Part shown: piece by piece, positions 1 through 64,000 of the stretch
Layout of the letters: the number at the start of each line of letters is the position of its first letter
Position numbering within the stretch: the stretch's first letter is position 1
IMG/VR virus record: IMGVR_UViG_3300044731_001604
Location: 93,573-157,572 of that record
From: a virus
DNA: 64,000 bases
Reading direction: 5' to 3' (one strand)
Made by a program: the position numbers and the translations under genes
The notes under the pieces: model-generated
Database searches by the model: none
What the model saw: only the letters and a program-made list of their open reading frames with translations
Told to the model about the DNA's origin: nothing

Positions 1-368
1 TCTTCAGGATCAAACAGCTCAATTTGATTTGTTAAAACAGATTTTTTTGCTGCCATTACTGCTTCATTTGGCGTTAATCCCATGCCAACTGACATTTTAG
101 TAGTGAACACATCTTTGTATCCAGCTAGTATTAATGGTAATTCTTCTGCCACGGTTACTGGCATTTCTAAAACTTGTCTAGAATACGTTGTAAGACGTAC
201 TGTTCCGCCACGCTCAGATATAAGAGAGTTAATTTTGTCTGATATTGCAAATAACTGATCATTTAAGCTTGTTGCTTCAAAAAACATTCCAGCGTCAATC
301 ATTTCATTGATTTTATCTTGAACACCATCAGAATTTACTACACACCATACAGAACTTTGAGTACTCAC
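1..368 (-). CDS. Partial CDS (runs off the window edge); N-terminal degenerate mCpol/GGDEF-like domain
   Basis: Not in the ORF track. GTG at 368 follows SD GAGGTG and the frame is open to position 1: MSTQSSVWCVVNSDGVQDKINEMIDAG...ERGGTVRLTTYSRQVLEMP...KMSVGMGLTPNEAVMAAKKS. The domain call is by pattern only. Confidence 0.6.
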   Translation of the reverse strand, partial: MSTQSSVWCVVNSDGVQDKINEMIDAGMFFEATSLNDQLFAISDKINSLISERGGTVRLTTYSRQVLEMPVTVAEELPLILAGYKDVFTTKMSVGMGLTPNEAVMAAKKSVLTNQIELFDPE

Positions 369-382
369 TTTACACCTCGATA

Positions 383-1963
383 TTAAATACCACGTTTTTT
401 GAGTAACAATTTAGTTTTTAGTGTTAGAAGAAATAACTTAACTGTTTCTGGATCTGCGTCTGGAGCAAATTGCAAAGAAAAGGTTCCATCGTTTTTTTGA
501 ATTGCTTCTACGAATTTATACGGTTGACCTTTTTCGTTTTTGTTTAAAACTTTAAAGCAAGCACATGGTGTAAATTTTGGTTTGCCTGACTCGTCTTTAG
601 AGAATTCAGGTCTTCCACAATCAAAGCAAGTTGATTTAAATAATTCTTGACTTGTTGCAACTGCTTTTATTGATTTAGAAATCGAAGATTTATTTAATTT
701 TTTTCTAAAGTATCCTTCAGATTTCATTGCTGGCATTTTAGGGCCTTGTGGTTTAGGAATACTAGGCACAGCAACTTTTCCTTGTCCAGATGCTTGAGCT
801 TGTTTTGCTGCGGCAGCTTGAGGATTTTTGCTTTGTGGAACTGGTGGTAGTGGTTTTCCAGGTTGAACCGGTTGACCTGCGCCTCTTGGCATTTCACCCT
901 TACCGATCTCTTCTTTTGAAACTTTTTCAGGAAGATCCTTCCCTTTTGATTCTTTATCCCAATGCTTTACTTTTTCCTTGCCACCTAAAGCTTTTGTTCC
1001 AGCTTCAGTATGAGCCCAACGTCTTTGAGCATCAGAAGCGTAAGGCTTCATTAGTGGCTCTACTTTTTTAGCGGTTGGTTTAGGGAAAGGTAGGACTTTT
1101 TTAGATTCTTTTAAAGACTCTTTGCTCAATCCTTGGTTTTCTTTTTCCATTTTATTATCATTTGGAGATGGATATTTTTTAATCTCTGGGATTTCTTGAT
1201 CTACAGAATCTGTTGTTTTAATTTTATCCATTTCTTTTTGAGACGCACCTTCTGAAATTATCGCAGGATTATTCTCTTTGTCTTTGATATCTTCTTTTTG
1301 TTTTTCTTCTGGGGTTGTAGCTTTTTCAGGAAAAGACTTGTCCCCATCGACTTCTTTTATAGCCATTTTGTCCAACTCTTCTTCTAATTTGTCGGTTTTA
1401 AGTTTTTTACCGATTAAAGCATCAACTAATTTACCAATAACGCTTGTTAATTCTTTTGTTGTTTCATGAGCAATTTGCATCTTAGAGGTATCTACATCTT
1501 GTTTTTCTGGTATAACCATAGATAGCATATGCTTAATTGCTGAAAAATCTTGTTTTGGCTCTTCTTTTTGCTCAATAGCATTGGTTTTTAAATCGCCTTC
1601 ATACATCTCGCCAATTGACATGAGATGTCCAACAATTGCAGGAATTCCTTGCTTATCAAAAGTATGTATTATTTTTCCACCTTGAACAAATTCAGCTCTG
1701 AAAACATCCATATCCTGTCTTTCAAAGTGGATAGTGATTCCTTCGTCGCCTGGGAATTTTACATCTTTATATTCACCAATTTTCATTGGCTTTACAGTTT
1801 GAACTACCCAACTTACTAAAGCACGTGGTGCTACCATTAAAGGTAAGTACATTTCAAGTGGGTCAGAAACAGATCTAGATCTTTGGTGAAAAATAGCCTT
1901 TTCGAGAGTTTCAAACCCTCGCTCACCGACTAAATCTGTCAAAAACGGCTTGATAGTTTTCAT
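383..1963 (-). CDS. Putative internal head protein, multi-segment and low-complexity, with a C-terminal Cys-rich domain
   Basis: 526 aa. Contains the PYASDAQRRWAH...WDKESKGKDLPEKV minimotif, a P/Q/K-rich linker, CFDC...PCACF, and several hydrophobic-x-K|S motifs. Confidence 0.55.
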   Translation of the reverse strand: MKTIKPFLTDLVGERGFETLEKAIFHQRSRSVSDPLEMYLPLMVAPRALVSWVVQTVKPMKIGEYKDVKFPGDEGITIHFERQDMDVFRAEFVQGGKIIHTFDKQGIPAIVGHLMSIGEMYEGDLKTNAIEQKEEPKQDFSAIKHMLSMVIPEKQDVDTSKMQIAHETTKELTSVIGKLVDALIGKKLKTDKLEEELDKMAIKEVDGDKSFPEKATTPEEKQKEDIKDKENNPAIISEGASQKEMDKIKTTDSVDQEIPEIKKYPSPNDNKMEKENQGLSKESLKESKKVLPFPKPTAKKVEPLMKPYASDAQRRWAHTEAGTKALGGKEKVKHWDKESKGKDLPEKVSKEEIGKGEMPRGAGQPVQPGKPLPPVPQSKNPQAAAAKQAQASGQGKVAVPSIPKPQGPKMPAMKSEGYFRKKLNKSSISKSIKAVATSQELFKSTCFDCGRPEFSKDESGKPKFTPCACFKVLNKNEKGQPYKFVEAIQKNDGTFSLQFAPDADPETVKLFLLTLKTKLLLKKRGI

Positions 1964-1966
1964 GTA

Positions 1967-2365
1967 TTAGTTATTGATTCCAGAATTTGGATTGTAATTT
2001 AAGTCGCCTTTAATTTCGTATCCAAAACAAGTTGCTGTAGAAGAAATAATATGAGTATCGGTACCCATAGCAATAACTGTATAGCTATTTGGTGGCAAGC
2101 AGATACCATCTGCACCGCCAGTTGGAGCTGTAACGCCAGAAGTTCCAGTTTTAACAAATGCAGTTAACGTACTGTTGTTATAAATAGCAACATTGGCACC
2201 TGCCACTGAGATGCTTTTGGCAGTATTTAAAGCGCCCATAATGGTCACTTTGCCTAAAGTTGGGCCAACAGTTACTAGTCCACCTGCGTATTGGTTAAAT
2301 GAATAGTCTGTTGAGTCTGCACCAGAGTATCTGTTTTCGCTAGCTTTTGATCTTAAATTTCCCAT
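1967..2365 (-). CDS. Small beta-rich virion structural protein (putative)
   Basis: 132 aa, G/T/S/A-rich, SD GAGG, upstream CTAATCT motif. Confidence 0.5.
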   Translation of the reverse strand: MGNLRSKASENRYSGADSTDYSFNQYAGGLVTVGPTLGKVTIMGALNTAKSISVAGANVAIYNNSTLTAFVKTGTSGVTAPTGGADGICLPPNSYTVIAMGTDTHIISSTATCFGYEIKGDLNYNPNSGINN

Positions 2366-2399
2366 TATTAACCTCTTTTACTATTTAAAGATTAGGGTG

Positions 2400-3308
2400 T
2401 TACAGCATTCCTGCCGGTCCGGATTTATTTCCTGGAGTGTCGTCATCTGAAACTGGCCAAGCTGATTGATATCTATTGTCCATTATATTGCTATTTGGAT
2501 CTCTATTAACGTCAAATAAAATATGTTCTCTGATTGCCATGGCTTGATAGGGCATTCTTTCCACTGATCGCTCAAACGTATTAGGGTCTGTTATTTGAGT
2601 TACTCGTATCTCGTGTAAAAGTCTTGCAATTATATAATATGGGGTATATCTGTATCTAACTGCATAAACTGTACCGCGACCTGTCTTAATGTTAAAACCA
2701 GGTCTTTCTTGAGTTAACCACTTAAGCCAGCCTTCATTTGTAATTTCAAAATGAACTCCACACTTATAGTCTTTTCCATCTGCATCCATAATGCTTTCTA
2801 CATGAGTTGCTGGATATTGCAATCTATCAATTCCTGTAGTTGATGCTTCCACATACTGATTTGTTATTGTATGTAATTCAATATTTTTTAAATAAATTCT
2901 GTCATATGGAGCAAGGACTACTTCTTTATCTGGGCAATCTTCATATGATCTACTGAATGTCATTTGTACAGTATCATGTTTTAATAAACCTTGAGTTTCA
3001 ATTTCCCAGTTGCTTGAATTAGATGAAAATGAAGCCCAGAATGTTCCAGCAGATTTATAGATGTATCCATCCGAACTTGCTCTTCTGGCTTGAACTGCAT
3101 GGTTGTCACCTCTTGATGCCATTCCACTTGGGTCTAGGCAAGCTCTCATGTGTTCACACAACACGCCTTGGCTTTTAATTAAAGCGTCAAAAGCGTTCTT
3201 ATCAAATGATTGTTGAAACTGGCTTAATGTAAAATATTGCTGCGTACCTTCGGCATGCTGGCTTTCTCTTTCTCTAGGTCCACCTTTTCTGTTTTGATTT
3301 TCTGACAT
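2400..3308 (-). CDS. Putative neck/head-closure protein (SPO1/Twort-like)
   Basis: Likely start is MSENQ at 3308 (TAATG overlap with the upstream gene). Motifs FDALIKSQG..CEHMRACLDP, LAPYDRI and YAVRYRYTPYY resemble myovirus neck proteins. Lies in the structural region. Confidence 0.5.
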   Translation of the reverse strand: MSENQNRKGGPRERESQHAEGTQQYFTLSQFQQSFDKNAFDALIKSQGVLCEHMRACLDPSGMASRGDNHAVQARRASSDGYIYKSAGTFWASFSSNSSNWEIETQGLLKHDTVQMTFSRSYEDCPDKEVVLAPYDRIYLKNIELHTITNQYVEASTTGIDRLQYPATHVESIMDADGKDYKCGVHFEITNEGWLKWLTQERPGFNIKTGRGTVYAVRYRYTPYYIIARLLHEIRVTQITDPNTFERSVERMPYQAMAIREHILFDVNRDPNSNIMDNRYQSAWPVSDDDTPGNKSGPAGML

Positions 3309-3760
3309 TACGACCGCCTTGAGAAATATTTTAATGGTACAGCTGGTTCTGTTAAGGCTAGCGACCTTACTAGGGCCCACTCGCTGATGTTTTTTGAAAG
3401 AAGCTCTTCAGAATACATTATTTCTATTTCAGATTTACTAATATCATATACCGCAAAAAGATTTTCATCTCCAACTGGCTCAGGTAAGCTAGGCATAAAT
3501 ATGGCATCTCTTAGTCTATCAAATAATGAAATTTCTTCAGATTTTTTAATTTCATTCCACTCTATGTCTTCTTTTTTTTCTGCCAAGAACTTTGCTATTG
3601 CTGCATGTGGAGCTGCACCTAATGCAGATATTTTACCATCTTCATCTTTGCAAAAGAAGGCATGCAATCCGCCTACAGTTTCTATATAAACCACAGGTCT
3701 ACCATCTTTGGTCTCCCCAGCTATTTCTTTTGTTTTTATTTCTTCTGCTGGAATTTTCAT
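3308..3760 (-). CDS. Hypothetical head-associated protein
   Basis: 150 aa, coupled to both neighbours, internal EIKK|SE motif. Confidence 0.5.
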   Translation of the reverse strand: MKIPAEEIKTKEIAGETKDGRPVVYIETVGGLHAFFCKDEDGKISALGAAPHAAIAKFLAEKKEDIEWNEIKKSEEISLFDRLRDAIFMPSLPEPVGDENLFAVYDISKSEIEIMYSEELLSKNISEWALVRSLALTEPAVPLKYFSRRS

Positions 3761-4806
3761 TTATTGTTCGCCTGTTTAATTTTTGATTTTAATTTTTCTT
3801 CACTAGTTAGCATAGAATCTGGCTTAACTTCATCTAGTTTATCATCTCTTAGTCTACCTGGATCTAATCCAAAATTTGTAGATCTAGTTGGATTTGCGGT
3901 TATTTGATCTTCTCTTAATTTGTACCACTTTTTAACTTTTTCAGCAAAGTCTGCGTCGTGGAACACAACATCTGATTTGAACATAAATTTAAAATTAAGC
4001 TCATTTGGTTTTTGTGCTTTAAATGGATTGTGTTTATCAATTTTTTTATATTTATCTACATAAGTTGAATGTAATAGCTTGTCTTTGGTAATACTTTCTG
4101 GATATAAATTGTGGCCATTTAGCCATGCAAATGCTGCCTTATGCTCATTCCCGTTGTTTCTTGTTAAAACGTGATCTGCTAATTTTCTAGCTAATTCTAA
4201 TTCTAATTTTGGATTCTTATTAATGTGTGCTTCTAAGGTGCTATTTGACATCGTTGCAAGCTTGTCTATTTCTGGTCTAGACTTTCCAGATATCTTATAT
4301 CTGTTAACTATTTCTTTAATAGTTTTTGGAAGCAATCCCCATTGGCCCATTGCTTTTTCTCCAACAGACAATCCAGTTTTAACTGTTTTATGATTTATAT
4401 TTTTACCGTTGTTAGACTCTAATACTTTTAAATTCCACAAAAAAGCATCTCTTGGATGAGATCCAAAGCCAGATAAGTCTATTGGAGAATTTTGTACTTG
4501 TGGGACATTGTTTTGTACACCAATATGGCTAGTCGCTACTGGCGTAATTGCAGCAGCTAATCCTAGACCTAAAGACAAAGCCTTCTCTCTTAGAGATTTA
4601 GATAGGTCTGAGCCTTCTACCCAGGCATTCATGTTATGCGAAGATAAGTATTCTGCAATGTTGTTTAAAGCATCTTGTAAAGAGTCAGATTCAGTCGCAA
4701 TATCGTATGTTCTAGGATATAAATCGAACAGAGGTTGGAGGTCATCGAATTCATTAATTCTAAAATGTTTTCTTTCTTTATTTATAGATTCAACAAACAG
4801 CACCAT
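3757..4806 (-). CDS. Virion-associated lytic transglycosylase (lysozyme/SLT-like fold)
   Basis: Catalytic-type LES motif, AMGQWGLLPKT (cf. AxGLMQxxPxT) and KAAFAWLNG (cf. ALAAYNAG), preceded by DLSK|S and a hydrophobic segment. Confidence 0.65.
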   Translation of the reverse strand: MVLFVESINKERKHFRINEFDDLQPLFDLYPRTYDIATESDSLQDALNNIAEYLSSHNMNAWVEGSDLSKSLREKALSLGLGLAAAITPVATSHIGVQNNVPQVQNSPIDLSGFGSHPRDAFLWNLKVLESNNGKNINHKTVKTGLSVGEKAMGQWGLLPKTIKEIVNRYKISGKSRPEIDKLATMSNSTLEAHINKNPKLELELARKLADHVLTRNNGNEHKAAFAWLNGHNLYPESITKDKLLHSTYVDKYKKIDKHNPFKAQKPNELNFKFMFKSDVVFHDADFAEKVKKWYKLREDQITANPTRSTNFGLDPGRLRDDKLDEVKPDSMLTSEEKLKSKIKQANNK

Positions 4807-4807
4807 A

Positions 4808-6571
4808 TTAACCTGCCTTTTGAGCCAAATTGCGTCTAAATAAATTAGACCAATGGCCCAGAATTTCTCGCTTCTCTTTTGGCAGACTGTCTATTACGTC
4901 TGCTATTTTAGATTGGTGTTCCAACTTTTTAGATGGAGTGTCTCCAACCCAATGAGTGTCTGCGAAATGGTTTAACATCATGTTCCTTACATTTAGCTCA
5001 TTTTGCTTCATAGTTTCACTATTAAAGTGAGGGTTATGAATAATGCTATTAAAAGTTTGAGCCGCCTGATCAGGATTCATCTTCTCTATTATACCATTTA
5101 CGGTGCCTGTAATCAAGTCTTTCTGTTTTGGCGTTAGTTTTTTCTTATTATGCACTATGTCAGAAACAGCGTTTAAGGCCATAGTAGGGTCTTCTGGCAA
5201 TGACTTCAATTGTGCCGAACTTATTGATTGCACTGGTTTTCTAATAACTCTAGTATGTGGAAAACCTTGTCCAAGCTCATCTAAAGAGTACATCTTACTG
5301 TCATCTATATCGTTTAGACCTTTGACCCAGTTATTCATATTGTGCCAACGGTGATTGAAGTTGTCTCTGATATGTTCTCTAGTTGGCTGATCTTTAATTG
5401 CGCCTAATTGCTCTTCTAGTTTGTCTTTAATTTTGTGACCATTATTATGCCACCAGTCAGCCAGATTTTCGTGAGAATGCCACCCTCTTGCTGAATCTTT
5501 ATACAAGTTTCTGGTTCCATACGAATGTTTTAAATACGCTTCTGGGGAATCTGGAGTTGCAAAATCTAAATTTGTTGCCCCCACAGTTTTAATATATTGA
5601 AAATTTCTTTCATGATCAATACCAAGTAATTTATTAAAACCCTCTTCTTTGTTTTTAGATACTAATAAATTACCAGCGTGTCTATCTAAGTTATTCATTA
5701 GATAGTCCATTACGCCTATTTTGTGTAATTCTTCTGGATTAACATGGGTCTTATTGTTTTTTAAATCTATTGATGTTACTTCATGGTGATTTGGTGCAAA
5801 TTTGTGTATGGTAAATGGATGTCCATCTTTTTCATGCATTGACACGTCTTCTGCTAAATGTCCAATTCCGCCGGCGTTATACAATGCTTTTGTGGCCATA
5901 GTTGACCATCCAGAAATTGGAGCTTTCATAAAAGATCTTGTGGCAGTCTCTAGTTTTTTATGATACGGCTTAGACATAAACGTTGATTCAGATTGTGGCG
6001 TTGAAACAAAGCTACCGCCTTCATCTGTATAGCCTCTATATAAATGAACGTTTTTAGCAGCTATACCTTGTTGACTCAATGTCTGTTCATTTTTATGTTC
6101 AGCTGGATCTAAGTGAATTGATTTATATTCCTGTGGGGCTGGAAATTGTTGTAGATGCATAGAATGGTCTACCGTATCTGGCGCCTTGGTATCAATCTTA
6201 GATGTCATTTTTTTCCAAGCTTTTGGCTCAACTGATTTATTCAAATCTGAAGGGATTAAATTTTGTAATTTGAATGCTAGTTCGCCGGCTACTTTCTTAA
6301 CAGCCTCTTCAATCATTATTTTGTGTAAATTTTCTTTTTGTGCATTTAAAATATTTTTCTTAAATTCTGGATTATTAACATAATTAAATACAAAAGATAA
6401 TGGATCGTTCGTTTGTTTTTGTAATATTTTAGGGATACTAGTTTCTGAGACAAATTCTTTTAATGAATTTTCCCCAAACTCAGATTTAATCAATGAAAAG
6501 ACGTCTTCCAATGATGCACTGGAGACTTGTTTACGGTCATTAATATACTGTTTAAGATTAAGTCTTTTCAT
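4808..6571 (-). CDS. PI3/PI4-kinase-like (HipA-like superfamily) kinase-domain protein
   Basis: FMSKP (candidate ATP-binding Lys), MDYLMNNLDRHAGNLLV catalytic loop, LLGIDHERNF metal-binding motif. Confidence 0.75.
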   Translation of the reverse strand: MKRLNLKQYINDRKQVSSASLEDVFSLIKSEFGENSLKEFVSETSIPKILQKQTNDPLSFVFNYVNNPEFKKNILNAQKENLHKIMIEEAVKKVAGELAFKLQNLIPSDLNKSVEPKAWKKMTSKIDTKAPDTVDHSMHLQQFPAPQEYKSIHLDPAEHKNEQTLSQQGIAAKNVHLYRGYTDEGGSFVSTPQSESTFMSKPYHKKLETATRSFMKAPISGWSTMATKALYNAGGIGHLAEDVSMHEKDGHPFTIHKFAPNHHEVTSIDLKNNKTHVNPEELHKIGVMDYLMNNLDRHAGNLLVSKNKEEGFNKLLGIDHERNFQYIKTVGATNLDFATPDSPEAYLKHSYGTRNLYKDSARGWHSHENLADWWHNNGHKIKDKLEEQLGAIKDQPTREHIRDNFNHRWHNMNNWVKGLNDIDDSKMYSLDELGQGFPHTRVIRKPVQSISSAQLKSLPEDPTMALNAVSDIVHNKKKLTPKQKDLITGTVNGIIEKMNPDQAAQTFNSIIHNPHFNSETMKQNELNVRNMMLNHFADTHWVGDTPSKKLEHQSKIADVIDSLPKEKREILGHWSNLFRRNLAQKAG

Positions 6572-6595
6572 AATTAATAGATTAAGGTTCTGTCC

Positions 6596-6654
6596 TGTCT
6601 ATGTATAAATAGACAAATAGATCTACAAAGTCTATGTATAGAGAGACTTTTGTA
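6596..6654. repeat. Two tandem inverted repeats, both GTCT-ATGTATA-N3-AGAC
   Basis: TGTCT atgtataaat AGACA (6596-6615) and TACAAAGTCT atgtatagag AGACTTTTGTA (6624-6654). Confidence 0.6.
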
Positions 6655-6669
6655 TATAGGTGCAGGATT

Positions 6670-6894
6670 TCACGATTTTACCTTTCCATTAAGTTTCTTT
6701 TGGAAAAGCTCTCTAGCTACCGACTCTTCAACATCTTTTACGCAGTAGCACCAACTTTTTGCCACTCCGCCTTTTACGTGGCCAGCATAATTATGCTTAA
6801 GAATATAAACTCCGAATTTTCCATTAGGAAGGAGCGCTAGCCCATAAGTTGTGCCAGATTTGTTTTGTGCTTTTTCAATAAATTTTACTTTCAT
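6670..6894 (-). CDS. Small hypothetical protein
   Basis: ATG at 6894 after SD GAGAGG. Upstream TTGACT-17-TGTACT is a possible sigma70 promoter. Confidence 0.55.
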   Translation of the reverse strand: MKVKFIEKAQNKSGTTYGLALLPNGKFGVYILKHNYAGHVKGGVAKSWCYCVKDVEESVARELFQKKLNGKVKS

Positions 6895-6957
6895 AAGCAC
6901 CTCTCTGAAATCAGTACATCCTAACTCCTATCTATAGTCAATGGTGCTTATCTAGTA

Positions 6958-7845
6958 TTAGATGTTGCTAGTAAACATATTTTGTCCATAATATGTTTTT
7001 AATTTCTTCATAAGCCCTTGATATCTTTGATCTAATGTAGTTATTTTTTGAGTTAACACATTTATCATTTGGTCATTGATGCTTTGGCTCATGGCATCAA
7101 CTGAAAGAGATTGAGACGCCGTTCTATACAAAGGAATAAGATTCTCAGCAAGTAACATAGCTGCTGCGCATCCAATTGCTTCATTTACTATTACAGGAAG
7201 TTGTCCAGCCGGGTCCATAAGTCCACATTCATATTCAACTGTCCAAAATGACGGTATAAACGCACCAACGCCTAAAATTGATAATAATGTAGCGCCGGCT
7301 TGAGATGCACTAGTACTGAACGAAATAGCTCCATAAGCTGGAGATATCGGAATAACGTTTAAAAGGCCCCTTGTTGCGTTAGACGGGTCTACCCATGAGT
7401 TTGGTATAGTGTATATTGCTCCACCAGATGGGAACTCTTTATCTGCCTCTAAAACGCCTTTTTCGTCAACAACTTGATCGTAGTTTGCTGATGCCAAGGC
7501 AAGTCTTACAACTCTTTTAATTGGCTTGTTCGGTATTTCAAGATGAATGAACTGTTTGTATAGAGCGGCATCAAACGGTAATCTTGAGCGCATTACTTTT
7601 GTTTGTATTTGAATTTTAGAGTCAAATTGAAGTCTAGCCATACCACGTTTGACAAAATCCTCTAGATCTTCTGATTGAATCTTTTCTTTTGTCATAGGTG
7701 ATATCATTGGTATACCAAAGAAAAACCGTCTACGGAAAGTATCTGCATCTAATAATGGCTCTACTTCGGCCATTATGCCAGAAGATTCTATTACATTCTG
7801 GGGAAATGCTGCGCCGACCGGTTTTTTACTATCTGTAAAGTCCAT
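6958..7845 (-). CDS. Putative head-tail adaptor/neck protein (SPO1/Twort-like)
   Basis: 295 aa. FFGIPM, WTVEYECG and SQSLSVDAMSQS motifs are typical of Twort-like adaptor proteins. Confidence 0.55.
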   Translation of the reverse strand: MDFTDSKKPVGAAFPQNVIESSGIMAEVEPLLDADTFRRRFFFGIPMISPMTKEKIQSEDLEDFVKRGMARLQFDSKIQIQTKVMRSRLPFDAALYKQFIHLEIPNKPIKRVVRLALASANYDQVVDEKGVLEADKEFPSGGAIYTIPNSWVDPSNATRGLLNVIPISPAYGAISFSTSASQAGATLLSILGVGAFIPSFWTVEYECGLMDPAGQLPVIVNEAIGCAAAMLLAENLIPLYRTASQSLSVDAMSQSINDQMINVLTQKITTLDQRYQGLMKKLKTYYGQNMFTSNI

Positions 7846-7854
7846 TTTAAATTC

Positions 7855-8262
7855 CTAACAATGAAATCGGCTAGAATCTGTGCTAGAAACTTTGATTCTG
7901 CCATCTAGTAAAATTGTTTCTGAAATTCCATTATCTGTCAAAATTGCCTTAATAGCACCAGAGATTTTATCTGTTGATAGCAAAGTGACTTTAAATATTG
8001 ATCTGTCGTCATTAGGATATACCATTGTAGCATATCTTGTGATTTGTAAGGCTTCGTCAAGATTTTCAAACATTACTTGTAGGGTAGCTGATGAGCTTGG
8101 CAAAAATCTTAAATTGTCACAATCTTCGCAACTAGTTGAATTCTTTTGAATAATACGAAAATATAAGTCAGTTTGATTGCCATTAACAACTTCCAGAGTT
8201 TTGATTTCACAAAACGAGTTATAACTTGTAACGCTATCAAGCGATTTTAGCATTTTTTTCAT
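7855..8262 (-). CDS. Hypothetical (likely structural) protein
   Basis: 135 aa, SD GAGG, upstream CTAATCT motif. Confidence 0.5.
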   Translation of the reverse strand: MKKMLKSLDSVTSYNSFCEIKTLEVVNGNQTDLYFRIIQKNSTSCEDCDNLRFLPSSSATLQVMFENLDEALQITRYATMVYPNDDRSIFKVTLLSTDKISGAIKAILTDNGISETILLDGRIKVSSTDSSRFHC

Positions 8263-8295
8263 AAAACCTCACTCTGGATAGATTAGGTGCCTATC

Positions 8296-9093
8296 TTACT
8301 TTTTTGAGGCAGTTTTTTTCTTAGCCTTGCTTTTAGTTTTCTTTGTATCTTCTTTTTTGGCAGCTTCTTCTTTCTTAGCAGCCTCTTCTTTTTTAATAGC
8401 CTCTGTTAAGCCATTAATAAGCCCTTGCTCTAATTTAGATTTTTCTTTCTGCTTTCTTTTTTTCAAAGCCTTTTGAGCTTTAGTTTGATATGGCAAAACG
8501 GTAGATAGATACATTTCACCAGGACTATAATTTAATCTAGGGATTGCAACGTGGTCAACTAAACCCAAAGTTTGAGCTTCTTGAGCAGTTACGGTCCAAT
8601 CAGTGTTATGTTTTGAATGGATCATTTTAGATAAGAACTCTGGTTTTTTACCCATATCTTCAGCTAGATTTTTAATCATTAACGAATTGATTGATTCATA
8701 AGTTTTTGCTGACTCTACGATATCGCTTGCTTTACCACCAGCCATACCAGATACTTGATGGATCATGATCTGAGCATCTTTTGATGCAAACCTAAATCCT
8801 TTAGTTCCTGCTGCTAATAATAATGCCCCACAGCTAAAAGCCATACCAACAGCAACTGTTGCAACTGGTTTGCTTGATGATTTAATTAAATCTCTCATTG
8901 CAGTCAAAGAGAATACTTCTCCACCATAGCTTGAAATATAGACGACTATAATCGGGATATGTGGATTTTTTTCTAATTCTGAAAATTGCTCATAAAATTG
9001 TACGGTAGCATCTTGGTCAAAATGCGTAACCCAAATTTCGTTGCTGTGTCTACCTGCGCCGCTGAGATCAATTATGTGTCCAGCATTTTTCAT
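8296..9093 (-). CDS. clpP: ClpP-like ATP-dependent Clp protease proteolytic subunit with a Lys-rich C-terminal tail
   Basis: YISSYGGEV, MAFSCGALLLAAG (Ser), IMIHQ (His), TDWTVTAQEAQTLGLVD (Asp). Confidence 0.9.
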   Translation of the reverse strand: MKNAGHIIDLSGAGRHSNEIWVTHFDQDATVQFYEQFSELEKNPHIPIIVVYISSYGGEVFSLTAMRDLIKSSSKPVATVAVGMAFSCGALLLAAGTKGFRFASKDAQIMIHQVSGMAGGKASDIVESAKTYESINSLMIKNLAEDMGKKPEFLSKMIHSKHNTDWTVTAQEAQTLGLVDHVAIPRLNYSPGEMYLSTVLPYQTKAQKALKKRKQKEKSKLEQGLINGLTEAIKKEEAAKKEEAAKKEDTKKTKSKAKKKTASKK

Positions 9094-9383
9094 AAGTTCT
9101 CCATATTTATTTGTTTTGATTCGCTGCTTAGTTTTTTATCACTTAATGTTAAAGATATTATTTCGCCGACCAATTTTTCTGGCGTTAGCCATACTGAATC
9201 GCCTGCTGTTAATCTGAGAGACTCAGGATACCCGGTTTTTGCTATTGAGCATCTCCAAACTGGTCCATCATCTACCGCAAAGGTACCTACTAGAACTCCT
9301 GAAGTTTCCGAATATATTGGGAAAGTTTCAAAAGCTGATGACCATCCGTCAAAGGACGTTGTAAATTGTACAAGGTTACTCAT
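9090..9383 (-). CDS. Hypothetical protein
   Basis: ORF in the operon; likely ATG at 9383 after GAGG. Confidence 0.5.
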   Translation of the reverse strand: MSNLVQFTTSFDGWSSAFETFPIYSETSGVLVGTFAVDDGPVWRCSIAKTGYPESLRLTAGDSVWLTPEKLVGEIISLTLSDKKLSSESKQINMENL

Positions 9384-9630
9384 CTGTAACCTCATTTCCG
9401 TCTCTATCCAATTTGTAGATAGACATTATTTTTTGTATAGCATTTTCATTTAAAAACCATGCCAAAGCTTGGATCGCGGCAATGATTAGAACAACTTTTG
9501 AATATATTGGCTTGTCTGATGGAATTGTAAAGTACCAAAGAACTAACGCAATTGCTAGAAATCTTGAGAATTTACTAGCACTTACAGTTTTTTTAAGTTC
9601 TTTTTTAGCCAAATCTTTAAATTCTATCAT
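9376..9630 (-). CDS. Small membrane protein with two TM helices
   Basis: Hydrophobic segments FLAIALVLWYF and VVLIIAAIQALAWFL; SD AGAGG. Confidence 0.6.
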   Translation of the reverse strand: MIEFKDLAKKELKKTVSASKFSRFLAIALVLWYFTIPSDKPIYSKVVLIIAAIQALAWFLNENAIQKIMSIYKLDRDGNEVTDE

Positions 9631-9657
9631 TTTACCTCTTACAATATCTATACCACA

Positions 9658-10194
9658 TTATCCATTAGTTTTATTAGTGTTTTCTTTATATTTTTTATTT
9701 AATTCTTTTCTTTTTTGTTTAACTTGCGCATTACTTGGATATTCATCGTGTTCATAATAATGGTAATATATAAATATATCTAGTTCGATGTCAACTTTTA
9801 TTTTCCAAGTTGGAATTTTAATGCCAATCTCATGCGCAATGGTTTCTCTATATACAGAGTCATCCCTCTCTTCTTTAAAGACAGCATATCTTTCTTTTTT
9901 AGTTAGAGGTGAACCGTCATGATTTTTATTTAAGATTCGAGATAACTCGCTAGAGAACGATCTTTCTTGATAAACCCAGGCCATGTGATGAGCTAGCTCA
10001 TGCAAGAAGTTTAAAATCATTTGAGTTTTACTTTGATTTTTCCAAGCAAATAGGGTAAGCTCGACAGTATTGTCTTCTGCAACTGTCCATGTAGCGCCTG
10101 CAGAACCAGGCTTATGTTTTTTAAAAAACAGCTTGATTCCCAGACCTTCTGCGTATTTTATTAATCTTTCGATTTCATTATCTCTTATGCCCAT
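9658..10194 (-). CDS. HExxH metallopeptidase-like protein (ImmA/IrrE-like)
   Basis: NFLHELAHH motif with a downstream EE. Confidence 0.55.
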   Translation of the reverse strand: MGIRDNEIERLIKYAEGLGIKLFFKKHKPGSAGATWTVAEDNTVELTLFAWKNQSKTQMILNFLHELAHHMAWVYQERSFSSELSRILNKNHDGSPLTKKERYAVFKEERDDSVYRETIAHEIGIKIPTWKIKVDIELDIFIYYHYYEHDEYPSNAQVKQKRKELNKKYKENTNKTNG

Positions 10195-10262
10195 ATCGTA
10201 TTGCCGCCTTGTGATCCTATTAAGATTAGGAATAAGACCGTTGTTTAAAAACTTTAATTAAA

Positions 10263-10844
10263 TTAAACACTTAGCATTACTCTTGCTGCCTCTAAACACA
10301 ATAAAGCATCGTATTTCGCCGTGTGCAGCTCTCCCTTTTCTATATCTATTTTTAGGGCCTGAGCTAGCTTGCCCAAAGAGAGATACGTGTTCTTAGGCAA
10401 CTTCCCTTGTATCTTTAATGCTAGCCCCAGAGTCACTGTATCTAATGAGTGGTAGCTTATATAATTATTCCACAAAGATTCTTTTAGCAATTGATTAACA
10501 ATAAATGATATGTCAAATTTTACATTATGTCCCATTGGAATCAATTTATTTGTACCGTTATTAGACCTACTTTGAATAAATGTATATAGCGCTCTAGATG
10601 CATCTGTTAAAGATAGGGCCTCTGCGTCATGTTTTACTAGATCAATTTTATTTACCTTCATGGCCCCAGCAGTGACGTTATATGGGCTGTTGTTATCTGG
10701 TTTAATTTTAATATCTAATTCACTATGGATAGTCATATTTCCGTCTGAATTTCTTGTAACGATAGCTGCATACATAGACAATAGGCTATTAATCGTTGAA
10801 TCTAATCCACCAGTTTCAGTATCTAACAACAAAAACGTTTCCAT
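10263..10844 (-). CDS. DEDDh 3'-5' exonuclease (DnaQ/epsilon-like)
   Basis: ExoI LDTETGGL, ExoII GHNVKFD, ExoIII LHTAKYD; likely start METF at 10844. Confidence 0.88.
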   Translation of the reverse strand: METFLLLDTETGGLDSTINSLLSMYAAIVTRNSDGNMTIHSELDIKIKPDNNSPYNVTAGAMKVNKIDLVKHDAEALSLTDASRALYTFIQSRSNNGTNKLIPMGHNVKFDISFIVNQLLKESLWNNYISYHSLDTVTLGLALKIQGKLPKNTYLSLGKLAQALKIDIEKGELHTAKYDALLCLEAARVMLSV

Positions 10845-10845
10845 T

Positions 10846-11517
10846 TTATTCCCCAAGTAAGGCATCTACTTGCCCATAAAGATAATTTAAAGATCCTTTA
10901 TTATCTAGTATAGCATCAAAATTATAATTATCCAAGTCTCTTTCTGATGAGTCTATATTAGAGGTAGTATCAAATCTATTTACTCTTACAAATTTAATTG
11001 TACTTGAAAAATGTTCAAGAAGAGTATTGGCTTCGTTAATAAACCTTAAATCTGTTATTACTATGTTTCCAGACATAGTTTTTATTTTATTAATTCCGAC
11101 GTCTACCCAATAATTTGGGTTAACAGATCTGGCCATGGCTCCTTGTATTAAAAGGAGTGACCTTGGCGTGTGAAATAGCTTTTTCATGCCGTCTGCGAAA
11201 AAGCCCTCCATTGATCCGGTTGTTTTATTTAGCATTATGTTAACTGCTTTTTTGTTATCGCTTGTTTTAAAGTGTTGAACCAGTTCATTGCAGACTAATT
11301 TTGAAACTCCGTCTTGCGGTACGACTGGATATTTTTCCAGCGCCGAGTCTTTCAATAGTCTATCGTCAAAATAATTTCTTGGAATTTGAAAAGTTTTTGA
11401 TGTAGCATCTTTGAGGGTATCTGCAAACGATACTCTAGCATAGCCATAATTGTTAACCAGATAGTCGGCCACTGTATCTTTACCAGATCCTGCCCACCCA
11501 CTTAATGCTATAATCAT
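10846..11517 (-). CDS. Deoxynucleoside monophosphate kinase (T4 gp1/T5 dnk-like)
   Basis: GWAGSGKDT P-loop, SFADTLK, ITDLRFINE, SSE. Confidence 0.85.
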   Translation of the reverse strand: MIIALSGWAGSGKDTVADYLVNNYGYARVSFADTLKDATSKTFQIPRNYFDDRLLKDSALEKYPVVPQDGVSKLVCNELVQHFKTSDNKKAVNIMLNKTTGSMEGFFADGMKKLFHTPRSLLLIQGAMARSVNPNYWVDVGINKIKTMSGNIVITDLRFINEANTLLEHFSSTIKFVRVNRFDTTSNIDSSERDLDNYNFDAILDNKGSLNYLYGQVDALLGE

Positions 11518-11547
11518 GCCAACCTCTGTTTATTTAAAAATTTTATT

Positions 11548-11739
11548 TTATTTTTTATTTATAATGTGAAAATATATTTGCATGAAGAGCGTGGTATAAT
11601 GCTCTTCGTATATTTTATACCTAATCCCATAATAAATATCTTTGCTACGTATGTTTTCATCAACTTGATGATGAGTTTGTATCTTCAATTGTTCATAAAT
11701 GAAGTTGCTAAAATTTTCAAATTGCTCGCGCTTTTTCAT
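11548..11739 (-). CDS. Hypothetical protein
   Basis: 63-aa ORF on the coding strand. Confidence 0.4.
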   Translation of the reverse strand: MKKREQFENFSNFIYEQLKIQTHHQVDENIRSKDIYYGIRYKIYEEHYTTLFMQIYFHIINKK

Positions 11740-11747
11740 TTAATGCC

Positions 11748-11975
11748 CTATACGGAATCACTTTTAACTAATTCAAAACAACTTGTATACCACCAGTCTT
11801 CATTTCCAAGTTCATTTTTTTCTATATACAACTGGTCTTTATATTTACAGTCTACATGTTTTACGACTTTAGATACTTTGTAGATGCCATTTTCTTTAAT
11901 AGTTACACCGAAACGAGATTCAAAACCTTCTGGCTCTATGCATTTAACGATGTCTCCAACTTTAAATTCACTCAT
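11748..11975 (-). CDS. Small SH3-like hypothetical protein
   Basis: FKVGDIVKC...FELV pattern; SD GGAGG; own TTGCAT-17-TATTAT promoter. Confidence 0.6.
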   Translation of the reverse strand: MSEFKVGDIVKCIEPEGFESRFGVTIKENGIYKVSKVVKHVDCKYKDQLYIEKNELGNEDWWYTSCFELVKSDSV

Positions 11976-12197
11976 AAAACCTCCGATATTTATATAATAT
12001 CAAAGTATGATTTAAAATGCAAGAATTATTTTGAAAAAAGAACTGGCCGGTCGCTACCCCAGCAATACACTTACTAAAGTTCAATATAATTGAGTATTTA
12101 TACGATTACCTTTGCATTCAGCGCAGTCTATTGTCTTTCCCATGCGTTCTAGCAGTATCTTTTTGATACTACAGCTTCCGCATCTCAGTTCTAAAAT

Positions 12198-12419
12198 TTA
12201 TTTCTTTTCAATAATACCCTGCATAGCAGAGCAATAACTATAGGCTAAGTCAGACGATATGGCAGGATTCTCTCTTTTATAGCTATTAATACAATTAACT
12301 AGGCTAAAATCCATTTTTGTTGGTTCTGATGAACAGCCTGCTATAAGCGTTGCGATTACTACTATGAGCGCAATTGAGAACAGAATTGCTGCTATTGGGG
12401 CTACTATATATCTTTGCAT
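12198..12419 (-). CDS. Putative lipoprotein
   Basis: Likely start MQRY at 12419 (SD GAGG); hydrophobic stretch followed by lipobox LIAG|C. Confidence 0.6.
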   Translation of the reverse strand: MQRYIVAPIAAILFSIALIVVIATLIAGCSSEPTKMDFSLVNCINSYKRENPAISSDLAYSYCSAMQGIIEKK

Positions 12420-12451
12420 TTTAAACCTCTTTATATTATCAAATACCACAA

Positions 12452-12736
12452 TTAATATTCATCTGCTAATTTATGTAGTTTTTTAGACAATTGCCATAAA
12501 TCACTTTGTGTTCGTTTATAGCACAGCTTATAGAACGCTGAGACTAATCTATCATCAAAGTCATGTGAGACATCTCTACATAATCTTCCAGATTTGTTTA
12601 TTGAAAGTGCTGGAATATCTCTACAGATTGTTTTTTTTAGGTTTTTTTCTGGAATATAGCAGGGCCATGCACCTTCTTCTAGGAAGTGGTGCAAATATCC
12701 ATAATATTTGTATGCCAATTTATCATATTTAGTCAC
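12452..12736 (-). CDS. Hypothetical protein
   Basis: 94 aa, GTG start with SD GAGG. Confidence 0.5.
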   Translation of the reverse strand: MTKYDKLAYKYYGYLHHFLEEGAWPCYIPEKNLKKTICRDIPALSINKSGRLCRDVSHDFDDRLVSAFYKLCYKRTQSDLWQLSKKLHKLADEY

Positions 12737-12751
12737 AAAAGCCTCTTTTGA

Positions 12752-13147
12752 TTATTTACTCTCTATCTCTAATTGTGCGCTGTTAATATTATATATAGGA
12801 TAGTATTTTCCATCGCCATCAATAAAAAAGCCTCTTTCAAAGCAATAGGACAAATACTTTTCTGCGCGTCTTTTGCTAGTAAGCCTAATGTTGTGCGGTT
12901 CGCCAGTCTTTGTGTTTCTTGGCTCAAAACCAGTAACATGCTTTGTTTGTACGCCGTCTTTAGTTTCAAAAGAAACGCAATATTTCGGTTTTAATTTTTC
13001 TTCTTCTAACCACTGTTCATCTTCTCTTCTTATTTTTTCTCTATCTGGATTTTCAATCCGAATTATGTAATATATGCGTCCAGCTAAAGTTATTAAAAAT
13101 GCAAATGCAGCCAATGTGAAGTATATTACAAATGTATAAAAGTCCAT
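12752..13147 (-). CDS. N-terminally membrane-anchored hypothetical protein
   Basis: 131 aa with an N-terminal TM segment. Confidence 0.55.
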   Translation of the reverse strand: MDFYTFVIYFTLAAFAFLITLAGRIYYIIRIENPDREKIRREDEQWLEEEKLKPKYCVSFETKDGVQTKHVTGFEPRNTKTGEPHNIRLTSKRRAEKYLSYCFERGFFIDGDGKYYPIYNINSAQLEIESK

Positions 13148-13148
13148 A

Positions 13149-13523
13149 TCAACCTTCCTTTAAAAGGATGCCATTAAGATAATTCTTACATTTAATTAGT
13201 TCGTTGTCAATATAATTCTTATTATTTAGAAGTCTGTTTCTTGGTGACGGGTGTGGTAGTTTAAAGTGTTCTATTTTGAGACTTTCCAGTACTTTTGATG
13301 AATTGTTTCCAAGGGCGATACATTTAAATCCCTGAGATGCTAGGTCGAATATTTTCGACTTGTCTGCATCTGTATGGCTATTGAGTAGTAAGTATCCAGG
13401 TATACCCATATAATGGGTCCATTTTATTAAATTGGAATGTGATTTAGTACCAACAAACGGTACTTTTTGGTCTAAATTCTTTGAACTTGGTCTATCTCCA
13501 ATAAAAACAATTTTATGTTTCAT
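13149..13523 (-). CDS. Minimal uracil-DNA glycosylase-like protein (UDG superfamily)
   Basis: IVFIGDRPS, PFVG, IALGN, LPHPSPRN. Confidence 0.75.
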   Translation of the reverse strand: MKHKIVFIGDRPSSKNLDQKVPFVGTKSHSNLIKWTHYMGIPGYLLLNSHTDADKSKIFDLASQGFKCIALGNNSSKVLESLKIEHFKLPHPSPRNRLLNNKNYIDNELIKCKNYLNGILLKEG

Positions 13524-13719
13524 TTTTTAATAAATCCTGTGGCTCGATCCAAGCTTTTAATTGGATTTCTAATTCCACTATACCACATTCTTCCCAACAA
13601 GGTCTAGCTTTTTTAAGCTCTTCTATACTAGAATATAGCGGCATTTTGCCCTCAAGATCTGGGGCTTCGCCAATTTCGCACTGCCAATCAATGCCGCAAG
13701 CATACAGCTTTCTACTCAT
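13513..13719 (-). CDS. Hypothetical protein
   Basis: 68 aa, coupled to neighbours. Confidence 0.55.
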   Translation of the reverse strand: MSRKLYACGIDWQCEIGEAPDLEGKMPLYSSIEELKKARPCWEECGIVELEIQLKAWIEPQDLLKNET

Positions 13720-13933
13720 TTTCTGGTTCCCACTGGTTTACATGTTCAACATAGCTAAAAATATGATTTGGATCTTCCTTCTTTTCAAGAACTACTTTTC
13801 TTTTGATTTTAGGTGGCTCTGCGCCGACCTCTTCCATTTTTTGTAAAATCTTTTTTGCCAATTCATTAGGAGTAACTGCACCAAATGCAGAACATTGCGC
13901 TTTAATAATTTCGATCATCTCACTTCTCTTCAT
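13712..13933 (-). CDS. Hypothetical protein, paralog of 13920..14147
   Basis: Likely start MKRSEMIEII at 13933. Confidence 0.6.
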   Translation of the reverse strand: MKRSEMIEIIKAQCSAFGAVTPNELAKKILQKMEEVGAEPPKIKRKVVLEKKEDPNHIFSYVEHVNQWEPENE

Positions 13934-14147
13934 CCTCAGCCTCCCATTCATTACCGCAGCCAATTTCAGAACATTTTCCAGTATCGCACTTTGATGGCGG
14001 CTCCATTCCAAAACCAAGCAGCATATCTAATATGCCAGAAGCTTTACGCTTATAATATGCCTGTTCTGTTTCGTTACTGTATTTTCTACTGGCAGCGGCA
14101 TCCACCATCTCAGCAGCAATATGTTCAATTATTTCACTTCGTTTCAT
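13920..14147 (-). CDS. Hypothetical protein, paralog of 13712..13933
   Basis: MKRSEIIEHI...GMEPP...NEWEAE. Confidence 0.6.
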   Translation of the reverse strand: MKRSEIIEHIAAEMVDAAASRKYSNETEQAYYKRKASGILDMLLGFGMEPPSKCDTGKCSEIGCGNEWEAEDEEK

Positions 14148-14356
14148 AATCTACCTTTTACTTCCGCAAGTTGCCCAATAAACTTGGGTTTCTCTTTTTT
14201 CAAATTTAATTAAACACGGAGCATCTGGAAAATGAACTGAACAATTCTTTTTTGCTGTTTGTAAATTTTGTGTATCAATTCTTGTCATATTATTATTAAA
14301 GCCGATAATTTTTGTTTTCGGGCATGATAGTGATATTGTTAAAATTAATGTAATCC

Positions 14357-14611
14357 TTACTCGAACTCCATGGCCCTATCTACACAGTATTGTTTCAGTA
14401 TTTCAATAGGTACAATACTACAATCATTTGCCCAGCAATTGTAATTAATTGCCATCTCGCAACCCTCTTCATAGGACTCTTTGTTAGATCTTTTAATGAC
14501 GCCAGCACTTACTTGTTGCTCATCTAATGCACCATTTCTAAATCCAAGTTTATAAGCTAAGTTGCCCATAGATATTGTGTATAGTAGCAGTATAATTATA
14601 TTAGATCTCAT
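14357..14611 (-). CDS. Hypothetical protein with an N-terminal hydrophobic segment
   Basis: 84 aa; Cys-containing C-terminal region. Confidence 0.5.
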   Translation of the reverse strand: MRSNIIILLLYTISMGNLAYKLGFRNGALDEQQVSAGVIKRSNKESYEEGCEMAINYNCWANDCSIVPIEILKQYCVDRAMEFE

Positions 14612-14618
14612 ATAATGG

Positions 14619-14921
14619 CTATTTTCTTTTCAAATCTTTTTTTAATTGTTTAAAAATAATCTCAATTCTATTTAAGACTTTATCTATAAAATTTTTATTC
14701 TTTTTAAAAGTTCTAATGGTGACATAAGAATAGAACCCATTTTCTGCTTCCCACGCACCACGCTCTACGTTTTCACTTTGCTCTAATGGAACTTTCCATT
14801 TAGCGGCTCTATTTTTAATTTTTCTTTGTACTAATGGCAACGACATATAGGTCTCTAGCTCTTTTTCAGCCAAGTAGACCCCCGTATATTGGTAAATTTT
14901 TGCTTTCAATTTTAAAGACAT
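14619..14921 (-). CDS. Hypothetical protein
   Basis: Likely start MSLK at 14921 after GAGGGA. Confidence 0.5.
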   Translation of the reverse strand: MSLKLKAKIYQYTGVYLAEKELETYMSLPLVQRKIKNRAAKWKVPLEQSENVERGAWEAENGFYSYVTIRTFKKNKNFIDKVLNRIEIIFKQLKKDLKRK

Positions 14922-14936
14922 AGGTCCCTCTTGCAA

Positions 14937-15206
14937 TTATTTATTTGCATTTTTAAGCATTCTTCCAATTTTATTTAATTTGCGATCAACATCTGCTCTA
15001 AAAAGAGCTTGGTGCATTCTTTCGTAATCCTGTGTCATAATTTCTTGGGAAAGTCTTTCCGCGTCTCTGTCAACACCAAGAGCATTTCTTAAAATAACTT
15101 TAAGTTTATTTCTATTTTTATAAAGGATAACTACTGCCACAACTTCTGCTAAGATATATAATCCAAAAAGTGTTACAAGTACGAGGTTTAAATCAACTGA
15201 TTCCAT
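14937..15206 (-). CDS. Single-TM membrane protein
   Basis: N-terminal TM segment; SD AGGAG. Confidence 0.6.
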   Translation of the reverse strand: MESVDLNLVLVTLFGLYILAEVVAVVILYKNRNKLKVILRNALGVDRDAERLSQEIMTQDYERMHQALFRADVDRKLNKIGRMLKNANK

Positions 15207-15310
15207 AAAAGTCTCCTTATTAAAAGTTCGTAGACATCTTCCACCTGTAATTCGGCTACATCGCCTGTCTACAAAAATAGAATATCAAAGTTTTAATAAA
15301 AAAACAAGTA

Positions 15311-15991
15311 TTATTTCAATAATTTTTGGGATGTCTCATTTTGAGACGATTCAGTTACTTTAATTGATTCATTGAAGAGCAGTGCAAACCACAACCAGAT
15401 AGTTTGGCAAATTTGCTTGTTTGACATGCCAGTATCCAATTCTGTTTCGTGTACGTTTTCATCAACTATCATTATACTTGGATCTGAAGTATTAACCCAT
15501 ACAAAGCGGTTTATTTGTATATACCGCTCTCTGAGTTTGTCTATAGTTTCTGAGTATGTAATTGTTTTGGCTAACTCATTAGCCATTGTGATAAACTCTT
15601 CTACTGTATCGCCATGTTGCATGTTATGTTCTGCTAAATCTTCTGCTAATTCTTTTTTAAAATATTCAAGTGTTGCGATAGTGAAGCCGTGAACTTCTTT
15701 TGTTAATACTGGGGATTGGCTTTTTTTAAACAATCTATTAAAGATATTTTTAATAAATGTGAGTGATAACACTGGCACTTTAACTACAAAATACACCTGT
15801 GTGAATTGATGACCTTCTTTGCCAGATATATTTACTTTTGCTTCGTTGTTTGTAAGACATTTATTAATACTGTCCGAAAAATCTTTGTCACTCTTAAAAA
15901 GAACTTGTTTTTTAAGTTGTTCTTTTATTGAAATGTTAACTTTGTTGTGTGTATGTTTTTTAGATAAGTGACTATTGGGACCATCGGGCAT
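15311..15991 (-). CDS. Hypothetical protein
   Basis: 226 aa, SD AGGAG, upstream TTGACG-17-GACAAT. Confidence 0.6.
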   Translation of the reverse strand: MPDGPNSHLSKKHTHNKVNISIKEQLKKQVLFKSDKDFSDSINKCLTNNEAKVNISGKEGHQFTQVYFVVKVPVLSLTFIKNIFNRLFKKSQSPVLTKEVHGFTIATLEYFKKELAEDLAEHNMQHGDTVEEFITMANELAKTITYSETIDKLRERYIQINRFVWVNTSDPSIMIVDENVHETELDTGMSNKQICQTIWLWFALLFNESIKVTESSQNETSQKLLK

Positions 15992-16073
15992 ATTTACTCC
16001 TGTATTAATATTGTCTCATACTTAACAGTTGCCGTCAAGAAAAAAAAATAATTGCTGTTTTAAAACAACAAGA

Positions 16074-16149
<76 letters not shown>

Positions 16150-16151
16150 AC

Positions 16152-16178
16152 AAAAAAGCCCAGGCAAACACCTGGGCT
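16152..16178 (-). terminator. Rho-independent terminator after the major capsid gene
   Basis: AGCCCAGG-tgtttg-CCTGGGCT followed by a T run on the minus strand. Confidence 0.85.
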
Positions 16179-16203
16179 GTCTAACTTTAAATAAAGCTAA
16201 TAA

Positions 16204-17595
16204 TTAGAACAAGTTATCAATGATAACGTTCTTACGTGGTTGATATCCAGCTAAAGTCAAGAAACGGAAGTGAGCTTCAGTTTCAGAAAGTTCAGCTTGA
16301 GCAAGTTTCATACGGCTGTATGGGCTAAGCTCATGGAATCCCCATGTATCTTTTTGGATCATGTAACCAGTTACGAAACCTGGAGCTTTGTTTCCAAGGT
16401 CAGTAAATACTTGTGATGCAGAACCATCTGATTTCATTCTTCCGATGAATTTAGCAGTAGCTGCAGAGCTTCCTCTGTAAACGTTGTAATGAGTAGCACC
16501 AGCAACGCCAGCGATAGTCAAGTCAACTCTTTCACCAAGAGTAACAGTTACAGCAGCAGAAGCAGTAGCAACGCCTTCGCCACGTTCATTTTCAGCAGTA
16601 ACTAAATAGATATAGCTTCCTGCAGGGATGATAGCACCAGATCCTGTGTGAGCGCCAGAAACAGTAGCTGGAGCAGCAGGAGATCCGATCATTGGACGTA
16701 ATGGGCTAGTTTTTCCAGACAAGAAACGGCTATCTTCGATAGCAACAGTTCCGTTAGAAACCCATTGTCTACGGAGGTCGGCACCAGAAGCATCTTGTGC
16801 AGAACCAGCAAGCATAATTCTTTGGATGCTGTTAGCACCTGTTCCAAGAGCGATAGCTTTATTGTATCCAGAAAGGATAACAGGGTCAACATAAAGAGTT
16901 TCAGCTTTACCCATGTTCATGCGTGAACGAAGAGCAGCATCTTCAATAATAGGTTGATCTAAAGCACCATTTTTAGAAAGAACTACTGATTGGTTTGATC
17001 CGTAAGAAGCAAACATTAAATCTTGTGTAGAAACAAGAATATCAGACATACGGATGTGAGAATCAACACCCATCATGTTTGGAAGTTCAGGGATAGCATT
17101 TGGATTACCGTCGAAAACACCATTGTTAGAAAAGTGAGCTTTTCCACCGAAAGCGTCGAATTCGATATCAGCAGCAAGTTTGATAGCTGCGTTTTCTGCT
17201 TCTCTATCAGCAGCTTTTTTACCGTCAATAGTTTCCATCATGTTTGCAGCGATAGTTACACGCTCAATACAAGAATAGAAGCACATTGGAACAGTCGCTC
17301 TGATATAATCGCCAACATTAAGATCGCCTACTGCGCCTTCACGTTGAGCAGATCCGCCGAAGCGTCCATAAGAAAGCTGTCTGTTGAATTGAACCAACAA
17401 AGACTTAGCTTTTTTAACTGGGAAGAGCTTTTGTAATTTAATGTGACTATCATCAAATGTCACATTGTGCATTACAGGCTCAAGGTTTTCGATTTGGAGG
17501 GCAGAACCTTGAACAAGTTGCGAAGGAGCAACGTTGTAGTTTCCAGCCTCAAGAGTTTTGACCAGACCCTCTAGAGTCTTAACTAGGTCATTCAT
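16204..17595 (-). CDS. Major capsid protein (SPO1/Twort-like, HK97 fold)
   Basis: 463 aa. N-terminus LVK|TLEAGNYNVAPSQLVQGSALQIENL parallels the Twort-like VVK|SFQTGYGITPDTQ..AGALRRE. Also AADIEFDAFGG and an FN3-like insertion (YIYLVTAENERGEG...YNVYRG). Confidence 0.9.
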   Translation of the reverse strand: MNDLVKTLEGLVKTLEAGNYNVAPSQLVQGSALQIENLEPVMHNVTFDDSHIKLQKLFPVKKAKSLLVQFNRQLSYGRFGGSAQREGAVGDLNVGDYIRATVPMCFYSCIERVTIAANMMETIDGKKAADREAENAAIKLAADIEFDAFGGKAHFSNNGVFDGNPNAIPELPNMMGVDSHIRMSDILVSTQDLMFASYGSNQSVVLSKNGALDQPIIEDAALRSRMNMGKAETLYVDPVILSGYNKAIALGTGANSIQRIMLAGSAQDASGADLRRQWVSNGTVAIEDSRFLSGKTSPLRPMIGSPAAPATVSGAHTGSGAIIPAGSYIYLVTAENERGEGVATASAAVTVTLGERVDLTIAGVAGATHYNVYRGSSAATAKFIGRMKSDGSASQVFTDLGNKAPGFVTGYMIQKDTWGFHELSPYSRMKLAQAELSETEAHFRFLTLAGYQPRKNVIIDNLF

Positions 17596-18419
17596 TTATT
17601 ACCCCCTTTAGAGTTAATTAATTTTTCGATTTCTTGTTGACCTTCTCCGTATAAGAAGAAAGTGTTTATCATTTCACGTTCATTTTTTGTTAAAGAAGCG
17701 TTTCTGCTGAGCTTAGTAGCTTCAGCTTTAACTTCTTCTTTGCTTAATTGTTTATTGCTATTCATTTCTGATTTAGCAACAAATTGGATATCTGTAATTG
17801 ATTTTCTAGAAGGTTTAGCTAGAACTTCAAAAGCTTTAGTAATTTGAGCTAAAGCGTGAGCTTGTTCTTGAACTTGTTTTTCTAGAGCAATAATTTTTTC
17901 AGATTTTTCCATTTCATCTTGTTGTTCCGGTTGTTCTTGTTCTTCAGGTTGTGCAGGAGTTTCTTCAGGTTGCTCTTGTGGAGCAGCTTGTTGGTCCTCT
18001 TGTCCATAAGCACTTTGCAATGCTTGTCTGATTACAGAATAATGCCGTTCTAACTCTTGATGATCCATGCTACCATAAATTTGACTAAGCTCTTCATCAG
18101 TAAGAGGAGCATCTTCTTGCTCTTCTTCTAATTGTTGATCAGGTTGCTCTTCAGGTTGTTCTTCTGGTTGTTCTTCTGGTTGTTGTTCCTGTTCAGGTTG
18201 AGCTTCTTGCTCAGGTGCTTGTTCTTGCTCAGGAGCAGCCATTTCTGGTTGTTCTTCAGCAGGAGCTGGAGCAGCTTCCTCTTCAGGTTGAGCTTGATCT
18301 TCTTGTGGAGGCATATCATCTTTTCTTAACGAGCTTTTTGACAAAAAAGATGCTTTAGCAAGGACTTCATCAACCCCTGCAATCAATGCATCTAATTCGC
18401 TTTCGCTGTAATTTTTCAT
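17592..18419 (-). CDS. Capsid scaffolding protein (putative)
   Basis: Acidic E/Q/P repeats (EQPE) and a coiled coil; immediately upstream of MCP; several K|S motifs. Confidence 0.7.
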   Translation of the reverse strand: MKNYSESELDALIAGVDEVLAKASFLSKSSLRKDDMPPQEDQAQPEEEAAPAPAEEQPEMAAPEQEQAPEQEAQPEQEQQPEEQPEEQPEEQPDQQLEEEQEDAPLTDEELSQIYGSMDHQELERHYSVIRQALQSAYGQEDQQAAPQEQPEETPAQPEEQEQPEQQDEMEKSEKIIALEKQVQEQAHALAQITKAFEVLAKPSRKSITDIQFVAKSEMNSNKQLSKEEVKAEATKLSRNASLTKNEREMINTFFLYGEGQQEIEKLINSKGGNK

Positions 18420-18448
18420 GTTATATCTCCTCTTATTACTTCTAATTA

Positions 18449-18877
18449 TTAATTAGAAGTTGTAAGTGGATTGATTTCGTCGCTAGGTAATTCACAAACT
18501 GTAGTTGCAGCAGCGAAAGCAGCGTCAAAAGTAGCAAGTGTTGCTGGTGAAATACTAGCTTCACGGATTTTGATTTTGCAACCCATTTTAGCAACTGCAG
18601 CAGTCATTTTAGCTGTAAGAACTGTATCAGCTGGAGTTTCTTGCAACATTTCGATAATGTGTGGACTGTAAACACGTTGTGGAAGACCGAGACCATCTAC
18701 ACGACCTGCGTTGCCATCAGTTACGATTTTAACAAGAGCTGTAGCAGCTCCAAGCGTTACTTCTAAAGCAGGAAATCCATCTGCATCTAGAGCTTCTCTA
18801 AATGTAGCAGTTGGCATTACTAGAGCCAGTCTTTGTTTTAATTCTCTTTCTTTGGCTTGAGCCGCGAAAACTGACAT
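18449..18877 (-). CDS. Head-associated protein (putative)
   Basis: 142 aa, strong SD AAAGGAG, first gene of the scaffold-MCP unit. Confidence 0.55.
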   Translation of the reverse strand: MSVFAAQAKERELKQRLALVMPTATFREALDADGFPALEVTLGAATALVKIVTDGNAGRVDGLGLPQRVYSPHIIEMLQETPADTVLTAKMTAAVAKMGCKIKIREASISPATLATFDAAFAAATTVCELPSDEINPLTTSN

Positions 18878-19020
18878 TTTACTCTCCTTTGTTATTTGAG
18901 TTATTAATGTTGATTCTTTCTCAACTATAAATACATTAGGATTCTTCTCGAAAATATGGGCAGCTCAAATCCTATATATTAGATTTGGCAAATTAATTTC
19001 AATTAATTATTAGACAATAA

Positions 19021-19428
19021 TCAATTTTTCAATTTGAGGGAGCCAACACACAAACCTTCTGGTTGTGACCCAAAGATCACATAGGATGGCGCATTGCTTG
19101 ATTTATTTAACGAAGCTTCAACAGGTAATAGGCCCCTTCTTTTTGCCCATTCCATCGCTTTTTGTTTTACTTTTTCGTCTGTGTTTTTTCCGAAATCTAA
19201 TCTTACTGATTTGTTTTCGTAAACACTTGCAAGTATTTCATTTTTCTTAAGAGAATTACGCTCTTCCAAGCTTTTTGCGACATTTGATACGGCAACTTTG
19301 GTTCTTTTAACACCAAATTTTTTATACCAAGACTGTAAGCGATACGCCAACTTAGGTGGAAGTTTTTTCTCTAAACTTTCCTCTGTTAGCATTTCAGTTA
19401 ATTCTACCGATAACTCATCAATTGTCAT
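19021..19428 (-). CDS. Hypothetical head-associated protein
   Basis: 135 aa; NVAK|S, SLKK|N and SLNK|S motifs. Confidence 0.5.
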   Translation of the reverse strand: MTIDELSVELTEMLTEESLEKKLPPKLAYRLQSWYKKFGVKRTKVAVSNVAKSLEERNSLKKNEILASVYENKSVRLDFGKNTDEKVKQKAMEWAKRRGLLPVEASLNKSSNAPSYVIFGSQPEGLCVGSLKLKN

Positions 19429-19439
19429 AAAATCCTCTA

Positions 19440-22400
19440 CTATTCTTTTAGTTTAGGCTTTCTTGGCTTTTTTACTTTTGCAGTTTTTTCTTTAGCTTGA
19501 ACTGGCTCATCAGTTAAGCTTAAGGCCCAGCAATGAGTAGGCAGTCCTTTTTTTCTTGTTTCATTTAATGTATCTACACTTTTATGAGGATAGTCTGTAT
19601 AATCTACTTTTGTAAATCCATATTTTTGTGCTGTACCATCGTAAATATCTGTAATTCTTGGGTTAATAAAATCTTTATTATATTCTCTTAATTGGCCATT
19701 TACCATAGATCCGCCAGACATGTGGCTTCTAATTCCTGCTCCGTGCATATAAAGAGTTTTAACTCCTTGTGCTTTTGCGTTTTCTATAACTGTATTCATA
19801 CCAGCTTTTGACCATTCACCTAGTTGAGCATCAATCTTTTTGATATAATCTTTTATTTCTTTTGGAGAAAGTTTGTGACCATCAATTTCTAATCCATTAG
19901 GAGAGTTAGCCAAGATAGTTCTAATATTTTTTCTAAACTTTTGCGCAAAATCAGATTGAAATTCTTCTATAATCCAACCATCTTTATTAGAACTTGTATC
20001 AACTCTTGACCAAGCTACCATTTGTGGCGTAGTTGGGTGCAGCCCAATAGATGATTCTCTAATACCATTAGTTTCTTTTAAAACCATTTGATATAATGCC
20101 CACAATTTTGGATCTTGAGACATTTCTTTTTCAGACTTTTCGGAATTGTTTAATTGAAAAACTAATGATGGCTTATTTGCATGTTGTTGTAACTTTAAAT
20201 CAAAAATAGAATACGTCATGTGGTATTCTTTTGCCTTATCTTGTATCTCTGCTGATTGCATAGCATTTACAAAATCTTCTGGCACAACTGGTTTATTGTT
20301 TTTTGACATAAAAATATTTTTAATAACTTTGTTGTTTTCTAGTTCTGGGTTCATTTTTTTGAAATCTGCCCACATGATACCATCTGCAGGTACTTTATTC
20401 ATTGTATTTTGTAATACATCGACATCTTTATCATGAACCGACACAGATTTAACTAATTTTTCTTCGCTTATTGTTTTTTTAAATTCTGACGGTAAAGCTG
20501 GCGCGAACTTTCTCATTAAATATCCGCCCCAAGTTGGATTTGCAAATGCTGGATGATACTGTCTACTTGGCAAGAATACTACTTGTTTATCATTTGAAGT
20601 CTCTTCGTATAATCTTTCTACAGACTCTTTTGATAAATTTGGATGTTTTAACAATACCATTGCTAAACTACTTGATTCTTGTTTATTAAGATTGTTATAT
20701 CCACTTTTATGATTCTCTATTAAAATATTTGATATTTTATCTAATGAGGATACATCAGTTCTATAATTTCTTAATAACTTGTCAACAATTTCTGTTGATT
20801 TTAAATCTTTTTCCCAATTATTAACAATTTCATTTGAGTGTTTTTTGTCTATAAATAAAGACGATGCGTATACTTCGTCTACGCCACGCTCTTTTACGTA
20901 CGAGTCGGCCAGGTCTTGGCCGCCAACACCATATTGTAATGCTATTGCTTGCGTATTGTATTTTTGAGCATGATCAAGATCTTGAACTAGATCTTGAAAT
21001 TCACTATAAGATACTTTATCTCCAAGGGCTTTAAACGGTGCTGACAAATCTGGTGGAGTTACATCTGGATCTGTAAAAACGTTAACAACTTTAGACAGTA
21101 CACCTTTTCCGTATTTATCTAATGTGTTATCGTCCATTCTTCCAATCATTTTGACGGCAGAGTGTACGGCTGATTGCGGATCAGCTTCATAAGCTTTTTC
21201 AAATGAATAAGCTCCTAATACATTAGAGTTTAATTCTTGAACGCCATCTAAACAGAAGTTAAACTCTGGATGTTTTTCAAAATGTATTTGCCAATCTGAT
21301 AACTGAGCGTCTTTTGCTCTGTTAATTAACTTTTTGTAATCTCTTATGTCTACTGGATATGAAAGACTTATATCATATCCACCTTGTTTTGACATACTGA
21401 TTATATTGCTTATATGGTTTAAATCTTCATTGCTTATGTCTAAGCTTGAATAAGTAACATCTCTTAGCACTTCGCTTGCGATTTCTGCATTTTTTTTGAC
21501 ATCTTCTGGTTTGCTATTTTTTAAAATAGTGCCTAAATGTTTGTCTAAGCTTTCGTATACTTTGCTATATGTTTGTAATTTACTTTTAACATCAGTAGAG
21601 CTTTCGTCAAAGAAAGTTCCGCCAACAAATTTAGCTAGTGGTGTTAAATGTTTTTTAATTTCGGATAAATGTGACTCGCTAAGATATTCGCTTCCAAAGT
21701 ACGGAGATCCTTCGTCTTGTGGTACCATTAGCTTGTCTAATTCATCAATTTTAGATTCTACAAGCTGATGTAACGCTGTACTTAATGAATTTAATTTTTC
21801 TTTAATACCTGATTTAGATAAAGAGAATATAACGCCTATTTGAGCAGAGTACACGTTGTGTGGTATTGACCTTCCAAGTTTTGCTAGAGACTCTGGGGAA
21901 ACAACTGGGTTCGTAGATAAATCACCAAATGCAGTTATTCTGTCACTTTCATTTATTTCATTATCTAAAAATAATCTATTAGTAACTACATCTATATTTT
22001 GTTTTGTCAATTTCCCAAAATTTTCTGAGTCAGACAGGAACTTTCTTAGCTTATGCCCTGTTATATTTTCCAAAATATCTGGATTGTTTGTATCTAAATT
22101 TCCATATTCGATATTATTAGCTATCTCTGGTGTATTTGGTAAATTTTTAAATATACTTGTCTTTTCTTCTTTAGGAATCTTTGAGTATAGCATTTTTGCT
22201 AGACTTTTATTAGCATATTCAGATGTAATAGGGTCTTCGCTAAGAGTGTGCTTTTTAAGAAAATTTGTAATACTTTGTAATTTTGACTGATCTTCAGTGT
22301 GCGCTTGAGAAAGTCTAGTAAAAAGGTTTTTTTGCTTGTCATAATCTTTATGTTGATCTATACTTTTTTGGGCTTCTTTATCTAAAGTATTAACGAAAGT

Positions 22401-25400
22401 TTCTGCTAATTTTTGATTAGAATCATCATGTCCTATGGAAGTAGCACCTGATAAAAGCGTACCAGATCCGAAAGATTCTGGGGACGTTTGTAACATATTA
22501 ATCAAATGTTTATTATATGTTGATGGTAGAATTTTTTTATCTATCATATCGTATAACAAATCTCCATTTTTATTTGAGATTGTGCTATCTACCATTTTTT
22601 TGGCCAAATCTTTTACTTGTTTTACTGGTCCTAAGCTTTCGTAAACTTTTTTAAAAAATCTATCTTTTAGGGCGTTAAGCCCTTCGTTCGACCAATTTTG
22701 TAAATTGTTAATTTTTTCAAACAATGGATTGATTAAATTTGGTAATATTTTTTTTGTGTTACTATCTAAATCAGTGTCAAATAGTTTAGTTATATAGAAT
22801 GCTTTATCATCATCTGCAACATGATCAAAAAAGTTTAACATATCGTTAGATACTTCTTCATGATCATTGTTAAATTTATGATTATAAAGATACATATCTG
22901 GTTGAAATTGGTTTACAGCAGCTTCAAAATCAGGTTGAGATAGGCTTTTACCTTTAACAGAATTAAGAATGTAATCCATTTTTTTAGAATGTTCTATTGA
23001 ATCTAATTTTTCCGTAAAGCTTTTTTTACTTTCTAATTCTGCTTTTTTCTCTTCAGATAACAAACCATCTTTTAGTAAAATCCGATTTAGTTCGTTTCCT
23101 TGTTCTGATCCACTAGAATCAACTAAATCATCAAATACTTTTCCAGCCTTATTAGCGACTCTTGTGGATGCTCTGCTATATAGTATGTCTTTCCATGTTT
23201 TTGTAATATAATCCTGTTTTTCTTGTGGATTTTCTATTTTATCTGCATGTGATTTAATAAAATCTTTTAAATTAGATACAACACCTTGAAGTTTATCTGC
23301 TCCAGAATGTTCATTTTCAAGCAAATGCTCTATTGCGGCAGTTGTTCCAATAGACTCTACTTTATCTTCTGGTACAATATTAAGGATATTTTTATGTTTT
23401 TTAAAATCTCGATCTAGACTTGATATTATACTATTAGATTTACTATCTTCTGAATTCTTAATTGTATCTTTTAAAATTGAGACATGAGATTTATTTGAGG
23501 GGCTCATACCGCTTATAACTGATTTTTCTAAATTCCCTAAAATATGTCTAGGTTTCATGTCTTCCGGAAGAAGATCGTTATAGTGACCAGATAGTATTTT
23601 TTTATTTTCTTCATGGTTGTTTAAATCGTGTGGATTAAAATAGTATTTTCCACCAGTTACTAAGTCATGTTTTTCTGGTGGAGTTAATTTATCCCAAAGC
23701 TCATTTTTTACTTTTTCTGGAGTATTTTTTGTCGCTATTATTAGCGGCGCAGCTCCTCCATTTGAGATTTCTAATAAATCGTTAATATTTTTTTCTTTTT
23801 CAGAATCGCTCATGTCTTCAAACTTATCTGAGAGCCAAGTTTGATTTTCGTTATTTTTTGATCCCCAGTCATGAGTATCAAGAACACCAGGATAGTCTTT
23901 AACTATTTTTTTAACAGTACCCATTGATGAATAGTCATTGTGTATTAATTTCCATGCGTCAGACGAATATTTATCTGGCATTCCATATTGATCATATATT
24001 TGTGTATTATTTTCTTTATTTGCTTTATCTGCATCATAAAGCTTGTCTAAGAAACTTGCCGATGTCCTAGATTTACTATCTAGTAGATCTTTAGTTAATC
24101 CTGGGTGTTGTAAAGCAAAATCCTCTGCTTTTTTATTGCCATTTGATATTAAGTCTTTTACTGATTGTTTTAAATCTAACTTGTGTTCCTGTGAAGAATA
24201 GTACCCAGATCTTGGGTCATTTCCACTATATATGCTCATGTTTTTTGGATGAGACTCAGAAAACATTTGTAAAAGATCATCCGTATTTGAATCTCTTTCA
24301 TCTTGTGATAGTTCTGGGCTTTTAATTAAATCAAGTTTATTTTGAACAACATCACTTAAGCTTTGCTTGCTTTTTTTGGAAATTTCTTCTAGATCTGTTC
24401 CTTTAAGCTTTTCATGCATGGTTCTTAGAGATAGGTGCTTATCTTCTGGCGACATTTTGTCCCAAGCTTCCATAGCCTTACTATCTTTCCACATGTCATG
24501 TAGATTTCTTTTTCCTTGCTTAAATTCATTTGTATATATATCATGTCCAGCTAGTGGGTGCTGTTTGGCTGCTTCGTATACATCTAAAGCTTTTCTTTTT
24601 AATGCAGTGTCAACTACATCTTTATTAACATTTTTATGTTTCAATGCATCTATTGCGATATTTTTACTTTTATGATTAACAATTTCTTTTAAAACATCGG
24701 GTGGTAAATTTTTATAGCCAAGCATTTTTCTTGCTGCGTCGGTATCTTTACTGCTTAAATCCCAAGCTTTTTTAATTGAATCTGGATTCGTATTTTTATG
24801 ACCTAAGAATTCTTTGTGGCCATTAGACACCAGTTTATCTATTTGGTCTGGCGATAAATTTTCATTAAGATTTAGGGCCTCTTTTTCGTGCCAATCTAAT
24901 TCTGGTTTTTCTACTACGGAGCTTAAAACTTCATTTGGCAAATTTGAATGCCCTAATGCGTGTCTCAATAAGCTTCTTTTATTATGATCTGATTCTTCTG
25001 AATTATAAGTCTTAACAATTTTTCCTAAAAGCGTCGGATCGGCATTTTTATGGGAAACAATGGAGCTAATCGTGTTTGGATAATCTTTTGATGAACTTTC
25101 ATAAACATTGTGTAATCTATTTAATTGATCTTTTGATAAATCATTGTTACCTATAAAATCAGACACAAGATCATCAGAATCAATTGTGCTAGACGGATTA
25201 GTTGGGGCGTTAAATCCATATATTGGGCCCTTTTCAAAAATTTTTACGCCTCTTTCAATTGAATCAGGTGTGTGATGCTTTGTTGTTGCATAACCAAGAC
25301 GAACTATTTCATCTTCGTTGTCTGTTTTTGCATTAGGCTCATCTTCTGTGTGATTTTTTCTATTGTTTAATAAATTTTCGTAGAACTCTGGCGTTAAATT

Positions 25401-25790
25401 TTTAACAGGTGGTCTTGATCCGTATGTTTCATTAATATATTTATTGGCTCTATCTTCAAGAACTTTTGTGTCAACATTTGGGTGTACGCTTGCCCCTTTT
25501 GACCTGTAAGCTGTATCGTTCATAGCAATATGGTTAACTACATCTGACGGTGTATTTGGATTATTAAGCATGCCATCAACAATTGAGTTGATCTCATGTT
25601 CTCCTACTTTTGGAGCAATATGGTTATATAATTTAGAGATAGACTCTTTTGGCGCATTCGCATGTTCTGCAATATCAGACATAAAAGCATGATCGTATAT
25701 GGTTTTATCCTCATGCGGAGTATTAATATAATTTTCAACATGAGAATTTAGAACATCTGATGGCGTATCTGTAGTTAATTCTTTGCTCAT
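19440..25790 (-). CDS. Giant (2116 aa) putative internal virion protein: N-terminal LRV-like helical repeats and a C-terminal EExQSD domain
   Basis: Repeated NPNTP/HPNVD/HKNAD/HSNLP/HKNTN/YKNLP/HKNVN units. C-terminus has HP...VAWSRVD...WIIEEFQSDF...AKAQGVKTLYM...IYD...KYGF. Confidence 0.65.
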   Translation of the reverse strand: MSKELTTDTPSDVLNSHVENYINTPHEDKTIYDHAFMSDIAEHANAPKESISKLYNHIAPKVGEHEINSIVDGMLNNPNTPSDVVNHIAMNDTAYRSKGASVHPNVDTKVLEDRANKYINETYGSRPPVKNLTPEFYENLLNNRKNHTEDEPNAKTDNEDEIVRLGYATTKHHTPDSIERGVKIFEKGPIYGFNAPTNPSSTIDSDDLVSDFIGNNDLSKDQLNRLHNVYESSSKDYPNTISSIVSHKNADPTLLGKIVKTYNSEESDHNKRSLLRHALGHSNLPNEVLSSVVEKPELDWHEKEALNLNENLSPDQIDKLVSNGHKEFLGHKNTNPDSIKKAWDLSSKDTDAARKMLGYKNLPPDVLKEIVNHKSKNIAIDALKHKNVNKDVVDTALKRKALDVYEAAKQHPLAGHDIYTNEFKQGKRNLHDMWKDSKAMEAWDKMSPEDKHLSLRTMHEKLKGTDLEEISKKSKQSLSDVVQNKLDLIKSPELSQDERDSNTDDLLQMFSESHPKNMSIYSGNDPRSGYYSSQEHKLDLKQSVKDLISNGNKKAEDFALQHPGLTKDLLDSKSRTSASFLDKLYDADKANKENNTQIYDQYGMPDKYSSDAWKLIHNDYSSMGTVKKIVKDYPGVLDTHDWGSKNNENQTWLSDKFEDMSDSEKEKNINDLLEISNGGAAPLIIATKNTPEKVKNELWDKLTPPEKHDLVTGGKYYFNPHDLNNHEENKKILSGHYNDLLPEDMKPRHILGNLEKSVISGMSPSNKSHVSILKDTIKNSEDSKSNSIISSLDRDFKKHKNILNIVPEDKVESIGTTAAIEHLLENEHSGADKLQGVVSNLKDFIKSHADKIENPQEKQDYITKTWKDILYSRASTRVANKAGKVFDDLVDSSGSEQGNELNRILLKDGLLSEEKKAELESKKSFTEKLDSIEHSKKMDYILNSVKGKSLSQPDFEAAVNQFQPDMYLYNHKFNNDHEEVSNDMLNFFDHVADDDKAFYITKLFDTDLDSNTKKILPNLINPLFEKINNLQNWSNEGLNALKDRFFKKVYESLGPVKQVKDLAKKMVDSTISNKNGDLLYDMIDKKILPSTYNKHLINMLQTSPESFGSGTLLSGATSIGHDDSNQKLAETFVNTLDKEAQKSIDQHKDYDKQKNLFTRLSQAHTEDQSKLQSITNFLKKHTLSEDPITSEYANKSLAKMLYSKIPKEEKTSIFKNLPNTPEIANNIEYGNLDTNNPDILENITGHKLRKFLSDSENFGKLTKQNIDVVTNRLFLDNEINESDRITAFGDLSTNPVVSPESLAKLGRSIPHNVYSAQIGVIFSLSKSGIKEKLNSLSTALHQLVESKIDELDKLMVPQDEGSPYFGSEYLSESHLSEIKKHLTPLAKFVGGTFFDESSTDVKSKLQTYSKVYESLDKHLGTILKNSKPEDVKKNAEIASEVLRDVTYSSLDISNEDLNHISNIISMSKQGGYDISLSYPVDIRDYKKLINRAKDAQLSDWQIHFEKHPEFNFCLDGVQELNSNVLGAYSFEKAYEADPQSAVHSAVKMIGRMDDNTLDKYGKGVLSKVVNVFTDPDVTPPDLSAPFKALGDKVSYSEFQDLVQDLDHAQKYNTQAIALQYGVGGQDLADSYVKERGVDEVYASSLFIDKKHSNEIVNNWEKDLKSTEIVDKLLRNYRTDVSSLDKISNILIENHKSGYNNLNKQESSSLAMVLLKHPNLSKESVERLYEETSNDKQVVFLPSRQYHPAFANPTWGGYLMRKFAPALPSEFKKTISEEKLVKSVSVHDKDVDVLQNTMNKVPADGIMWADFKKMNPELENNKVIKNIFMSKNNKPVVPEDFVNAMQSAEIQDKAKEYHMTYSIFDLKLQQHANKPSLVFQLNNSEKSEKEMSQDPKLWALYQMVLKETNGIRESSIGLHPTTPQMVAWSRVDTSSNKDGWIIEEFQSDFAQKFRKNIRTILANSPNGLEIDGHKLSPKEIKDYIKKIDAQLGEWSKAGMNTVIENAKAQGVKTLYMHGAGIRSHMSGGSMVNGQLREYNKDFINPRITDIYDGTAQKYGFTKVDYTDYPHKSVDTLNETRKKGLPTHCWALSLTDEPVQAKEKTAKVKKPRKPKLKE

Positions 25791-26452
25791 ACTCTACTCC
25801 CCTTTTTAAGATTATCAGCGGCCCACAGCGGTTGTAAATTAGTATAATGACACAATTTAATCATATCTTCTGGTGTTTTTGCCGAGCTTAATGGAACAAT
25901 GTGATCTACATGCCAACCATTACTTGACCAATTTTCCCAAGTCATACCTGGTTGAAATTTTGACTCTAAATAATTTTTTAAAAAATCACTAGTACATCCA
26001 ATATCTTTTATTGCTGATCCAATTTTTTTATATCCAGTTGCCTTTAAAAAATTATTAAGTCTTGCCCTTAGAGTTTTTGCTAATCTATACATAATATCTT
26101 TTTCTTTTCTAATTCTATGTATCTCTCTGCGTCTTTCAAGAACTTTTGGATGATTCTGCTTTAATTTTCTAAGTATTGGATTTTCTCTATCTCTCTTTTT
26201 TTTATTTTTTTCTCTAGACAGTTTAGGATTTTCCCAATACCTATCTCTGTATCTTTTTCTTTCTGACTCTAAATTTTTAAGTCTCCAAATTCTTGAATAT
26301 TCTCTAGCTTTTTCTCTGTTATTTGAATTTTTCAAATTTTGTCTTAAATTAATACACTTTTTACACTGAGAAACGCGGCCACTTTTTTTATGTTTGTCCT
26401 TAGAAAACTCACTTTCATTTTTTTCAATTTTACACTTGGTACAAGTCTTCAT
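25787..26452 (-). mobile_element. Free-standing HNH homing endonuclease
   Basis: N-terminal CTKC/CKKC; C-terminal WHVDHIVPLS...HYTNLQPLWAADNLKKG. Confidence 0.85.
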
Positions 26453-27066
26453 TGGTCCAACCTAGATGGACTGGACCCATACTTCATTTTATATAAAATT
26501 CGTTTTACGTAGTTAGGAGATTCAGCGCCGCGATAATCCCCTGACTCAATTTCATAGTCATATTCTGGTGTGCTTAATTTCCCAGCTTCAATCGCTTGTT
26601 TTTGTTCTTTTCTAATGTTATCTAAAGCAGCTTTGGATATAAAGTTTTTTTCTTGTTTTCTTTCTGTAGGTTTAATAGACGGCATAATTGGGTAAGGTTG
26701 CGTTCCATCAGTTTTTCTAGTTACAGATATTTCTCCACGCTTAATTGCTGCAAATAACGCATCTTTTTCTTCTGGATCTAACATTTTACCATTTAAGATA
26801 CAAGTGTGCCCGTCAGAAGATATCTCAGCTACGTCACCGTTGCTTAAAATATATCTAAACATTGTTATGGAAGATTTGGTAGGTTCTTCCAAAGAAAGGT
26901 GGGACGATGCAGATACTTTTCTAGAAAGCTCTTTAAAAGAATTATTAGCCATTTTTGGCACAAAGCCATTAGAATTATCAACTATAAATTCAATCTGGTC
27001 TCCCTCAACTCTAATTTCAGCTAATGGTACTTTAGATTGCGTGGATTTTACTACATAGATTTTCAT
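26449..27066 (-). CDS. Hypothetical head-module protein
   Basis: 205 aa, coupled to the protease gene. Confidence 0.55.
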   Translation of the reverse strand: MKIYVVKSTQSKVPLAEIRVEGDQIEFIVDNSNGFVPKMANNSFKELSRKVSASSHLSLEEPTKSSITMFRYILSNGDVAEISSDGHTCILNGKMLDPEEKDALFAAIKRGEISVTRKTDGTQPYPIMPSIKPTERKQEKNFISKAALDNIRKEQKQAIEAGKLSTPEYDYEIESGDYRGAESPNYVKRILYKMKYGSSPSRLDQ

Positions 27067-28733
27067 TTGTCATCTCCTGGCAATAAAAGACTTTTTTGAT
27101 TAATTGTGTCACTTACAGCTTGGGCTCTGTCCCATGCGTTTTGCATAGTGATCGGTCTTTTAGAGTCTGCCTGATATGATTTTAACACACCTAGAGACTT
27201 TTGTATAGTTTTTTTATCAAAACCATGATGTTTCATGCGTAAAGCCAATACTTTAGGGTCAACGCTTTGAATCCATTTAGATGCTTCTGGGTGTATTGCT
27301 GAACTATCATTTTCTAAATAATCTGGCTTCATATACACATGGCTAAAAGCATAATCATTATCAATATTTAAAAGATGCCCGTCTGGATGAATTAAAACAT
27401 TACCAAGGTGTCTGTCGCTATTTTGAAGAACGTGGTCTAATATCGCTAATTTATGCAGACTTCCATCTTCCGTAGCTTTTTTATGCGCATTGTCCCAAGC
27501 TTCTTGGGACTCTAGTGGAGTTTTAGACCCCTTGATATACTCCACTGCTTGAGTTGAAAGCCCACCATGTACTTCTGGGTGCTTAATGGCTGCAGTTGTA
27601 GGAACATGTTTTTCCATGCCAAATACATTTCTTGCAATATCAGAATAGTGTGAGGCATTGTGATTTTGAGATTCCTGATTTTCGCCCATTGATAAACTGC
27701 TTGGGCCTTTTAAAAATACATCTTGCCCATTGTCGTTTCTTAAAATATGTAATTGTTTATCTGGACGGTATGAATCATGTCCAGGTGAGAATTTTTGCTT
27801 ATTATCAAAATACAAACCTTCAACCAAGTTTTTTTGATCATGATTTGCATTAATATGAGAATGAGTTTGATTAATTCTAGTTAACTTAGGCTCGCCTTTT
27901 TTTAGAGCAAGGTCTTCAGCAACATCAGCAAAGTGTTCTATATAAGTATCAGATATTTCAGGAAGAGCCGCCTTAAGAACTTCTTTAAGTGGTCTTTTTC
28001 TGTCCCAATCTCTAATTGCCGCTTTGATTTTATTCTTATTGGTTTTATTAACTATTTGTTCTCTAACTAAAGCTGCGCCGCCTGTAAGTTGTCCTGGTGC
28101 GACATTACCCATTCCGGCTTCTAGAGTTTTATTAAGCTCGTCAATAGCCTTTTTCATATCAGTAAAGTCTATTGCATCATCAGATAGAACGATTGAGTCG
28201 ATTGTTACTGTTGAAATTGATGAGCTTTCAAATTTTTTAACGATCTCTTCTGATTCTTTGTCAGTCATAACATCAATCCAGCATTGCTTATTACATGGAG
28301 TTAATGTGATCGCTACCTTTTTCATCATAGCTCTTTTAAGGATATTGCCATCTCGCTCAAGAGTCACGCCTTCGATTGAGGCTCCAACTTGGATTGGTTC
28401 TTTTTTATTATGAAAGTAACGAATCATTGCTGCAATTGCCAAAGCTCCATGGTGTTCTTCTTCATCAAAAAGCTCAAGTGCCCCATAGATAAACGGAACT
28501 TTTACTTGATCCCAGAATTTACGTTGACGATCAGTTTCACAATCGCCCTTTTTTAAAATTTTTTTTGCATATTTAAATACGCCAATTGCTGCAACTTCAG
28601 GAGAGTCGTTTTTGTGTTCAAAATTGGCAAACACTTGCCCTTTTTCAACAAGAGATATGTCTACGTTTTCAATTAATAGCGATTCGCCACTAGAATCAAT
28701 AGCTTGTGTCGCAATAGGCATGTCTATTATCAT
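27063..28733 (-). CDS. Prohead maturation protease fused to a C-terminal PI3/4-kinase-like domain
   Basis: N-terminal DSSGE, NFEH and GASIEG...KVAITLTPCN (HK97/Twort-type protease). C-terminal VFLKG...LDHVLQNSDRHLGNVLI...LNIDNDYAF. Confidence 0.8.
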   Translation of the reverse strand: MIIDMPIATQAIDSSGESLLIENVDISLVEKGQVFANFEHKNDSPEVAAIGVFKYAKKILKKGDCETDRQRKFWDQVKVPFIYGALELFDEEEHHGALAIAAMIRYFHNKKEPIQVGASIEGVTLERDGNILKRAMMKKVAITLTPCNKQCWIDVMTDKESEEIVKKFESSSISTVTIDSIVLSDDAIDFTDMKKAIDELNKTLEAGMGNVAPGQLTGGAALVREQIVNKTNKNKIKAAIRDWDRKRPLKEVLKAALPEISDTYIEHFADVAEDLALKKGEPKLTRINQTHSHINANHDQKNLVEGLYFDNKQKFSPGHDSYRPDKQLHILRNDNGQDVFLKGPSSLSMGENQESQNHNASHYSDIARNVFGMEKHVPTTAAIKHPEVHGGLSTQAVEYIKGSKTPLESQEAWDNAHKKATEDGSLHKLAILDHVLQNSDRHLGNVLIHPDGHLLNIDNDYAFSHVYMKPDYLENDSSAIHPEASKWIQSVDPKVLALRMKHHGFDKKTIQKSLGVLKSYQADSKRPITMQNAWDRAQAVSDTINQKSLLLPGDDK

Positions 28734-28811
28734 CTCAATCTCCTAGATACATATACCATAAAAAGGTTTTTTTATAAGTATTTGTATTACCTATAGATTA
28801 AGATTTTTATA

Positions 28812-28964
28812 TTAAATTGGGAGGGTAAAGTAAAACGATACTATTAAAAAGGCAAAAAGAGAAGTTAGTATTACAAGGTAATATTTTTCGTCTAAGAGTG
28901 GCGTAGAGAAGTATTCGTTACCGTCTTTATCTTTAAAGATATAGTCTTTTGTTTCAAATTCCAT
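28812..28964 (-). CDS. Small C-terminal-TM protein (50 aa)
   Basis: Below the ORF-track cutoff: MEFETKDYIFKDKDGNEYFSTPLLDEKYYLVILTSLFAFLIVSFYFTLPI. SD GGAGG; TTGATT-17-TAATAT upstream. Confidence 0.6.
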   Translation of the reverse strand: MEFETKDYIFKDKDGNEYFSTPLLDEKYYLVILTSLFAFLIVSFYFTLPI

Positions 28965-29014
28965 ACTAGCCTCCGATATAATAATATTACCTCAACTGGA
29001 GGCAAAAATCAATA

Positions 29015-29266
29015 TTATTTTAAATAATTATCAATTCGAGACTTTCCATACGTTAATACGAGATTTCGTAAATGTCTTTCAATATTATATGCTGCAGTGT
29101 ATCTATCTGATTTTAATATGTTTTCCATTTTATCATCATCTTTTTCTACTAAAGCATTGTAATAACTCTTAACAACGGAAAGAGGTACATCGTGACAAAT
29201 ATTGTCAATTTGAATAATAATTGCTTTATCTGGCGTTAAAAGACTATCATAAATTGATTTTGACAT
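29015..29266 (-). CDS. Hypothetical moron-like protein
   Basis: 83 aa, SD GGAGG, own sigma70 promoter. Confidence 0.6.
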   Translation of the reverse strand: MSKSIYDSLLTPDKAIIIQIDNICHDVPLSVVKSYYNALVEKDDDKMENILKSDRYTAAYNIERHLRNLVLTYGKSRIDNYLK

Positions 29267-29284
29267 TTTTCCTCCGTTTTAATG

Positions 29285-29313
29285 ATAATACCAGAGGTTT
29301 GTTTTAAAGTCAA
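29285..29313 (-). promoter_or_regulatory. Sigma70-type promoter
   Basis: TTGACT-17 nt-TATTAT with TGn extension. Confidence 0.65.
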
Positions 29314-30192
29314 CTAGTGATTGCATCCTTCGTGACATTGATGCGGATTTTCTAAATTTTGTGACCATTCTAAGTATTCGTCATAATCCATAAATTGCTC
29401 TGCTTTGATTAATCGTTCACCTGTAGGCTCTTCAGATTTATGTACGCTATAGTATTCAGAGTAATAATCATGCGTAAATGATTTAAAGTCAGAAATACCT
29501 TGTTCATTAAAAGTAAAACCTGGGGCAACCATGGTCATAGTGTGTCTGCAGTTGGGGTGAGCGCCGTCAAATGGAGTTTTACCATCCCATAACTTTGGCT
29601 TAAAATATCCATGTGCTAATTGTGATAATTTATATGGTCTTGGTTTTCTAATATTGTTAGGATCATGGTACATCTGTTTGCAATATTTGCAAATTTTATC
29701 ATCCACCACTCCACGAAAAACTATGGTTGGATCAGATACGCCAATATCACTTGCGACTCTGGCGATACCTTCTCGGTTTGCATAGGCAATGACACTTCTA
29801 GTTTCGTTTCCTGTCAACATTTCGACATATTTACTAGCTTTATCAAAATGATCTTTAACTGATGCCATTGCTTCTTTGTGATCTTTGGCTGCTAAAATAG
29901 CGTTTAATATATGATTTTTAACTTTAAGCTTTTGAGAATCAAAATAATTGCCCGTTATTTCCGCTAAATTTTCTATAGTTTTTTGATCTGGTCTAATACC
30001 GGCACCATACATCATAGCTAATGCCCAAGTATACAAACCTTCAATGCTATCTAATGGATCTGATTGCCCTAATACTTCAAAAATAATATGAGGTCCCTTG
30101 AAATATCTTCCAAGAAGTCTAGCTTTTGTTGTTTCAAAAAGCTTTTCAATTCTTTGTAGAATAGTTTTTCTTTGAGAATCACTTAATTTCAT
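29314..30192 (-). CDS. MuF/SPP1 gp7-like minor head protein
   Basis: DDKICKYC and HPNCRH motifs; directly downstream of the portal gene. Confidence 0.75.
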   Translation of the reverse strand: MKLSDSQRKTILQRIEKLFETTKARLLGRYFKGPHIIFEVLGQSDPLDSIEGLYTWALAMMYGAGIRPDQKTIENLAEITGNYFDSQKLKVKNHILNAILAAKDHKEAMASVKDHFDKASKYVEMLTGNETRSVIAYANREGIARVASDIGVSDPTIVFRGVVDDKICKYCKQMYHDPNNIRKPRPYKLSQLAHGYFKPKLWDGKTPFDGAHPNCRHTMTMVAPGFTFNEQGISDFKSFTHDYYSEYYSVHKSEEPTGERLIKAEQFMDYDEYLEWSQNLENPHQCHEGCNH

Positions 30193-30222
30193 TGGCCCTC
30201 TTATGCTATTATACTACAAATA

Positions 30223-32265
30223 TTAATCTTTTTTATCTTTTAAGATTTTAGACATTTCTTCTAAAGCCTTTTTAGACTCTTCTTTCCACTTATCCATATG
30301 ATTATTAACTAATTCTTTGTGTCTTCTTAGTAATTGTCTAGTAAGAGAATTGTGATTATTTTTTAAAGATTTATCTAGTGCCGCATAGTTAACTAATTGA
30401 AACTCTGTTTTTTGCATTTGATCTTGTTCGCCATCCTGTTGTTCTTCTTGTTGTCCATCTTGCTGCTCTTCTGGTTGTCCTTGCGCCATCATTGCTTGTT
30501 GCTGCATTTGTTGTTGCATCATCATCTGTTGTTGCATTGCAGCCTGTGCTTTTTGTAAATCCATTTGTGCTTTTTGGAAATAAAACGGATCTCTTACGTA
30601 ATTCCATCTAGGGTCTTGAGCCGCACCTTTGATTTTAAAGAAATTCTCTAGTATAACACCAACCGGAACATATTTATCTAAAATTTGTTGATATTGAGGA
30701 TTCATTGGCAAATCTGCACCAAGTTCAGTTGGTACTAAGTTCTTTTCTACTGCCTTCATAATATCATTATATGACATATGAACGGCCATATCTTGTTGCA
30801 ATCTAGTGTTTTCTTTTTCCGGAGAATCTTTTTCTAATCCAGTCAAAACTATTTGATGTGTTTTTGCTAATTCTGGGTCAATTTTAGGAAGAATGTGAGT
30901 ATTAAGGAAATCTTGAAAATCATACAAAAGAGGTCTGATACCGATATCTCTTGCAGCATTTAATTTCCACTCATTATCACTTTCGCCCAAAGCTTGTGTG
31001 TTTGTTCCTCTAGCTAAATATCCCATTGAAGGAACTTCTTCTGGGGACATTTGGAATGCTGATAATATAACCCTGGCATTATTATCCATTAGATACTGGA
31101 ATTCAGCATCTCTTCCGCCTTGATCCATTTGCTGCCAAGATATTTCATCTTCTTGGCCAACAGCAAATACTGGAGTTCTCCAACTATTGCTTACAGAATT
31201 GATTGATTGCTGAAATTGTAGTCTTGTTCTTTGTAACATTGCTTCATCGGCAGAATCTGATTTAAAAATTAACATACCCTTAGCAGCACGTCCATTTTGG
31301 AAGTAAAGCTTATTATGCATAGTTATGTTAATATGCGTAGTAATGGCATTTAATGCTTGATCAATTGGAGTAAGTGGGTAGCCATTGTGTTCAATATTTG
31401 TTGTTGGGTATAAATTGTATACAACTAATTCTTCTTCAGTAAAAGCTTGCACTGGCTTAAGATCGACAACTTGAACATATCTATATTCATCTTTTGTGTA
31501 TTTTTCTACATCAATTTTTTTGTTTTTTAATTGCTGTAATTGTCTTAAAGCTTCTCTTCTTAAAGATTGGTCTTGTTCTTTTTGTGGCAACATTTTATAA
31601 ATTGTGCCAGCATCAGCAGCTCTCCATGCATACAATTCTTTTTGAGCAGTCTTTGGGTTTATATGCCAGATAAACTCTGTAGCAAATCTTCCATAAGCAA
31701 CGCCATCTCTAGTAGATAGTTTTAAGAACTGAGACAAATTCATTCTATCAGTCTCTTCGTCTAGAGTTCCTTTGCCACAATTCCAGAGCATTTTTTTAAC
31801 TTTTTCTATTTTTTCTTGAAGTATCTTTTGTTCTTCTGGACTTCTGACGGCATTTTTGTCCATGTCTTGAACGTCAAAACCATTTGAAAATCTATCAATT
31901 CTAGGTCTACCAAAAGAAGATACATGATTTGATCTGATTTGCAAAATTTGATTAACTAATTCGTCTCCACCTGGGCCTGTAATCTTTTTAATGATTGAAT
32001 CTGGAGTTAAATTTTGCTTAAGCTTATAGAAACCCATCGCACCTTGATAATTTGCGTGAGGATCTACTTCAAAAGCCATTCTTTCAACTTGATTAATACT
32101 TTGCTGATTAATTGATTTAACTATTTGACCTAAAATGCCATATGGTTCATTTTTAGAACCTAAAGCTTCTGCTTCTTCAGCCTTTTTCAATTCAGAAATA
32201 GCAACTGGATCAATTGCTATAACTGGCTGGGCTTTCTTTTTTTCGGTTTTCTTTAAATCAGACAC
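30223..32265 (-). CDS. Portal protein (SPO1/Twort-like)
   Basis: GYPLTPIDQAL, YFQNGRAAKGML, NSWRTPV, DAEFQ, AFQMSPEE, GIRPLL; Q/M-rich C-terminal extension. Confidence 0.88.
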   Translation of the reverse strand: MSDLKKTEKKKAQPVIAIDPVAISELKKAEEAEALGSKNEPYGILGQIVKSINQQSINQVERMAFEVDPHANYQGAMGFYKLKQNLTPDSIIKKITGPGGDELVNQILQIRSNHVSSFGRPRIDRFSNGFDVQDMDKNAVRSPEEQKILQEKIEKVKKMLWNCGKGTLDEETDRMNLSQFLKLSTRDGVAYGRFATEFIWHINPKTAQKELYAWRAADAGTIYKMLPQKEQDQSLRREALRQLQQLKNKKIDVEKYTKDEYRYVQVVDLKPVQAFTEEELVVYNLYPTTNIEHNGYPLTPIDQALNAITTHINITMHNKLYFQNGRAAKGMLIFKSDSADEAMLQRTRLQFQQSINSVSNSWRTPVFAVGQEDEISWQQMDQGGRDAEFQYLMDNNARVILSAFQMSPEEVPSMGYLARGTNTQALGESDNEWKLNAARDIGIRPLLYDFQDFLNTHILPKIDPELAKTHQIVLTGLEKDSPEKENTRLQQDMAVHMSYNDIMKAVEKNLVPTELGADLPMNPQYQQILDKYVPVGVILENFFKIKGAAQDPRWNYVRDPFYFQKAQMDLQKAQAAMQQQMMMQQQMQQQAMMAQGQPEEQQDGQQEEQQDGEQDQMQKTEFQLVNYAALDKSLKNNHNSLTRQLLRRHKELVNNHMDKWKEESKKALEEMSKILKDKKD

Positions 32266-32268
32266 AAA

Positions 32269-33243
32269 TTACTCCACTGAGAAGAATTTAATATTGCAAT
32301 TGTTTACTGACTTATTTACAATTTCACAGCTATAAGAATCGCCCATTTTTGATAAATACCCTTTGAGGTATCTGTCGCCAGATTTTAATGGAGTAATTCT
32401 GTTTGAGTCATCAGTTGCATCATTAAATCTAACAGAGCATTCTTGATCACATTCGATACTAACCATTTTTTTAACAGAAGTATATATAGTGATGCTTGAA
32501 GCAACGTAAGTTAGATTGCTTTCTTCTGGGATGGCTTCTGTTGAAAGAAAGTCGATAGTTGTTGGTGTAGATGAAACAATTTCATAAGTTTTATGAGAAA
32601 CTGATGAGAAAGTTCCAGAAATTTGCATTTTTTGTCCTGGCCTTACTAAATCATCTGCAAAAAATTGAACATCTGATGCTGTAGATGTAGAGATAGTTTC
32701 TTGAATTCCTTCAAAAGCTACGCCAGTTTCTCTGATTGCTGAAATTTTAGTTCCAGAAACACCAATTATTTTCCAAATACCTGAATTAATTGGATTAAAT
32801 GCATAAGGACCAGCATCATTGAGACCTGGACCTTTAATTCTCATTAAGTCGCCAACAACAATAGAAGTTAAAGTCGCGCCAGAAAAATCAAACACTGCTA
32901 GTGCTGAATTATTAATTGTTACATTGCAAGTATTGATTCCAGAAACAGATCTGATTGTTCTAAAGCCAGCTCCAGCAGAAGTTAGTCTGTAAATAGAATC
33001 TGTCTGAGAAGCAACAGCAATTGAAACAGTTGACGCTGGTGATAGCGAAGTTGTTACTGTAGAAGAAAACAGCTTAAAAGATTCGCCTGGCGCAAGAGTT
33101 TTTGTGCTACCTTGTGGATTTTTAACAAGAATTGATTCCAATCTTAATCTGTTGTCGATATCTCTTTGATATGGAGAATCAGTAACTGCTGGATCGCTGT
33201 AGCATAAAATGTGATTAGTTATATTTAATATACTATCGGCCAT
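32269..33243 (-). CDS. Beta-rich virion structural protein (putative)
   Basis: 324 aa, S/T/G-rich, between TerL and portal, upstream CTAATCT motif. Confidence 0.5.
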   Translation of the reverse strand: MADSILNITNHILCYSDPAVTDSPYQRDIDNRLRLESILVKNPQGSTKTLAPGESFKLFSSTVTTSLSPASTVSIAVASQTDSIYRLTSAGAGFRTIRSVSGINTCNVTINNSALAVFDFSGATLTSIVVGDLMRIKGPGLNDAGPYAFNPINSGIWKIIGVSGTKISAIRETGVAFEGIQETISTSTASDVQFFADDLVRPGQKMQISGTFSSVSHKTYEIVSSTPTTIDFLSTEAIPEESNLTYVASSITIYTSVKKMVSIECDQECSVRFNDATDDSNRITPLKSGDRYLKGYLSKMGDSYSCEIVNKSVNNCNIKFFSVE

Positions 33244-33326
33244 GAGTTTCTCCTGTAATTCTATGTATCTAAAAGATTAGGAAATCTATAGAAATCTAAG
33301 TCTTTTTTATATATACCACATTTTTA

Positions 33327-35192
33327 TTAATCTGTATCGTCTGACCCAAAATCCCATATTATTAGGCCATCTGAAGATTTACCTTTTGATTCAAAACCCT
33401 GACCGTCTGTCAATTCTCTAACCTTTTGACTTAGCCAGTCTGGATATTGTTTATTATAAATATCTGCTGGTGGAGGTTGCGACGGCGCAGCAGATAGCTT
33501 ACCTTTGGCTTTGAACATGTTTTGAGCAGCATACCTTAAGGCATCTGCTATATCTGCAACTTCTGAATCATCTGGCTCTTGTGTTAAATCTCCAAGTGTA
33601 TCTAATTTAAATGAATGTTCTGCAAACATAGACATAAGAATTTTAGTTCTTGCGTGTTTAACAACTTTCAACTTGCGAATACCCTTTGCATTTATAATTT
33701 GCCCACGAACAGCTTCTATACCGCCCCTAACATCTTTTTTAAAGTCTGAACAAACCATTCCGTTTTTTCTAAATGTTTTAATAAACATAGGTTCAGCAGT
33801 ATCAAGATGCCATCTTGTTGGTTTGTACATTGCCTTAATTTTAAGTGCTAGGTCTAATATCTCGTCGAATTCTAATCCAGGAATAGAGTAGGCATCGACT
33901 AGCCACCATTCTTGACTTGGTAACAACGCTGTTACAACAAATGCTTGGGCATGGGCATGACCCCAGTCGCCGCCAACTTGAAACTTAACTCCAGCTTCAA
34001 TCATTTTTTGTACCAGATCTTCTATTTCAATATCTTTGTGCATTGTTGTGCCAGTATATCGCTCCCAAGCTTGTTTCAATGTATACGTATTACCAGATCC
34101 GTCATCTTTATCTAAGAACCTTGGGTATACCATACCTTGAGAACTTGGCTTCCAGCACATTAACTGAGCTTCTGCTAAATCTGGGTCGGTTTTAGCAAAC
34201 TGACTGATGACGAAATCAATTGGTTTCCACAATCCACCAACATCTTTCTCACTTCTGTTTGCCAACCGACCCCTGCAAACTGGGGCAAGTTTACAAGTTG
34301 CACATCCACCCATCACTGTTATCTCGTCGTAATTCTCTTGTACTTTTGTTTGTAATCTACCGTATCCTTCTTTATCTAAAGTTTCTAGTGGCAAATTTTT
34401 GTTTACATATATAGTTTTATGAGGCAAATCTGGTCTATGTCTTTCTGGTTGGCATTTTTCTGTGATATCAATTATGTTCCAGCGATACACATTCCAATTA
34501 TTTTCTACGGCCTTTTCCATTTCTTTACTAAACAGTCCTCCAGGAAACTTCATGGTAGAAGTCTTAATTGTTAATGGGTGCTGTCCGTTAAATACACCTG
34601 GAATAAATTCTGCTTCTTTAAACGCTCTAATTCCCTCTGCGCTTCTAATAGTATCTACTTCATCTACGCATAACAAATTTGAATGCGAGCTATTAGCTCC
34701 TGTTATAGTAGCAACAACAATTTTCATCCAAGACGAACTACCGTCTTTGTTTTTAATAGTAATTTCTTTGCTGTTTTGTGTATTTAAAAACATTCCATGG
34801 TGTTCTAAGTACGGAGCCATTTTAGTTAAAAAGGTATTTGTATAACTTTTTGCTGCTGTAGCTTGCGGAACGATGGCAGCCATGTGACATATTGTGGCTC
34901 CAAAGTGAGCCATCAAAATCACGGAAAGTATTGATTCGGTTAAGGTTTTATAACTTTCTCTTGAAGAAATTGTAATTACAGACGGTGATTTCCAACTTTC
35001 ATTTTTTCTATACATGTCATATACATCATACATCCATTCAATAGGACTAGAATTTGAATCTGGATCTATAGATGAATCTGGTAAATCAAGTCCGAGGAAA
35101 TTGTGTACCCAATTTTTCAAATGTTCTTTGTCATGAAATTTCACGAGAAATGTTTTTGCTAAATTTTCATCAAATTTAAAGTCTACACTCAT
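33327..35192 (-). CDS. terL: Terminase large subunit
   Basis: SRESYKT Walker A variant, LCVDEVD Walker B, GGDWG nuclease motif I, DIADALRY. Confidence 0.88.
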   Translation of the reverse strand: MSVDFKFDENLAKTFLVKFHDKEHLKNWVHNFLGLDLPDSSIDPDSNSSPIEWMYDVYDMYRKNESWKSPSVITISSRESYKTLTESILSVILMAHFGATICHMAAIVPQATAAKSYTNTFLTKMAPYLEHHGMFLNTQNSKEITIKNKDGSSSWMKIVVATITGANSSHSNLLCVDEVDTIRSAEGIRAFKEAEFIPGVFNGQHPLTIKTSTMKFPGGLFSKEMEKAVENNWNVYRWNIIDITEKCQPERHRPDLPHKTIYVNKNLPLETLDKEGYGRLQTKVQENYDEITVMGGCATCKLAPVCRGRLANRSEKDVGGLWKPIDFVISQFAKTDPDLAEAQLMCWKPSSQGMVYPRFLDKDDGSGNTYTLKQAWERYTGTTMHKDIEIEDLVQKMIEAGVKFQVGGDWGHAHAQAFVVTALLPSQEWWLVDAYSIPGLEFDEILDLALKIKAMYKPTRWHLDTAEPMFIKTFRKNGMVCSDFKKDVRGGIEAVRGQIINAKGIRKLKVVKHARTKILMSMFAEHSFKLDTLGDLTQEPDDSEVADIADALRYAAQNMFKAKGKLSAAPSQPPPADIYNKQYPDWLSQKVRELTDGQGFESKGKSSDGLIIWDFGSDDTD

Positions 35193-35824
35193 CGTTTTTT
35201 AGCCTCTGATAGAATAGCCAATATTTTAGCTGCATCTTCTGATGATAGTTCACCATTGCCAGACTTATCCGCATGAACTGAAACATTTATATCTTGCGTA
35301 TTCGTTATCTCAACTTTAGAGTTTTTATCTTGGCCTGTTATTTTTAACAAACCTTCAGTAATCTTTAAGAGGTTTTGAAGAGACCCGATTGCCATTGTTC
35401 CCTCTAGATCTTTTTCATCACCTGATTGCAAATATTTTTTAAGTTTATCAGATTGCTGTTTTCTTGCAACGGCTAATAAATCTGCATACAATTCTGTTGT
35501 TTCAAGTTGTGCTTTAGCAACTTTATCCCTGATTCGTCTTTGAAGCATCATTGCGTATGCGTCTTTGTTTTCATCCCAACGGTATTTAATTCTAGCATCA
35601 ATTATTGCTTCTACCGGAAACGCTTTGTTAAGTCTATGGATTTCTTCAATTGATGAGCCGTTTAGGAATAATTCAAACATTTTTGCTGCAGATTCTGGAG
35701 CTAGTCCTTTTCCGCCATTTGCGATATATCTTTCTAAGTCTATGATTTCTTTGGACGTTAAAATACCTGCCGCAAGATCAGCATAATCTCCAGGTCGATA
35801 TAATTGAAGCCCTTTTTGTTCCAT
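35189..35824 (-). CDS. Putative terminase small subunit
   Basis: HTH-like N-terminus plus helical region; overlaps the TerL start. Confidence 0.5.
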   Translation of the reverse strand: MEQKGLQLYRPGDYADLAAGILTSKEIIDLERYIANGGKGLAPESAAKMFELFLNGSSIEEIHRLNKAFPVEAIIDARIKYRWDENKDAYAMMLQRRIRDKVAKAQLETTELYADLLAVARKQQSDKLKKYLQSGDEKDLEGTMAIGSLQNLLKITEGLLKITGQDKNSKVEITNTQDINVSVHADKSGNGELSSEDAAKILAILSEAKKR

Positions 35825-35842
35825 AGTATAATATATACCACA

Positions 35843-36172
35843 TTAATCTATATCATTTGAATCTATGACCTTTTTTTTGCCAAAATAGACAATTACCCTA
35901 GTTTCATTCCACAAAAGAGATTGAGTCCACCTGCAGATGGCTACTAACGCCGAATTAAGCTGTTCTTTTGTGAATACATCTCCCTTTTGAGTCTTGCAGC
36001 GATATGTGACCGTTTTTGTTTCTATGTCTACATTTGCCTCAGATGATTTTACCGATGGAATGAGCAATGGCCATCTTTTTAATTGCAAAGCTTGCGCTTC
36101 ATGAATTGCGCCAATTCTTACCGTAACGCCTTTTAAATATAGTAATTGTTCTCTTACTTTTTGAGAATCCAT
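35843..36172 (-). CDS. Hypothetical protein
   Basis: 109-aa ORF in the operon. Confidence 0.55.
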   Translation of the reverse strand: MDSQKVREQLLYLKGVTVRIGAIHEAQALQLKRWPLLIPSVKSSEANVDIETKTVTYRCKTQKGDVFTKEQLNSALVAICRWTQSLLWNETRVIVYFGKKKVIDSNDID

Positions 36173-36173
36173 T

Positions 36174-37184
36174 CTACACTCCTTGTTTTAAACTTGGGCA
36201 ATTTTCGTAAATTTTTCTTAATATTTGTTCTTTGTGATTTTGTAACTGGTTCTCTTCAAAGAATCTATTAGAGAACTGACTAAAAGCTTTGCTAATACCA
36301 TCTGATTCTTTAATATCAATAACTTTCATCTCGTCAGTATACTCTGTTTTAATTTTAACTGAATCTGGAAGTGTCTTAGATATTTTTTTAATAAAGTCTC
36401 TTGTACCTTTTAATTCTACGTAAGTTCTGTTTGATGGCGGCACATCTGGTATTTCTTGTCCTTCTTCAATAACAACTTTTGTAAATGGTTCAGATACGCT
36501 TGATGGTGTTGGAAAGAATTTTCTATTCCCAGAGCTGTACAATGCAGTTATTCCTTTGACTTCTCCAATATCAGATCTAGTTAAATGCCTAGTTGTTCCT
36601 ACATAAAGTACTTTGTCAAATTCTTGAGATTTATGTATATGACCAGATATAAATTTGATATCAGTTGGGTACTGTGAAAGATCAAATCCATGAGGTGCAT
36701 AGAAACCATTCTCATACATACAACCTTGAAATTCAGTATGACAAAGGATTGTTTTGATTCCTTTGGAGTATGCCTCTAAAACTTTTTCTTTAAAAACGTC
36801 TTCTTTGCGAATATAACCAATCGCCCCTACTCCGTTTGCTATCTGTATAACGTCTTCTTTAATTATATTTATTTGATCATCGTGGGCTCTCATAGCCGAT
36901 GCTGTTCCATCTTGGTTCATATCGTGATTGCCTTCTAAAGCAAACACTTTTACTGATTTGTTCTGGTTAAACTTATTAAATTGTTTTCGCCAAAAATTCA
37001 TTACCTCTACTCTGGTAACTGCGAAATCGTTATATTGATCTCCCATAAACACAACATGAACTTCAGATTCTTTGCTGAAATCATTGGCAATTCCAATAAT
37101 CCAATCAATAATTTTGGATACTTCTTCAGTGTCCTCTTTTCTTACGTGCATGTCGCCTATAGGCAATATAACATAATTATCCAA
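36174..37184 (-). CDS. SbcD/Mre11/gp47-like metallophosphoesterase nuclease
   Basis: GDMH, GDQYND, GNHD, CH, SGHIH motifs. Confidence 0.85.
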   Translation of the reverse strand: MDNYVILPIGDMHVRKEDTEEVSKIIDWIIGIANDFSKESEVHVVFMGDQYNDFAVTRVEVMNFWRKQFNKFNQNKSVKVFALEGNHDMNQDGTASAMRAHDDQINIIKEDVIQIANGVGAIGYIRKEDVFKEKVLEAYSKGIKTILCHTEFQGCMYENGFYAPHGFDLSQYPTDIKFISGHIHKSQEFDKVLYVGTTRHLTRSDIGEVKGITALYSSGNRKFFPTPSSVSEPFTKVVIEEGQEIPDVPPSNRTYVELKGTRDFIKKISKTLPDSVKIKTEYTDEMKVIDIKESDGISKAFSQFSNRFFEENQLQNHKEQILRKIYENCPSLKQGV

Positions 37185-37464
37185 TTTTATATCCTATTAT
37201 TTCATTTTCTGGACATAAAACAAAGTTATTTTCTTCAAATGAAAACAATGTCTTAGCCCATGGTTTTAAACCAGAATCTCCACGAATAATTACTTTGTCT
37301 CCTGGTTTTAAATCTGTCTCACCTAATTTATAGCACATAACAAGTTCACAGTCAATTAGATTGATACGTTGAGAGATTCTTACTAGACCTCCTGACGTAT
37401 CCGACTCTATTTTTTTAAATTCTGGTTGCTTAATTGCTAATAAACCTTTATTTGTACCTAACAT
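37177..37464 (-). CDS. groES: GroES/Cpn10-like co-chaperonin
   Basis: 95 aa; mobile-loop-like TSGGLV, LKPGDKVII, and C-terminal FVLCPENEIIG. Confidence 0.65.
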   Translation of the reverse strand: MLGTNKGLLAIKQPEFKKIESDTSGGLVRISQRINLIDCELVMCYKLGETDLKPGDKVIIRGDSGLKPWAKTLFSFEENNFVLCPENEIIGYKIG

Positions 37465-37472
37465 ATTGTCTC

Positions 37473-38471
37473 CTAAAACATTTCTTTAATATCGCCAATT
37501 TTTAAAAACAATACTTTTTGCTCTAGCGGCGTTAGTGTTTTTAAGATTTTTAGTATTTTTAATTTTAAATCATTGTTTTCTATCTCATTTAACAAGTCTA
37601 AGCCACTTACTAACTTTTCGCCAAGTGTTAGATTGTTATCGTATTTTTCATCAATGCTACATACTTGATTTGCTGCTGCATCAATTAAAGATAGATCGTC
37701 TGCTGTTGTTCCTGCGAAACTTTCATTAACAAATGATTTTAAGTCTTCGCCAGAGATATCTGCATCCTTTAATTTTGCCTTCCTAGCTCTATATAGTATT
37801 CTTTTGTCTTTAGGCGGTAATTTGACCAAAGTCGCTGAATAATCTTCTGACATATTTAAAGTCATTCTGCCGATTGCAACAGATCTAAACACTGTTTTAT
37901 AAGGAGGAACAAAATTATCTATGGCTTCTAATAAACCCCTTGAAGCATCTTGTATGAGGTCCATATAATCTACGTGGTGTTCTGAGGTTTTAGACCAAAA
38001 CAACTTAGCTCTATTAATAGCTAGCGGTAAATTAGTTTCGCAAAGGCTCTTTCTTAATGAAAGTATTTCTTCGTAAGTATTTTGAAGTTCTTTTTTATGA
38101 GGTCCTTCGTAGTTATCTAGGACCCATTTAACAAATAGATAGTTAATTCTAAATCTGTGTAGTTTTTTGGCGTCTTTTGATAAAAGTATTGGAAACATCT
38201 TTTTAGAAAAAGTATCTTGTCTTTCTCTAAAATAAGGTCTTACAGACAATTTGTTTTTCTTTACTTCCAATATATAGTATATAAAATCTTCGTATGTTTT
38301 TTCTCCGTGCGAAGTGGACAATAAAGTGGATTTAAATGTTCTTTCTAGTTTAAATAGTTTGTTAAGGTTCTCTTTTTGAGACTTTCCATTTAAACTATCG
38401 CTATCTTTTAGCGCAACATCTAAATCTGCTATAAATTTTTTAAAAAGTGTAGGCTGTTGTTTCTGTTTCAT
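37473..38471 (-). CDS. Sigma70-family RNA polymerase sigma factor lacking the region 4.2 HTH
   Basis: Region 2: LCETNLPLAINRAK...YMDLIQDASRGLLEAIDNF...FRSVA. Region 3.2: SIDE...TLGE. Ends LTPLEQKVLFLKIGDIKEMF. Likely start MKQK at 38471. Confidence 0.8.
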   Translation of the reverse strand: MKQKQQPTLFKKFIADLDVALKDSDSLNGKSQKENLNKLFKLERTFKSTLLSTSHGEKTYEDFIYYILEVKKNKLSVRPYFRERQDTFSKKMFPILLSKDAKKLHRFRINYLFVKWVLDNYEGPHKKELQNTYEEILSLRKSLCETNLPLAINRAKLFWSKTSEHHVDYMDLIQDASRGLLEAIDNFVPPYKTVFRSVAIGRMTLNMSEDYSATLVKLPPKDKRILYRARKAKLKDADISGEDLKSFVNESFAGTTADDLSLIDAAANQVCSIDEKYDNNLTLGEKLVSGLDLLNEIENNDLKLKILKILKTLTPLEQKVLFLKIGDIKEMF

Positions 38472-38490
38472 AAACACACATACCACATTT

Positions 38491-39978
38491 TTATATCTCT
38501 TGTACGTCTCCCAGTTGTTCGTATATACCAATTCGCGTATCACAGTGCCTTTCCATTGATGGAGAGCCATTTACTTTGAAATCTACTACTATTACGTCTT
38601 CTTTTCCTGGTACGATCCTAGTGCCCCTGCCTATAGCTTGTTTTATTTTGATTTCTGACATCCCACCCTGTAAATATATTAGACAGCCAGTTGGTCTCAA
38701 ATCAACTCCAGTAGCAATTGCTGAGGTTCCTATTAATAGTTTTGTTTCTCCAGAATTGAATCTTTCTATAATAGCTTCATTATCAGGGTCCCAGTATTCT
38801 TTTGGCAAGATGTCTCTGAGTTTCGTTCCATCTGCATTTTCTCTATTTGAAGCTCCGCCATGGGCAAACTCAAACGGTATTGTTATATAGTTTTTTAATG
38901 CAAGGAATTGGCCAAATTCTTCAATTAGTATTACAGTTGGTCTATTGGCTAAAGTTATAGCTTTATAAGCAAAATCTGCTGCTAGTTTGTTTACATTTGG
39001 ATTTAAATACAGTTGATTTTGAGTTTCTTTATTTATATCCTTTGCGCCAGCAAACCCTTTTGATGGAACATTAAATACTTTAAAAAAAGGTCTTGCAAGA
39101 TATTTTTCTTCTACTAGATCTTTAAAGTCTTTTCTATATACTACTGGTCCAGTGATTCCTTTTAGGACCATATCTGACCCGTCATTTCTCATTTGAGTTG
39201 CAGAAACAAAGAATCTGTATTGAGCATTTTTAAGCGCACCTAGGCACACTTTTTCAAAAGTTTCGCTTGGTGTAGTATGGGCTTCGTCGGCTATAAACAT
39301 TTCTGTTTTACTGAAAAACTCATATTCTTCTGTTCCTGGCTCAATTCTTGTTAACGCCTGACCTGTTGCTATAGTGAATAGTTTTTTAATTTCTTTCTTT
39401 CCGTCACCATATTTACCAACGAATTTTTTACCAAATAAGTGTACCATTTCTTCGTATATTTGGTTTGTTATTGTTTTTGCTGGTGTCATTATAACCGTTT
39501 GAACTGGAAGTTCTTTGCAGAGAGTAAACAAACATAGAGTTTTTCCTGCTCCAGTTGGTAATTCTATTGCACCATGGCCAGTTTTGATTAAAGCATCGAC
39601 TGCAGCTCTTTGATATGTTCTTGGTGGAAACTTAGGGGCATGTTCCCATGGGATTTGTCTTTTTGGTTCTGGCTTTAATGGAGCCTGTTCTAATTCCCAT
39701 CCAAATATATTTTGCAAATCTTGCCAAAGACCAGAGTAGGTACATGGTAACCCATCTTTGTTATAAAATAGTAAAGATCTTGTTTGATTCTTTTTTAATT
39801 CTTCTATTCTAGATTCAAATGCTTCTGGATCTTTTTTCTTCCAAAATATATTTTGTTTCATTTTTTGAAGTTGATAACCAACGCTTCTGTCTGTAAAAGA
39901 CAAAAATCTTTTAACTTTATCGGAATCATCTGGGAGAATGATAACTGCTGGTGAATCGTATCTCATAATGTTGCTCAT
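38491..39978 (-). CDS. SF2 DNA helicase (UvsW-like)
   Basis: RTYQ, LPTGAGKT, DEAH, SAT, TGVD, QAIGRGTR. Confidence 0.9.
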   Translation of the reverse strand: MSNIMRYDSPAVIILPDDSDKVKRFLSFTDRSVGYQLQKMKQNIFWKKKDPEAFESRIEELKKNQTRSLLFYNKDGLPCTYSGLWQDLQNIFGWELEQAPLKPEPKRQIPWEHAPKFPPRTYQRAAVDALIKTGHGAIELPTGAGKTLCLFTLCKELPVQTVIMTPAKTITNQIYEEMVHLFGKKFVGKYGDGKKEIKKLFTIATGQALTRIEPGTEEYEFFSKTEMFIADEAHTTPSETFEKVCLGALKNAQYRFFVSATQMRNDGSDMVLKGITGPVVYRKDFKDLVEEKYLARPFFKVFNVPSKGFAGAKDINKETQNQLYLNPNVNKLAADFAYKAITLANRPTVILIEEFGQFLALKNYITIPFEFAHGGASNRENADGTKLRDILPKEYWDPDNEAIIERFNSGETKLLIGTSAIATGVDLRPTGCLIYLQGGMSEIKIKQAIGRGTRIVPGKEDVIVVDFKVNGSPSMERHCDTRIGIYEQLGDVQEI

Positions 39979-41501
39979 TTATTCTCCTGATCTTTATTAT
40001 TAAGCAATGTTAAATTAACACTTTTTTCTGCTAATCTTTTAGCATTTTCTTTTAAAGCTATTGATTCTTTTTCCATCATTTCTTGAATATTACTTATAAG
40101 TAATTCTAAAGATTTAACTTCGGTTTTAGACATTTCTCTTTCTTTTTGTGTAGTTTCTTCTTTTACTATATGTAGAGAAGATTGCTTAGAGTTTCTCTTT
40201 TTCTCTATATCTTCTAACATTTTTTTATGAAATTCTAATGCTTCAGATACATTTTCGTTTTCTGTGGAAATTCCTTCATCAAGAGGTTTGCCATTTAGTT
40301 TGTTAGTAACATTTTGTATTCTTTTGCGTTCATTTTCTATCCAAAGATGTTTATTCGCAACTTCGGCTTTTATTAGAACTGGAAGTTTTTCTGTCAAAAT
40401 ATCATTTATAATAGATTCTGCATTTTCCCACAAAATAAACTTATTGCCAAAGAAGAATGAATCTGGACCAGGGAACCTTCTGGTATAACCAGACACTTGT
40501 CTTAATCCACTTGAGTCTAATTGCCAGAAGTTTTCTCCATCATATACCTGCATTGGTATCCAATCGTCTTTTTTGTCATAATTTGCAGTTCTTTCTTCAT
40601 TTTTGAACAATGGGGAATATTCGATGTTAAATGTTTTTTGATATTCATTTTTAATGAATTCTTTAATTTTATCTATTTTTTCGTTTACTGTCATAGATGA
40701 TACTGTGGTTTCAAGTTGTTCAATTCTGTTTTTAGATTGTACATCTTTATTTTTTGGAGATGTTGCAATTAATCTTTTAAGTACTTCTAGCTGTTTTTTA
40801 CTGACACCGTTTCCAGATTTTAGTTGAGATATACACGTATCGACCATACTTTTATGGAATTGTGACGGTTCTATTTCTTCTAATTCTGTTAATAATTTTG
40901 TATTTTCTGTTTCTTTTTCTGGCGCTTCTAATGTAGTTTTTGTGTCTAATATTGGAATTGTTTTTGTAGATGTCTTTTTTAAACCCTTTTCAATATAAGA
41001 AAGTCTTTCTAGTAGGATTGCATCCCTTTGTGCCGAAATGTCTAAAATAGAGTTTAAATTTAATGCGTTTATAACACTATCATTAATTGTCATTACATAC
41101 ATTACTCGTTTTATTACATCGTGTCCTTGTTCTAATATTGGAAAAACACCTTTTGTAATAGACATGAATGTATATCCCCAGTTAGGACCATCAAACACAA
41201 CTTTTTTCTTAAATTTCTTTTTTACATTTTTATCGTTAAAGAAAATGTCCATTGCAAGTTTTTTAGAGAAAAAGAAAGTAAATTTTTTTTGGGTAAGTGC
41301 TGCATTAAGTAGACTGGCAGTCAGGATAGAGTTTACCGAAGTACTTTTATATCCTCCCTTAAGGACTTCTACCATCATTTCATTTAATTCTTTGTTTTTA
41401 GGCAAATGAGTAGTAATATCGGTAAGTTTGCCAATTGATTCATTCCCTTTTTTATTAACTTTTTCTATTAACTTTGATAAATCATTGAGATCATTTTTCA
41501 T
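39975..41501 (-). CDS. Hypothetical protein adjacent to the candidate origin
   Basis: 508 aa, Lys-rich, first gene of the leftward unit, with its own promoter. Confidence 0.6.
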   Translation of the reverse strand: MKNDLNDLSKLIEKVNKKGNESIGKLTDITTHLPKNKELNEMMVEVLKGGYKSTSVNSILTASLLNAALTQKKFTFFFSKKLAMDIFFNDKNVKKKFKKKVVFDGPNWGYTFMSITKGVFPILEQGHDVIKRVMYVMTINDSVINALNLNSILDISAQRDAILLERLSYIEKGLKKTSTKTIPILDTKTTLEAPEKETENTKLLTELEEIEPSQFHKSMVDTCISQLKSGNGVSKKQLEVLKRLIATSPKNKDVQSKNRIEQLETTVSSMTVNEKIDKIKEFIKNEYQKTFNIEYSPLFKNEERTANYDKKDDWIPMQVYDGENFWQLDSSGLRQVSGYTRRFPGPDSFFFGNKFILWENAESIINDILTEKLPVLIKAEVANKHLWIENERKRIQNVTNKLNGKPLDEGISTENENVSEALEFHKKMLEDIEKKRNSKQSSLHIVKEETTQKEREMSKTEVKSLELLISNIQEMMEKESIALKENAKRLAEKSVNLTLLNNKDQENK

Positions 41502-41521
41502 TTTAGCTCCGATATACTAGA

Positions 41522-41550
41522 ATTATACCACATTATAAATAAATTTGCAA
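41522..41550 (-). promoter_or_regulatory. Sigma70-type promoter (leftward)
   Basis: TTGCAA-17 nt-TATAAT with TGTGG extension. Confidence 0.75.
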
Positions 41551-41570
41551 ATATTTAGAAAATTTTGAGC

Positions 41571-41743
41571 AACTTTTCAAAAGTTTTCAGAAGTTTTTAA
41601 AACTTTTCAGAACTTTTTTAGGTTCAAAACTGATTATTATTTAATAAAACTATGCATTTATAAAGGAATTTTAAAATAAAAACTCGGTATTGATATTGGT
41701 TTTGATATTGATAATGATAATGATATTGATAATGTATTGTATT
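41571..41743. repeat. Five phased 10-bp repeats plus a 6-bp repeat tract in the divergent intergenic region
   Basis: aacttttcaa/aagttttcag/aagtttttaa/aacttttcag/aactttttta (41571-41620); tgatat/tgataa repeats (about 41688-41743). Confidence 0.75.
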
Positions 41744-41854
41744 AGAATTTTTATTATAATATTATTTTTTTAAAACAGCCAAATCCTCAAATAAATTCAA
41801 CAGCTCGTTCCGCCGCCGCCAGTTTTTGTAGTATATATCTTAGCAGGAGGTGTT

Positions 41855-43636
41855 ATGTCTTTATTTCAAGCATCAAAACCAAAATCGGCAGGAAAAGTTA
41901 CGGTTCCATCCTCAAATCAATTATCTGAGGTAGTGTGTAAAACTCTTAATCATATGGCACAAATGGCAGGAGCAACTCTTGGTCCCGGCGGTAAACAAGT
42001 TTTGATTGAACGCGGTGAAATTGGCATGAAACCAATCTTAACAAAAGATGGTGTGTCTGTTATTAAATCCCTAGGGTATGATGGCGCGACTCAGCAATTA
42101 ATCCTTGAGGCTGCTAGAGATGCTGCAATCAGAACTGCTACAGAGGCAGGAGATGGTACGACTACTGCTACTGTACTTTCTGCTGCAATTACAAATGCTA
42201 CTGCCCATGTTGTTGCTAATAACCCAAAAGTGTCCCCACAAAAAATAGTACGCGAATTACAAAAAATCGTCCCTGTGCTGATCAAGATGATTAGCGATCT
42301 TAAGATTGACGTTACTGGAGAGAATTACCAAGAAGTTCTGTTAAAAGTTGCCACTTTGTCGGCTAATGGTGATACTGAGTTATCTTCAAAAGTACTTGAA
42401 GGTTTAGATTTAGTTGGAGATGAAGGCGACCTCACAATAGTTGAAGGTACTGGAGAGAGCAGATACTCTATCAATAGAATTAACGGTTACACAGTAGATA
42501 GAGGTCTTGAGGAATCTTGCAGAAATCTAGCTCAGGGTTTTATTAATGACAAATCTGGAACAATGGTAGTACTGGATAATCCGATCTTTATCCTCTATGA
42601 TGGTGTTATTAATGATTTTGGTCAAATTTTTGATGGACTTAGTAAATTAAATGCTACTTTGGAAGCTTCTGGTCGTCCAGATAGAAATGTAGTAGTAGTT
42701 GCTCATGGATTCGGCGAAATGGTATTAGGAGACCTTCACCATAACTGGAATCACCCGAAAGCTCCTCTTAAAGTTTACCCAATGCTAACTCCTGAAAAAG
42801 CAATTGCTAATTGGAGAACACAATTTCTTTATGATTTACAGGCATACACAGGTGCAACTGTGTTCAATCCAGTTGATAGACCTGTAATAGATATTATACC
42901 AGAATCAGTTATTGAATCTAATAGAGCAACTCGCGTAGAAATATCTAGATTCAAATCAATGGTTTTTGCAAAAGAAGATGTTGATGCTGTAAGCATTCGC
43001 GTTGATGAGCTTAAATTTCAAAAAAATGCTCCAGAAAGCGAATATGAGCTTAATGACTTAAATGTTAGAATCGGTAAGTTAACATCTGGAATTGTTAGAC
43101 TTGAAATATTTGGCCCTAGCTCTGGCGAAACTAGAGAGAAACGTGATAGAGCTGAAGATGCTTGGATGGCATTAAAAGGCGCTACTAAATATGGAGCAGT
43201 TCCTGGTGGAGGGTATGTACTTGTAAGACTGGCTGCTGCATTACAATTACAAGTAGATAAAATTCCACCGTCTGCTAAAAAATATGCTTATCAAATTCTT
43301 GCAGAAGCTTTATTAGAGCCAGTTAAATTATTATATAAAAATTATGGTTTTAATGATGAAGAAACTACTGAGCAAATATTTAAAATGTTAAATAATGACG
43401 ATCAAGCATACGACATTTTAGAAGAAATGTGGGTTCCAAAAGAACAATTATTAGATAGCGTTCCTGCTGTTAGCGAAGCGATCAGAAATAGTATTTCAAT
43501 TGCTTCATTGCTCGGTACGTTAGGTGGCATAGTTGCATTTAAACGCGATTATGATTCTGATAAAGAAGAAGAAAGACTTATTCGCAATTTTGAAGCCTCT
43601 ATTGGCGAACGTGGTTCTTTAGCTCAAGGAGAATAA
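41855..43636 (+). CDS. groEL: GroEL/Cpn60-like chaperonin
   Basis: TLGPGG, TKDGVSV, AGDGTTTATVL, SANGD, EKRDRAEDA, GAVPGGG; no GGM tail. Confidence 0.92.
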   Translation: MSLFQASKPKSAGKVTVPSSNQLSEVVCKTLNHMAQMAGATLGPGGKQVLIERGEIGMKPILTKDGVSVIKSLGYDGATQQLILEAARDAAIRTATEAGDGTTTATVLSAAITNATAHVVANNPKVSPQKIVRELQKIVPVLIKMISDLKIDVTGENYQEVLLKVATLSANGDTELSSKVLEGLDLVGDEGDLTIVEGTGESRYSINRINGYTVDRGLEESCRNLAQGFINDKSGTMVVLDNPIFILYDGVINDFGQIFDGLSKLNATLEASGRPDRNVVVVAHGFGEMVLGDLHHNWNHPKAPLKVYPMLTPEKAIANWRTQFLYDLQAYTGATVFNPVDRPVIDIIPESVIESNRATRVEISRFKSMVFAKEDVDAVSIRVDELKFQKNAPESEYELNDLNVRIGKLTSGIVRLEIFGPSSGETREKRDRAEDAWMALKGATKYGAVPGGGYVLVRLAAALQLQVDKIPPSAKKYAYQILAEALLEPVKLLYKNYGFNDEETTEQIFKMLNNDDQAYDILEEMWVPKEQLLDSVPAVSEAIRNSISIASLLGTLGGIVAFKRDYDSDKEEERLIRNFEASIGERGSLAQGE

Positions 43637-43637
43637 A

Positions 43638-43913
43638 ATGCCTTGGTTTACTTACAAATGCAAAGAACATGGAGAGTTCAAGGCATCACTATCTAAAAGA
43701 GAGCAGACTCAAAAATGTCCAGAATGTGATAACACTTGTTATTCTGTGATAAAGTCTGCTTCTATATCTATAGTTGAAAGATTAGATAATGGGGCAATGG
43801 CAAGAACAGTTGAAAGATTACACAACATTGAAGATATTATGAACGAAAGAGCTGATAAACATAGTGCAGAGAATAGTAGCCCAATAGAGGAGTTGGAAAA
43901 TGAGCAAAATTGA
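43638..43913 (+). CDS. FmdB-like zinc-ribbon protein
   Basis: MPWFTYKCKEHG...CPEC. Confidence 0.7.
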   Translation: MPWFTYKCKEHGEFKASLSKREQTQKCPECDNTCYSVIKSASISIVERLDNGAMARTVERLHNIEDIMNERADKHSAENSSPIEELENEQN

Positions 43914-44925
43914 TGTTGGTTTTGGCATACCGCTTTATATGCAACCATATTGGGATGAATCCGGAGAATATTTTCCTCACGCACTAGATAGCGTATTTAT
44001 CAATGAAGAGCTTAGCTATACTCATGGAGACATTGACGTATCTTTAGAGAATATAATTAGAATAACACACGAAATGGTCGGTAATGCTGTCACAGAAGGT
44101 TCTACTATAGTGGTAGGAAATGGCGCATCTCAAGTAATTTCTTCCGTAGGGTACGCTTCTAAAGCTTTGGGATATGATGATTTCAGCTTAAACGCACCGT
44201 TCTGGGGTAGATTAGAGTTTCTATTGACAGTTGGCCAAAAGGCGTATGATTTTACAAATGCTAAACCAAGAAAAACTCCTAAAAAACCAATATTTGATTT
44301 TGTAACTAGACCAAATAATCCGGATTCAAGTATGAGAGGGGCGGATGAATCCTTCTCGGTTGTTGACATGTGCTATAATTGGCCTCAGTACGTCCCTCAA
44401 GTAGAAAAAGGCGATTATGATGTTATGATTTTTAGCCTAGCGAAGGCTACAGGACATGCTGGAACAAGAATTGGCTGGGCAGTTGTAAAAGATCCAGAAG
44501 TTGCAGCAATAATGAAAGATTATATGGAGCTATCAACATGTGGAGTGTCGGTAGATTCTCAAAGAAAAGCTGATGGAGTCTTCACAAGAATCCTGTCTTT
44601 ATCAAGATTCTTTAAATCTCCGTTTGATTACGCAAAAGAAGAGCTATCATTAAGATGGGAAGTATTTAAAAATGGCGTAAAAGACAATACTGACTTTAAA
44701 CTACTAAATCAACATGGTATGTTTGCATTTTGTGAATTGTCATCTAATGATGAGCCTGTTGGTTTTATGGACAACAAATATGACTTAATAGTTACCCCAG
44801 GAAGAAATCTAGGATTGACAAGCGATTCAAATTGCTTTAGAATAAATCTTGGATGTTCTGAAGAGAACTTTACCAAAATGATGGGGTCTTTACGTGCAAA
44901 TAAACCTAGTATCACTGGAAATTGA
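43900..44925 (+). CDS. PLP-dependent enzyme of the alliinase/TAA1 (tryptophan aminotransferase) family
   Basis: [71 protein letters not shown]. Confidence 0.85.
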   Translation: [341 protein letters not shown]

Positions 44926-46603
44926 AGGATTTAGAAGTTTTAGGCAATATACAAAGATTGATTTTCCTAAAAACGATTCCTTAGTACTTATTTCAGGTAA
45001 ATGGAAGGATACTGATGTTTCTTCCGGATCTGGAAAGTCTTCTATATTAGAAGCCATTGCATTCTGTCTTGATATTTCAACAGCAAGTGCTACCTCATTA
45101 AAAAATTGGGATTCTAAAAAGATGCTAGTCAAACTCACCTTGTCAAAAGGTGATGATATTATACAAATAACTAGAGATCCAAAGCTTTCTATATCTGTCA
45201 ATGGTGTTCCTTATGAAGGACTTGTAAAAGGCTCTAAGGAAAGATTGCAAGAACTATTAGGTGTTAATCCAGATATGCTTAAAACAATGACGTATAGAAA
45301 ACAACGAGTTGCAGGAAAAATAATAAGATCAACAGATTCACAAATAAAAGAGTTTTTAACCCAAACCCTTGGTTTAGATGAAATAGAAAATTTTATAGAA
45401 GAAAATTCAAAGCTGATTAATACTACCTCTAGATCTTTAGATATCATAAGAGCAAATTATGAGTCTGCAACAAAAAATTTATCAAGCAGCAATATATCAG
45501 ATGAAGAAATTCAATCATTGAAAAACGGCGTTATTGAAGCCGAAAGTACTTTTGAAAAATATAAAGATGACACTGCTAACAAAAATTTAACTACGGAAAT
45601 CAATAATTTAACAATTGAATATAAGAAAAGTATTGAAATAAAAAACAATGTTGAAAAAGCAAAATATTCTAATGATAATATTAAAAAAACAATTATTAAT
45701 TTAATAAATGAAATAGAACACCTTTCAAAATCATCTTGCCCAACATGCCTTAGAGATTGGCAAGAATCCAAGCAATTGTTAGATATTAAAACAAAAGAAA
45801 AAGATGCTTTAATTTTAAAATTTCAAGATAATTTATCATATATCAAAGATTCAGAATCTGTAATTTCTAATTATTCCAAATTGGAATATAAAATAAATGA
45901 GTTAAATAAACAACTTGCGATGATATCAGCTCCAAAAAACATGGCGTACCAATCATTACTCAATGCTAAGTCAGCTTTATCTATGGGAATGTCAAAAAGA
46001 AACTCATATATAGAACTAACAAATAGAGTTTCAGAATTATTTAACGAAGGCAGAATCAAGCAGCAAGAGTTAGAAGTGTTAGAATCAACTAACAAGCTTC
46101 TTGGCAGAACTGGATTTTTAGGCAATATTTTTGATGAAATTTTAGCCGACATTCAAATAAGAACAAATGATATGCTTTCAAATTTTCCAAATGCAAGTCA
46201 ATTTACGGTACAAATAAGCTCTACCAAAGAAGTTAAATCAAAGGGCACCACAAAAAAAGAAATATCTATTACCATAAATAACAATGGTAACGAAATCGGA
46301 ATAGATGACTTGTCAGGTGGTCAACAATCTGCTATAGAACTCTGCTCTGATTTAGCAGCCGCTGAGGTTATAAGAGCAAGATCTGGGTGCGGTTTAGGTT
46401 GGATATGCCTAGACGAAGTTATGGACGGCTTAGGCGCTGTTGAAAAAGAGGCTGCTGTAAATATGATAAGACAGCGAGTTAAGGGCCTAGTATTAATGAT
46501 TGAGCATTCAACTGAGATTAAAGAATCGTTTAATGAAGTAATAGAAATAGAGTTTTCCGGCAAAGAAAGCCGTTTAACTATAACAAATAATGTGGTATAT
46601 TAG
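44894..46603 (+). CDS. SbcC/Rad50/gp46-like ABC ATPase
   Basis: GSGKSS Walker A, CPTC zinc hook, LSGGQ signature, LDEVMDGL, IEH. Confidence 0.9.
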   Translation: MQINLVSLEIEGFRSFRQYTKIDFPKNDSLVLISGKWKDTDVSSGSGKSSILEAIAFCLDISTASATSLKNWDSKKMLVKLTLSKGDDIIQITRDPKLSISVNGVPYEGLVKGSKERLQELLGVNPDMLKTMTYRKQRVAGKIIRSTDSQIKEFLTQTLGLDEIENFIEENSKLINTTSRSLDIIRANYESATKNLSSSNISDEEIQSLKNGVIEAESTFEKYKDDTANKNLTTEINNLTIEYKKSIEIKNNVEKAKYSNDNIKKTIINLINEIEHLSKSSCPTCLRDWQESKQLLDIKTKEKDALILKFQDNLSYIKDSESVISNYSKLEYKINELNKQLAMISAPKNMAYQSLLNAKSALSMGMSKRNSYIELTNRVSELFNEGRIKQQELEVLESTNKLLGRTGFLGNIFDEILADIQIRTNDMLSNFPNASQFTVQISSTKEVKSKGTTKKEISITINNNGNEIGIDDLSGGQQSAIELCSDLAAAEVIRARSGCGLGWICLDEVMDGLGAVEKEAAVNMIRQRVKGLVLMIEHSTEIKESFNEVIEIEFSGKESRLTITNNVVY

Positions 46604-46606
46604 GTT

Positions 46607-47038
46607 ATGCAAAATAATAATATTGAATTCAAAGACTATATCCCAGAAGACGAAATGAGAAACTATTTCTCAATTATCGAAAAAGATAAAGATGTCTCCG
46701 TATGCCTTTTAGCAAGTGCAGATGGGGCTGGTTCTTCTGTTTATATCGAAACTACAGCAGATAATGAATATATTGAAGGTGTGATTAAAGTGTTCTTAAA
46801 TGCAACAGATATAAGACGATACGGCAAAACGGTTGCAATAGATGAGCATGTTGAAAACGATAGAGTTAGAAAATGGGAAATGCCGTACAGTTCATTCCTA
46901 TCATACATTAAAGAAATCAATGAAAAGCGTATTGCTAAAAACCAAAAAGGTATTAAAGCAGTAGCAACTATAATCTTAAATAATAAATTAGTTGACATAG
47001 ATGTAATTTATACACCAGAAAAAAATTTTAGTAACTAA
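46607..47038 (+). CDS. Hypothetical protein
   Basis: 143 aa; TGTGGTATAT motif immediately upstream. Confidence 0.55.
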   Translation: MQNNNIEFKDYIPEDEMRNYFSIIEKDKDVSVCLLASADGAGSSVYIETTADNEYIEGVIKVFLNATDIRRYGKTVAIDEHVENDRVRKWEMPYSSFLSYIKEINEKRIAKNQKGIKAVATIILNNKLVDIDVIYTPEKNFSN

Positions 47039-47049
47039 AAGGAGGACTT

Positions 47050-47232
47050 TTGGAAGAATTAAAAATTTTAAGAAGCCAATTTCAAGAACAACTAGATGAA
47101 ACAGTTAAAAGTATTCAAAATTTAAATCAAAAATTGCAATCCGAAGGGGAAAAAGTCAACCAACTTAGAGGCGCTTTGTACGCATTGGATGTATTAGCTT
47201 CAAAACTTGAACAAGAAAAGAAAGAAGGTTAA
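47050..47232 (+). CDS. Small coiled-coil protein
   Basis: TTG start with SD AGGAGG. Confidence 0.6.
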   Translation: MEELKILRSQFQEQLDETVKSIQNLNQKLQSEGEKVNQLRGALYALDVLASKLEQEKKEG

Positions 47233-47234
47233 TT

Positions 47235-47531
47235 ATGGCTAAAAAAGCAAAAAAGGGCCCAAAAGATTTATACGATAAGGTTAAGGATATTGATCCATAT
47301 TTTGCGGAAGAAGCATATTCTGCAACAGACGAAAAATTAAATGAAAAAATGGCTGGTTTTAGCAAAACATTAACTGAGATTGAAGAAGCTAGAGATATGG
47401 ACGAATCTCTTAAACAATTAAGAGAACAATTAAAAGTTGCTGGTCAAACATATTCAGAGCCAATTAAGGGCATTAAACTTAAGCGCAAATTGGTATACAA
47501 GATTCTTAAAGAGAGAGGCAAAGTACCTTGA
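47235..47531 (+). CDS. Hypothetical coiled-coil protein
   Basis: 98 aa. Confidence 0.6.
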   Translation: MAKKAKKGPKDLYDKVKDIDPYFAEEAYSATDEKLNEKMAGFSKTLTEIEEARDMDESLKQLREQLKVAGQTYSEPIKGIKLKRKLVYKILKERGKVP

Positions 47532-48121
47532 AAATTTTAGGGTTAGATATGGCAACAAAAACTGGGTTTGCTATCATAGAAGATGGCAAACTCACGCACT
47601 ATGGCCTTCTCAAAGAAGAGAAGGTCAATTTGCCAGATTTGGCTGAAGACTTCTCATTCCTTAAAAGAGCTATTGGGGCTACGAAACAAATATCTGATCT
47701 GATAAAAGAACACAAACCTGATAAAATTTTTATAGAACAAACAAATACTGGCAAATTCAGACAAAGCCAAAAACAACTAGAGATGCTACATTGTTGTTTT
47801 TTGCAAGAAATATTAAAGCTTGGCGAACATTATCCAAAAAACGTATTCTATGTAGATACCAGCAAATGGAGATCTGTATTAAAAATACGCCTATCTAAAG
47901 AACAAAGAGAACACAATAAAAAGGTTAAAAATAGAGTAGCTAAAGGCAAAATCACAAGCAAGCACTTAGCGGTCCTGTGGGTAAATCAAACTTATGGACT
48001 ATCGCTTAAACAAAAAGATCACGATATCTGCGATGCAATATGCCTATCTTCATTTGGGTTATTAAAATCAAAAGAAGTAAAAAAAGATATAGATTTTGAA
48101 GAAATCCTCAAAATCAATTAA
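47528..48121 (+). CDS. RuvC-like Holliday junction resolvase
   Basis: ILGLDMATKTGFA, IFIEQ, DHDICDAI. Confidence 0.8.
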   Translation: MKILGLDMATKTGFAIIEDGKLTHYGLLKEEKVNLPDLAEDFSFLKRAIGATKQISDLIKEHKPDKIFIEQTNTGKFRQSQKQLEMLHCCFLQEILKLGEHYPKNVFYVDTSKWRSVLKIRLSKEQREHNKKVKNRVAKGKITSKHLAVLWVNQTYGLSLKQKDHDICDAICLSSFGLLKSKEVKKDIDFEEILKIN

Positions 48122-48141
48122 AAAATATAGTATATATCAGT

Positions 48142-48972
48142 ATGAATAATTATAACAACTATAACAATAATTTTCTTGATAATGACAGTCAATACACTTC
48201 TTCTTCAAATGAAGTGTTTGAAGAAATTTATGAAGAATACGAAGAAGAAGTTGCAGAAGCAGAGGCCCAAGCGGTTGTCTTATCAGAAGCTTTAAAAAGA
48301 ATTCAACAAGCAAAGCTGTACGAAGCCTTATTAAATCATCAATTATTTTCACCAGGCTCTGCAAGTCCAGAAATTATCAAAATTGTATCTAAAGAATTCA
48401 AGGACTTCATCCTGTCTAGACTTGAGAACCTTCTTGGTATTAAATCTGATAAAACTCAAATTTCATCACAACAAGTATTTAATGATCAAGAAATTAATGC
48501 TTTAAAAGCAATTTCTAAAAGATTGATTGAAAAAGATAGCTTGCAACAGGTACAAACACAGCAAGTTCAGACAGCTCAGACTCAAACATCTGCTCAAGCA
48601 ATTTTAACTAATCAAGTTCCAGTAATTACACCAGTGCAGGCACAACCGGAAGCTATTTCCGAAGTTCAACAAACTGAACCTAAAAGAGTTATTAAGCGTG
48701 TGGTTAAGAAAGTTTCTAAACAACCACAACAAGAGTATGTAGAATCTGAAAAAACTAGAACACCAAGAGCTAAAACTCAAAATATTGGCGCAGTATCTGG
48801 ACAAGATCTTGGACAAGTATCTTCTCCAGAAAGACCACCAATGAAAATGCCGTCAGCATCTGAAATGGATGCAATAAATGCTAGACAGGCAGATTTCAAT
48901 TCGTCTAGGTCAAGTGCTACTAATTTAGCTGGATCAAATTTAACAAGTTTAGTATCAAAATTAACAAAATAA
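48142..48972 (+). CDS. Hypothetical protein with a Q-rich linker
   Basis: 276 aa. Confidence 0.6.
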   Translation: MNNYNNYNNNFLDNDSQYTSSSNEVFEEIYEEYEEEVAEAEAQAVVLSEALKRIQQAKLYEALLNHQLFSPGSASPEIIKIVSKEFKDFILSRLENLLGIKSDKTQISSQQVFNDQEINALKAISKRLIEKDSLQQVQTQQVQTAQTQTSAQAILTNQVPVITPVQAQPEAISEVQQTEPKRVIKRVVKKVSKQPQQEYVESEKTRTPRAKTQNIGAVSGQDLGQVSSPERPPMKMPSASEMDAINARQADFNSSRSSATNLAGSNLTSLVSKLTK

Positions 48973-48984
48973 CAAGGAGACCCT

Positions 48985-49626
48985 ATGAGTACATTACAAA
49001 AATTAGAAGATGCGTTCGCGAAAATTAACGAATTACAAACAAAAATTACTCAACTTGAGCAAGAAAATGGACAAACAAAACAAGCTACTCAAAATATTAT
49101 TAATGCAATTAACTCTATCGTAGAAGGAGTTAACGGTAAAAATAGAGAATTATCTGAGATGGGAAATGCAACCATTAACAGATTAATGGGATTAGAGCAA
49201 GCTCATGCTGCTATCTCAAAAACAATTTCTGCTGTAGTGTCAGAATTGTCTGATTCTGGAAATTTAGATCAAAATTCAGTTATGACAAGACTTAGAAAAT
49301 CTGACGAGGCTGCTGATAAATCTAGAATTGATCAAATGTTGCAATTAGGAGTTATCGCTGAATCAAATACAGTTAATTCTGACTCTTTAATCACTGTTAG
49401 CCAAACTTTTACACCAGAAGGAAAAGAAGCTACAGTTATTGCTGAATACAGATCTTATGAACTATCTAGCGAATTATTAGACGAAGCTGCAAGAGAGAAA
49501 TATGTTGGTAAAAACGTTGGCGATGTAGTAGAAATTGATGTAGATGGCGGTAAGTTATCAACTACAATTATTGGTTCATATAGCCTTGTAAATCAAGAAA
49601 AAACAAGCGAAACAGTAGGCGCCTAA
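48985..49626 (+). CDS. Coiled-coil protein with a possible trigger-factor/FKBP-like C-terminal domain
   Basis: C-terminal DSLITVSQTFTPEGKE...YELSSELLDEAAREKYVGKNVGDVVEIDV. Confidence 0.45.
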   Translation: MSTLQKLEDAFAKINELQTKITQLEQENGQTKQATQNIINAINSIVEGVNGKNRELSEMGNATINRLMGLEQAHAAISKTISAVVSELSDSGNLDQNSVMTRLRKSDEAADKSRIDQMLQLGVIAESNTVNSDSLITVSQTFTPEGKEATVIAEYRSYELSSELLDEAAREKYVGKNVGDVVEIDVDGGKLSTTIIGSYSLVNQEKTSETVGA

Positions 49627-49643
49627 TTAGATCGGAGGTTCCT

Positions 49644-50009
49644 ATGGGTCGGAAACCTAACGGCGGAAGAACCGAAAGAATCAGCAGAAGTAAGGATAAG
49701 TCGGGCGGCGATGACAAGATTAGAAAATTAAAAATTGAAATCGACGCCCTTAAAAGAGAGAATTTACAACTAAGAAAGCTTCTAAATAAGACAGAAAATG
49801 AAATGGCTCAGTATATTAATCGTTTAGAAGCAAGTAACGATCCTCAAGCTAACGATGAAGTGGATGATAATATTAAGGGCGATGAACAACATTGTGAAGA
49901 TTGCGGCAAAGGTTTAATGATTAAGACAACCGAAATAATCATTAGAGACTCTGTTAAAAAATTTTATACATGTAATGTCTGTGGCCACGGAAAGGTAATT
50001 AAAGAATAA
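49644..50009 (+). CDS. Coiled-coil plus zinc-ribbon protein
   Basis: CEDC...CNVC. Confidence 0.6.
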   Translation: MGRKPNGGRTERISRSKDKSGGDDKIRKLKIEIDALKRENLQLRKLLNKTENEMAQYINRLEASNDPQANDEVDDNIKGDEQHCEDCGKGLMIKTTEIIIRDSVKKFYTCNVCGHGKVIKE

Positions 50010-50381
50010 ATGTTTTTCTTTGGAGAGAATTCTGAACATTTAAAGGCAGTAGTCGTGCTGGAGACCTTGAAAGAGGATTTAGCAAGAAGTACGCTATTTC
50101 TCTCCAAAGAAGAAGTTTTGATACAAAAAACAAAGTCTTTAATATCATTCCTAACAGCAGCATTAGATCATTTGAAACATGAAGCTCAAATAGTTAGCAT
50201 GAGAGAATATCAAAAAATGAGATATGAGCTAGTCGAAGAGCTTCAAAGAATGGAACGAATTAAAGAAAGGTCCTATTTCTATAAGCAGCAGATAGTCGAC
50301 CTGACTGAAAGAATTGATAGACAACGACTACTTATTAGTACCTTAAAATCTAAGGTTTTGGAGTTTAAACGTGATAGATAA
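50010..50381 (+). CDS. Hypothetical coiled-coil protein
   Basis: 123 aa. Confidence 0.55.
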   Translation: MFFFGENSEHLKAVVVLETLKEDLARSTLFLSKEEVLIQKTKSLISFLTAALDHLKHEAQIVSMREYQKMRYELVEELQRMERIKERSYFYKQQIVDLTERIDRQRLLISTLKSKVLEFKRDR

Positions 50382-50574
50382 AAAAAATGATGTCGATTAC
50401 ATAAATTCACCTAAATACTCCAATTCTTTAAGTCTTTTCTTGAAAGACAACCCAAATGGTGTAAAAGATAAAGTTATATGCAGATTACTTGATATTAATC
50501 AAGATCAGTTAGAAGACATTTTTAAATCTGCAATGAGCAAATTACGTCAAAAAATCGTAAATACAAATAAATAA
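50371..50574 (+). CDS. Small stand-alone sigma-region-4.2-like HTH protein
   Basis: GVKDKVICRLLDINQDQLEDIFKSAMSKLRQ resembles [28 protein letters not shown]. Confidence 0.5.
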   Translation: MIDKKNDVDYINSPKYSNSLSLFLKDNPNGVKDKVICRLLDINQDQLEDIFKSAMSKLRQKIVNTNK

Positions 50575-50585
50575 TTCCAAATTAA

Positions 50586-50615
50586 TTGACAAGACATTAA
50601 GAACTATGGTATCCT
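50586..50615 (+). promoter_or_regulatory. Sigma70-type promoter for dnaE
   Basis: TTGACA-18 nt-TATCCT with TGn extension. Confidence 0.65.
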
Positions 50616-50633
50616 GTTAAGGCGGAGGTCCTT

Positions 50634-53600
50634 ATGTCTAAATTTAAACAATTGATTAATTGCCATTCTCACAGCGATTCTTCATTAGATGGTGCTTCCA
50701 CCGTATCAGATATATTAAAAAGAAATCAAGAACTTGGAGCAACTCACACAAGCTTAACTGAACATGGTAATTTAAATTCTGCCATGGATCTGTATACAAA
50801 AGCGAAAAAATATGATCAAATCCCAATACTTGGAATGGAAGCTTATTTAGTTAACCCATTCCATGAGGAATATGTTCAAATGTACAGAAAAGCTTATCAG
50901 CAAGGTGTGTGGAAGCCTAGAATCAAGGATACTAACCTTGAGGCAATTGAGAGAGCTATTCAAGCAAAGGCAATGAACCAATACCTCCACATAACTATTC
51001 ATTTTAAAGATAAGTGGGCATACCAGTATTTTTGCGGCCTTTCTAAGGCTATGTGGGATAGAGCAATTAAGAAGTTTGATGAATTAAAGCCAATGTTAAC
51101 CATGGATGAATTGCGAGGAGCAGCAGGGCACATAACAATTGGTTCTGGGTGTCTTAAAGGTCCTCTTCAGAACTTTTTATTGTCGTCAAAAGATGGAATT
51201 ATTAAGGCTGATCCAGAAAAATCCCAACAAATGTATAGATGGTTAAAAGAAATTTCTGGTGAAGACTTTTTTGTTGAAGTTTTTCCACACGAAATAACGT
51301 CTACATGGGTAGCACCAGAAAAAGACCACTCTGGAAACATTATTAAGCAGGGTTATTTTAAACCACATGAGTGTACTTGCGATATGCCTGATGGAGATTT
51401 GCAGCATGTGCCAAATCAATTTGTTTTAAATTTAGCAGAACAAAATAAAGAAAAAGTACTGATATCCCTTGATAGCCACTTTGCTTATGAGCGCCAAAGA
51501 GTTGTCCAAGAAGCAAGATTGGGCCAAGGCGATGAGCAATGGAAATTTTCTAACAGCTATCATGTAATGTCTACAGATGAGGCTGCTAATATCTTACAAA
51601 AGAAATTAAAAGTTTCAGATAAAAAAATTGAAGAATGGGTTGATAACTCGCATGAGTGGGCGTCTAAATTTAATAATTTCAAATTAGAGACATCAAAAGA
51701 TAGATGGGTTTTAGTCGGAGATAGTGAAAGATTTCTTAGCAAAATGAAGTCTACAATAGATAAATGGGGCAGGATGGATTGGTCCGACAAACAAATGATG
51801 GATCGACTTAAATATGAAATCCAAGTACTTGCCTATAACGGAACAGTGAACCTTCTGTCATATTTTGAGACCATAGAAGACATATCATCTTTTTGTAAAG
51901 AAAATAATGTACTAATGAACGTTAGGGGTAGCGCCTCTGGGTCTTTGTTACTATACTTAATCGGCGTGAGTGCAGTAAATCCTCTCAAACATGATCTTTC
52001 TTTTGCCAGATTCCTAACTGAGGGTCGTATTAACGCAAATTCTATCCCAGACGTTGATATGGACGTTTCTAATCAAGAGAAAGTAATAGATTACATTAAA
52101 AATAAATACGGAGAGTCATATTGCCGCCTCTCAACAGACCTTCTTTTAAGATTAAAATCATCTATAAAAGATGCAGAAAGAGCAGTTTTTGGAAAAGTTA
52201 ATCCAGAAACAGAGAAAATGTGTACAAAGTTACCATCTGCTCCACAAGGAACTGATGATCATTCGTTTGTTTTTGGATACGAAGATTCTGGTAACCATTT
52301 ACCTGGTTTATTAGAAACAAATCCAGCATTAAATAGCTATGCTGCAAAAAATCCAACAATTTGGAATACTGTTGTCGAAATGATGGGTATACAAAGATCG
52401 AAAAGCAGCCATGCTTGTGGATTATTGATTGCAGACGCGCCTATTACAAACTATATTCCAATTATTAAAGTTGGAGACGAATGGGTAACAGCATTCTCTC
52501 CAAAAGCTGCAGAGGCTGCTGGATTGGTTAAATTTGACTTACTTGGCCTTAATACTTTGAGAGACATACAATTAACCGTACAATCAATTAAAGAGCGTAC
52601 TGGAGAAGTCGTAGATCCATTTAACTTACCTCAAGATCCATTGTGTTACGAAAAATTCGCACAAGGTATCACAGATGGAGTTTTTCAATTTGACACTCCA
52701 ACCGTAAGACCATTTTTAATGAAAGTTAAACCACAAGATGTGGAAGGATTAGCAGCTCTCACAAGCTTATGCAGACCAGGAACCTTAGATGCTCCAAATG
52801 GAGATGGAAGAACTCTTGCTGAAGTGTATGTGGCCAGAGCATTGGGTGAGCCAATAACTTATGTACATAATGATTTAGAGCCAATCTTAAAAAGTACGTA
52901 TGGAGTTCAATTGTTTCAGGAGCAAACTATTAGAATTTTCCAAGATATTGGCGGAATGACGGATGCTGAGGCAGATGAAGTTCGTCGCGGTATCGGTAAG
53001 AAAGATAGAAAAGTTCTTGATAAAGCCTCTTCTATTTTAAGAGAAAAATGTTTATCTAGAGGCTGGACAGAAGAGCAAGTTAACCTATTAGTTGATCAGA
53101 TTCTAGCGTCTTCAAATTATGGATTTAATAAAAGCCATGCAATTTCATACAGCTATACAGCGTATGCTTGTATGTATTTAAAAACTCATTATAAATTAGA
53201 CTGGTGGAAAGCTTTATTAACTAATTCAACTAAAGAAGAACTTGCAACAAAATTCTGGAAAAGCGTACAAGATTTCACCGATCTCCCAGACATTAATATG
53301 TCATCTGATGAATATAAAATTATTGGTGATAGAATTATAACTCCGCTTTCAATCTTAACTGGCGTCGGCGAAAAGGCTTATGAAGATTTAATTAGGCACA
53401 GACCGTATACTTCTTTAGAGCATTTTGTTAGTTGTCATTTTGTAACTAAAGAAGAAGATAAAGCCAAAAAATTAGCAAAAAAAGCAAAGCAAGAAACTGG
53501 CGAAAGTACAAAATCTGTTAAAAAATCAGCAGTAAATGTCGGAATAGTCCATAAAATTATTGCCGCAGGCATTTTGGATTCACTATTTGAACCAGACCTC

Positions 53601-54374
53601 CTAATTGAAGAGAAGTTATTATCTTTTGAGCGTATGAGGGGTGAAGTGACTGGTAAAAAAGTGGAAAAAGTTCCAGAAGAATATACTGGTACATCGCAAC
53701 TTGGAAAGTATTTACTTAAAAAACAACTTATACAAGTATATTCTCAGGACCTTAGATCAATTGTTCTTCCTAATAGAGGAGGAAAATGTTCTGCTGCGAA
53801 AGTCTCTCCAGATTCTGAAATGTGGTACACCCAAGATGGAATTCCCGTTTTAGATGGAAATCAATTGGAATATTTTAAAAACAAATTTAATCAAGGTGTT
53901 CCAACTTACCTACTTGTAAATCAGTTTGACAAGCTTTTGCCGGCAAATTCTAATAATGTTAACTTAAGCCAAATCAGCCAAGATGAGAGACGTTTTTATA
54001 CTGTTGCGTATGTTATTAGCGAAAAATCTTTTCCGTATAAAAATAAAACAAAATATGCAAATAAGCTTGTTTTGGATATAAACGGGTTCTTCTCGGAAGA
54101 AATTTTGTGGCCAACTAGAGTTGATTACAAAGAAAGAGACAGAAAAGAAGAGCTTGAAGCAAAGCGTATTAGAGATGGCAAACCGCCAAGAGTTTTTACA
54201 CAAGAAGAAATTGAAATTGAAAAAAGAAAATTATTAGAGCAAGATGTTGCCCCAATAGGATTCAAAAAACTACCAGTCCTAGCGTCGTTTTACTTGAGTA
54301 AACGAGGGGTTGCGCTTGGAAGTATTACTCCGCTAATTAAAGAAGAAGACTTAGAACGATTCAATATGACTTGA
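50634..54374 (+). CDS. dnaE: DNA polymerase III alpha subunit (family C)
   Basis: PHP HSHSDSSLDG/TEHG/DSH, RGSASGSL, FARFL, PDVDMD, KFDLLGL, GVFQF, YGFNKSHA. Confidence 0.95.
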   Translation: MSKFKQLINCHSHSDSSLDGASTVSDILKRNQELGATHTSLTEHGNLNSAMDLYTKAKKYDQIPILGMEAYLVNPFHEEYVQMYRKAYQQGVWKPRIKDTNLEAIERAIQAKAMNQYLHITIHFKDKWAYQYFCGLSKAMWDRAIKKFDELKPMLTMDELRGAAGHITIGSGCLKGPLQNFLLSSKDGIIKADPEKSQQMYRWLKEISGEDFFVEVFPHEITSTWVAPEKDHSGNIIKQGYFKPHECTCDMPDGDLQHVPNQFVLNLAEQNKEKVLISLDSHFAYERQRVVQEARLGQGDEQWKFSNSYHVMSTDEAANILQKKLKVSDKKIEEWVDNSHEWASKFNNFKLETSKDRWVLVGDSERFLSKMKSTIDKWGRMDWSDKQMMDRLKYEIQVLAYNGTVNLLSYFETIEDISSFCKENNVLMNVRGSASGSLLLYLIGVSAVNPLKHDLSFARFLTEGRINANSIPDVDMDVSNQEKVIDYIKNKYGESYCRLSTDLLLRLKSSIKDAERAVFGKVNPETEKMCTKLPSAPQGTDDHSFVFGYEDSGNHLPGLLETNPALNSYAAKNPTIWNTVVEMMGIQRSKSSHACGLLIADAPITNYIPIIKVGDEWVTAFSPKAAEAAGLVKFDLLGLNTLRDIQLTVQSIKERTGEVVDPFNLPQDPLCYEKFAQGITDGVFQFDTPTVRPFLMKVKPQDVEGLAALTSLCRPGTLDAPNGDGRTLAEVYVARALGEPITYVHNDLEPILKSTYGVQLFQEQTIRIFQDIGGMTDAEADEVRRGIGKKDRKVLDKASSILREKCLSRGWTEEQVNLLVDQILASSNYGFNKSHAISYSYTAYACMYLKTHYKLDWWKALLTNSTKEELATKFWKSVQDFTDLPDINMSSDEYKIIGDRIITPLSILTGVGEKAYEDLIRHRPYTSLEHFVSCHFVTKEEDKAKKLAKKAKQETGESTKSVKKSAVNVGIVHKIIAAGILDSLFEPDLLIEEKLLSFERMRGEVTGKKVEKVPEEYTGTSQLGKYLLKKQLIQVYSQDLRSIVLPNRGGKCSAAKVSPDSEMWYTQDGIPVLDGNQLEYFKNKFNQGVPTYLLVNQFDKLLPANSNNVNLSQISQDERRFYTVAYVISEKSFPYKNKTKYANKLVLDINGFFSEEILWPTRVDYKERDRKEELEAKRIRDGKPPRVFTQEEIEIEKRKLLEQDVAPIGFKKLPVLASFYLSKRGVALGSITPLIKEEDLERFNMT

Positions 54375-54399
54375 TTAATAATATTAAATGTGGTATATT
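54371..54399 (+). promoter_or_regulatory. Sigma70-type promoter
   Basis: TTGATT-17 nt-TATATT with TGTGG extension. Confidence 0.6.
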
Positions 54400-54418
54400 T
54401 ATAACAAAGGAGACTACG

Positions 54419-55168
54419 ATGTTAAAAGATATTTTAAAAAGATTGTCAGACAAAGAGGCTGAAGCAGCAATTAATCCAGAGGATGTTGACCCACGTGTTA
54501 GAGCCGGTGTTGAGGCAATTGTAAGAAATGCTAAAGTAGATCTAGTGGCTATTGAAAAAGAATACAAAGAAGCCGTTATGAATAATGTAGTTCTTATTGG
54601 TGTTTATGGCGATTATTCAAAAGAATTTGTTAACATTGCAGAAGGCATGGGCGCTCTAGCTGTGAATTTCACTGAAATCGTAGAAACTTTATCAAACAAT
54701 TTGTTGTCAGCTCAATTAGGAAATGTGTACACTTCAAATGTACATTTCGCCTTATTAGGAGAATTGTCTAGAATTCGCTTAAAATATGATATAGTATCTT
54801 TACCAACTCCTATAATTAACAATTATAATGATAATGTTTATGATCAACCAATTGAAGTTGCTGTACGTAGACTTTTAGAAAAGAATTACGGTTCTAGTTT
54901 ACAATCAGCAGTTACCAGAAGAGAAATTGGTAGAAAAGCTTTAGAAGCAAGATTTTCAGGAAAGAAACTTCCAGTCATGGTATATAACCTACTAGAAAGA
55001 GTCGATACAAGATTTCTTCCTGACCCATCTGCTGACATTGTTTCAAATTCAGTGCCAAATGAAACAGTAGTTAAAAAGAAATTAACAGAGGTTAAAAACC
55101 TCTTGAATAAATCCCAAAACAATGGCCAAAGTGCCCAAACAGACGAGGAGTTAGAAGATGAGCAATAG
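54419..55168 (+). CDS. Hypothetical protein
   Basis: Likely start MLKD at 54419 after SD AAGGAG. Confidence 0.6.
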   Translation: MLKDILKRLSDKEAEAAINPEDVDPRVRAGVEAIVRNAKVDLVAIEKEYKEAVMNNVVLIGVYGDYSKEFVNIAEGMGALAVNFTEIVETLSNNLLSAQLGNVYTSNVHFALLGELSRIRLKYDIVSLPTPIINNYNDNVYDQPIEVAVRRLLEKNYGSSLQSAVTRREIGRKALEARFSGKKLPVMVYNLLERVDTRFLPDPSADIVSNSVPNETVVKKKLTEVKNLLNKSQNNGQSAQTDEELEDEQ

Positions 55169-56243
55169 TAATGTTTTAATCGGTAAAAGTAGCTGGGGTA
55201 AAGGAAACTTCGGAAATTCAGGAGTAAGTTCTGGATCTTCATGGTTTTATGTTGAAGACAACAAAGATAATGTGTATAGAGTGTTACCTCCAATCAAAAG
55301 CCTTGCTCAAGAAGGAAAGGTGTTGAAATATTACAGAACACACCGTGGATTTCGTGGATCAGATGGTCGTCAAAAACCATTTATTTGTATTGAACAATCT
55401 GATTATAAAACAAAGCTAATTAGAACGCATTGTCCAGTTTGTGATTTAGTTTCAGAATTAACACAAGAGTTAGAAAAGGCACGTGCAAAAGGTGCAACTC
55501 AAGAACAATTAACTGAATTCCGTAACAAAAACATTTTTCCTATCCAAGTTGAAAGCAAGTACTATTTAAATGTTGTTAATCAAGATGGTAAAATTGGAAT
55601 TTTGCCAATTGGTTCAAAAATGAAAAATGCCCTTGAAGCTTTAGCAAAAGAGCAAGAGAAAAAAGGACGCGACATTTCTGGTATGGAAGGTGTTTTCATT
55701 AACTTTAAAAAAGCTACACGTTATAAAGGCGACAGAGATGCTGTCCATAGCGTAGAGATTTTCATGAGACCAGATAATGATGGATCTTTCAGATATGCAA
55801 CTCATACAATTACGGCTGAATTTGCAGAAAGAATTGGAAAAGAAGCTGCAGATTTAAATAACATCTTTAAGTCATTAGATGCTGACCAAATTGCTAGAAT
55901 TGTTTCTCTTGAAGGAGAAGACAGAGCTGCTTATGTTGATTCATTGTTCCTCGCTCCAGAGCGTCAAGAGTCTACACAATCAACTGTTCCTGGTGGTAAT
56001 TTTACTGCAGTTTCACGCGTAGAATCATCAGAAAACGGCGGTTTTACAGTTCAGCAACCAACTTTGCCAACTAATTTTTATTCAGGATCTACAACTATGC
56101 CAGATAATTCTGGATCTTTCCAAGGAAATCAAAGAGTAAGCACTCCAGATTTATTTGGAAGTCCTAAAGCTTCATCTGCACCTATTAGCAGTTTGAGTGA
56201 TGATGATTTCATGGCAATGGTTAAACCTCAAAGCAGAGGTTAA
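55158..56243 (+). CDS. Single-stranded DNA-binding protein (T4 gp32-like)
   Basis: YRVLPP, YRTH, FIC...CPVC, YYLNV; low-complexity tail ending SDDDF. Confidence 0.75.
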   Translation: MSNSNVLIGKSSWGKGNFGNSGVSSGSSWFYVEDNKDNVYRVLPPIKSLAQEGKVLKYYRTHRGFRGSDGRQKPFICIEQSDYKTKLIRTHCPVCDLVSELTQELEKARAKGATQEQLTEFRNKNIFPIQVESKYYLNVVNQDGKIGILPIGSKMKNALEALAKEQEKKGRDISGMEGVFINFKKATRYKGDRDAVHSVEIFMRPDNDGSFRYATHTITAEFAERIGKEAADLNNIFKSLDADQIARIVSLEGEDRAAYVDSLFLAPERQESTQSTVPGGNFTAVSRVESSENGGFTVQQPTLPTNFYSGSTTMPDNSGSFQGNQRVSTPDLFGSPKASSAPISSLSDDDFMAMVKPQSRG

Positions 56244-56244
56244 T

Positions 56245-56796
56245 ATGTCAAGGACATTAACCGTTCCTAGAGGTGTTGCTGGAAAGCCGCCTCTAGAATT
56301 AGAAATGTCCCTAATAGATGATGCTGAGAGTCGCCTTCACGAAGTGCGGCTCTCTTCTTCTGCTACTTCTAAAGATCTTGAAGGTTTATTTAACGAGGCT
56401 GCTAATATGGTAACAAAATATTTAGCATGGGTTAAATACGAACTTTTGAGAGCTGAAAAAGAGCATGAGCTTAATAGAGCTACTGTTATTTTAGATAAAG
56501 CTCCAGAAGAAGCAAAGCGTCTAAAAGATGCTGGTATAAAGCTAAATGAAGATATTAGAGAAGCGTTAATTGCTAGAGATGAGGATTGTCAAAAGTCATT
56601 AGACGTTTTGAATTCATTGAAAGCAGTTGAGGCGCTACTTCTCGCTTCATCTCAAACATTTATTAGGGCACACTATAGTGCTAGATCTGTAGCATCAGCA
56701 AAAGAAACTGCACCAACACCAAATCTTGGCTATAGCGTAGGCGATCTTACAGAAAAAGAACAACCCAATTTTATGGGAAAGTCTAATTGGAAATAG
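56245..56796 (+). CDS. Putative recombination mediator (UvsY-like)
   Basis: Helical protein between SSB and RecA; likely start MSRT at 56245. Confidence 0.4.
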   Translation: MSRTLTVPRGVAGKPPLELEMSLIDDAESRLHEVRLSSSATSKDLEGLFNEAANMVTKYLAWVKYELLRAEKEHELNRATVILDKAPEEAKRLKDAGIKLNEDIREALIARDEDCQKSLDVLNSLKAVEALLLASSQTFIRAHYSARSVASAKETAPTPNLGYSVGDLTEKEQPNFMGKSNWK

Positions 56797-56800
56797 AAAT

Positions 56801-56829
56801 TTGACAAGTATACCTTTAAATGGTATGCT
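56801..56829 (+). promoter_or_regulatory. Sigma70-type promoter for the recA-like gene
   Basis: TTGACA-17 nt-TATGCT with TGn extension. Confidence 0.75.
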
Positions 56830-56849
56830 TGTCTTACAAGGAGATTTTA

Positions 56850-57935
56850 ATGGGCAAATTTTTATCAAAATTACGTAATTTAGAAGGCGCAGTTAAACCA
56901 GAAGATGGAGAAGCAGCGTTATTAAATTGTCTTAAAACACCAAGTCCAAGTGTTAACTGGACTTTTGCTGCTCCTGGAGCCGGAATTCCGTTTGGAACAG
57001 GTACTTTACTATATGGTCCTCCCAAATCTGGAAAATCAGTTTTCATCTCTTCTATCGTCGGACAATTACATCAAGACGATCCGGAAGCGATAGTTGTTAA
57101 ATTTGATACAGAGCTTAGAGGTACATTTCAAAATAATTCTCATAATTTAGCTAAATTTGGTATTGATCAAGATAGATATATTATGTATGATGCTAATTCA
57201 CCAGAAATGATTTTTGACAGAATTGAGCATGATATCGCTGCAGCTTGCCAAGACGGTGAGAAAATTAAAATGATCGTAATCGACTCATTGAGCGGTATTG
57301 CAGGTAGACGCTCACTAAATGCAACTTCAGTTAATACACAGCAAATTGGGGACCAAGCTGCAACGATCAAAGACGGTCTTGCTAGAATTTTACCAGTAAT
57401 CAGAAAATATAAAATTGCTCTTGTTTGTACAGCTCATATTCGCGCTGAAATGGATATTAAAGAGCAAATGAGAGGAAATACTGTTAAAATGCAAGCAAGT
57501 TTTGCAACTAAACACGTTTTCGAGTACTTCTGTTCAATTGAACCGAATCGTTCTAAGGACGGAAAAGTTAATCTAGCTGGTGAAGAGTTTGTAGATAAAG
57601 ATATCGTTGATTTTATGGATAAGAGCCAAAAAACAGGCCATAAGATTAGATTTAAAGTAGTAGATTCATCGTTTGCTTATTCGGGCAGAACGGCTGAGTT
57701 TACCCTTGATTATGCCAACGGGATTGTAAATCAATATGAAGAAATCTTTACTTTATCAGTTAATATGGGTATCATCGAACGACCTAATAATGTTACTTAT
57801 AAATACGGCGAAAATACGTATAGAGGTATTGTGGCCATGTTAACAGCAATTAGAGATAATGAAGGATTGTATAAAGAATTGGAAACAAAAATCATAGAAC
57901 ATGATTTCAATTATCTAAGAAGCCCTAAAAAATAA
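56850..57935 (+). CDS. RecA/UvsX-like recombinase
   Basis: YGPPKSGKS, FDTE, IVIDSL, QIGDQA; likely start MGKF at 56850 after SD AAGGAG. Confidence 0.88.
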   Translation: MGKFLSKLRNLEGAVKPEDGEAALLNCLKTPSPSVNWTFAAPGAGIPFGTGTLLYGPPKSGKSVFISSIVGQLHQDDPEAIVVKFDTELRGTFQNNSHNLAKFGIDQDRYIMYDANSPEMIFDRIEHDIAAACQDGEKIKMIVIDSLSGIAGRRSLNATSVNTQQIGDQAATIKDGLARILPVIRKYKIALVCTAHIRAEMDIKEQMRGNTVKMQASFATKHVFEYFCSIEPNRSKDGKVNLAGEEFVDKDIVDFMDKSQKTGHKIRFKVVDSSFAYSGRTAEFTLDYANGIVNQYEEIFTLSVNMGIIERPNNVTYKYGENTYRGIVAMLTAIRDNEGLYKELETKIIEHDFNYLRSPKK

Positions 57936-57953
57936 TTTTTAATTAAAAAGGTT

Positions 57954-57983
57954 CTCCTGTGGAAACACTCCACAGGAGTTTTT
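57954..57983 (+). terminator. Hairpin/terminator overlapping the SD of the HNH gene
   Basis: CTCCTGTGGA-aacac-TCCACAGGAG-TTTTT-ATG. Confidence 0.75.
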
Positions 57984-58682
57984 ATGAAAAATTGTAAAAA
58001 ATGTAATAATATTTTTGATAAAAGTTTTTTTAATAAAAGCAATCAAACAAAAGATGGACTTACTTTTTATTGTAAGTCATGCATTTCTATAAAAAAAGCT
58101 GATTATTATATTAGAAATAGAGAAAAAATTAAACAAAAATCTTCAGAAATAAGCAAAACTGATTACGCAAAAGAAAAAAGAAAAGAAAGAGAATCATCCA
58201 AAGAATACAAAGATAGAATGAAAGAATACAGATCTACAGAAGCGTATAAAAATAAAATAAAAGAAAGACGCCATTTGATAAGACAATATCAGGCTAAATG
58301 TAGATCAAAACTAGAGCAAAAAGAAAAGCGAAGAGCTAGACAGAGGAAGCGTATAACTAGCGACGTTGATTTTAAACTGGCAAGAAATTTAAGAAAGAGA
58401 CTGAATATGGCAATTAAAAAGTGTCAAAAATCCGGCTCAACAGTCAAAGATTTAGGATGTTCTATACCTGAATTAAAATTATATTTAGAATCAAAATTCC
58501 AACCAGGTATGTCTTGGGATAATTATGGGCTTTATGGCTGGCATATAGACCATATTATACCGTTATCAAGTTTTAATCTCTCAATTAGAGAAGAGTTTCT
58601 TAAAGCTTGTAATTATACCAACTTACAACCAATGTGGGCAGTAGATAACCTCATTAAAGGGGCTAAAATATATGCGTTATAA
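57984..58682 (+). mobile_element. Free-standing HNH homing endonuclease
   Basis: CKKC/CKSC; WHIDHIIPLS...NYTNLQPMWAVDNLIKG; same family as 25787..26452. Confidence 0.85.
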
Positions 58683-59673
58683 GATTATAGATTTCCTGTC
58701 TGAAAATGGATTGGAATACAAAGAAAAAAGCAGAACAATTCATACAGAATGTCCTGTATGTCACAGTAGCGATAAATTCAGTATTCTAAAAGAAAATGGA
58801 TCTTGTATTTGTTATAGAGGCTCTTGCTCTTTCGGTCGCCAGTGGTTCCCAAGTTTTGTATCATTGGTATCTGGAATAACAGAAAAAGAAGCAAGAAAAA
58901 TGCTATATGGAAAAGATGAAAGAATTAAACAAGTAAAATCATCGGATTGGCAAATTAAACTTGAGTTAGATGATGAAGAACAGCACAGTGAACCATCTCC
59001 ATTAGATGGAATACCAACCGTTACGTATCCAGAATGGTTTATGCTAGATATTGATTCATCGGAATCATCAGATGGCCTTAATTATTTGCTTTCGAGAGGT
59101 ATTACCCTTGAAATGGCCAAAAAATATGATATTAAATATTCAAAATTCTATAGAAGAGTTTACCTTCCAATAAAAATGAATGGCGAAGTATACGGATATC
59201 AAGGAAGAGCAATAGATAAAGTTGCTGAAAAAGATAGAATGAGAAATAACGAAGGATTCAGACGTGACACTTTTGTCATGTTTGCGGATAATTTAATTGG
59301 TGCAGAACATGTTATAATATCTGAAGGCCCTTTTGATGCAATGAAATTTGAACAAGTTGGTGGAAGCGTTTCTACACTTGGAAAAGTGGTGACAAATAAG
59401 CAGTTGCAGATCATAAAAAATTATGGCATAATGAAAGTGTACCTTGCCCTGGATGAAGATGCTGCAAGCGAAATTAATGAACTTGGAAACATTTTAAGAA
59501 GAGATGGACTAGAAGTTTATCGAATAGAAGTGCCGCAATCTTGCATAGATAGATGTGAAAAGCTTGGAAAAAAGGCAGATATTGGCGAATGTACGTTTGA
59601 AGAGGCTGCACTGGCATTTAAAAACGCCTACAAGCTAGATAGAATGAAACTGTTATTACACCTAAGAGGTTAG
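58672..59673 (+). CDS. DNA primase (DnaG-type)
   Basis: CPVC...CYRGSC zinc-binding domain, YLLSRGI, YQGR, TOPRIM EGPFD and LDED. Confidence 0.88.
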   Translation: MRYKIIDFLSENGLEYKEKSRTIHTECPVCHSSDKFSILKENGSCICYRGSCSFGRQWFPSFVSLVSGITEKEARKMLYGKDERIKQVKSSDWQIKLELDDEEQHSEPSPLDGIPTVTYPEWFMLDIDSSESSDGLNYLLSRGITLEMAKKYDIKYSKFYRRVYLPIKMNGEVYGYQGRAIDKVAEKDRMRNNEGFRRDTFVMFADNLIGAEHVIISEGPFDAMKFEQVGGSVSTLGKVVTNKQLQIIKNYGIMKVYLALDEDAASEINELGNILRRDGLEVYRIEVPQSCIDRCEKLGKKADIGECTFEEAALAFKNAYKLDRMKLLLHLRG

Positions 59674-59674
59674 A

Positions 59675-60367
59675 ATGGTTAAGAAAAACAACGTAAAAGA
59701 TTCATTTGAATTATGCTACTTAAGATCCAGAGCAGCTAAATCAGCATTTGATAAAAAAGATAAGATTAATGTATTGCTGCAGCAGCCATTCTTTGAGAAG
59801 GCTGTACAAGTTGCTTCAAAAGAAGTATATCGTAAAGCTGAGAATTCATTAAATCACTTTGGGTACTTCCTAGAAGACATTAGAAGTATTGCCAGAGTCT
59901 ATGGTTTACAATTTGCAAATCATGAATTTTCAAATAAAAAGAATTCTGATCTAACAATTCCTTTAACAAAGTTTATTATTCAAAGATTGAACACATTTAT
60001 CACGCTTCTTAATAGAAAATTTGAAACAAATGAATTTTCAATATCAAATACAGACACTTCACTCCTATTGGATATTGTTCCAGATGATTCTTTATCGCCA
60101 ATAAAGGATGATGATGTAGTTATTTTGGAACCAGTAAAAACTAAAAATAGTAAAAAAGAAACAAAAGCTTTAAGTAAAAAGATTCAAAAAAACATAGACT
60201 TATATGCACCAAGGTTGGCCGAACTCGCCACATCTAAGCATACTGGGTACTTTATTAGAAAAAAAGCCAGATCAATTTGTAAAAAATGTGGTATAAATTA
60301 CTTAGAGATAACTTTGGCCAAAATTAAGAAACATAATTTGGACCCAAACCAATTTGCATTGAGGTAA
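59675..60367 (+). CDS. Hypothetical protein between primase and helicase
   Basis: 230 aa. Confidence 0.55.
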   Translation: MVKKNNVKDSFELCYLRSRAAKSAFDKKDKINVLLQQPFFEKAVQVASKEVYRKAENSLNHFGYFLEDIRSIARVYGLQFANHEFSNKKNSDLTIPLTKFIIQRLNTFITLLNRKFETNEFSISNTDTSLLLDIVPDDSLSPIKDDDVVILEPVKTKNSKKETKALSKKIQKNIDLYAPRLAELATSKHTGYFIRKKARSICKKCGINYLEITLAKIKKHNLDPNQFALR

Positions 60368-60370
60368 GAA

Positions 60371-62014
60371 ATGGCTGACAATAGTTCTAACTATTTTGAA
60401 GTTACTGATGCCACGATGCAGGCGGTGCTCGGTCACTGCCTACTCAATCAAGCATTTCTAAGAGATTGCGCATCTACACTTCAAAAAGAACATGTAGAAA
60501 ATCCATTGATTGGAAACCTATATAGTTGGGTTATAGAATATTATAAGCGCAGAAAAGCTAAACCTTCAGTTCAAGAGGTGGAAGCTTACATTAATACTGA
60601 ATTTAAATATGATGCGCCAATTCGTAGTAAATACATAAGAATTCTAGGTGAGTCTGTAGACTTGCATGCAAAAAACTTCAATAGAGATGAGCTTGCATTC
60701 CAAGTACATGGGTGGATTAGAGCAAATATCCTTAAAAACTTTATGCAAAGAGCCGTTAACTCTTTCAATAAAAAAGGATACATTGAAACAGAGAATCAAA
60801 TTAAAAAGCTCGAAAGAGATCTAAGAGACGCTGAATTTAACAAAGAAGAACGCGTAGACATGTCTGACATGGCTAACATCGTTAATAGTATGTTAGTTGT
60901 AAGAGATAAGGCATGCACTCTTGGACATCCTGAATTTGATGAATTGATTCTTGCTGGTGCCTCTAGATTACCAACTGACGTTCTATACAATGAAAATACA
61001 ATCAAAGGAAGAACTAAGGGTAGTCTAGTAGCTGGGGCACAGACCATTATGATGGGTCCATCTAATACTGGTAAAACCACTGCTATGGTTACAATTGCTG
61101 TGTCAAACCTGGCTTTCGAGAAGAAAGTTTGTTATATCTCTTGCGAAGACCCAAAAGAACAAGTTTCAATGAAAATGATGCAAAGCTTCTTTTCAATAAC
61201 TGCAAAAGAAATTAGTAATACGTCATCAAGAAATTTTGAAGAACAAAGCGCTCAATGGGCGGAAGTTGCTAATAAATATTTACACTTATTTGAATGGATT
61301 AAGCCAGGTAAAATGTATGTAGAAGATGTTATTGCATTAATTGAAGTTGAGCAAGAAAAACTCGTAGAACGCGGAGAATCTGGATTCGATTTAGTTATAG
61401 TAGACTATCCTGGTATCTTAAGCTCTAGAGATTTAAAGGGTACAAAAGAAGAGTGGACAGAGAAAAGATATATATACTCTCAATTTAGACTCTTGGCAAG
61501 AAAGCACTCTTGGCACTCATTAGTACCTATTCAAACCAATAGAGAAGGTTTTAAAATGAACATGGGCCAAAATTATACATTAGAAATATCTGATGTAGCC
61601 CAAGGTTTCGGTATTACAAATGATGCTGATAACGTTATCACTATTAATAGAAGTAACGAAGATTATACCGTAATGAGAGTTAGATTCTTTGTAGCTAAAA
61701 CTAGAACTGCCGAAGCTAGGAGTACATTCATGTCTGAAACTAGATATGATTTAAGTAGAACTCACGGTCTTGCCTTTGGTTGCTCTGTGTTATCTGCGTC
61801 TGAATTAAAAGATTTAAACGAGCCAGGGTTGTTGGCCACTAGAATTAAACGCAACATGACGTCTCAAATGCTTGGTGCTAAATCAGATGAGTATACTAAA
61901 AATTCAGTTGCGTTTAATATGGCAGATGGTGGACCGCCAATTAAAACTGTTATGTCGACTACTAGCTCTAGTTGGAATGTGCCAGTAGACCCACAGGATC
62001 TAAAAAGAAATTAA
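60371..62014 (+). CDS. Replicative helicase (DnaB/T4 gp41-like)
   Basis: GPSNTGKT, YISCE, VIVDY, QTNR, ADNVITINR, AKTR. Confidence 0.88.
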   Translation: MADNSSNYFEVTDATMQAVLGHCLLNQAFLRDCASTLQKEHVENPLIGNLYSWVIEYYKRRKAKPSVQEVEAYINTEFKYDAPIRSKYIRILGESVDLHAKNFNRDELAFQVHGWIRANILKNFMQRAVNSFNKKGYIETENQIKKLERDLRDAEFNKEERVDMSDMANIVNSMLVVRDKACTLGHPEFDELILAGASRLPTDVLYNENTIKGRTKGSLVAGAQTIMMGPSNTGKTTAMVTIAVSNLAFEKKVCYISCEDPKEQVSMKMMQSFFSITAKEISNTSSRNFEEQSAQWAEVANKYLHLFEWIKPGKMYVEDVIALIEVEQEKLVERGESGFDLVIVDYPGILSSRDLKGTKEEWTEKRYIYSQFRLLARKHSWHSLVPIQTNREGFKMNMGQNYTLEISDVAQGFGITNDADNVITINRSNEDYTVMRVRFFVAKTRTAEARSTFMSETRYDLSRTHGLAFGCSVLSASELKDLNEPGLLATRIKRNMTSQMLGAKSDEYTKNSVAFNMADGGPPIKTVMSTTSSSWNVPVDPQDLKRN

Positions 62015-62072
62015 AACAAAGCGTATTTTTTAAGCAAAAATGTGGTATTAAATAATAAATAAAGGAGTCAAG

Positions 62073-63053
62073 ATGCGTAATTTTCTTAAATCTGTTCACG
62101 AGAAGCTCGGTAGTTTCATGTTTGGTGGCCTTAAAATAGGATTGGCTGTAGCTCTTGTGCTAGCAATTGCCCCAATCATTTCAATTGTTGGAGCTTATGT
62201 TTTTGGAACCAAGCAACACCCATCTCAAGTTACAGTTATGATCACAAACTTCAAACAAACTTCTGGCGGAACTGGCGTTGTAATTAAGCACACACCTACT
62301 AAATCTTTAATTTTAACAAACGCCCACGTGTGTGGACTAGTGTCTGAAAAAGGTGGTTTAGTTAAACAAACTGATAATCATACATATTTTGTTACAGGAA
62401 CTATGACATCAAAAAATCATGATTTGTGCGTAATCTCTGTGGCGGAAGATTTAGGTACATCTGTTAAAATTGCTAGTGAACCACCGGAATTGTACAGTGA
62501 GGCTACAATTACTGGTCACCCAGCTTTATTACCAAACATTATTTCAAAAGGTCATTTTGGCGGAAGACAAGTTATTTCAATTATTACCGGAGTTAAACCT
62601 TGTACTCAAGACGATTTTAATGGTCAAAATGCACTTCTTTGCATGTTCTTAGGTGGCCTTCCAATCGTTAAAATGTTCGATTCTCAAGTAGTGTCTGCTA
62701 CTATCCAAGGTGGATCTTCTGGTTCAGCTGTATTAAATTCTAATGGAGAATTGTCTGGATTAGTTTTTGCTGGAGCAGGAAATGGATTAAGCTACGCATC
62801 AATCGTTCCTTATGAGTATGTAATTGAATTTCTTTATGGAGAGTTTAGTGAGGCTGGTCTAGTTAAACCACCGGCTGAATTCGTTGCATCTGCCGATAAA
62901 CAAGAAGAGATTAACCTACCAAAACAAATCACTGGTGATATTATTAGAAAATGTAAAACATCTGACATTAAAAACCCTAAAATCAAATCAATCTGTAAGC
63001 TGCTTCTAAATGATTCAGCATACAGAGAAGAAGATTCAAATGGAAATAAATAA
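62073..63053 (+). CDS. Membrane-anchored trypsin-like serine protease
   Basis: N-terminal TM; LTNAHV (His), HDLC (Asp), GGSSGS (Ser). Confidence 0.85.
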   Translation: MRNFLKSVHEKLGSFMFGGLKIGLAVALVLAIAPIISIVGAYVFGTKQHPSQVTVMITNFKQTSGGTGVVIKHTPTKSLILTNAHVCGLVSEKGGLVKQTDNHTYFVTGTMTSKNHDLCVISVAEDLGTSVKIASEPPELYSEATITGHPALLPNIISKGHFGGRQVISIITGVKPCTQDDFNGQNALLCMFLGGLPIVKMFDSQVVSATIQGGSSGSAVLNSNGELSGLVFAGAGNGLSYASIVPYEYVIEFLYGEFSEAGLVKPPAEFVASADKQEEINLPKQITGDIIRKCKTSDIKNPKIKSICKLLLNDSAYREEDSNGNK

Positions 63054-63531
63054 AAGAACAGTAGTAATTGTATCCTTGCTCCTAGTATCACTTGGGGCAG
63101 GGATCGGCAAATATGCCTCTCCAGAAAAAGTTGTCACAAAAACTGAAACTATTACTGTTGAAAAAGAAGTTATTAAGTACAAAGAGTCCGGTTCTGAAAA
63201 CACTAAAGTAGACAAAGTAACAGTTATAGTTGAAGATATTAGTAAAGATGGGACTATCCACAGAGAGACAGTGCAGGTAGATAAAACTCAAATTGATAAG
63301 TTTATCAGTAAAGAGCTTGATAAGAAAAAAGAAACAGATACGACAGTTGTTACAGAGACAGAAAAAACAAATCAAGCTTTGTGGCATATATCAGCTTTAG
63401 CCTCAGTAAAACAAGGAGAAATTCCTTCTTACGGGGCCCTTGTAGAAAAAAGAGTTTTGGGACCAATTAGCGTTGGGGCATTCGGATTAACAAATAAAAC
63501 TGCCGGCATTACAATAGGATATTCATTTTAA
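63040..63531 (+). CDS. Envelope protein: N-terminal TM/signal and C-terminal amphipathic beta-strands
   Basis: Likely start MEINK at 63040; ends AGITIGYSF. Confidence 0.6.
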   Translation: MEINKRTVVIVSLLLVSLGAGIGKYASPEKVVTKTETITVEKEVIKYKESGSENTKVDKVTVIVEDISKDGTIHRETVQVDKTQIDKFISKELDKKKETDTTVVTETEKTNQALWHISALASVKQGEIPSYGALVEKRVLGPISVGAFGLTNKTAGITIGYSF

Positions 63532-63541
63532 GGAATTAGAA

Positions 63542-64000
63542 ATGTTTGCTAATAAAATTACTTACTGTCTAAATTCAGCCGCTGTGGGAGATCTAGTTGC
63601 AGCGGCACCTTCCCTCAAGTGGGCAATCGAAAATTTCCACCACAAAACAGATTATCAAGTTGGAATGTACAAAGATTTTAAAGATCTGTTTCCTTTTGTT
63701 CCGGAAGAAAAAATAGTGGACATCCAAGGAAGTTATTCAAACGAATTCTCGGTTAGGCATCTTAATATGCTTGGAGTCGGTGGCAATGTTTGCAAATTAA
63801 CTCCGTCACGCATGAAATTAACTCAATATGGAAGTATTGGATTATTAGGTAGAGTATTACCAGACCATTTAACAAAATATGTCCCACTTCAAGAAGTTGA
63901 TGTTAGTCATTATGGTGTTGATTTTTCAAAAGCCGTTGTGATTATATCTACCTATAGAGATCCACAAAGAACAATAATTGCAAGTGAAATTAAAAAAATA
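63542..64000 (+). CDS. Partial glycosyltransferase, GT9 (heptosyltransferase)-like
   Basis: Not in the ORF track (open to the window end): MFANKITYCLNSAAVGDLVAAAPSLKWAI..., matching the GT9 N-terminal xxGDxxxxxP motif. Confidence 0.55.
   Translation, partial: MFANKITYCLNSAAVGDLVAAAPSLKWAIENFHHKTDYQVGMYKDFKDLFPFVPEEKIVDIQGSYSNEFSVRHLNMLGVGGNVCKLTPSRMKLTQYGSIGLLGRVLPDHLTKYVPLQEVDVSHYGVDFSKAVVIISTYRDPQRTIIASEIKKI

Follow-up and report, generated by a model that had tools for sequence, protein, structure and literature searches.

We consider SPO1-type, lysine-specific head maturation, extended to some enzyme cargo, to be the best explanation of what is seen in the head module of an uncultured myophage, a 158-kb relative of Myxococcus phage Mx1, and we hold this reading with slightly better than even confidence. 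The probable head cargo includes a lipid-kinase-like enzyme as well as a few small proteins, since they carry the lysine motif at which the capsid protein, scaffold, portal and protease appear to be processed. The window, that is, the whole 64,000-nucleotide stretch analyzed, contains this module, and all coordinates refer to it. The evidence begins with a site common to the major capsid protein (MCP) and the candidate prohead protease (↓ marks a predicted cut).

16204..17595, minus strand: MCP, 463 aa (phrog_752 major head protein, E 6e-34); motif lysines K6 and K13
17557-17595, minus strand: predicted MCP propeptide of 13 residues, cut after K13 in LVK↓TLEAG
17482-17556, minus strand: predicted mature MCP N-arm, following the K13 site
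27063-28733, minus strand: 556-aa protein (protease and kinase); motif lysines K202 and K279
28128..28733, minus strand: prohead protease domain, residues 1-202, with its C-terminal limit at the conserved ELNK202↓TLEAG
28053..28127, minus strand: copy of the MCP N-arm in the 556-aa protein, residues 203-227, directly after K202
27066..27896, minus strand: kinase domain with type II PI4-kinase fold, residues 280-556, behind the invariant K279 (27897-27899)

The MCP is 55% identical to that of Mx1, and all 25 of its homologues retain the K13 site. The protease domain aligns with the SPO1 procapsid maturation protease gp3.2 (hhalign with a 13-sequence profile, probability 98.5%, E 2e-15) over a region that takes in the K↓(S/T)LEAG segment; there is also a weak phrog_1028 match. 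H40 and S119 do not vary among 13 homologues, and K202 is kept in 16 of 16. MCP residues 9-42 match the 556-aa protein at 17 of 34 positions without a gap, compared with 10 of 34 for the next best match in the proteome, and this N-arm copy, which has pLDDT below 50 in the AlphaFold model, is found in all protease homologues of the clade, as well as between SPO1 gp3.2 and gp6.1. The site co-varies between the two proteins: LVK↓TLEAG in the MCP and LNK↓TLEAG in the protease here, LRK↓AMEAG and FAK↓AMEAG in Mx1, and K↓ALEAG in both proteins of other relatives. In SPO1 the corresponding sites are LNK23↓ALEAG in gp6.1 and LDK169↓SLEAG in gp3.2, with 15 of 25 residues identical. According to the earlier note, Twort/A511-like capsid proteins are matured by cleavage at K↓S near the N-terminus.

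That note had proposed that a hydrophobic-x-K↓S/T/A motif marks proteins packaged into the capsid and released there by the protease, to be injected with the DNA as a putative host-takeover or anti-defence payload, and we located every motif that it quoted in the protein stated. The remaining proteins concerned, with their motif lysines, are as follows.

17592..18419, minus strand: acidic scaffold, 275 aa (24% D+E), directly upstream of the MCP gene, homologue of an Mx1 290-aa protein; conserved sites K28 (18336-18338), K172 (17904-17906) and K216 (17772-17774)
30223..32265, minus strand: portal, 680 aa (Pfam Phage_portal and several portal PHROGs); K6, K28, K50, K619 and the conserved C-terminal K632 (30370-30372)
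29314..30192, minus strand: MuF-like minor head protein, 292 aa (phrog_4728 head morphogenesis, E 1e-4, weak); K252 and K263
4808..6571, minus strand: PI4K-like kinase, 587 aa (Pfam PI3_PI4_kinase, 38.1 bits, cut-off 27.1); K29 and K112
6236-6571, minus strand: helical leader of this kinase, residues 1-112, ending at the invariant DLxK112↓(S/A)
383..1963, minus strand: 526-aa protein; K411 and the conserved K425↓S (689-691) and K443↓S (635-637)
3308..3760, minus strand: 150-aa protein, a candidate small processed head protein; central K73↓SE (3542-3544)
19021..19428, minus strand: 135-aa basic protein, between the 2116-aa gene and a 142-aa gene preceding the scaffold gene; K109↓S (19102-19104)
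3..368, minus strand: last 122 residues of a 389-aa protein whose start lies upstream of the window; ELNK325↓AL
3757..4806, minus strand: 349-aa protein, called a transglycosylase in the earlier note; K70 and K277
19440..25790, minus strand: 2116-aa protein, in the head module; K1781

We counted the loose pattern [LIMVF]xK[STA] against composition-matched, within-protein shuffles. Across the whole genome it occurs 277 times vs. 211 expected, a background excess of about 1.3 times, and a clear excess is confined to the head block at 16204-32265 (47 vs. 24, z 4.9), where it comes from the scaffold (5 vs. 0.6), portal (10 vs. 2.5), 556-aa protein (6 vs. 2.7) and MCP (4 vs. 1.6). In the window genome alone, the candidate cargo is at expectation (526-aa protein, 4 vs. 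3.4; 587-aa kinase, 3 vs. 2.7; 2116-aa protein, 10 vs. 11.3; 349-aa protein, 3 vs. 1.9). Therefore, the enrichment over a composition-matched background that the earlier note had asked for is present in the scaffold, portal, protease and MCP, but within this one genome fails for the listed cargo. In a position-weight scan, the scores of single cargo sites were also reached in shuffled sequence; K112 of the 587-aa kinase, for example, scored 10.1, and about five equally good sites are expected by chance.

Counts over families are more discriminating, although they were taken over mutually related homologues and therefore are not independent events. Observed/expected ratios were 5.2 for the scaffold (z 16), 3.7 for the 150-aa protein (z 9.2), 2.8 for the 135-aa protein (z 5.7), 2.3 for the portal (z 11.8), 2.1 for the protease-kinase, 2.0 for the 526-aa protein (z 5.0) and 1.43 for the MuF-like protein. 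The terminase family was flat (1.08), the 389-aa family was not significantly enriched (1.4), and the neck proteins were depleted. The earlier note's choice of the 150-, 135- and 526-aa proteins as motif carriers is thus borne out by these family ratios. An HNH endonuclease family, an improbable cargo, also stands at 2.1 times, with few sequences.

A narrower motif, Φ-x-K-S-E ([LIMVFP]xKSE), was compared inside and outside the gene block that runs from portal to sheath. In four genomes, including the GC-rich Mx1, it is enriched 4-15 times inside the block and not outside: 16 vs. 2.5 expected inside and 2 vs. 3.6 outside in the window genome, 19 vs. 3.0 and 5 vs. 3.7 in G001, 7 vs. 1.6 and 0 vs. 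2.3 in G005, and 12 vs. 0.8 and 0 vs. 1.0 in Mx1. The decoys ESK, KSD, KTE and RSE gave flat or weak, inconsistent enrichment in the same block test (single-genome z ≤ 2.5). In the earlier note's cargo without the 2116-aa protein, 6/14 true-motif sites were conserved vs. 14/101 decoy sites (Fisher p 0.016); the rest of the proteins gave 7/60 and 51/438.

For the structural proteins, comparison supports a lysine-specific maturation code that would be common to the MCP, protease, scaffold and portal and derived from the SPO1-type head module. All five scaffold sites are conserved among five close relatives, vs. 2/12 decoy sites, and the 244-aa scaffold of SPO1 has 11 such sites. Portal sites cluster at both ends of the protein (68 in the first decile and 41 in the last, in 39 sequences). 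One conserved portal motif site, K335, lies within the folded core, where cutting is unlikely. In the MuF-like protein, K252 is conserved in close relatives only, with the motif at alignment column 253 in 5/6 close genomes.

The most direct sign that an enzyme may ride into the prohead is that the protease is joined, past two conserved sites, to a kinase. The kinase domain scores 43.4 bits against Pfam PI3_PI4_kinase (cut-off 27.1), and its best Foldseek match is PI4KII-alpha (4hne, E 3e-6). K202 lies in an AlphaFold segment with pLDDT below 50, as do residues 273-280 around the invariant K279. The DRHxxN motif is intact in the window, but about half of the 550-aa relatives have lost it, and so the conserved role of the fused domain may be structural rather than enzymatic.

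For the stand-alone 587-aa kinase, whose best Foldseek match is also PI4KII-alpha, comparison supports a removable N-terminal leader. Among 35 homologues (26-44% identity), K112 is invariant together with D296, R297, H298, N301 and D319, conservation is at least 90% at D109 and L110, and positions +1 to +10 after K112 are conserved as well. The leaders of these homologues contain 84 sites vs. 26.8 expected (3.1 times, z 11), and the bodies 26 vs. 62.5 (0.42 times, z −5). The AlphaFold model (mean pLDDT 84.6) dips at residues 101-120, placing K112 between the helical leader and the kinase; the Mx1 kinase has an LQK35↓AVK site. Thus, the idea that this kinase is cargo with a removable leader gains from leader enrichment, body depletion and the invariance of K112, but not from the window genome, where its count is at expectation. 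The claim that motifs often lie at domain boundaries held at the sites where the models allow a test, namely K202, K279 and K112.

Of 10 homologues of the 150-aa protein, 8-9 retain K73↓SE, among them an Mx1 103-aa protein; the gene directly follows the kinase gene in Mx1, and here the 349-aa gene lies between them. In the 135-aa protein, K109 is kept with its motif in 5/8 sequences. The linker that holds K425 and K443 of the 526-aa protein is variable and precedes a Cys-rich C-terminal domain of about 80 residues; the alignment has insertions and deletions around the motif sites, and 3/4 sites are conserved, vs. 7/36 decoy sites. In the 389-aa protein, K325 is kept in 5/5 relatives, with a second K↓(S/T)E just upstream in 4/5. 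Enzyme-bearing proteins encoded just upstream of the window (NUDIX, GNAT and a repeat protein) have the same sites. One relative has a GNAT module flanked by FGK↓SE both in a 990-aa late protein and in its kinase protein, and another has it in the protease polyprotein, an instance of module shuffling.

Two of the proteins listed as cargo dropped out, with no sign of processing in either. Pfam, PHROG and PDB gave no match for the 2116-aa protein, nor is it homologous to the long protease fusions; its family ratio is 1.02, none of its 10 window sites is conserved, and K1781 is kept in only 1-3 of 9 homologues. The 349-aa family is likewise at expectation (1.01); the lysines K70 and K277 are conserved in five relatives, with the whole motif kept in only 3-4. 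This protein has no Pfam match up to E 1 and no PHROG match at E ≤ 0.001, and therefore the name transglycosylase is unsupported.

Several of these results bear on other explanations. We think it unlikely that only the MCP, scaffold, portal and protease are processed, and that elsewhere the motif reflects a lysine-rich, helix-rich background and ordinary linker conservation, with the kinases and small proteins being late cytoplasmic products that never enter the head. The genome-wide excess, the cargo counts in the window genome, the position-weight scan, the flat 2116- and 349-aa families and the enriched HNH family all speak for this reading. Against it stand an enriched leader together with a depleted body in 35 kinases, and a K112 as invariant as the catalytic residues in an otherwise poorly conserved leader. 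The confinement of Φ-x-K-S-E to one block in four genomes that differ widely in base composition, the lack of like conservation in decoys and the physical fusion of one kinase to the protease also argue against it. More improbable still is that the motif serves docking or assembly, as a short signal for binding scaffold, portal or a chaperone, or that DLxKAVxxKDW is a structural part of the kinase fold. In the capsid protein the homologous site lies at the N-terminus, where, according to the earlier note, Twort/A511-like capsids are matured, scaffolds are packed with motifs, as expected where destruction is needed, and the depletion in the mature kinase body and neck proteins fits avoidance of cutting better than docking. 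What speaks for a docking signal is conservation well past the scissile bond, over about 25 residues common to MCP and protease and over +1 to +10 after K112, and the conserved portal site in a folded core.

Possible, though doubtful, is a variant in which the proteins are loaded and cut but work inside the prohead, where they might form core or scaffold material, serve in size control or assembly, or act as enzymes on the head contents, and are then degraded, expelled at DNA packaging or bound to the shell, rather than injected as effectors. NUDIX and GNAT enzymes of the same block have no obvious task in the head, the 587-aa kinase keeps all its catalytic residues in 35 homologues, and T4, phiKZ-like phages and P1 eject enzymes of a comparable kind from their heads (PMC5512222, PMC10052503, PMC9024508). 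On the other hand, a role in the prohead would suit the loss of DRHxxN from about half the short relatives, and the kinase domain is kept C-terminally in both short and long (1137-1573 aa) forms, which points to a structural role; the N-arm copy could tether the protein to the shell, and the 150- and 135-aa proteins are more like small core proteins than enzymes.

In the explanation that we prefer, SPO1-type maturation extended to enzyme cargo, the serine protease (residues 1-202, probable catalytic His40 and Ser119) would cut after the lysine of hydrophobic-x-Lys↓Ser/Thr/Ala, where Glu or Leu often comes next. It would take 13 residues off the MCP, cut the acidic scaffold at several sites, trim the portal at both ends and cleave itself at K202 and K279. 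After K202 come the MCP N-arm copy, a small helical region and the kinase, in that order; the N-arm copy may anchor the protein to the shell or make both sites look alike to the protease. Fusion would place the kinase inside the prohead, and self-cleavage would then free it. The 587-aa kinase, with its catalytic residues intact, would probably lose its leader of about 110 residues in the head, and the 150-, 135- and 526-aa proteins and the upstream NUDIX, GNAT and repeat proteins are probably processed head-internal proteins too. What the comparison shows directly is homology, conserved sites, their enrichment and depletion, and predicted folds; from these we infer that the sites are cut and that the head contains these proteins, and, with the least weight, that they would accompany the DNA into the host. 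The theme of head-loaded enzymes would be shared with T4, phiKZ and P1 Dar. If true, the coupling of enzyme cargo to SPO1-type, lysine-specific maturation would be new to that theme.

The source record is a single contig of 157,572 bases (35% G+C), of which the window takes bases 93573-157572. Its nearest named relative is Myxococcus phage Mx1, whose capsid protein is 55% identical and with which it has a common gene order from helicase to tail sheath. The genes considered here are as follows.

Genes of the window
33327-35192 (-), terminase
32269-33243 (-), 324-aa protein
30223-32265 (-), portal
29314-30192 (-), MuF-like protein of 292 aa (phrog_4728, E 1e-4)
27063-28733 (-), 556-aa protein (protease domain, capsid-arm copy, kinase domain)
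26449-27066 (-), 205-aa protein
25787-26452 (-), inserted HNH/endonuclease VII gene (phrog_1035)
19440-25790 (-), 2116-aa protein
19021-19428 (-), 135-aa protein
18449-18877 (-), 142-aa protein
17592-18419 (-), acidic scaffold
16204-17595 (-), capsid protein
about 8300-16000 (-), variable block of small genes, including a ClpP-like protease
6958-8262 (-), neck-like proteins
4808-6571 (-), 587-aa kinase
383-4806 (-), 349-, 150-, 326-, 132- and 526-aa proteins
3-368 (-), terminal part of a 389-aa protein that starts upstream of the window

The MuF-like protein is named from a single weak PHROG match, with no match in Pfam, and its place beside the portal gene is consistent with that name. Upstream of the window the late strand also encodes 298- and 319-aa proteins, an HNH protein, an 819-aa NUDIX protein, a 311-aa GNAT protein, and proteins of 1025, 576 and 911 aa, the last 36% identical to the Mx1 tail sheath. 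The HNH/endonuclease VII-like gene in the window interrupts the head module, with the 205-aa gene on one side and the 2116-aa gene on the other; another gene of this kind is found upstream, flanked by the 319-aa and NUDIX genes. Both look like homing-endonuclease insertions. The sole tRNA of the window, a tRNA-Ala (anticodon TGC; 16074-16149, -), is directly downstream of the capsid gene, where a spurious 49-aa frame in the ORF list overlaps it.

Residues 1-202 of the 556-aa protein form a domain homologous to SPO1 gp3.2, the procapsid protease (hhalign of the protease alignment: 98.5%, E 2e-15, 172 aligned columns), and there is an additional weak match to phrog_1028, a head maturation protease. 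The probable catalytic residues are H40 (in N-x-E-H) and S119 (in S-I-E-G), neither of which varies among 13 homologues; both have aligned counterparts in SPO1. The model of this domain reaches a pLDDT of only 56-88, and a fold search with the 556-aa protein is dominated by kinase matches. The gene sits between the portal and scaffold/capsid genes, and a capsid-like K↓x-L-E-A-G segment (the arrow marks the predicted cut) follows the protease domain in the window phage, Mx1, more than 30 metagenomic relatives and SPO1. In the window phage, the capsid sequence L-V-K13↓T-L-E-A-G and its N-arm are repeated behind the protease domain at E-L-N-K202↓T-L-E-A-G, with 17/34 residues identical in an ungapped alignment, against 10/34 for the next best match in the proteome. 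No protease homologue lacks this arm copy, which lies 200-490 residues into the protein, and the two sites co-vary, reading K↓A-M-E-A-G in both Mx1 proteins and K↓A-L-E-A-G in both proteins of other relatives. A search of the proteome for a shared leader or a further arm copy outside the capsid protein and the protease found none.

Bacillus phage SPO1 (Herelleviridae; gp3.1 portal, gp3.2 protease, gp3.3 scaffold, gp6.1 capsid) resembles the window phage in protease homology, in gene order, and in carrying L-x-K↓A/S-L-E-A-G at the capsid N-terminus (gp6.1, L-N-K23↓A-L-E-A-G); there too, the site and the arm after it recur past the protease domain (gp3.2, L-D-K169↓S-L-E-A-G; 15/25 residues identical). 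Its scaffold likewise is full of Φ-x-K↓S sites (11), and its portal has L-E-K↓S-E at the N-terminus. As SPO1 shares this layout, both the Lys code and the arm copy were inherited with this type of head module, not invented by this phage. The two differ in what lies beyond: SPO1 gp3.2 (256 aa) stops about 55 residues past the arm copy, whereas the window protein continues for 330 residues that include a PI4K-like kinase, and its relatives for 900-1300. SPO1 also lacks the block of enzyme-bearing proteins that the window phage has between its capsid and sheath genes.

In the scaffold, 5/5 sites are conserved in five close relatives, vs 2/12 decoy sites; the portal sites cluster at the two ends of the protein (its first and last tenths); and K202 and K279 of the 556-aa protein fall in segments with pLDDT below 50. 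Taken together, the sequences make Lys-specific maturation of the capsid protein, scaffold, portal and protease highly probable. A literature search returned no proteomic or biochemical data on cleavage in Mx1 and its relatives, and nothing usable on measured cleavage sites in the capsid proteins of A511, Twort or SPO1. The capsid propeptide (17557-17595, -) contains a 7-residue tandem duplication (L-V-K-T-L-E-G / L-V-K-T-L-E-A) in the window phage and its five closest relatives, so that K6 becomes a further K↓T site, one that more distant relatives do not have.

The earlier note had proposed that the loose motif [LIMVF]xK[STA] also marks a set of head-loaded cargo (the 587-aa kinase and the 349-, 526-, 150-, 135- and 2116-aa proteins). 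All motifs that it quoted exist in the sequence. Against shuffles keeping each protein's composition, the loose motif occurs 1.3 times more often than expected genome-wide, and there is therefore a general background excess. In this genome alone, the head block (16204-32265) clearly exceeded expectation (47 sites vs 24, z 4.9), an excess that stems from the scaffold, portal, 556-aa protein and capsid protein, whereas the proposed cargo stood at expectation, which, by the note's own standard for refutation, speaks against the cargo half of the proposal at this level. The narrow motif Φ-x-K-S-E, or [LIMVFP]xKSE, was counted inside and outside the portal-to-sheath block in four genomes.

Narrow-motif sites, observed vs expected, inside and outside the portal-to-sheath block
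Window genome: inside 16 vs 2.5; outside 2 vs 3.6
G001 (a relative): inside 19 vs 3.0; outside 5 vs 3.7
G005 (a relative): inside 7 vs 1.6; outside 0 vs 2.3
Mx1 (55% G+C): inside 12 vs 0.8; outside 0 vs 1.0

The decoy motifs ESK, KSD, KTE and RSE were flat or at most showed weak, inconsistent enrichment (z of up to 2.5 in a single genome); KAE was mildly raised. The Mx1 proteins that carry such sites are the portal and scaffold, the NUDIX protein and kinase, the counterpart of the 150-aa protein, and four further late proteins. Outside the late block of the window genome, K-S-E is scarce (2 vs 10.7 expected), which could be avoidance of the protease motif or chance; the depletion is less marked in Mx1 and G005 and not seen in G001, so we draw no claim from it.

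Loose-motif ratios (observed/expected) by protein family
Scaffold: 5.2
150-aa protein: 3.7
135-aa protein (19021-19428): 2.8
Portal: 2.3
Protease-kinase: 2.1
526-aa protein: 2.0
Terminase: 1.08
2116-aa protein: 1.02
349-aa protein: 1.01
Three structural/neck-like proteins of 295, 142 and 132 aa (6958-7845, 18449-18877 and 1967-2365, all -): about 0.3

The comparative tests thus appear to extend the code to some of the proposed cargo and argue against it for the rest: the 150-, 135- and 526-aa families and the leader of the 587-aa kinase are marked by the motif, and the 2116- and 349-aa families are not. For the 150-, 135- and 526-aa proteins, we consider the case for processing evenly balanced. 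The threefold depletion in the 295-, 142- and 132-aa families, the opposite of the scaffold, would fit proteins that survive contact with the protease. With a position-weight matrix built from six confident site classes, hits beyond the training sites exceeded the shuffled null by a factor of only 2-3, and none of the cargo sites stood out; single sites cannot be called from it, and it is not used as support.

K279, just ahead of the fused kinase domain, is invariant in 13 homologues, and K112, which ends the leader of the 587-aa kinase, in 35. No site of the 2116-aa protein is conserved. That protein, which the note had taken for processed cargo, may be a head protein by position, on which the motif is silent; neither Pfam and PHROGs nor a profile search of solved structures gave a match for it. 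Nor is it a piece split off from the protease polyprotein, as its family profile finds no homology to the long protease fusions. Its N-terminal half contains short repeats around H-P-N / N-P-x-L motifs and resembles a helical repeat; its C-terminal domain of about 370 residues is well conserved, with many invariant residues, and is without a match in Pfam, PHROGs or structures. The 349-aa protein had been called a transglycosylase, a name that cannot be kept because it has no family match (none in Pfam even at E up to 1, none in PHROGs at E ≤ 0.001), and a family ratio at expectation lends no support to its place as motif-marked cargo. For neither the 2116-aa nor the 349-aa protein is there evidence of processing.

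Two kinases are candidate cargo enzymes. Residues 280-556 of the 556-aa protein match Pfam PI3_PI4_kinase (PF00454) with 43.4 bits, and the 587-aa kinase matches it with 38.1 bits (cut-off 27.1 for both). The fused domain has a high-confidence fold whose best structural matches (Foldseek) are type II PI4-kinases, and for both window kinases these are human PI4KII-alpha and beta. By score, fold and catalytic motif, both are members of the PI3/PI4-kinase superfamily and predicted kinases, of lipid or protein. In longer protease-kinase relatives (1137-1573 aa) the kinase keeps the extreme C-terminus, with 700-1100 residues inserted ahead of it. The D-R-H-x-x-N loop is lost in about half of the short relatives, so the fused kinase domain is retained throughout, though not in every case as an enzyme. 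Two long polyproteins of relatives (loci L037:13140-17423 and L060:16191-20798) carry inteins (Pfam PF14890) between the arm copy and the kinase.

In the stand-alone 587-aa kinase, by comparison, D296, R297, H298, N301 and D319 (the catalytic loop and metal-binding Asp) are invariant in 35 homologues. These are metagenomic, 26-44% identical and on contigs of up to 170 kb. A locus search with the kinase itself gave no loci, and kinase relatives were gathered from the genome records behind the capsid loci and by protein search. D109 and L110, close to the invariant K112, are at least 90% conserved, and the rest of the leader is little conserved. Within the leader, motif sites fall repeatedly on four alignment columns; it holds 84 sites vs 26.8 expected, against 26 vs 62.5 in the kinase body. 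Leader enrichment together with depletion of the mature part is the pattern expected of a propeptide that the protease removes. In the AlphaFold model (mean pLDDT 84.6), a helical leader (1-103) leads through a dip in confidence at 101-120 into the kinase; the Mx1 kinase has a shorter leader that ends in L-Q-K35↓A-V-K. On this pattern, the leader of the 587-aa kinase is probably removed, and the protein hence loaded into the head, although we hold this less firmly than maturation of the head proteins themselves.

Late proteins also exchange parts. A GNAT-like module flanked by F-G-K↓S-E-D-L-x-K sites is found in three places: a 990-aa late protein of G001, the leader region of the G001 kinase protein (860 aa), and the protease polyprotein of another relative, between the protease domain and the arm copy. 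The 576-aa protein (genome positions 82004-83734, 11.6 kb upstream of the window start; L075:3605-5335, the upstream part of the same genome) is 17% Lys and has four repeats ending in M-P-K-P-N-L-P-K↓S-E, an element that also occurs once in the protease polyprotein of the relative just mentioned for its GNAT-like module (locus L009). These cases suggest that modules travel between late proteins with their junctions, which would tie the late proteins and the protease polyprotein into one pool of parts. Within the window, the protease-kinase fusion is the only protein that might qualify as a polyvalent-type multi-domain protein; clearer multi-domain or enzyme cases lie upstream (the 819-aa protein, NUDIX + DUF3293, and the 311-aa GNAT protein), and relatives add the 990-aa protein and the protease fusions of 1137-1573 aa.

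A second protease is encoded in the variable small-gene block between the capsid and neck genes, a ClpP-family protein (8296-9093, -; Pfam CLP_protease, E 1e-33). It is probably not the maturation enzyme, a role for which we rejected it: homologues turned up in four close relatives only, and the 91 kb of Mx1 examined contain none, yet Mx1 keeps the motif.

Several known head-loading systems offer parallels. T4 gp21 cuts after Glu (L/I-x-E), and T4 cargo has a common leader of about 10 residues. IPI-III and Alt of T4 reach the prohead by means of an N-terminal leader that is later removed; the maturation protease cleaves them, and they are delivered together with the DNA (PMC5512222, PMC9958956). 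Leader-loaded enzymes and small proteins would be common to both phages. Unlike T4, the window phage has a Lys-based motif, long leaders (about 110 residues in the kinase) and one candidate cargo enzyme fused to the protease. With its Lys motif, SPO1-type protease and lack of a common leader, the proposed system works like that of T4 but is not a T4-type member. In phiKZ-like giant phages the motif ends in Glu, according to the literature on T4-like proteases, and the protease is of the T4 gp21 type. Many of their head-internal proteins, some of them enzymes, mature at a short motif, and the prohead protease (SPN3US gp245) also removes its own C-terminal part (PMC10052503, PMC7411985, PMC5694885). 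That processing is proven by mass spectrometry, whereas that proposed for the window phage is predicted from sequence.

The anti-restriction Dar proteins of P1 (DarA, DarB, Hdf, Ulx, DdrA, DdrB) enter the head during morphogenesis through N-terminal signals; they include large enzyme-bearing proteins, some proteolytically processed, and act on entry (PMC9024508, PMC12810830). In P1, cleavage of the capsid protein takes place after Glu120 (PMC9024508). P1 cargo was defined by genetics and proteomics and has no sequence relation to the window proteins. Polyvalent proteins are late phage proteins in which kinase, GNAT, NUDIX-associated and other conflict-type domains are joined in series, and for which packaging and injection are predicted; their kinases are truncated Ser/Thr/Tyr-type, and processing by built-in zincin-like peptidases was proposed (Iyer, Burroughs, Anand, de Souza, Aravind 2017; PMC5512222). 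The window candidates differ in having junctions with the Lys motif of the head protease, a PI3/PI4-kinase fold and, mostly, single domains with leaders instead of long polyproteins. The proposed mechanism is thus the one known from T4, phiKZ-like phages and P1 Dar, and the domain repertoire recalls that of polyvalent proteins. It departs from them in the Lys motif of its SPO1-type protease, in having a PI4K-fold kinase joined to that protease downstream of the capsid-arm copy, and in a second kinase whose long leader is dense in motifs.

By analogy with these systems, delivery of the processed proteins into the host is conceivable, though we rather doubt it. A wider reading joins all of these elements, and we regard it as improbable as a whole. 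Mx1-like phages would use the Lys motif of the head protease as a general code for loading and releasing enzymes; enzyme modules would be exchanged through it between the protease polyprotein and separate late proteins; two kinases of type II PI4-kinase fold would enter the host with the DNA and might act on host inositol lipids; and the capsid-arm copy would be a pseudo-subunit tether, fixing the protease-kinase to the shell. Inositol lipids occur in Myxococcus and in Bacteroidota. If this reading were true, these would be the first virion-delivered lipid kinases from a bacterial virus.

Proteins that are loaded into the head and accompany the DNA into the cell are the earliest means a phage has of countering host defences. 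Thorough documentation of such proteins is known for only a handful of models: T4, phiKZ-like phages, P1 and N4. A Lys-coded variant on the widespread SPO1-type protease, with its protease-kinase fusion and a kinase whose leader would be cleavable, would bring a large clade, most of it uncultured, under the head-loading principle. Virion cargo could then also be predicted from genomes by a sequence rule, namely Φ-x-K↓S/T/A sites with leader enrichment and depletion of the mature body; the Φ-x-K-S-E form gives the sharpest genomic signal, and the rule is directly testable in Mx1, a cultured phage. Finally, the arm copy, common to SPO1, offers a simple idea for how this protease family may be targeted to the prohead.

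Follow-up and report, generated by a model that had tools for sequence, protein, structure and literature searches.

A head-maturation protease joined to a type II PI4-kinase-like domain in an uncultured relative of Myxococcus phage Mx1

What is a kinase doing at the C-terminus of a protease that matures a phage head? This question is raised by a gene in the 157-kb genome of an uncultured relative of Myxococcus phage Mx1, analyzed here in a window of 64,000 nucleotides. The gene (P0001; 27063..28733 on the (-) strand, including the stop codon) is an uninterrupted open reading frame with a strong Shine-Dalgarno sequence ahead of its ATG, and the open reading frame list and its translation give a 556-aa fusion of protease, linker, and kinase. 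An earlier note, made from the letters of the window, had described a prohead protease fused to a kinase domain at 27063-27900, an interval that covers residues 278-556 and the stop codon. We confirmed that both domains lie in one open reading frame and located every string that the note quoted: ALKK|G at residues 276-280, VFLK at 339-342, LDHVLQNSDRHLGNVLI at 432-448, and IDNDYAF at 457-463. Its domain identities, its intact catalytic residues, and its idea of swappable domains are supported, and its ALKK|G site fits a conserved motif; its encapsidation and autocleavage scheme remains a proposal. Three features had escaped it: a segment between the two domains that resembles the N-terminus of the capsid protein (MCP), a second candidate cut at LNK202|T, and a conserved 205-aa partner encoded downstream. 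A literature search found no paper on a protease-kinase fusion, on virion proteins of Mx1 or its relatives, or on PI3/4-kinase domains in virions, and a search on HSTV-2 returned nothing relevant. Conservation is given below as counts over 72 full-length fused homologues, which are 37-50% identical to the 556-aa protein.

Protease and kinase domains in one gene

The gene order in this genome is TerL, portal, MuF-like, protease-kinase and, further on, scaffold and MCP, which is the order also seen in SPO1 and Mx1. Residues 1-170 (28224..28733, (-) strand) are assigned as a head-maturation protease of the SPO1 gp3.2 / T4 gp21 type by fold, family, and gene position. Using VIA-align, T4 gp21 (5jbl) matched this domain with Z 10.6 (rmsd 2.4 Å over 118 of 165 aa) and the herpesvirus proteases of VZV and HCMV with Z 9.2 and 7.1. 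A Foldseek search of the N-terminal model against the PDB gave herpesvirus proteases in nearly all top rows, with no match reaching E 0.001, and PDB sequences searched with the single sequence and with a full-length profile yielded no protease match. SPO1 gp3.2 was matched by tblastn (E 3e-7), as was the Mx1 protease, and the domain matches phrog_1028. His40 and Ser119 are present in all 72 homologues and H94 in 70; these putative catalytic positions were placed by conservation. Because the domain combines an assemblin fold with the canonical head-module position and the invariant His and Ser, we assign it as the head-maturation protease, in agreement with the earlier note. With gp21 and gp3.2 the phage protein has in common the fold and its location in the head module, alongside invariant His and Ser that are candidates for the catalytic pair, and it differs from them in having ~330 extra residues that include an enzyme.

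There is a second candidate for this job in the window. A ClpP-family protease gene at 8296-9093 matches PF00574 at 117 bits and PHROGs annotated as 'head maturation protease' at E 6e-31, and some phages use ClpP-family proteins for head maturation. If this protein matured the head, the gp21-like domain could be a relic or serve self-processing only. We regard this as very unlikely because the ClpP gene is not part of the head module and has tail and DNA-metabolism genes around it, whereas the gp21-like gene with its invariant residues is in the canonical position and its cut-site motif, described below, marks the MCP and the scaffold.

The kinase domain and its nearest relatives

Residues 280-556 (27066..27896, (-) strand) contain a type II PI4K-like kinase domain, recognized by Pfam, fold, and profile match. 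The Pfam family PF00454 (PI3_PI4_kinase) matched at 43.4 bits against a gathering cut-off of 27.1 (E 5e-11), with profile positions 121-180 of 241 aligned. AlphaFold modeled most of residues 290-550 with pLDDT >90, and the top PDB matches of this model in Foldseek were all PI3K/PI4K-type or other atypical kinases. VIA-align ranked PI4K IIβ first (Z 18.4, rmsd 3.4 Å, 234 aa), with PI4K IIα at Z 17.4-17.8; the next family was CtkA (Z 13.6, rmsd 3.5 Å, 207 aa), and the remaining families scored 11.8 or less. A profile built from the kinase alone matched PI3Kα (E 2e-5); with the single sequence or the full-length profile as query, PDB sequences gave kinase matches that were weak and restricted to the loop. 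The earlier note had proposed a PI3/4-kinase/HipA-like domain, with CtkA as one comparison, and sequence, fold, and conservation support this identification. In Pfam, neither HipA_C nor HipA_2 (PF07804, PF20613) matched the 556-aa protein at E up to 1. HipA_2 is carried by a relative, P0105, and by a nearby Atlas cluster.

The catalytic-loop and metal-binding residues of a kinase are in place. The VFLK strand (27708..27719, (-) strand; strand 338-342 of the model) holds the putative ATP-binding Lys342, which is kept in 64/72 homologues and was assigned this role by position and conservation; a loop with invariant D334 and G336 lies ahead of it. The catalytic loop D440-R-H-L-G-N445 (27399..27416, (-) strand) aligns to the G-D-R-H-x-x-N of PI3K/PI4K and also to mTOR, with D440 conserved in 65/72, R441 in 70/72, H442 in 63/72, and N445 in 67/72. 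The motif I-D458-N-D-Y-A-F (27345..27365, (-) strand) contributes the metal-binding Asp equivalent to that of DFG; it is present in 72/72 and aligns to the Asp of I-D-F-G in PI3Kα. A few relatives are pseudokinases in which loss of the Lys coincides with loss of the Asp, and the catalytic residues are lost in relatives L008 and L018. Pfam, fold, and conservation agree with the earlier reading of an intact D-R-H-x-x-N and metal-binding Asp. From its residues, the C-terminal domain is apparently a complete and active type II PI4K-like kinase.

The domain and the type II PI4Ks (human PI4K IIα/IIβ; 4pla, 4yc4, 4wtv, 9hhm) have in common a bilobal fold (Z 17.4-18.4 and rmsd 3.4-3.8 Å across ~240 residues), a D-R-x-x-x-N loop, and a metal-binding Asp of the I-D-N type; the phage Lys342 is the putative counterpart of their ATP-binding Lys in a β-strand. 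They differ in that the phage domain is only 11-13% identical to them, comes from a virus, and forms one chain with a capsid protease. The clear margin by which PI4K IIα and IIβ lead the next structural family, together with membership in PF00454, would fit a true lipid kinase that phosphorylates phosphatidylinositol or another host membrane lipid at entry. We consider this improbable because phosphatidylinositol is absent from most bacteria and the catalytic region of PI4K II is longer than the domain by ~100 residues (~240 of ~355 aligned). Residues 280-556 also contain no cysteine at all and hence lack the palmitoylated Cys-rich membrane anchor of PI4K II, and the next-closest structures (CtkA, mTOR/ATM, Fam20C, and actin-fragmin kinase) are protein kinases. 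The second-best structural family, Helicobacter pylori CtkA, is a secreted bacterial protein kinase with the same superfold as the phage kinase. The substrates of the phage enzyme are most likely proteins rather than phosphatidylinositol.

The linker, candidate cleavage sites, and module exchange

Between the two enzymes lies a copy of the N-terminal segment of the MCP. Linker residues 192-227 (28053..28160, (-) strand), predicted to be disordered from residue 206, matched MCP residues 3-38 (17482..17589, (-) strand; the MCP is identified by phrog_752, E 5.6e-34) in BLASTP with 19 of 36 residues identical (E 3e-6). Within the window, the motif of this segment occurs in the MCP and the protease-kinase linker only. 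The same pairing of protease and MCP segments was found in eight genomes including that of Mx1, and in SPO1, where gp3.2 likewise ends in a copy of the N-terminal segment of its own capsid protein. A permutation test for within-genome co-variation of the two segments gave p 0.006 on seven genomes; it is confounded by relatedness, and we give it little weight. Met193 of the linker lines up with Met1 of the capsid protein in three genomes. We rejected a nested internal start at Met193, which has no Shine-Dalgarno sequence ahead of it and is a Met in 1/72 homologues.

The linker contains two candidate cleavage sites that flank further conserved sequence. The first, L-N-K202/T203 (28125..28136, (-) strand), has L200, K202, and T/S/A at position 203 each in 71/72 homologues, and aligns with the site L-V-K13|T of the MCP, which is kept in 5/5 MCPs. 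It is followed by a three-helix module (residues 228-279; 27897..28052, (-) strand) with helices at 230-241, 249-256, and 262-278 in both models. This module has many near-invariant residues, and its structure matched only generic helical bundles (Z ~5). At its end is the second candidate, L277-K-K279/G280 (ALKK/G; 27894..27905, (-) strand), where L277 and K279 are found in 72/72 homologues and residue 280 is G, S, N, or A in 71/72. A motif of a hydrophobic residue, any residue, and Lys followed by a small residue is thus present at both domain boundaries and at the N-terminus of the capsid protein. It is enriched as well in the probable scaffold protein (275 aa; 17592..18419, (-) strand), which sits where gp3.3 does in SPO1: five occurrences of hydrophobic-x-K-[S/A/T/G] were counted against 0.7 expected, and four of these positions are kept in 5-6 of 7 orthologues. 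Enrichment was also seen in the portal (10 versus 3.1 expected) and the protease-kinase (10 versus 3.5), and was not seen in TerL or the giant protein.

Because the motif is conserved at the MCP N-terminus and enriched in the scaffold, ALKK|G is a plausible cut site, as the earlier note had proposed. Motif conservation and enrichment are the basis on which we propose a specificity for cleavage after Lys. Characterized gp21-type proteases, those of T4, phiKZ, and SPN3US, cleave after Glu (PMC5694885), in contrast to the cleavage after Lys proposed for the phage protein. A conserved Glu, E225 (69/72), lies in the disordered loop and offers an alternative site for such a T4-like cut. We demoted this site to an alternative since the similarity in SPO1 runs beyond the Glu, and the Lys motif is backed by the scaffold and MCP. 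In the source genome, similarity to the capsid protein fades at E225.

These counts also bear on a reading of the C-terminal domain as an inactive filler, or as a scaffold-like core protein degraded during maturation. The losses in L008 and L018 would fit it, and phage lambda C/Nu3 is a precedent for a protease-scaffold fusion. It is nevertheless extremely unlikely here, given that the Lys, Asp, Asn, and Asp of the active site are kept in 64-72 of 72 homologues despite 37-50% identity, that the scaffold has its own separate gene, and that the Lys motif is not concentrated within the kinase domain.

We surveyed protease relatives for what follows the L-K-K boundary. The kinase is present on 144/171 of them, with inserts ranging from 0 to ~900 aa, and others carry GGDEF, GNAT, DUF5661, or unknown sequence after the same boundary. 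In all of these alternative architectures homology stops at query residues 273-290. The cultured phage Mx1 carries the protease-kinase fusion, and long-form relatives have a middle region (~600 aa) with no counterpart in the window. Judged from these architectures, the C-terminal module is exchanged at the L-K-K boundary among relatives, in line with the earlier suggestion that the C-terminal domains are swappable. The kinase itself forms at least 390 representative clusters in metagenomes.

The probable 205-aa partner and the proposed route of delivery

Directly downstream of the protease-kinase gene is a gene for a 205-aa protein (26449..27066, (-) strand). Its start and the stop codon of the kinase overlap by 4 nt. 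This gene holds the same position in every locus examined outside the long-form loci; in Mx1, L003, L004, and L007, the 10 kb around the long-form gene yielded no member of the family. A model of the kinase in complex with the 205-aa protein gave an ipSAE of 0.63, compared with 0.13 for the best control; 58/80 solved complexes and 2/110 mismatched pairs reached that mark. Two of the three runs scored high and one scored 0, contacts agreed in at least 0% between runs, and the pLDDT of the partner was at least 59. The modeled partner spans the catalytic cleft, where it touches K342, D440-N445, and D458. It has a Ser-Ser-His loop that is not invariant and that is altered in both loci with a catalytically dead kinase (Fisher p ~0.055, the loci not being phylogenetically independent). 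Based on the complex model, the 205-aa protein probably binds the catalytic cleft of the kinase, as an inhibitor or a substrate.

This predicted contact, the adjacency of the two genes, and the joint change in the two dead-kinase loci could mean that the kinase has its substrates among phage proteins, such as the 205-aa neighbor, the scaffold, or other head proteins, that it works on them in the producer or within the procapsid, and that it regulates assembly or its timing. We think this rather unlikely. The GGDEF or GNAT that replaces the kinase in relatives is easier to reconcile with effectors aimed at the host than with a role in assembly, the long-form genomes, that of Mx1 among them, keep the kinase with no 205-aa homologue detected nearby, and SPO1-type heads assemble without a kinase.

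We instead lean, with moderate confidence, toward a protein in which a SPO1 gp3.2/gp21-type protease, an MCP-like segment, helices, and a PI4K-like kinase are combined for capsid loading, cuts after Lys, and ejection, with the 205-aa protein binding the cleft. Both folds, the intactness of the catalytic residues, the conserved fusion, and the C-terminal swapping are established by the analysis, whereas encapsidation, autocleavage, release in the head, and delivery are inferred. Proteases of the gp21 type co-assemble into the core of the procapsid, and the phage protease would do likewise. The MCP-like segment may help target it there, and the kinase would therefore be loaded into every head at a protease-like copy number. 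Cleavage following the Lys of L-N-K202|T and of L-K-K279|G would then yield three products: the protease, a linker fragment of 77 aa, and a kinase of 31 kDa. The freed kinase would remain in the head and leave with the DNA on ejection, and in the new host it may be an early host-takeover or counter-defense enzyme, most likely acting on proteins.

A parallel to this proposed route is the procapsid-core cargo of T4, where CTS-tagged IPI-III and Alt are packaged and then trimmed by the prohead protease gp21 (PMC9958956, PMC5694885) and injected with the DNA. The T4 cargo proteins are encoded by separate genes and have a short N-terminal tag, whereas the phage kinase and the protease share one covalent chain. 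Another likeness is offered by the polyvalent proteins found in phages and conjugative elements, since they are multidomain proteins with swappable effectors (kinase, GNAT, and others) delivered with DNA, and assemblin-like peptidases occur inside them (Iyer et al. 2017, PMC5512222). The phage protein similarly presents swappable effector domains (kinase, GGDEF, GNAT, and DUF5661 variants) in one chain with a head-assembly component, but its protease is N-terminal and its kinase is PI4K II-like. T7 gp0.7 (T7K) is likewise a phage kinase that acts at the start of infection, where it broadly phosphorylates host proteins and disarms defenses (PMC13645617). It differs in belonging to another kinase family and in being an early-gene product that is not virion-associated.

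A more speculative extension of the delivery reading, which we hold as a tentative possibility, is that the kinase and the 205-aa protein are a dedicated pair. The partner would be an antitoxin-like plug of the cleft in the producer, packaging and cleavage would separate the two, and the free kinase would be injected. Mx1-like proteases might on this proposal be general carriers of interchangeable signaling enzymes, namely a kinase, a c-di-GMP cyclase, or an acetyltransferase, and the kinase fold might have undergone a large radiation in phages. The phage locus is not of the HipBA type, which is a toxin-antitoxin operon.

A few proteins are known to be injected with phage DNA, among them T4 IPI and Alt, the N4 RNA polymerase, and P1 Dar; to our knowledge, the way such cargo is selected and loaded has been worked out in very few cases. 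In the phage described here, the vehicle for loading appears to be the maturation protease itself, and different enzymes are exchanged at its conserved junction. This would be a simple, modular route to deliver enzymes in the first second of infection. The kinase that serves as cargo has a fold known best from the lipid kinases of eukaryotes. We know of no study of any of the metagenomic kinase clusters. If the Lys-specific cleavage code holds, it would extend the known specificities of gp21-type proteases. Because Mx1 can be cultured and its protease has the kinase too, experiments on this phage can directly address packaging, cleavage, substrate, and a role in counter-defense.

Identity of the two domains

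The fusion gene (27063-28733, minus strand) is predicted to encode a protein 556 aa long. Its N-terminal 170 residues are a prohead protease. Using VIA-align we found that this domain matches T4 gp21 (Z 10.6, rmsd 2.4 A, 118 of 165 residues) and the herpesvirus proteases of VZV (Z 9.2) and HCMV (Z 7.1). It also matches phrog_1028 (E 2.4e-6) and, by tblastn, SPO1 gp3.2 and other Herelleviridae proteases (E down to 3e-7). In an alignment of 72 full-length homologues with the fusion, which share 37-50% identity with the window protein, His40 and Ser119 were present in all 72 and His94 in 70. The window also encodes a ClpP-family serine protease (8296-9093, minus strand; PF00574, 116.9 bits) that matches 'head maturation protease' PHROGs as well. 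This gene is outside the head module and adjoins DNA-metabolism genes; its product may be a true ClpP or a second maturation protease.

The C-terminal half of the fusion is a kinase by four independent tests. It matches Pfam PF00454 with 43.4 bits against a cut-off of 27.1. The mean pLDDT of an AlphaFold model of the fusion, built on the alignment of the 72 homologues, is 85.5, with values above 90 across most of residues 290-550. A Foldseek search with the kinase half, suggested in an earlier note on this DNA, returned top PDB matches (E ~1e-6 to 1e-5) that are all PI3K/PI4K-type or other atypical kinases (RIO2, PRPK). Re-scoring with VIA-align placed type II PI 4-kinases clearly first among kinase families (PI4K IIbeta, Z 18.4, rmsd 3.4 A, 234 aa; PI4K IIalpha, Z 17.4-17.8), followed by H. 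pylori CtkA (Z 13.6) and by mTOR, ATM, Fam20C, PI4K IIIbeta, actin-fragmin kinase, and Legionella LepB (Z 10-12). The earlier note had proposed a protease joined to a PI3/4-kinase-type domain; the short strings it quoted are all found in the translation where it placed them, and the matches given above bear out both identities, which we regard as close to certain.

A profile of kinase-only relatives aligned the G-D-R-H-x-x-N loop and the I-D-x-G aspartate with those of PI3Kalpha (E 2e-5). In the 72 homologues these and other key residues are largely kept (Lys342 in 64, Asp440 in 65, Arg441 in 70, His442 in 63, Asn445 in 67, and Asp458 in 72). The few relatives that lack the catalytic Lys lack the catalytic Asp as well, the sequence pattern expected if the remaining relatives are working enzymes. 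A second PI3/4-kinase-like protein of 587 aa (4808-6571, minus strand; PF00454, 38.1 bits, cut-off 27.1) is encoded by a gene flanked by a virion structural gene and a tail-fibre-like gene. The fused kinase and this protein have an L-H-K...D-R-H-x-G-N...I-D block in common; the second protein has neither the protease domain nor the capsid-like segment described below.

Gene order and exchange of C-terminal domains

The IMG/VR record is 157,572 bp long and judged 98% complete; the window is its right-hand 64 kb, with a G+C content of ~34%. The fusion gene is located inside a minus-strand head module that begins with the large terminase (33327-35192), a 324-aa protein, the portal (30223-32265; PF04860 and portal PHROGs), a MuF-like minor head protein (29314-30192), and two small ORFs. 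Following the fusion are a 205-aa gene of no known family (26449-27066), an endonuclease VII/HNH-type gene (25787-26452; phrog_1035, E 4.5e-19), a gene for a 2116-aa protein (19440-25790), two small genes, a probable 275-aa scaffold (17592-18419), and the major capsid protein (16204-17595; phrog_752, E 5.6e-34), with a minus-strand tRNA-Ala (TGC; 16074-16149) directly downstream. The 2116-aa protein had no Pfam or PHROG match, and its positional counterparts in relatives are 1972-2205 aa long. The closest cultured relative, Myxococcus phage Mx1, has an identical gene order. The position of GIY-YIG or Endonuclease_7 genes in the head module varies among relatives, as expected for mobile homing endonucleases.

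Two protein searches yielded 171 proteins related to the protease module, most of them encoded on 130-200 kb contigs, and 144 of these proteins contain the kinase domain. It follows the linker directly in 75, as in the window, and comes after an insert of ~150 residues in 22 or 600-900 residues in 47. Mx1 has one of these long forms, a 1239-aa 'putative prohead protease' that ends in the kinase. Of the 27 relatives without a kinase, some stop after the linker and others continue into GGDEF (such as P0138, 60 bits), GNAT (P0072, which only narrowly exceeds the cut-off), or sequence without an assignment. In every architecture similarity to the window protein ends at residues 273-290, around L277-K-K279. 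The survey of homologues supports the earlier suggestion of swappable C-terminal domains, with kinase, GGDEF, and GNAT found beyond one boundary.

Some genomes encode GGDEF separately, immediately downstream of the protease-kinase gene, and others as part of the protease chain, evidence of gene fusion and fission at this locus. Long-form relatives, including Mx1, have a separate GGDEF/nucleotide-cyclase gene at this place (L004, 13698-14927; L007, 14005-16098; L001, 16127-16858); locus L003 has the GGDEF fused to the protease. Two long forms of ~1570 aa (P0143 and P0166) contain an extra middle-region insert of ~350 aa starting with C-L-D, whose terminal block, by eye only, resembles an intein/homing-endonuclease element. 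Five ORFs of 377-410 aa (P0173, P0175, P0182, P0189, and P0194) start just past the protease domain (M-G-V-I/P-E/D...) and consist only of the capsid-like segment, linker, and kinase; these may be split-gene forms or gene-calling artefacts. Searched alone with E up to 0.001, the kinase domain gave 390 representative clusters, comprising stand-alone proteins and the ends of very long proteins. BFVD contains similar full-length fusions with automatic annotation only; its other entries include kinase domains borne by MuF-type proteins and by a haloarchaeal virus.

A capsid-like segment and candidate cleavage sites

Residues 192-227 of the fusion are identical at 19 of 36 positions to residues 3-38 of the phage's own major capsid protein (E 3e-6), and the window contains no further copy of the motif K-T-L-E-A-G-x-x-N-V-A-P-x-Q-L-x-x-G-x-A-L. 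This pairing was present in all eight genomes examined, Mx1 among them. The cargo-less protease of SPO1 (L011; 3926-4696) terminates in a copy of its own capsid protein's N-terminal segment, with residues 161-202 of gp3.2 matching residues 15-56 of the major head protein (5460-6866). These pairings indicate that the segment is an old feature of the protease family, ancestral to SPO1-type and Mx1-type proteases, with cargo added beyond it. Models predict disorder in this segment from residue 206 onward; a well-conserved three-helix bundle comes next.

Characterised gp21-type proteases cleave after Glu (PMC5694885), and a Glu at E225 is conserved in 69 of the 72 homologues. We also examined a motif of hydrophobic-x-Lys followed by a small residue. 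It is kept at K13 of the capsid protein in 5/5. The scaffold has four hydrophobic-x-K-S-(E/D) sites (K28, K172, K216, and K245), every one of them retained by 5-6 of 7 orthologues, and this suggests that the prohead protease is specific for Lys. The motif is enriched over expectation in the scaffold (5 versus 0.7), portal (10 versus 3.1), and fusion (10 versus 3.5) and is not enriched in the terminase, the second kinase, or the 2116-aa protein (11 versus 13.6). In the fusion it marks both boundaries: L200, K202, and T/S/A203 are each conserved in 71/72, and L277 and K279 in 72/72 with G, S, N, or A next in 71/72. This conservation and enrichment make ALKK|G, the cut proposed in the earlier note, a reasonable candidate site. 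Cleavage of the chain at both Lys sites is slightly favoured on these motif statistics, and would yield a protease of 202 aa, a kinase of 277 aa, and a 77-aa middle piece whose predicted start is exactly that of the presumed mature capsid protein.

The 205-aa neighbour and a proposed route for the kinase

The start of the 205-aa gene falls inside the stop codon of the fusion gene. Every homologue found is directly downstream of a short-form protease-kinase gene. The set comprises the window, four loci reached via homologues of the protease, and eight viral contigs, one or more of them repeating a locus already in the set. No member was detected near long-form genes. Prediction of a complex with the kinase gave a median score of 0.63 (best control, 0.13), passing the tool's mark, which 58 of 80 solved complexes and 2 of 110 mismatched pairs reached, counts that hold only roughly since we used our own alignments. 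Two of three runs were high and one was 0, with contact agreement of at least 0% and partner pLDDT of at least 59. The confident model contacts on the kinase (K342, D440, H442-N445, I457-D458, and D460) are in the catalytic cleft and those on the partner include residues 50-59, with a Ser-Ser-His loop. This loop is S-S-H where the kinase is intact (S-H-H in one locus) and S-T-S and N-K-H in two loci whose kinase lacks catalytic residues, an association (p about 0.055, loci not independent) that is suggestive only. The model supports binding of the 205-aa protein to the catalytic cleft, where it might act as an inhibitor or be a substrate.

In T4, roughly 55-100 copies of gp21 enter the procapsid core (PMC9958956, PMC5694885). 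The protease described here would enter in a similar way, aided by its capsid-protein-like segment, and take the kinase along; encapsidation of the kinase is likely. Upon completion of the shell, the protease would cleave at the Lys motif in the scaffold, in the capsid protein, and in the chain of which it is part. T4 Alt and IPI are head-packaged enzymes that get injected (PMC9958956). The compact kinase could likewise stay with the DNA and then be ejected, and its delivery to the next host is conceivable, if somewhat doubtful. In the new host the most likely substrates would be proteins because phosphatidylinositol is rare in bacteria and the nearest non-lipid relatives of the kinase (CtkA, PIKKs, Fam20C, and actin-fragmin kinase) are all protein kinases. 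What such an enzyme can achieve is illustrated by the T7 kinase (PMC13645617).

A literature search for the protease-kinase fusion architecture found no paper, and in databases such proteins carry automatic labels only. In the polyvalent proteins described by Iyer et al. (2017), assemblin-like peptidases are reported at the C-termini only (PMC5512222), and the kinase family differs from the PI4K II-like kinase of the fusion. The fusion would belong with capsid-loaded effector proteins, a known kind. New within that kind would be the use of a protease as the carrier, the defined junction at which domains are swapped, cargo resembling PI4K II, and a partner that is a candidate for binding the cleft.

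Follow-up and report, generated by a model that had tools for sequence, protein, structure and literature searches.

A freshwater phage encodes an intact, optional enzyme of the TAA/alliinase family that belongs to a large, mostly phage-borne branch

An uncultured freshwater (lake water) phage carries a gene for a genuine PLP enzyme of the TAA/alliinase family, in which the TAA1 family enzyme carries out the first step of auxin synthesis in plants and alliinase makes allicin in garlic. The gene lies in what we call the window, a stretch of 64,000 nucleotides that forms the final 64 kb of one IMG/VR record (157,572 bp; CheckV completeness 98%). Its product, P0001 (341 aa), is not HisC, AspC or CobD; it belongs to a large, mostly phage-borne TAA/alliinase branch and is a new variant within a known enzyme family. 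With moderate confidence, and judging from sequence, we read P0001 as an intact, optional phage TAA-family enzyme that would most likely act as a stand-alone transaminase of a bulky L-amino acid.

The P0001 gene (43900..44925, + strand) starts with an ATG, and direct reading of the sequence places a GAGGAG Shine-Dalgarno element 7 nt upstream of this codon (43887..43892, +). It is part of a rightward operon whose first gene encodes a GroEL-like chaperonin (41855..43636, +; phrog_5725, E 1e-78; Cpn60_TCP1). The enzyme gene is flanked upstream by the gene for a 91-aa FmdB-type Zn-ribbon protein (43638..43913, +; Pfam Zn_ribbon_8, TIGR02605) and downstream by that for an SbcC/Rad50-like ATPase (44894..46603, +; phrog_77, E 2e-44; AAA_23, SMC_N). 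The enzyme ORF shares its first 14 nt with the end of the Zn-ribbon ORF and its last 32 nt with the start of the SbcC ORF, just as the original prediction of a gene overlapping both of its neighbors in a groEL-sbcC operon had stated. An SbcD/Mre11-type metallophosphoesterase is encoded apart from sbcC (36174..37184, - strand; PF00149, 32 bits, above the cut-off). Since an SbcD-type gene is thus present elsewhere, we rejected the idea that the enzyme gene serves as an SbcD stand-in beside sbcC.

The genome encodes a major head protein, portal, terminase, DnaE-type polymerase, DnaB, primase and RuvC, together with a RecA/UvsX-like recombinase, SbcC, the SbcD-type phosphoesterase, a sigma factor and GroEL. 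Judged by DnaE, the closest cultured phage is Myxococcus phage Mx1, at only 33%. The genome start has a subtilase and a heptosyltransferase-like fragment, an RNase_T-type exonuclease comes after a PIN-PhoH fusion protein (L002:2699-3973), and the C-terminal third of the major head protein ORF (window 16204-17595, -) also matches an esterase/lipase family (phrog_19622). The final 50 bases of the window (63951-64000) recur at genome positions 145-194 (L002), which may reflect a short terminal repeat or an assembly overlap in a circularly permuted genome. At 37.2%, the GC content of the enzyme gene is native to the genome (35.7%), as is its codon usage, with a cosine of 0.93 that is also the value for sbcC. 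The stretch was almost complete in many lake-water metagenome runs, and no RNA run was among the matches listed.

In Pfam, Alliinase_C (PF04864) matched residues 4-278 of P0001 at 160 bits (E 9.8e-47; cut-off 22), compared to only 46 bits for the generic Aminotran_1_2 profile. The original prediction had named this comparison as a check, and the family call was upheld by it. No NCBIfam model came near its cut-off (hisC, 22.9 bits versus a cut-off of 276), and the outcome that would have spoken against the call, a best profile hit to HisC, AspC or CobD, did not occur. The EGF-like alliinase domain (PF04863) was not found in P0001 with Pfam, the protein being a short form that starts at the catalytic domain, without an N-terminal extension. 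When all PDB sequences were searched with phmmer, the best match was Arabidopsis TAA1 (3bwn; E 4e-35, 125 bits) and the second was garlic alliinase (2hor; E 4e-24, 88 bits). The nearest named proteins in curated databases were likewise plant TAR and TAA1; a named plant TAA1 was 31% identical across 363 aligned columns (E 4e-48). Folding P0001 with AlphaFold2 on the basis of 93 homologs gave a confident model (pLDDT 94.7, pTM 0.92), and its top Foldseek match was again TAA1 (TM 0.84, E 2e-26), followed by alliinase (5e-24), with other aminotransferases at ~1e-15. The original prediction had likened P0001 to TAA1 motif by motif, and the four TAA1 strings quoted for this purpose were all recovered in the phmmer alignment to 3bwn. 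The PLP lysine was also retained as claimed: K182 (codon 44443..44445, +), the predicted Schiff-base lysine, aligned with TAA1 K217 and alliinase K251.

Across the 93 homologs, G75, P138, N140, P141, D156, Y159, W161, K182, G192, R252, G273 and R314 were invariant, and G9, Y40 and R190 were at least 90% conserved. The alliinase active site, which we take to comprise G64, Y92, Y165, N207, D225, Y228, K251, R259 and R401, was compared with P0001 through the phmmer alignment. In P0001, G9, Y40, N140, D156, Y159, K182, R190 and R314 match alliinase G64, Y92, N207, D225, Y228, K251, R259 and R401, respectively, with W102 standing where alliinase has the ring-stacking Y165. The roles of these residues were assumed to be those in published structures of TAA1, alliinase and AspAT. 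P0001 thus has the complete predicted apparatus with which a dimeric fold-type-I enzyme binds PLP and grips a free L-amino acid by its alpha-carboxylate. The enzyme would be a homodimer in which K182 carries PLP as an internal aldimine, the cofactor is anchored by D156, Y159, N140 and R190, W102 stacks on the PLP ring, and Y40 is contributed by the partner subunit. The alpha-carboxylate of a free L-amino acid would be bound by R314 and the G9 loop.

In every comparison TAA1 came closest to P0001, and for this reason we favor a TAA1-like transamination, in which a bulky (aromatic or sulfur-containing) L-amino acid would react with pyruvate or 2-oxoglutarate to give a 2-oxo acid. Amino-acid transamination is the most likely activity of P0001, and beta-lyase activity is less likely; sequence alone does not separate transamination from beta-elimination in the TAA/alliinase family. 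Nor can Trp specificity be transferred to P0001, because it lies outside the plant TAA clade (see below). We propose that P0001 would work alone on the host metabolite pool, from the early to the middle phase of infection, as an accessory that pays off under some conditions only. The phage genome had no match to Pyr_redox_3 (YUCCA-type FMO), TPP_enzyme_N (IPDC-type decarboxylase) or Aldedh. Lacking an FMO, a TPP decarboxylase and an aldehyde dehydrogenase, the phage has no auxin pathway of its own; a phage-encoded pathway of this kind was therefore rejected, and P0001 would be expected to play no role in one.

An exhaustive HMMER search against 1.84 billion representatives returned 794 relatives of P0001 at E <=1e-3 and 100 at E <=1e-30. 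The top matches were mostly full-length (300-360 aa), and short relatives in this size range formed at least 100 clusters at 50% identity; the longer matches that were looked up by name came from eukaryotes, namely plants, green algae, Euglena, an amoebozoan and MMETSP protists. At least 33 viral contigs in IMG/VR carried the enzyme gene, and the ESM Atlas clusters nearest to P0001 were 83-96% Viruses (Uroviricota), beside Streptophyta. The original prediction had described the family as mainly eukaryotic, which is true of curated databases only, since metagenomes hold a large, mostly viral branch. Cultured phages in INPHARED gave no DNA or tblastn match, though records close to the window's own genome may be missing from the set searched; PHROGs contained no family for P0001, and a search of the literature on phage alliinase, phage TAA and auxin-related auxiliary metabolic genes (AMGs) found nothing relevant. 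Among 185,579 prokaryote species genomes (one each), there were two real matches, both on short MAG contigs. Close cellular homologs that might have acted as the source of an AMG were accordingly lacking, going by these two matches and the viral share of the nearest Atlas clusters. The suggestion of an unusual AMG survives in part: the gene is dispensable and patchy, but with the family all but missing from candidate hosts it does not count as a classical, host-derived AMG. A simple metabolic booster would not usually be so nearly absent from cellular prokaryotes, which speaks against the transaminase reading and hints at a substrate particular to phages.

The enzyme gene occurs in at least three phage lineages. 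In lineage A, to which the window belongs and which consists of freshwater phages of roughly 140-160 kb, the gene order is sigma factor, helicase, GroEL, Zn-ribbon, enzyme and SbcC, followed by RuvC and DnaE, so that the enzyme slot lies inside a replication/recombination operon running from GroEL to DnaE. Eleven lineage-A genomes retain this slot between the Zn-ribbon and sbcC genes, including those in which identity to the window's protein has dropped to 27-30% for the enzyme while GroEL stays at 53-70%. In lineage B, the order is RNR, small ORFs, enzyme, an M78-like gene, a PD-(D/E)XK nuclease, an AAA protein and a primase-helicase; in lineage C, the enzyme gene stands beside an M15 peptidase, terminase and P22-type portal. 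A small partner common to all contexts was considered and rejected, since the upstream small ORFs differ between lineages and, in lineage A, the Zn-ribbon gene persists at loci that have lost or never had the enzyme gene. One lineage-A phage has an 89-aa hydrophobic, membrane-like ORF between the Zn-ribbon and enzyme genes (L049:7735-8004). In part of lineage C, the enzyme gene is immediately preceded, with overlap, by a different small Zn-ribbon ORF of the CxxC...CPxC type (L019:6993-7202), which shows no obvious homology to the protein of lineage A. A strongly conserved motif (ERLDNGAM.R.VERLHNIEEIM) marks the C terminus of the 91-aa Zn-ribbon protein, whose gene in lineage A invariably sits between those for GroEL and SbcC (or the enzyme); the protein may go with GroEL or SbcC rather than with the enzyme.

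A scan with the Zn-ribbon protein, which is conserved in lineage-A loci with or without the enzyme gene, turned up 20 such loci. The enzyme gene was present in 7; the other 13 had no enzyme gene between Zn-ribbon and sbcC. A search of the whole records of five enzyme-less phages, three of them 96-99% complete, found no copy anywhere, while the same search detected one copy in each of five known carriers used as a positive control (5/5). In the GroEL tree, one deep subclade lacks the enzyme gene and the other mixes 9 carriers with 7 non-carriers, a pattern that needs at least 4-5 gains or losses. When four complete carriers were compared with three complete non-carriers across 740 gene families, the enzyme alone separated the two groups, from which we conclude that no dedicated partner is needed and that the phage can replicate without the enzyme. 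A 546-aa protein annotated as a 'DNA transfer protein' (phrog_1745; T5 A1-like, with a metallophosphoesterase-like part; L002:4817-6454, genome 4817-6457) and an adjacent 69-aa ORF were each present in 3/4 carriers and 0/3 non-carriers; the 546-aa protein was dropped as a candidate partner, this partial co-variation being judged too weak. With 13 of 20 loci and three near-complete sister genomes lacking the gene and nothing co-varying with it, the enzyme gene is a stand-alone, repeatedly lost accessory gene. Even so, purifying selection on the homologs of related phages is strong (dN/dS ~0.1), with unsaturated pairs giving 0.08 at dS 1.16 and 0.105 at dS 0.17.

We then placed P0001 in a tree of 62 sequences (IQ-TREE, LG+C20+F+G4 with PMSF) rooted on three ordinary bacterial aminotransferases. 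A branch of ~5 substitutions per site (100/100) splits this outgroup from the phage-type and eukaryote sequences, so that the predicted grouping with TAA/alliinases, away from ordinary aminotransferases, was recovered, whereas a place within the plant TAA/TAR clade was not. The eukaryote TAA/alliinases form one clade (97/92) that excludes P0001, and P0001 groups with lineage-A phages (100/99); it is not a plant-derived protein. Sister to the eukaryote clade (96/93) are two bacterial-type copies, one (L040) from a Bdellovibrionales MAG and one (P0065) on a 318-kb contig among GGDEF, PfkB, RlmN and GDH genes; bacterial copies are very sparse. Both of these chromosomal copies have a gene for a GGDEF diguanylate cyclase nearby, in L040 as the immediate neighbor (L040:4-1293), and this proximity suggests related, Bdellovibrionales-type bacterial hosts. 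In the site-heterogeneous tree, the eukaryotes and these two copies fall inside a polytomy of phage-type sequences, and three lineage-A phage sequences (P0116, P0149 and P0162) are closer to the outgroup (93/91); a tree with all phage-type sequences monophyletic was not rejected by the AU test under LG+G4 (p 0.86).

Together with its rare bacterial copies, the phage-borne branch is the closest known non-eukaryotic relative of TAA/alliinase. That the gene may bear on the origin of TAA holds in this respect; the eukaryotes may be either nested in or sister to the phage-type sequences, and any transfer may have run in either direction. We put forward only tentatively the possibility that the eukaryote TAA/alliinase family descends from a phage-borne pool, perhaps via rare Bdellovibrionales-type chromosomal copies. 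The origin of TAA has been disputed between horizontal transfer and vertical descent from algae (PMC4754409, PMC5611494), and the prokaryote homologs that figured in this debate are ~25% identical (E ~1e-8; PMC4754409). Being much closer than these (31%, E ~1e-48), the phage branch offers studies of plant evolution a better outgroup and a candidate donor pool for TAA.

Several other explanations for P0001 were weighed against transamination. The enzyme might be a C-S/beta-lyase (alliinase- or MalY/PatB-like) that turns a cysteine derivative (sulfoxide, cystine, cystathionine or cysteine) into pyruvate, ammonia and a reactive sulfur species, which could serve sulfur supply or provide a toxic or protective sulfur compound. 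Garlic alliinase is indeed the second solved match by both sequence (E 4e-24) and fold (E 5e-24), and the positions that we take to be the alliinase active site all have conserved counterparts in P0001. Moreover, the ancestral specificity of the eukaryote family is regarded as unknown (PMC10015382). However, TAA1 outscores alliinase in each comparison (125 versus 88 bits; Foldseek 2e-26 versus 5e-24), the EGF-like alliinase domain is absent, and no sulfur-handling partner gene co-varies with the enzyme, so that we regard a lyase as rather unlikely. The setting in replication/nucleotide-metabolism modules in lineages A and B (RNR, PD-(D/E)XK nuclease, primase-helicase) and the almost phage-exclusive distribution of the family would instead suit an enzyme that tailors an amino-acid moiety on a nucleotide or on phage DNA, a hypermodification directed against host nucleases. 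Such a role is weakened by the failure to find a thymidylate-synthase/hydroxymethylase (ThyA-family) homolog in the genome, on which ground the 5-hydroxymethyl-pyrimidine route was rejected, and by the lack of any co-varying kinase, transferase or other gene, while known pathways need several enzymes. In addition, the invariant alpha-carboxylate arginine suits a free amino acid, the lineage-C gene lies beside M15 peptidase, terminase and portal, and close sister phages replicate without the enzyme gene; taken together, this makes hypermodification a distinctly improbable function.

In every lineage-A carrier the enzyme gene tightly overlaps sbcC and the Zn-ribbon gene, which might also be expected if P0001 were a catalytically dead pseudo-enzyme that supports or regulates SbcC or the Zn-ribbon protein as a partner. 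We consider this very unlikely, given that the catalytic residues are all invariant in the 93 homologs, that Zn-ribbon and SbcC are adjacent and intact in the 13 enzyme-less loci, that lineages B and C carry the gene without an adjoining SbcC, and that SbcD is encoded elsewhere. Plant TAR and TAA1, as the nearest named curated proteins, might suggest that the gene was recently captured from a plant or alga, or that the assembly is contaminated or chimeric with eukaryotic DNA, but the probability of this is negligible. P0001 is excluded from the eukaryote clade (97/92), the metagenomic homologs nearest to it, among them those in syntenic phage contigs, are 42-50% identical, compared to 31% for plants, its reading frame overlaps phage genes, and the stretch is present in many lake-water runs. 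Native GC content and codon usage, synteny in related phages and this recurrence establish that the enzyme gene is phage-encoded; contamination or recent eukaryote capture is excluded, and contamination had already seemed unlikely to the original prediction from the gene overlaps.

Having weighed these alternatives, we retain the stand-alone transaminase of a bulky L-amino acid as the most likely reading. A gene that is kept under strong selection, repeatedly lost and without a partner points to an undescribed, conditionally useful reaction in the infection of freshwater bacteria. For phage biology, a PLP family whose diversity is found nearly exclusively in phages departs from the usual picture of host-derived AMGs. 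Because the phage-branch enzymes are small and confidently modeled, their expression and screening should be easy.

Compared with known systems, prokaryote class I/II aminotransferases (HisC, AspC, kynurenine aminotransferases and YbdL) share fold-type I and the catalytic Lys/Asp/Asn/Tyr/Arg set with P0001 but are far more distant (Foldseek E ~1e-15 versus ~1e-26 for TAA1). Garlic and onion alliinase (1lk9, 2hor) and plant TAR3/TAR4 have in common with P0001 the Alliinase_C catalytic domain and the residues of the PLP and carboxylate sites; P0001 differs from them in having no PF04863 EGF-like domain, and its similarity to them is lower than to TAA1. With Arabidopsis TAA1/TAR1/TAR2 (3bwn, 3bwo), P0001 shares the Pfam family, the fold, the short EGF-less architecture and the motifs G-[DN]-P..YW, PNNPD, D..Y.WP.Y and SK.TGHAG.RIGW, although it is ~50 aa shorter and, unlike these proteins, is phage-encoded, has no YUCCA partner and lies outside the eukaryote clade. 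Like phage AMGs, the enzyme gene is of a metabolic type, dispensable, patchy among relatives and under purifying selection. Classical AMGs, however, are recent copies of host genes, whereas this enzyme family is nearly absent from cellular prokaryotes and has its diversity in phages.
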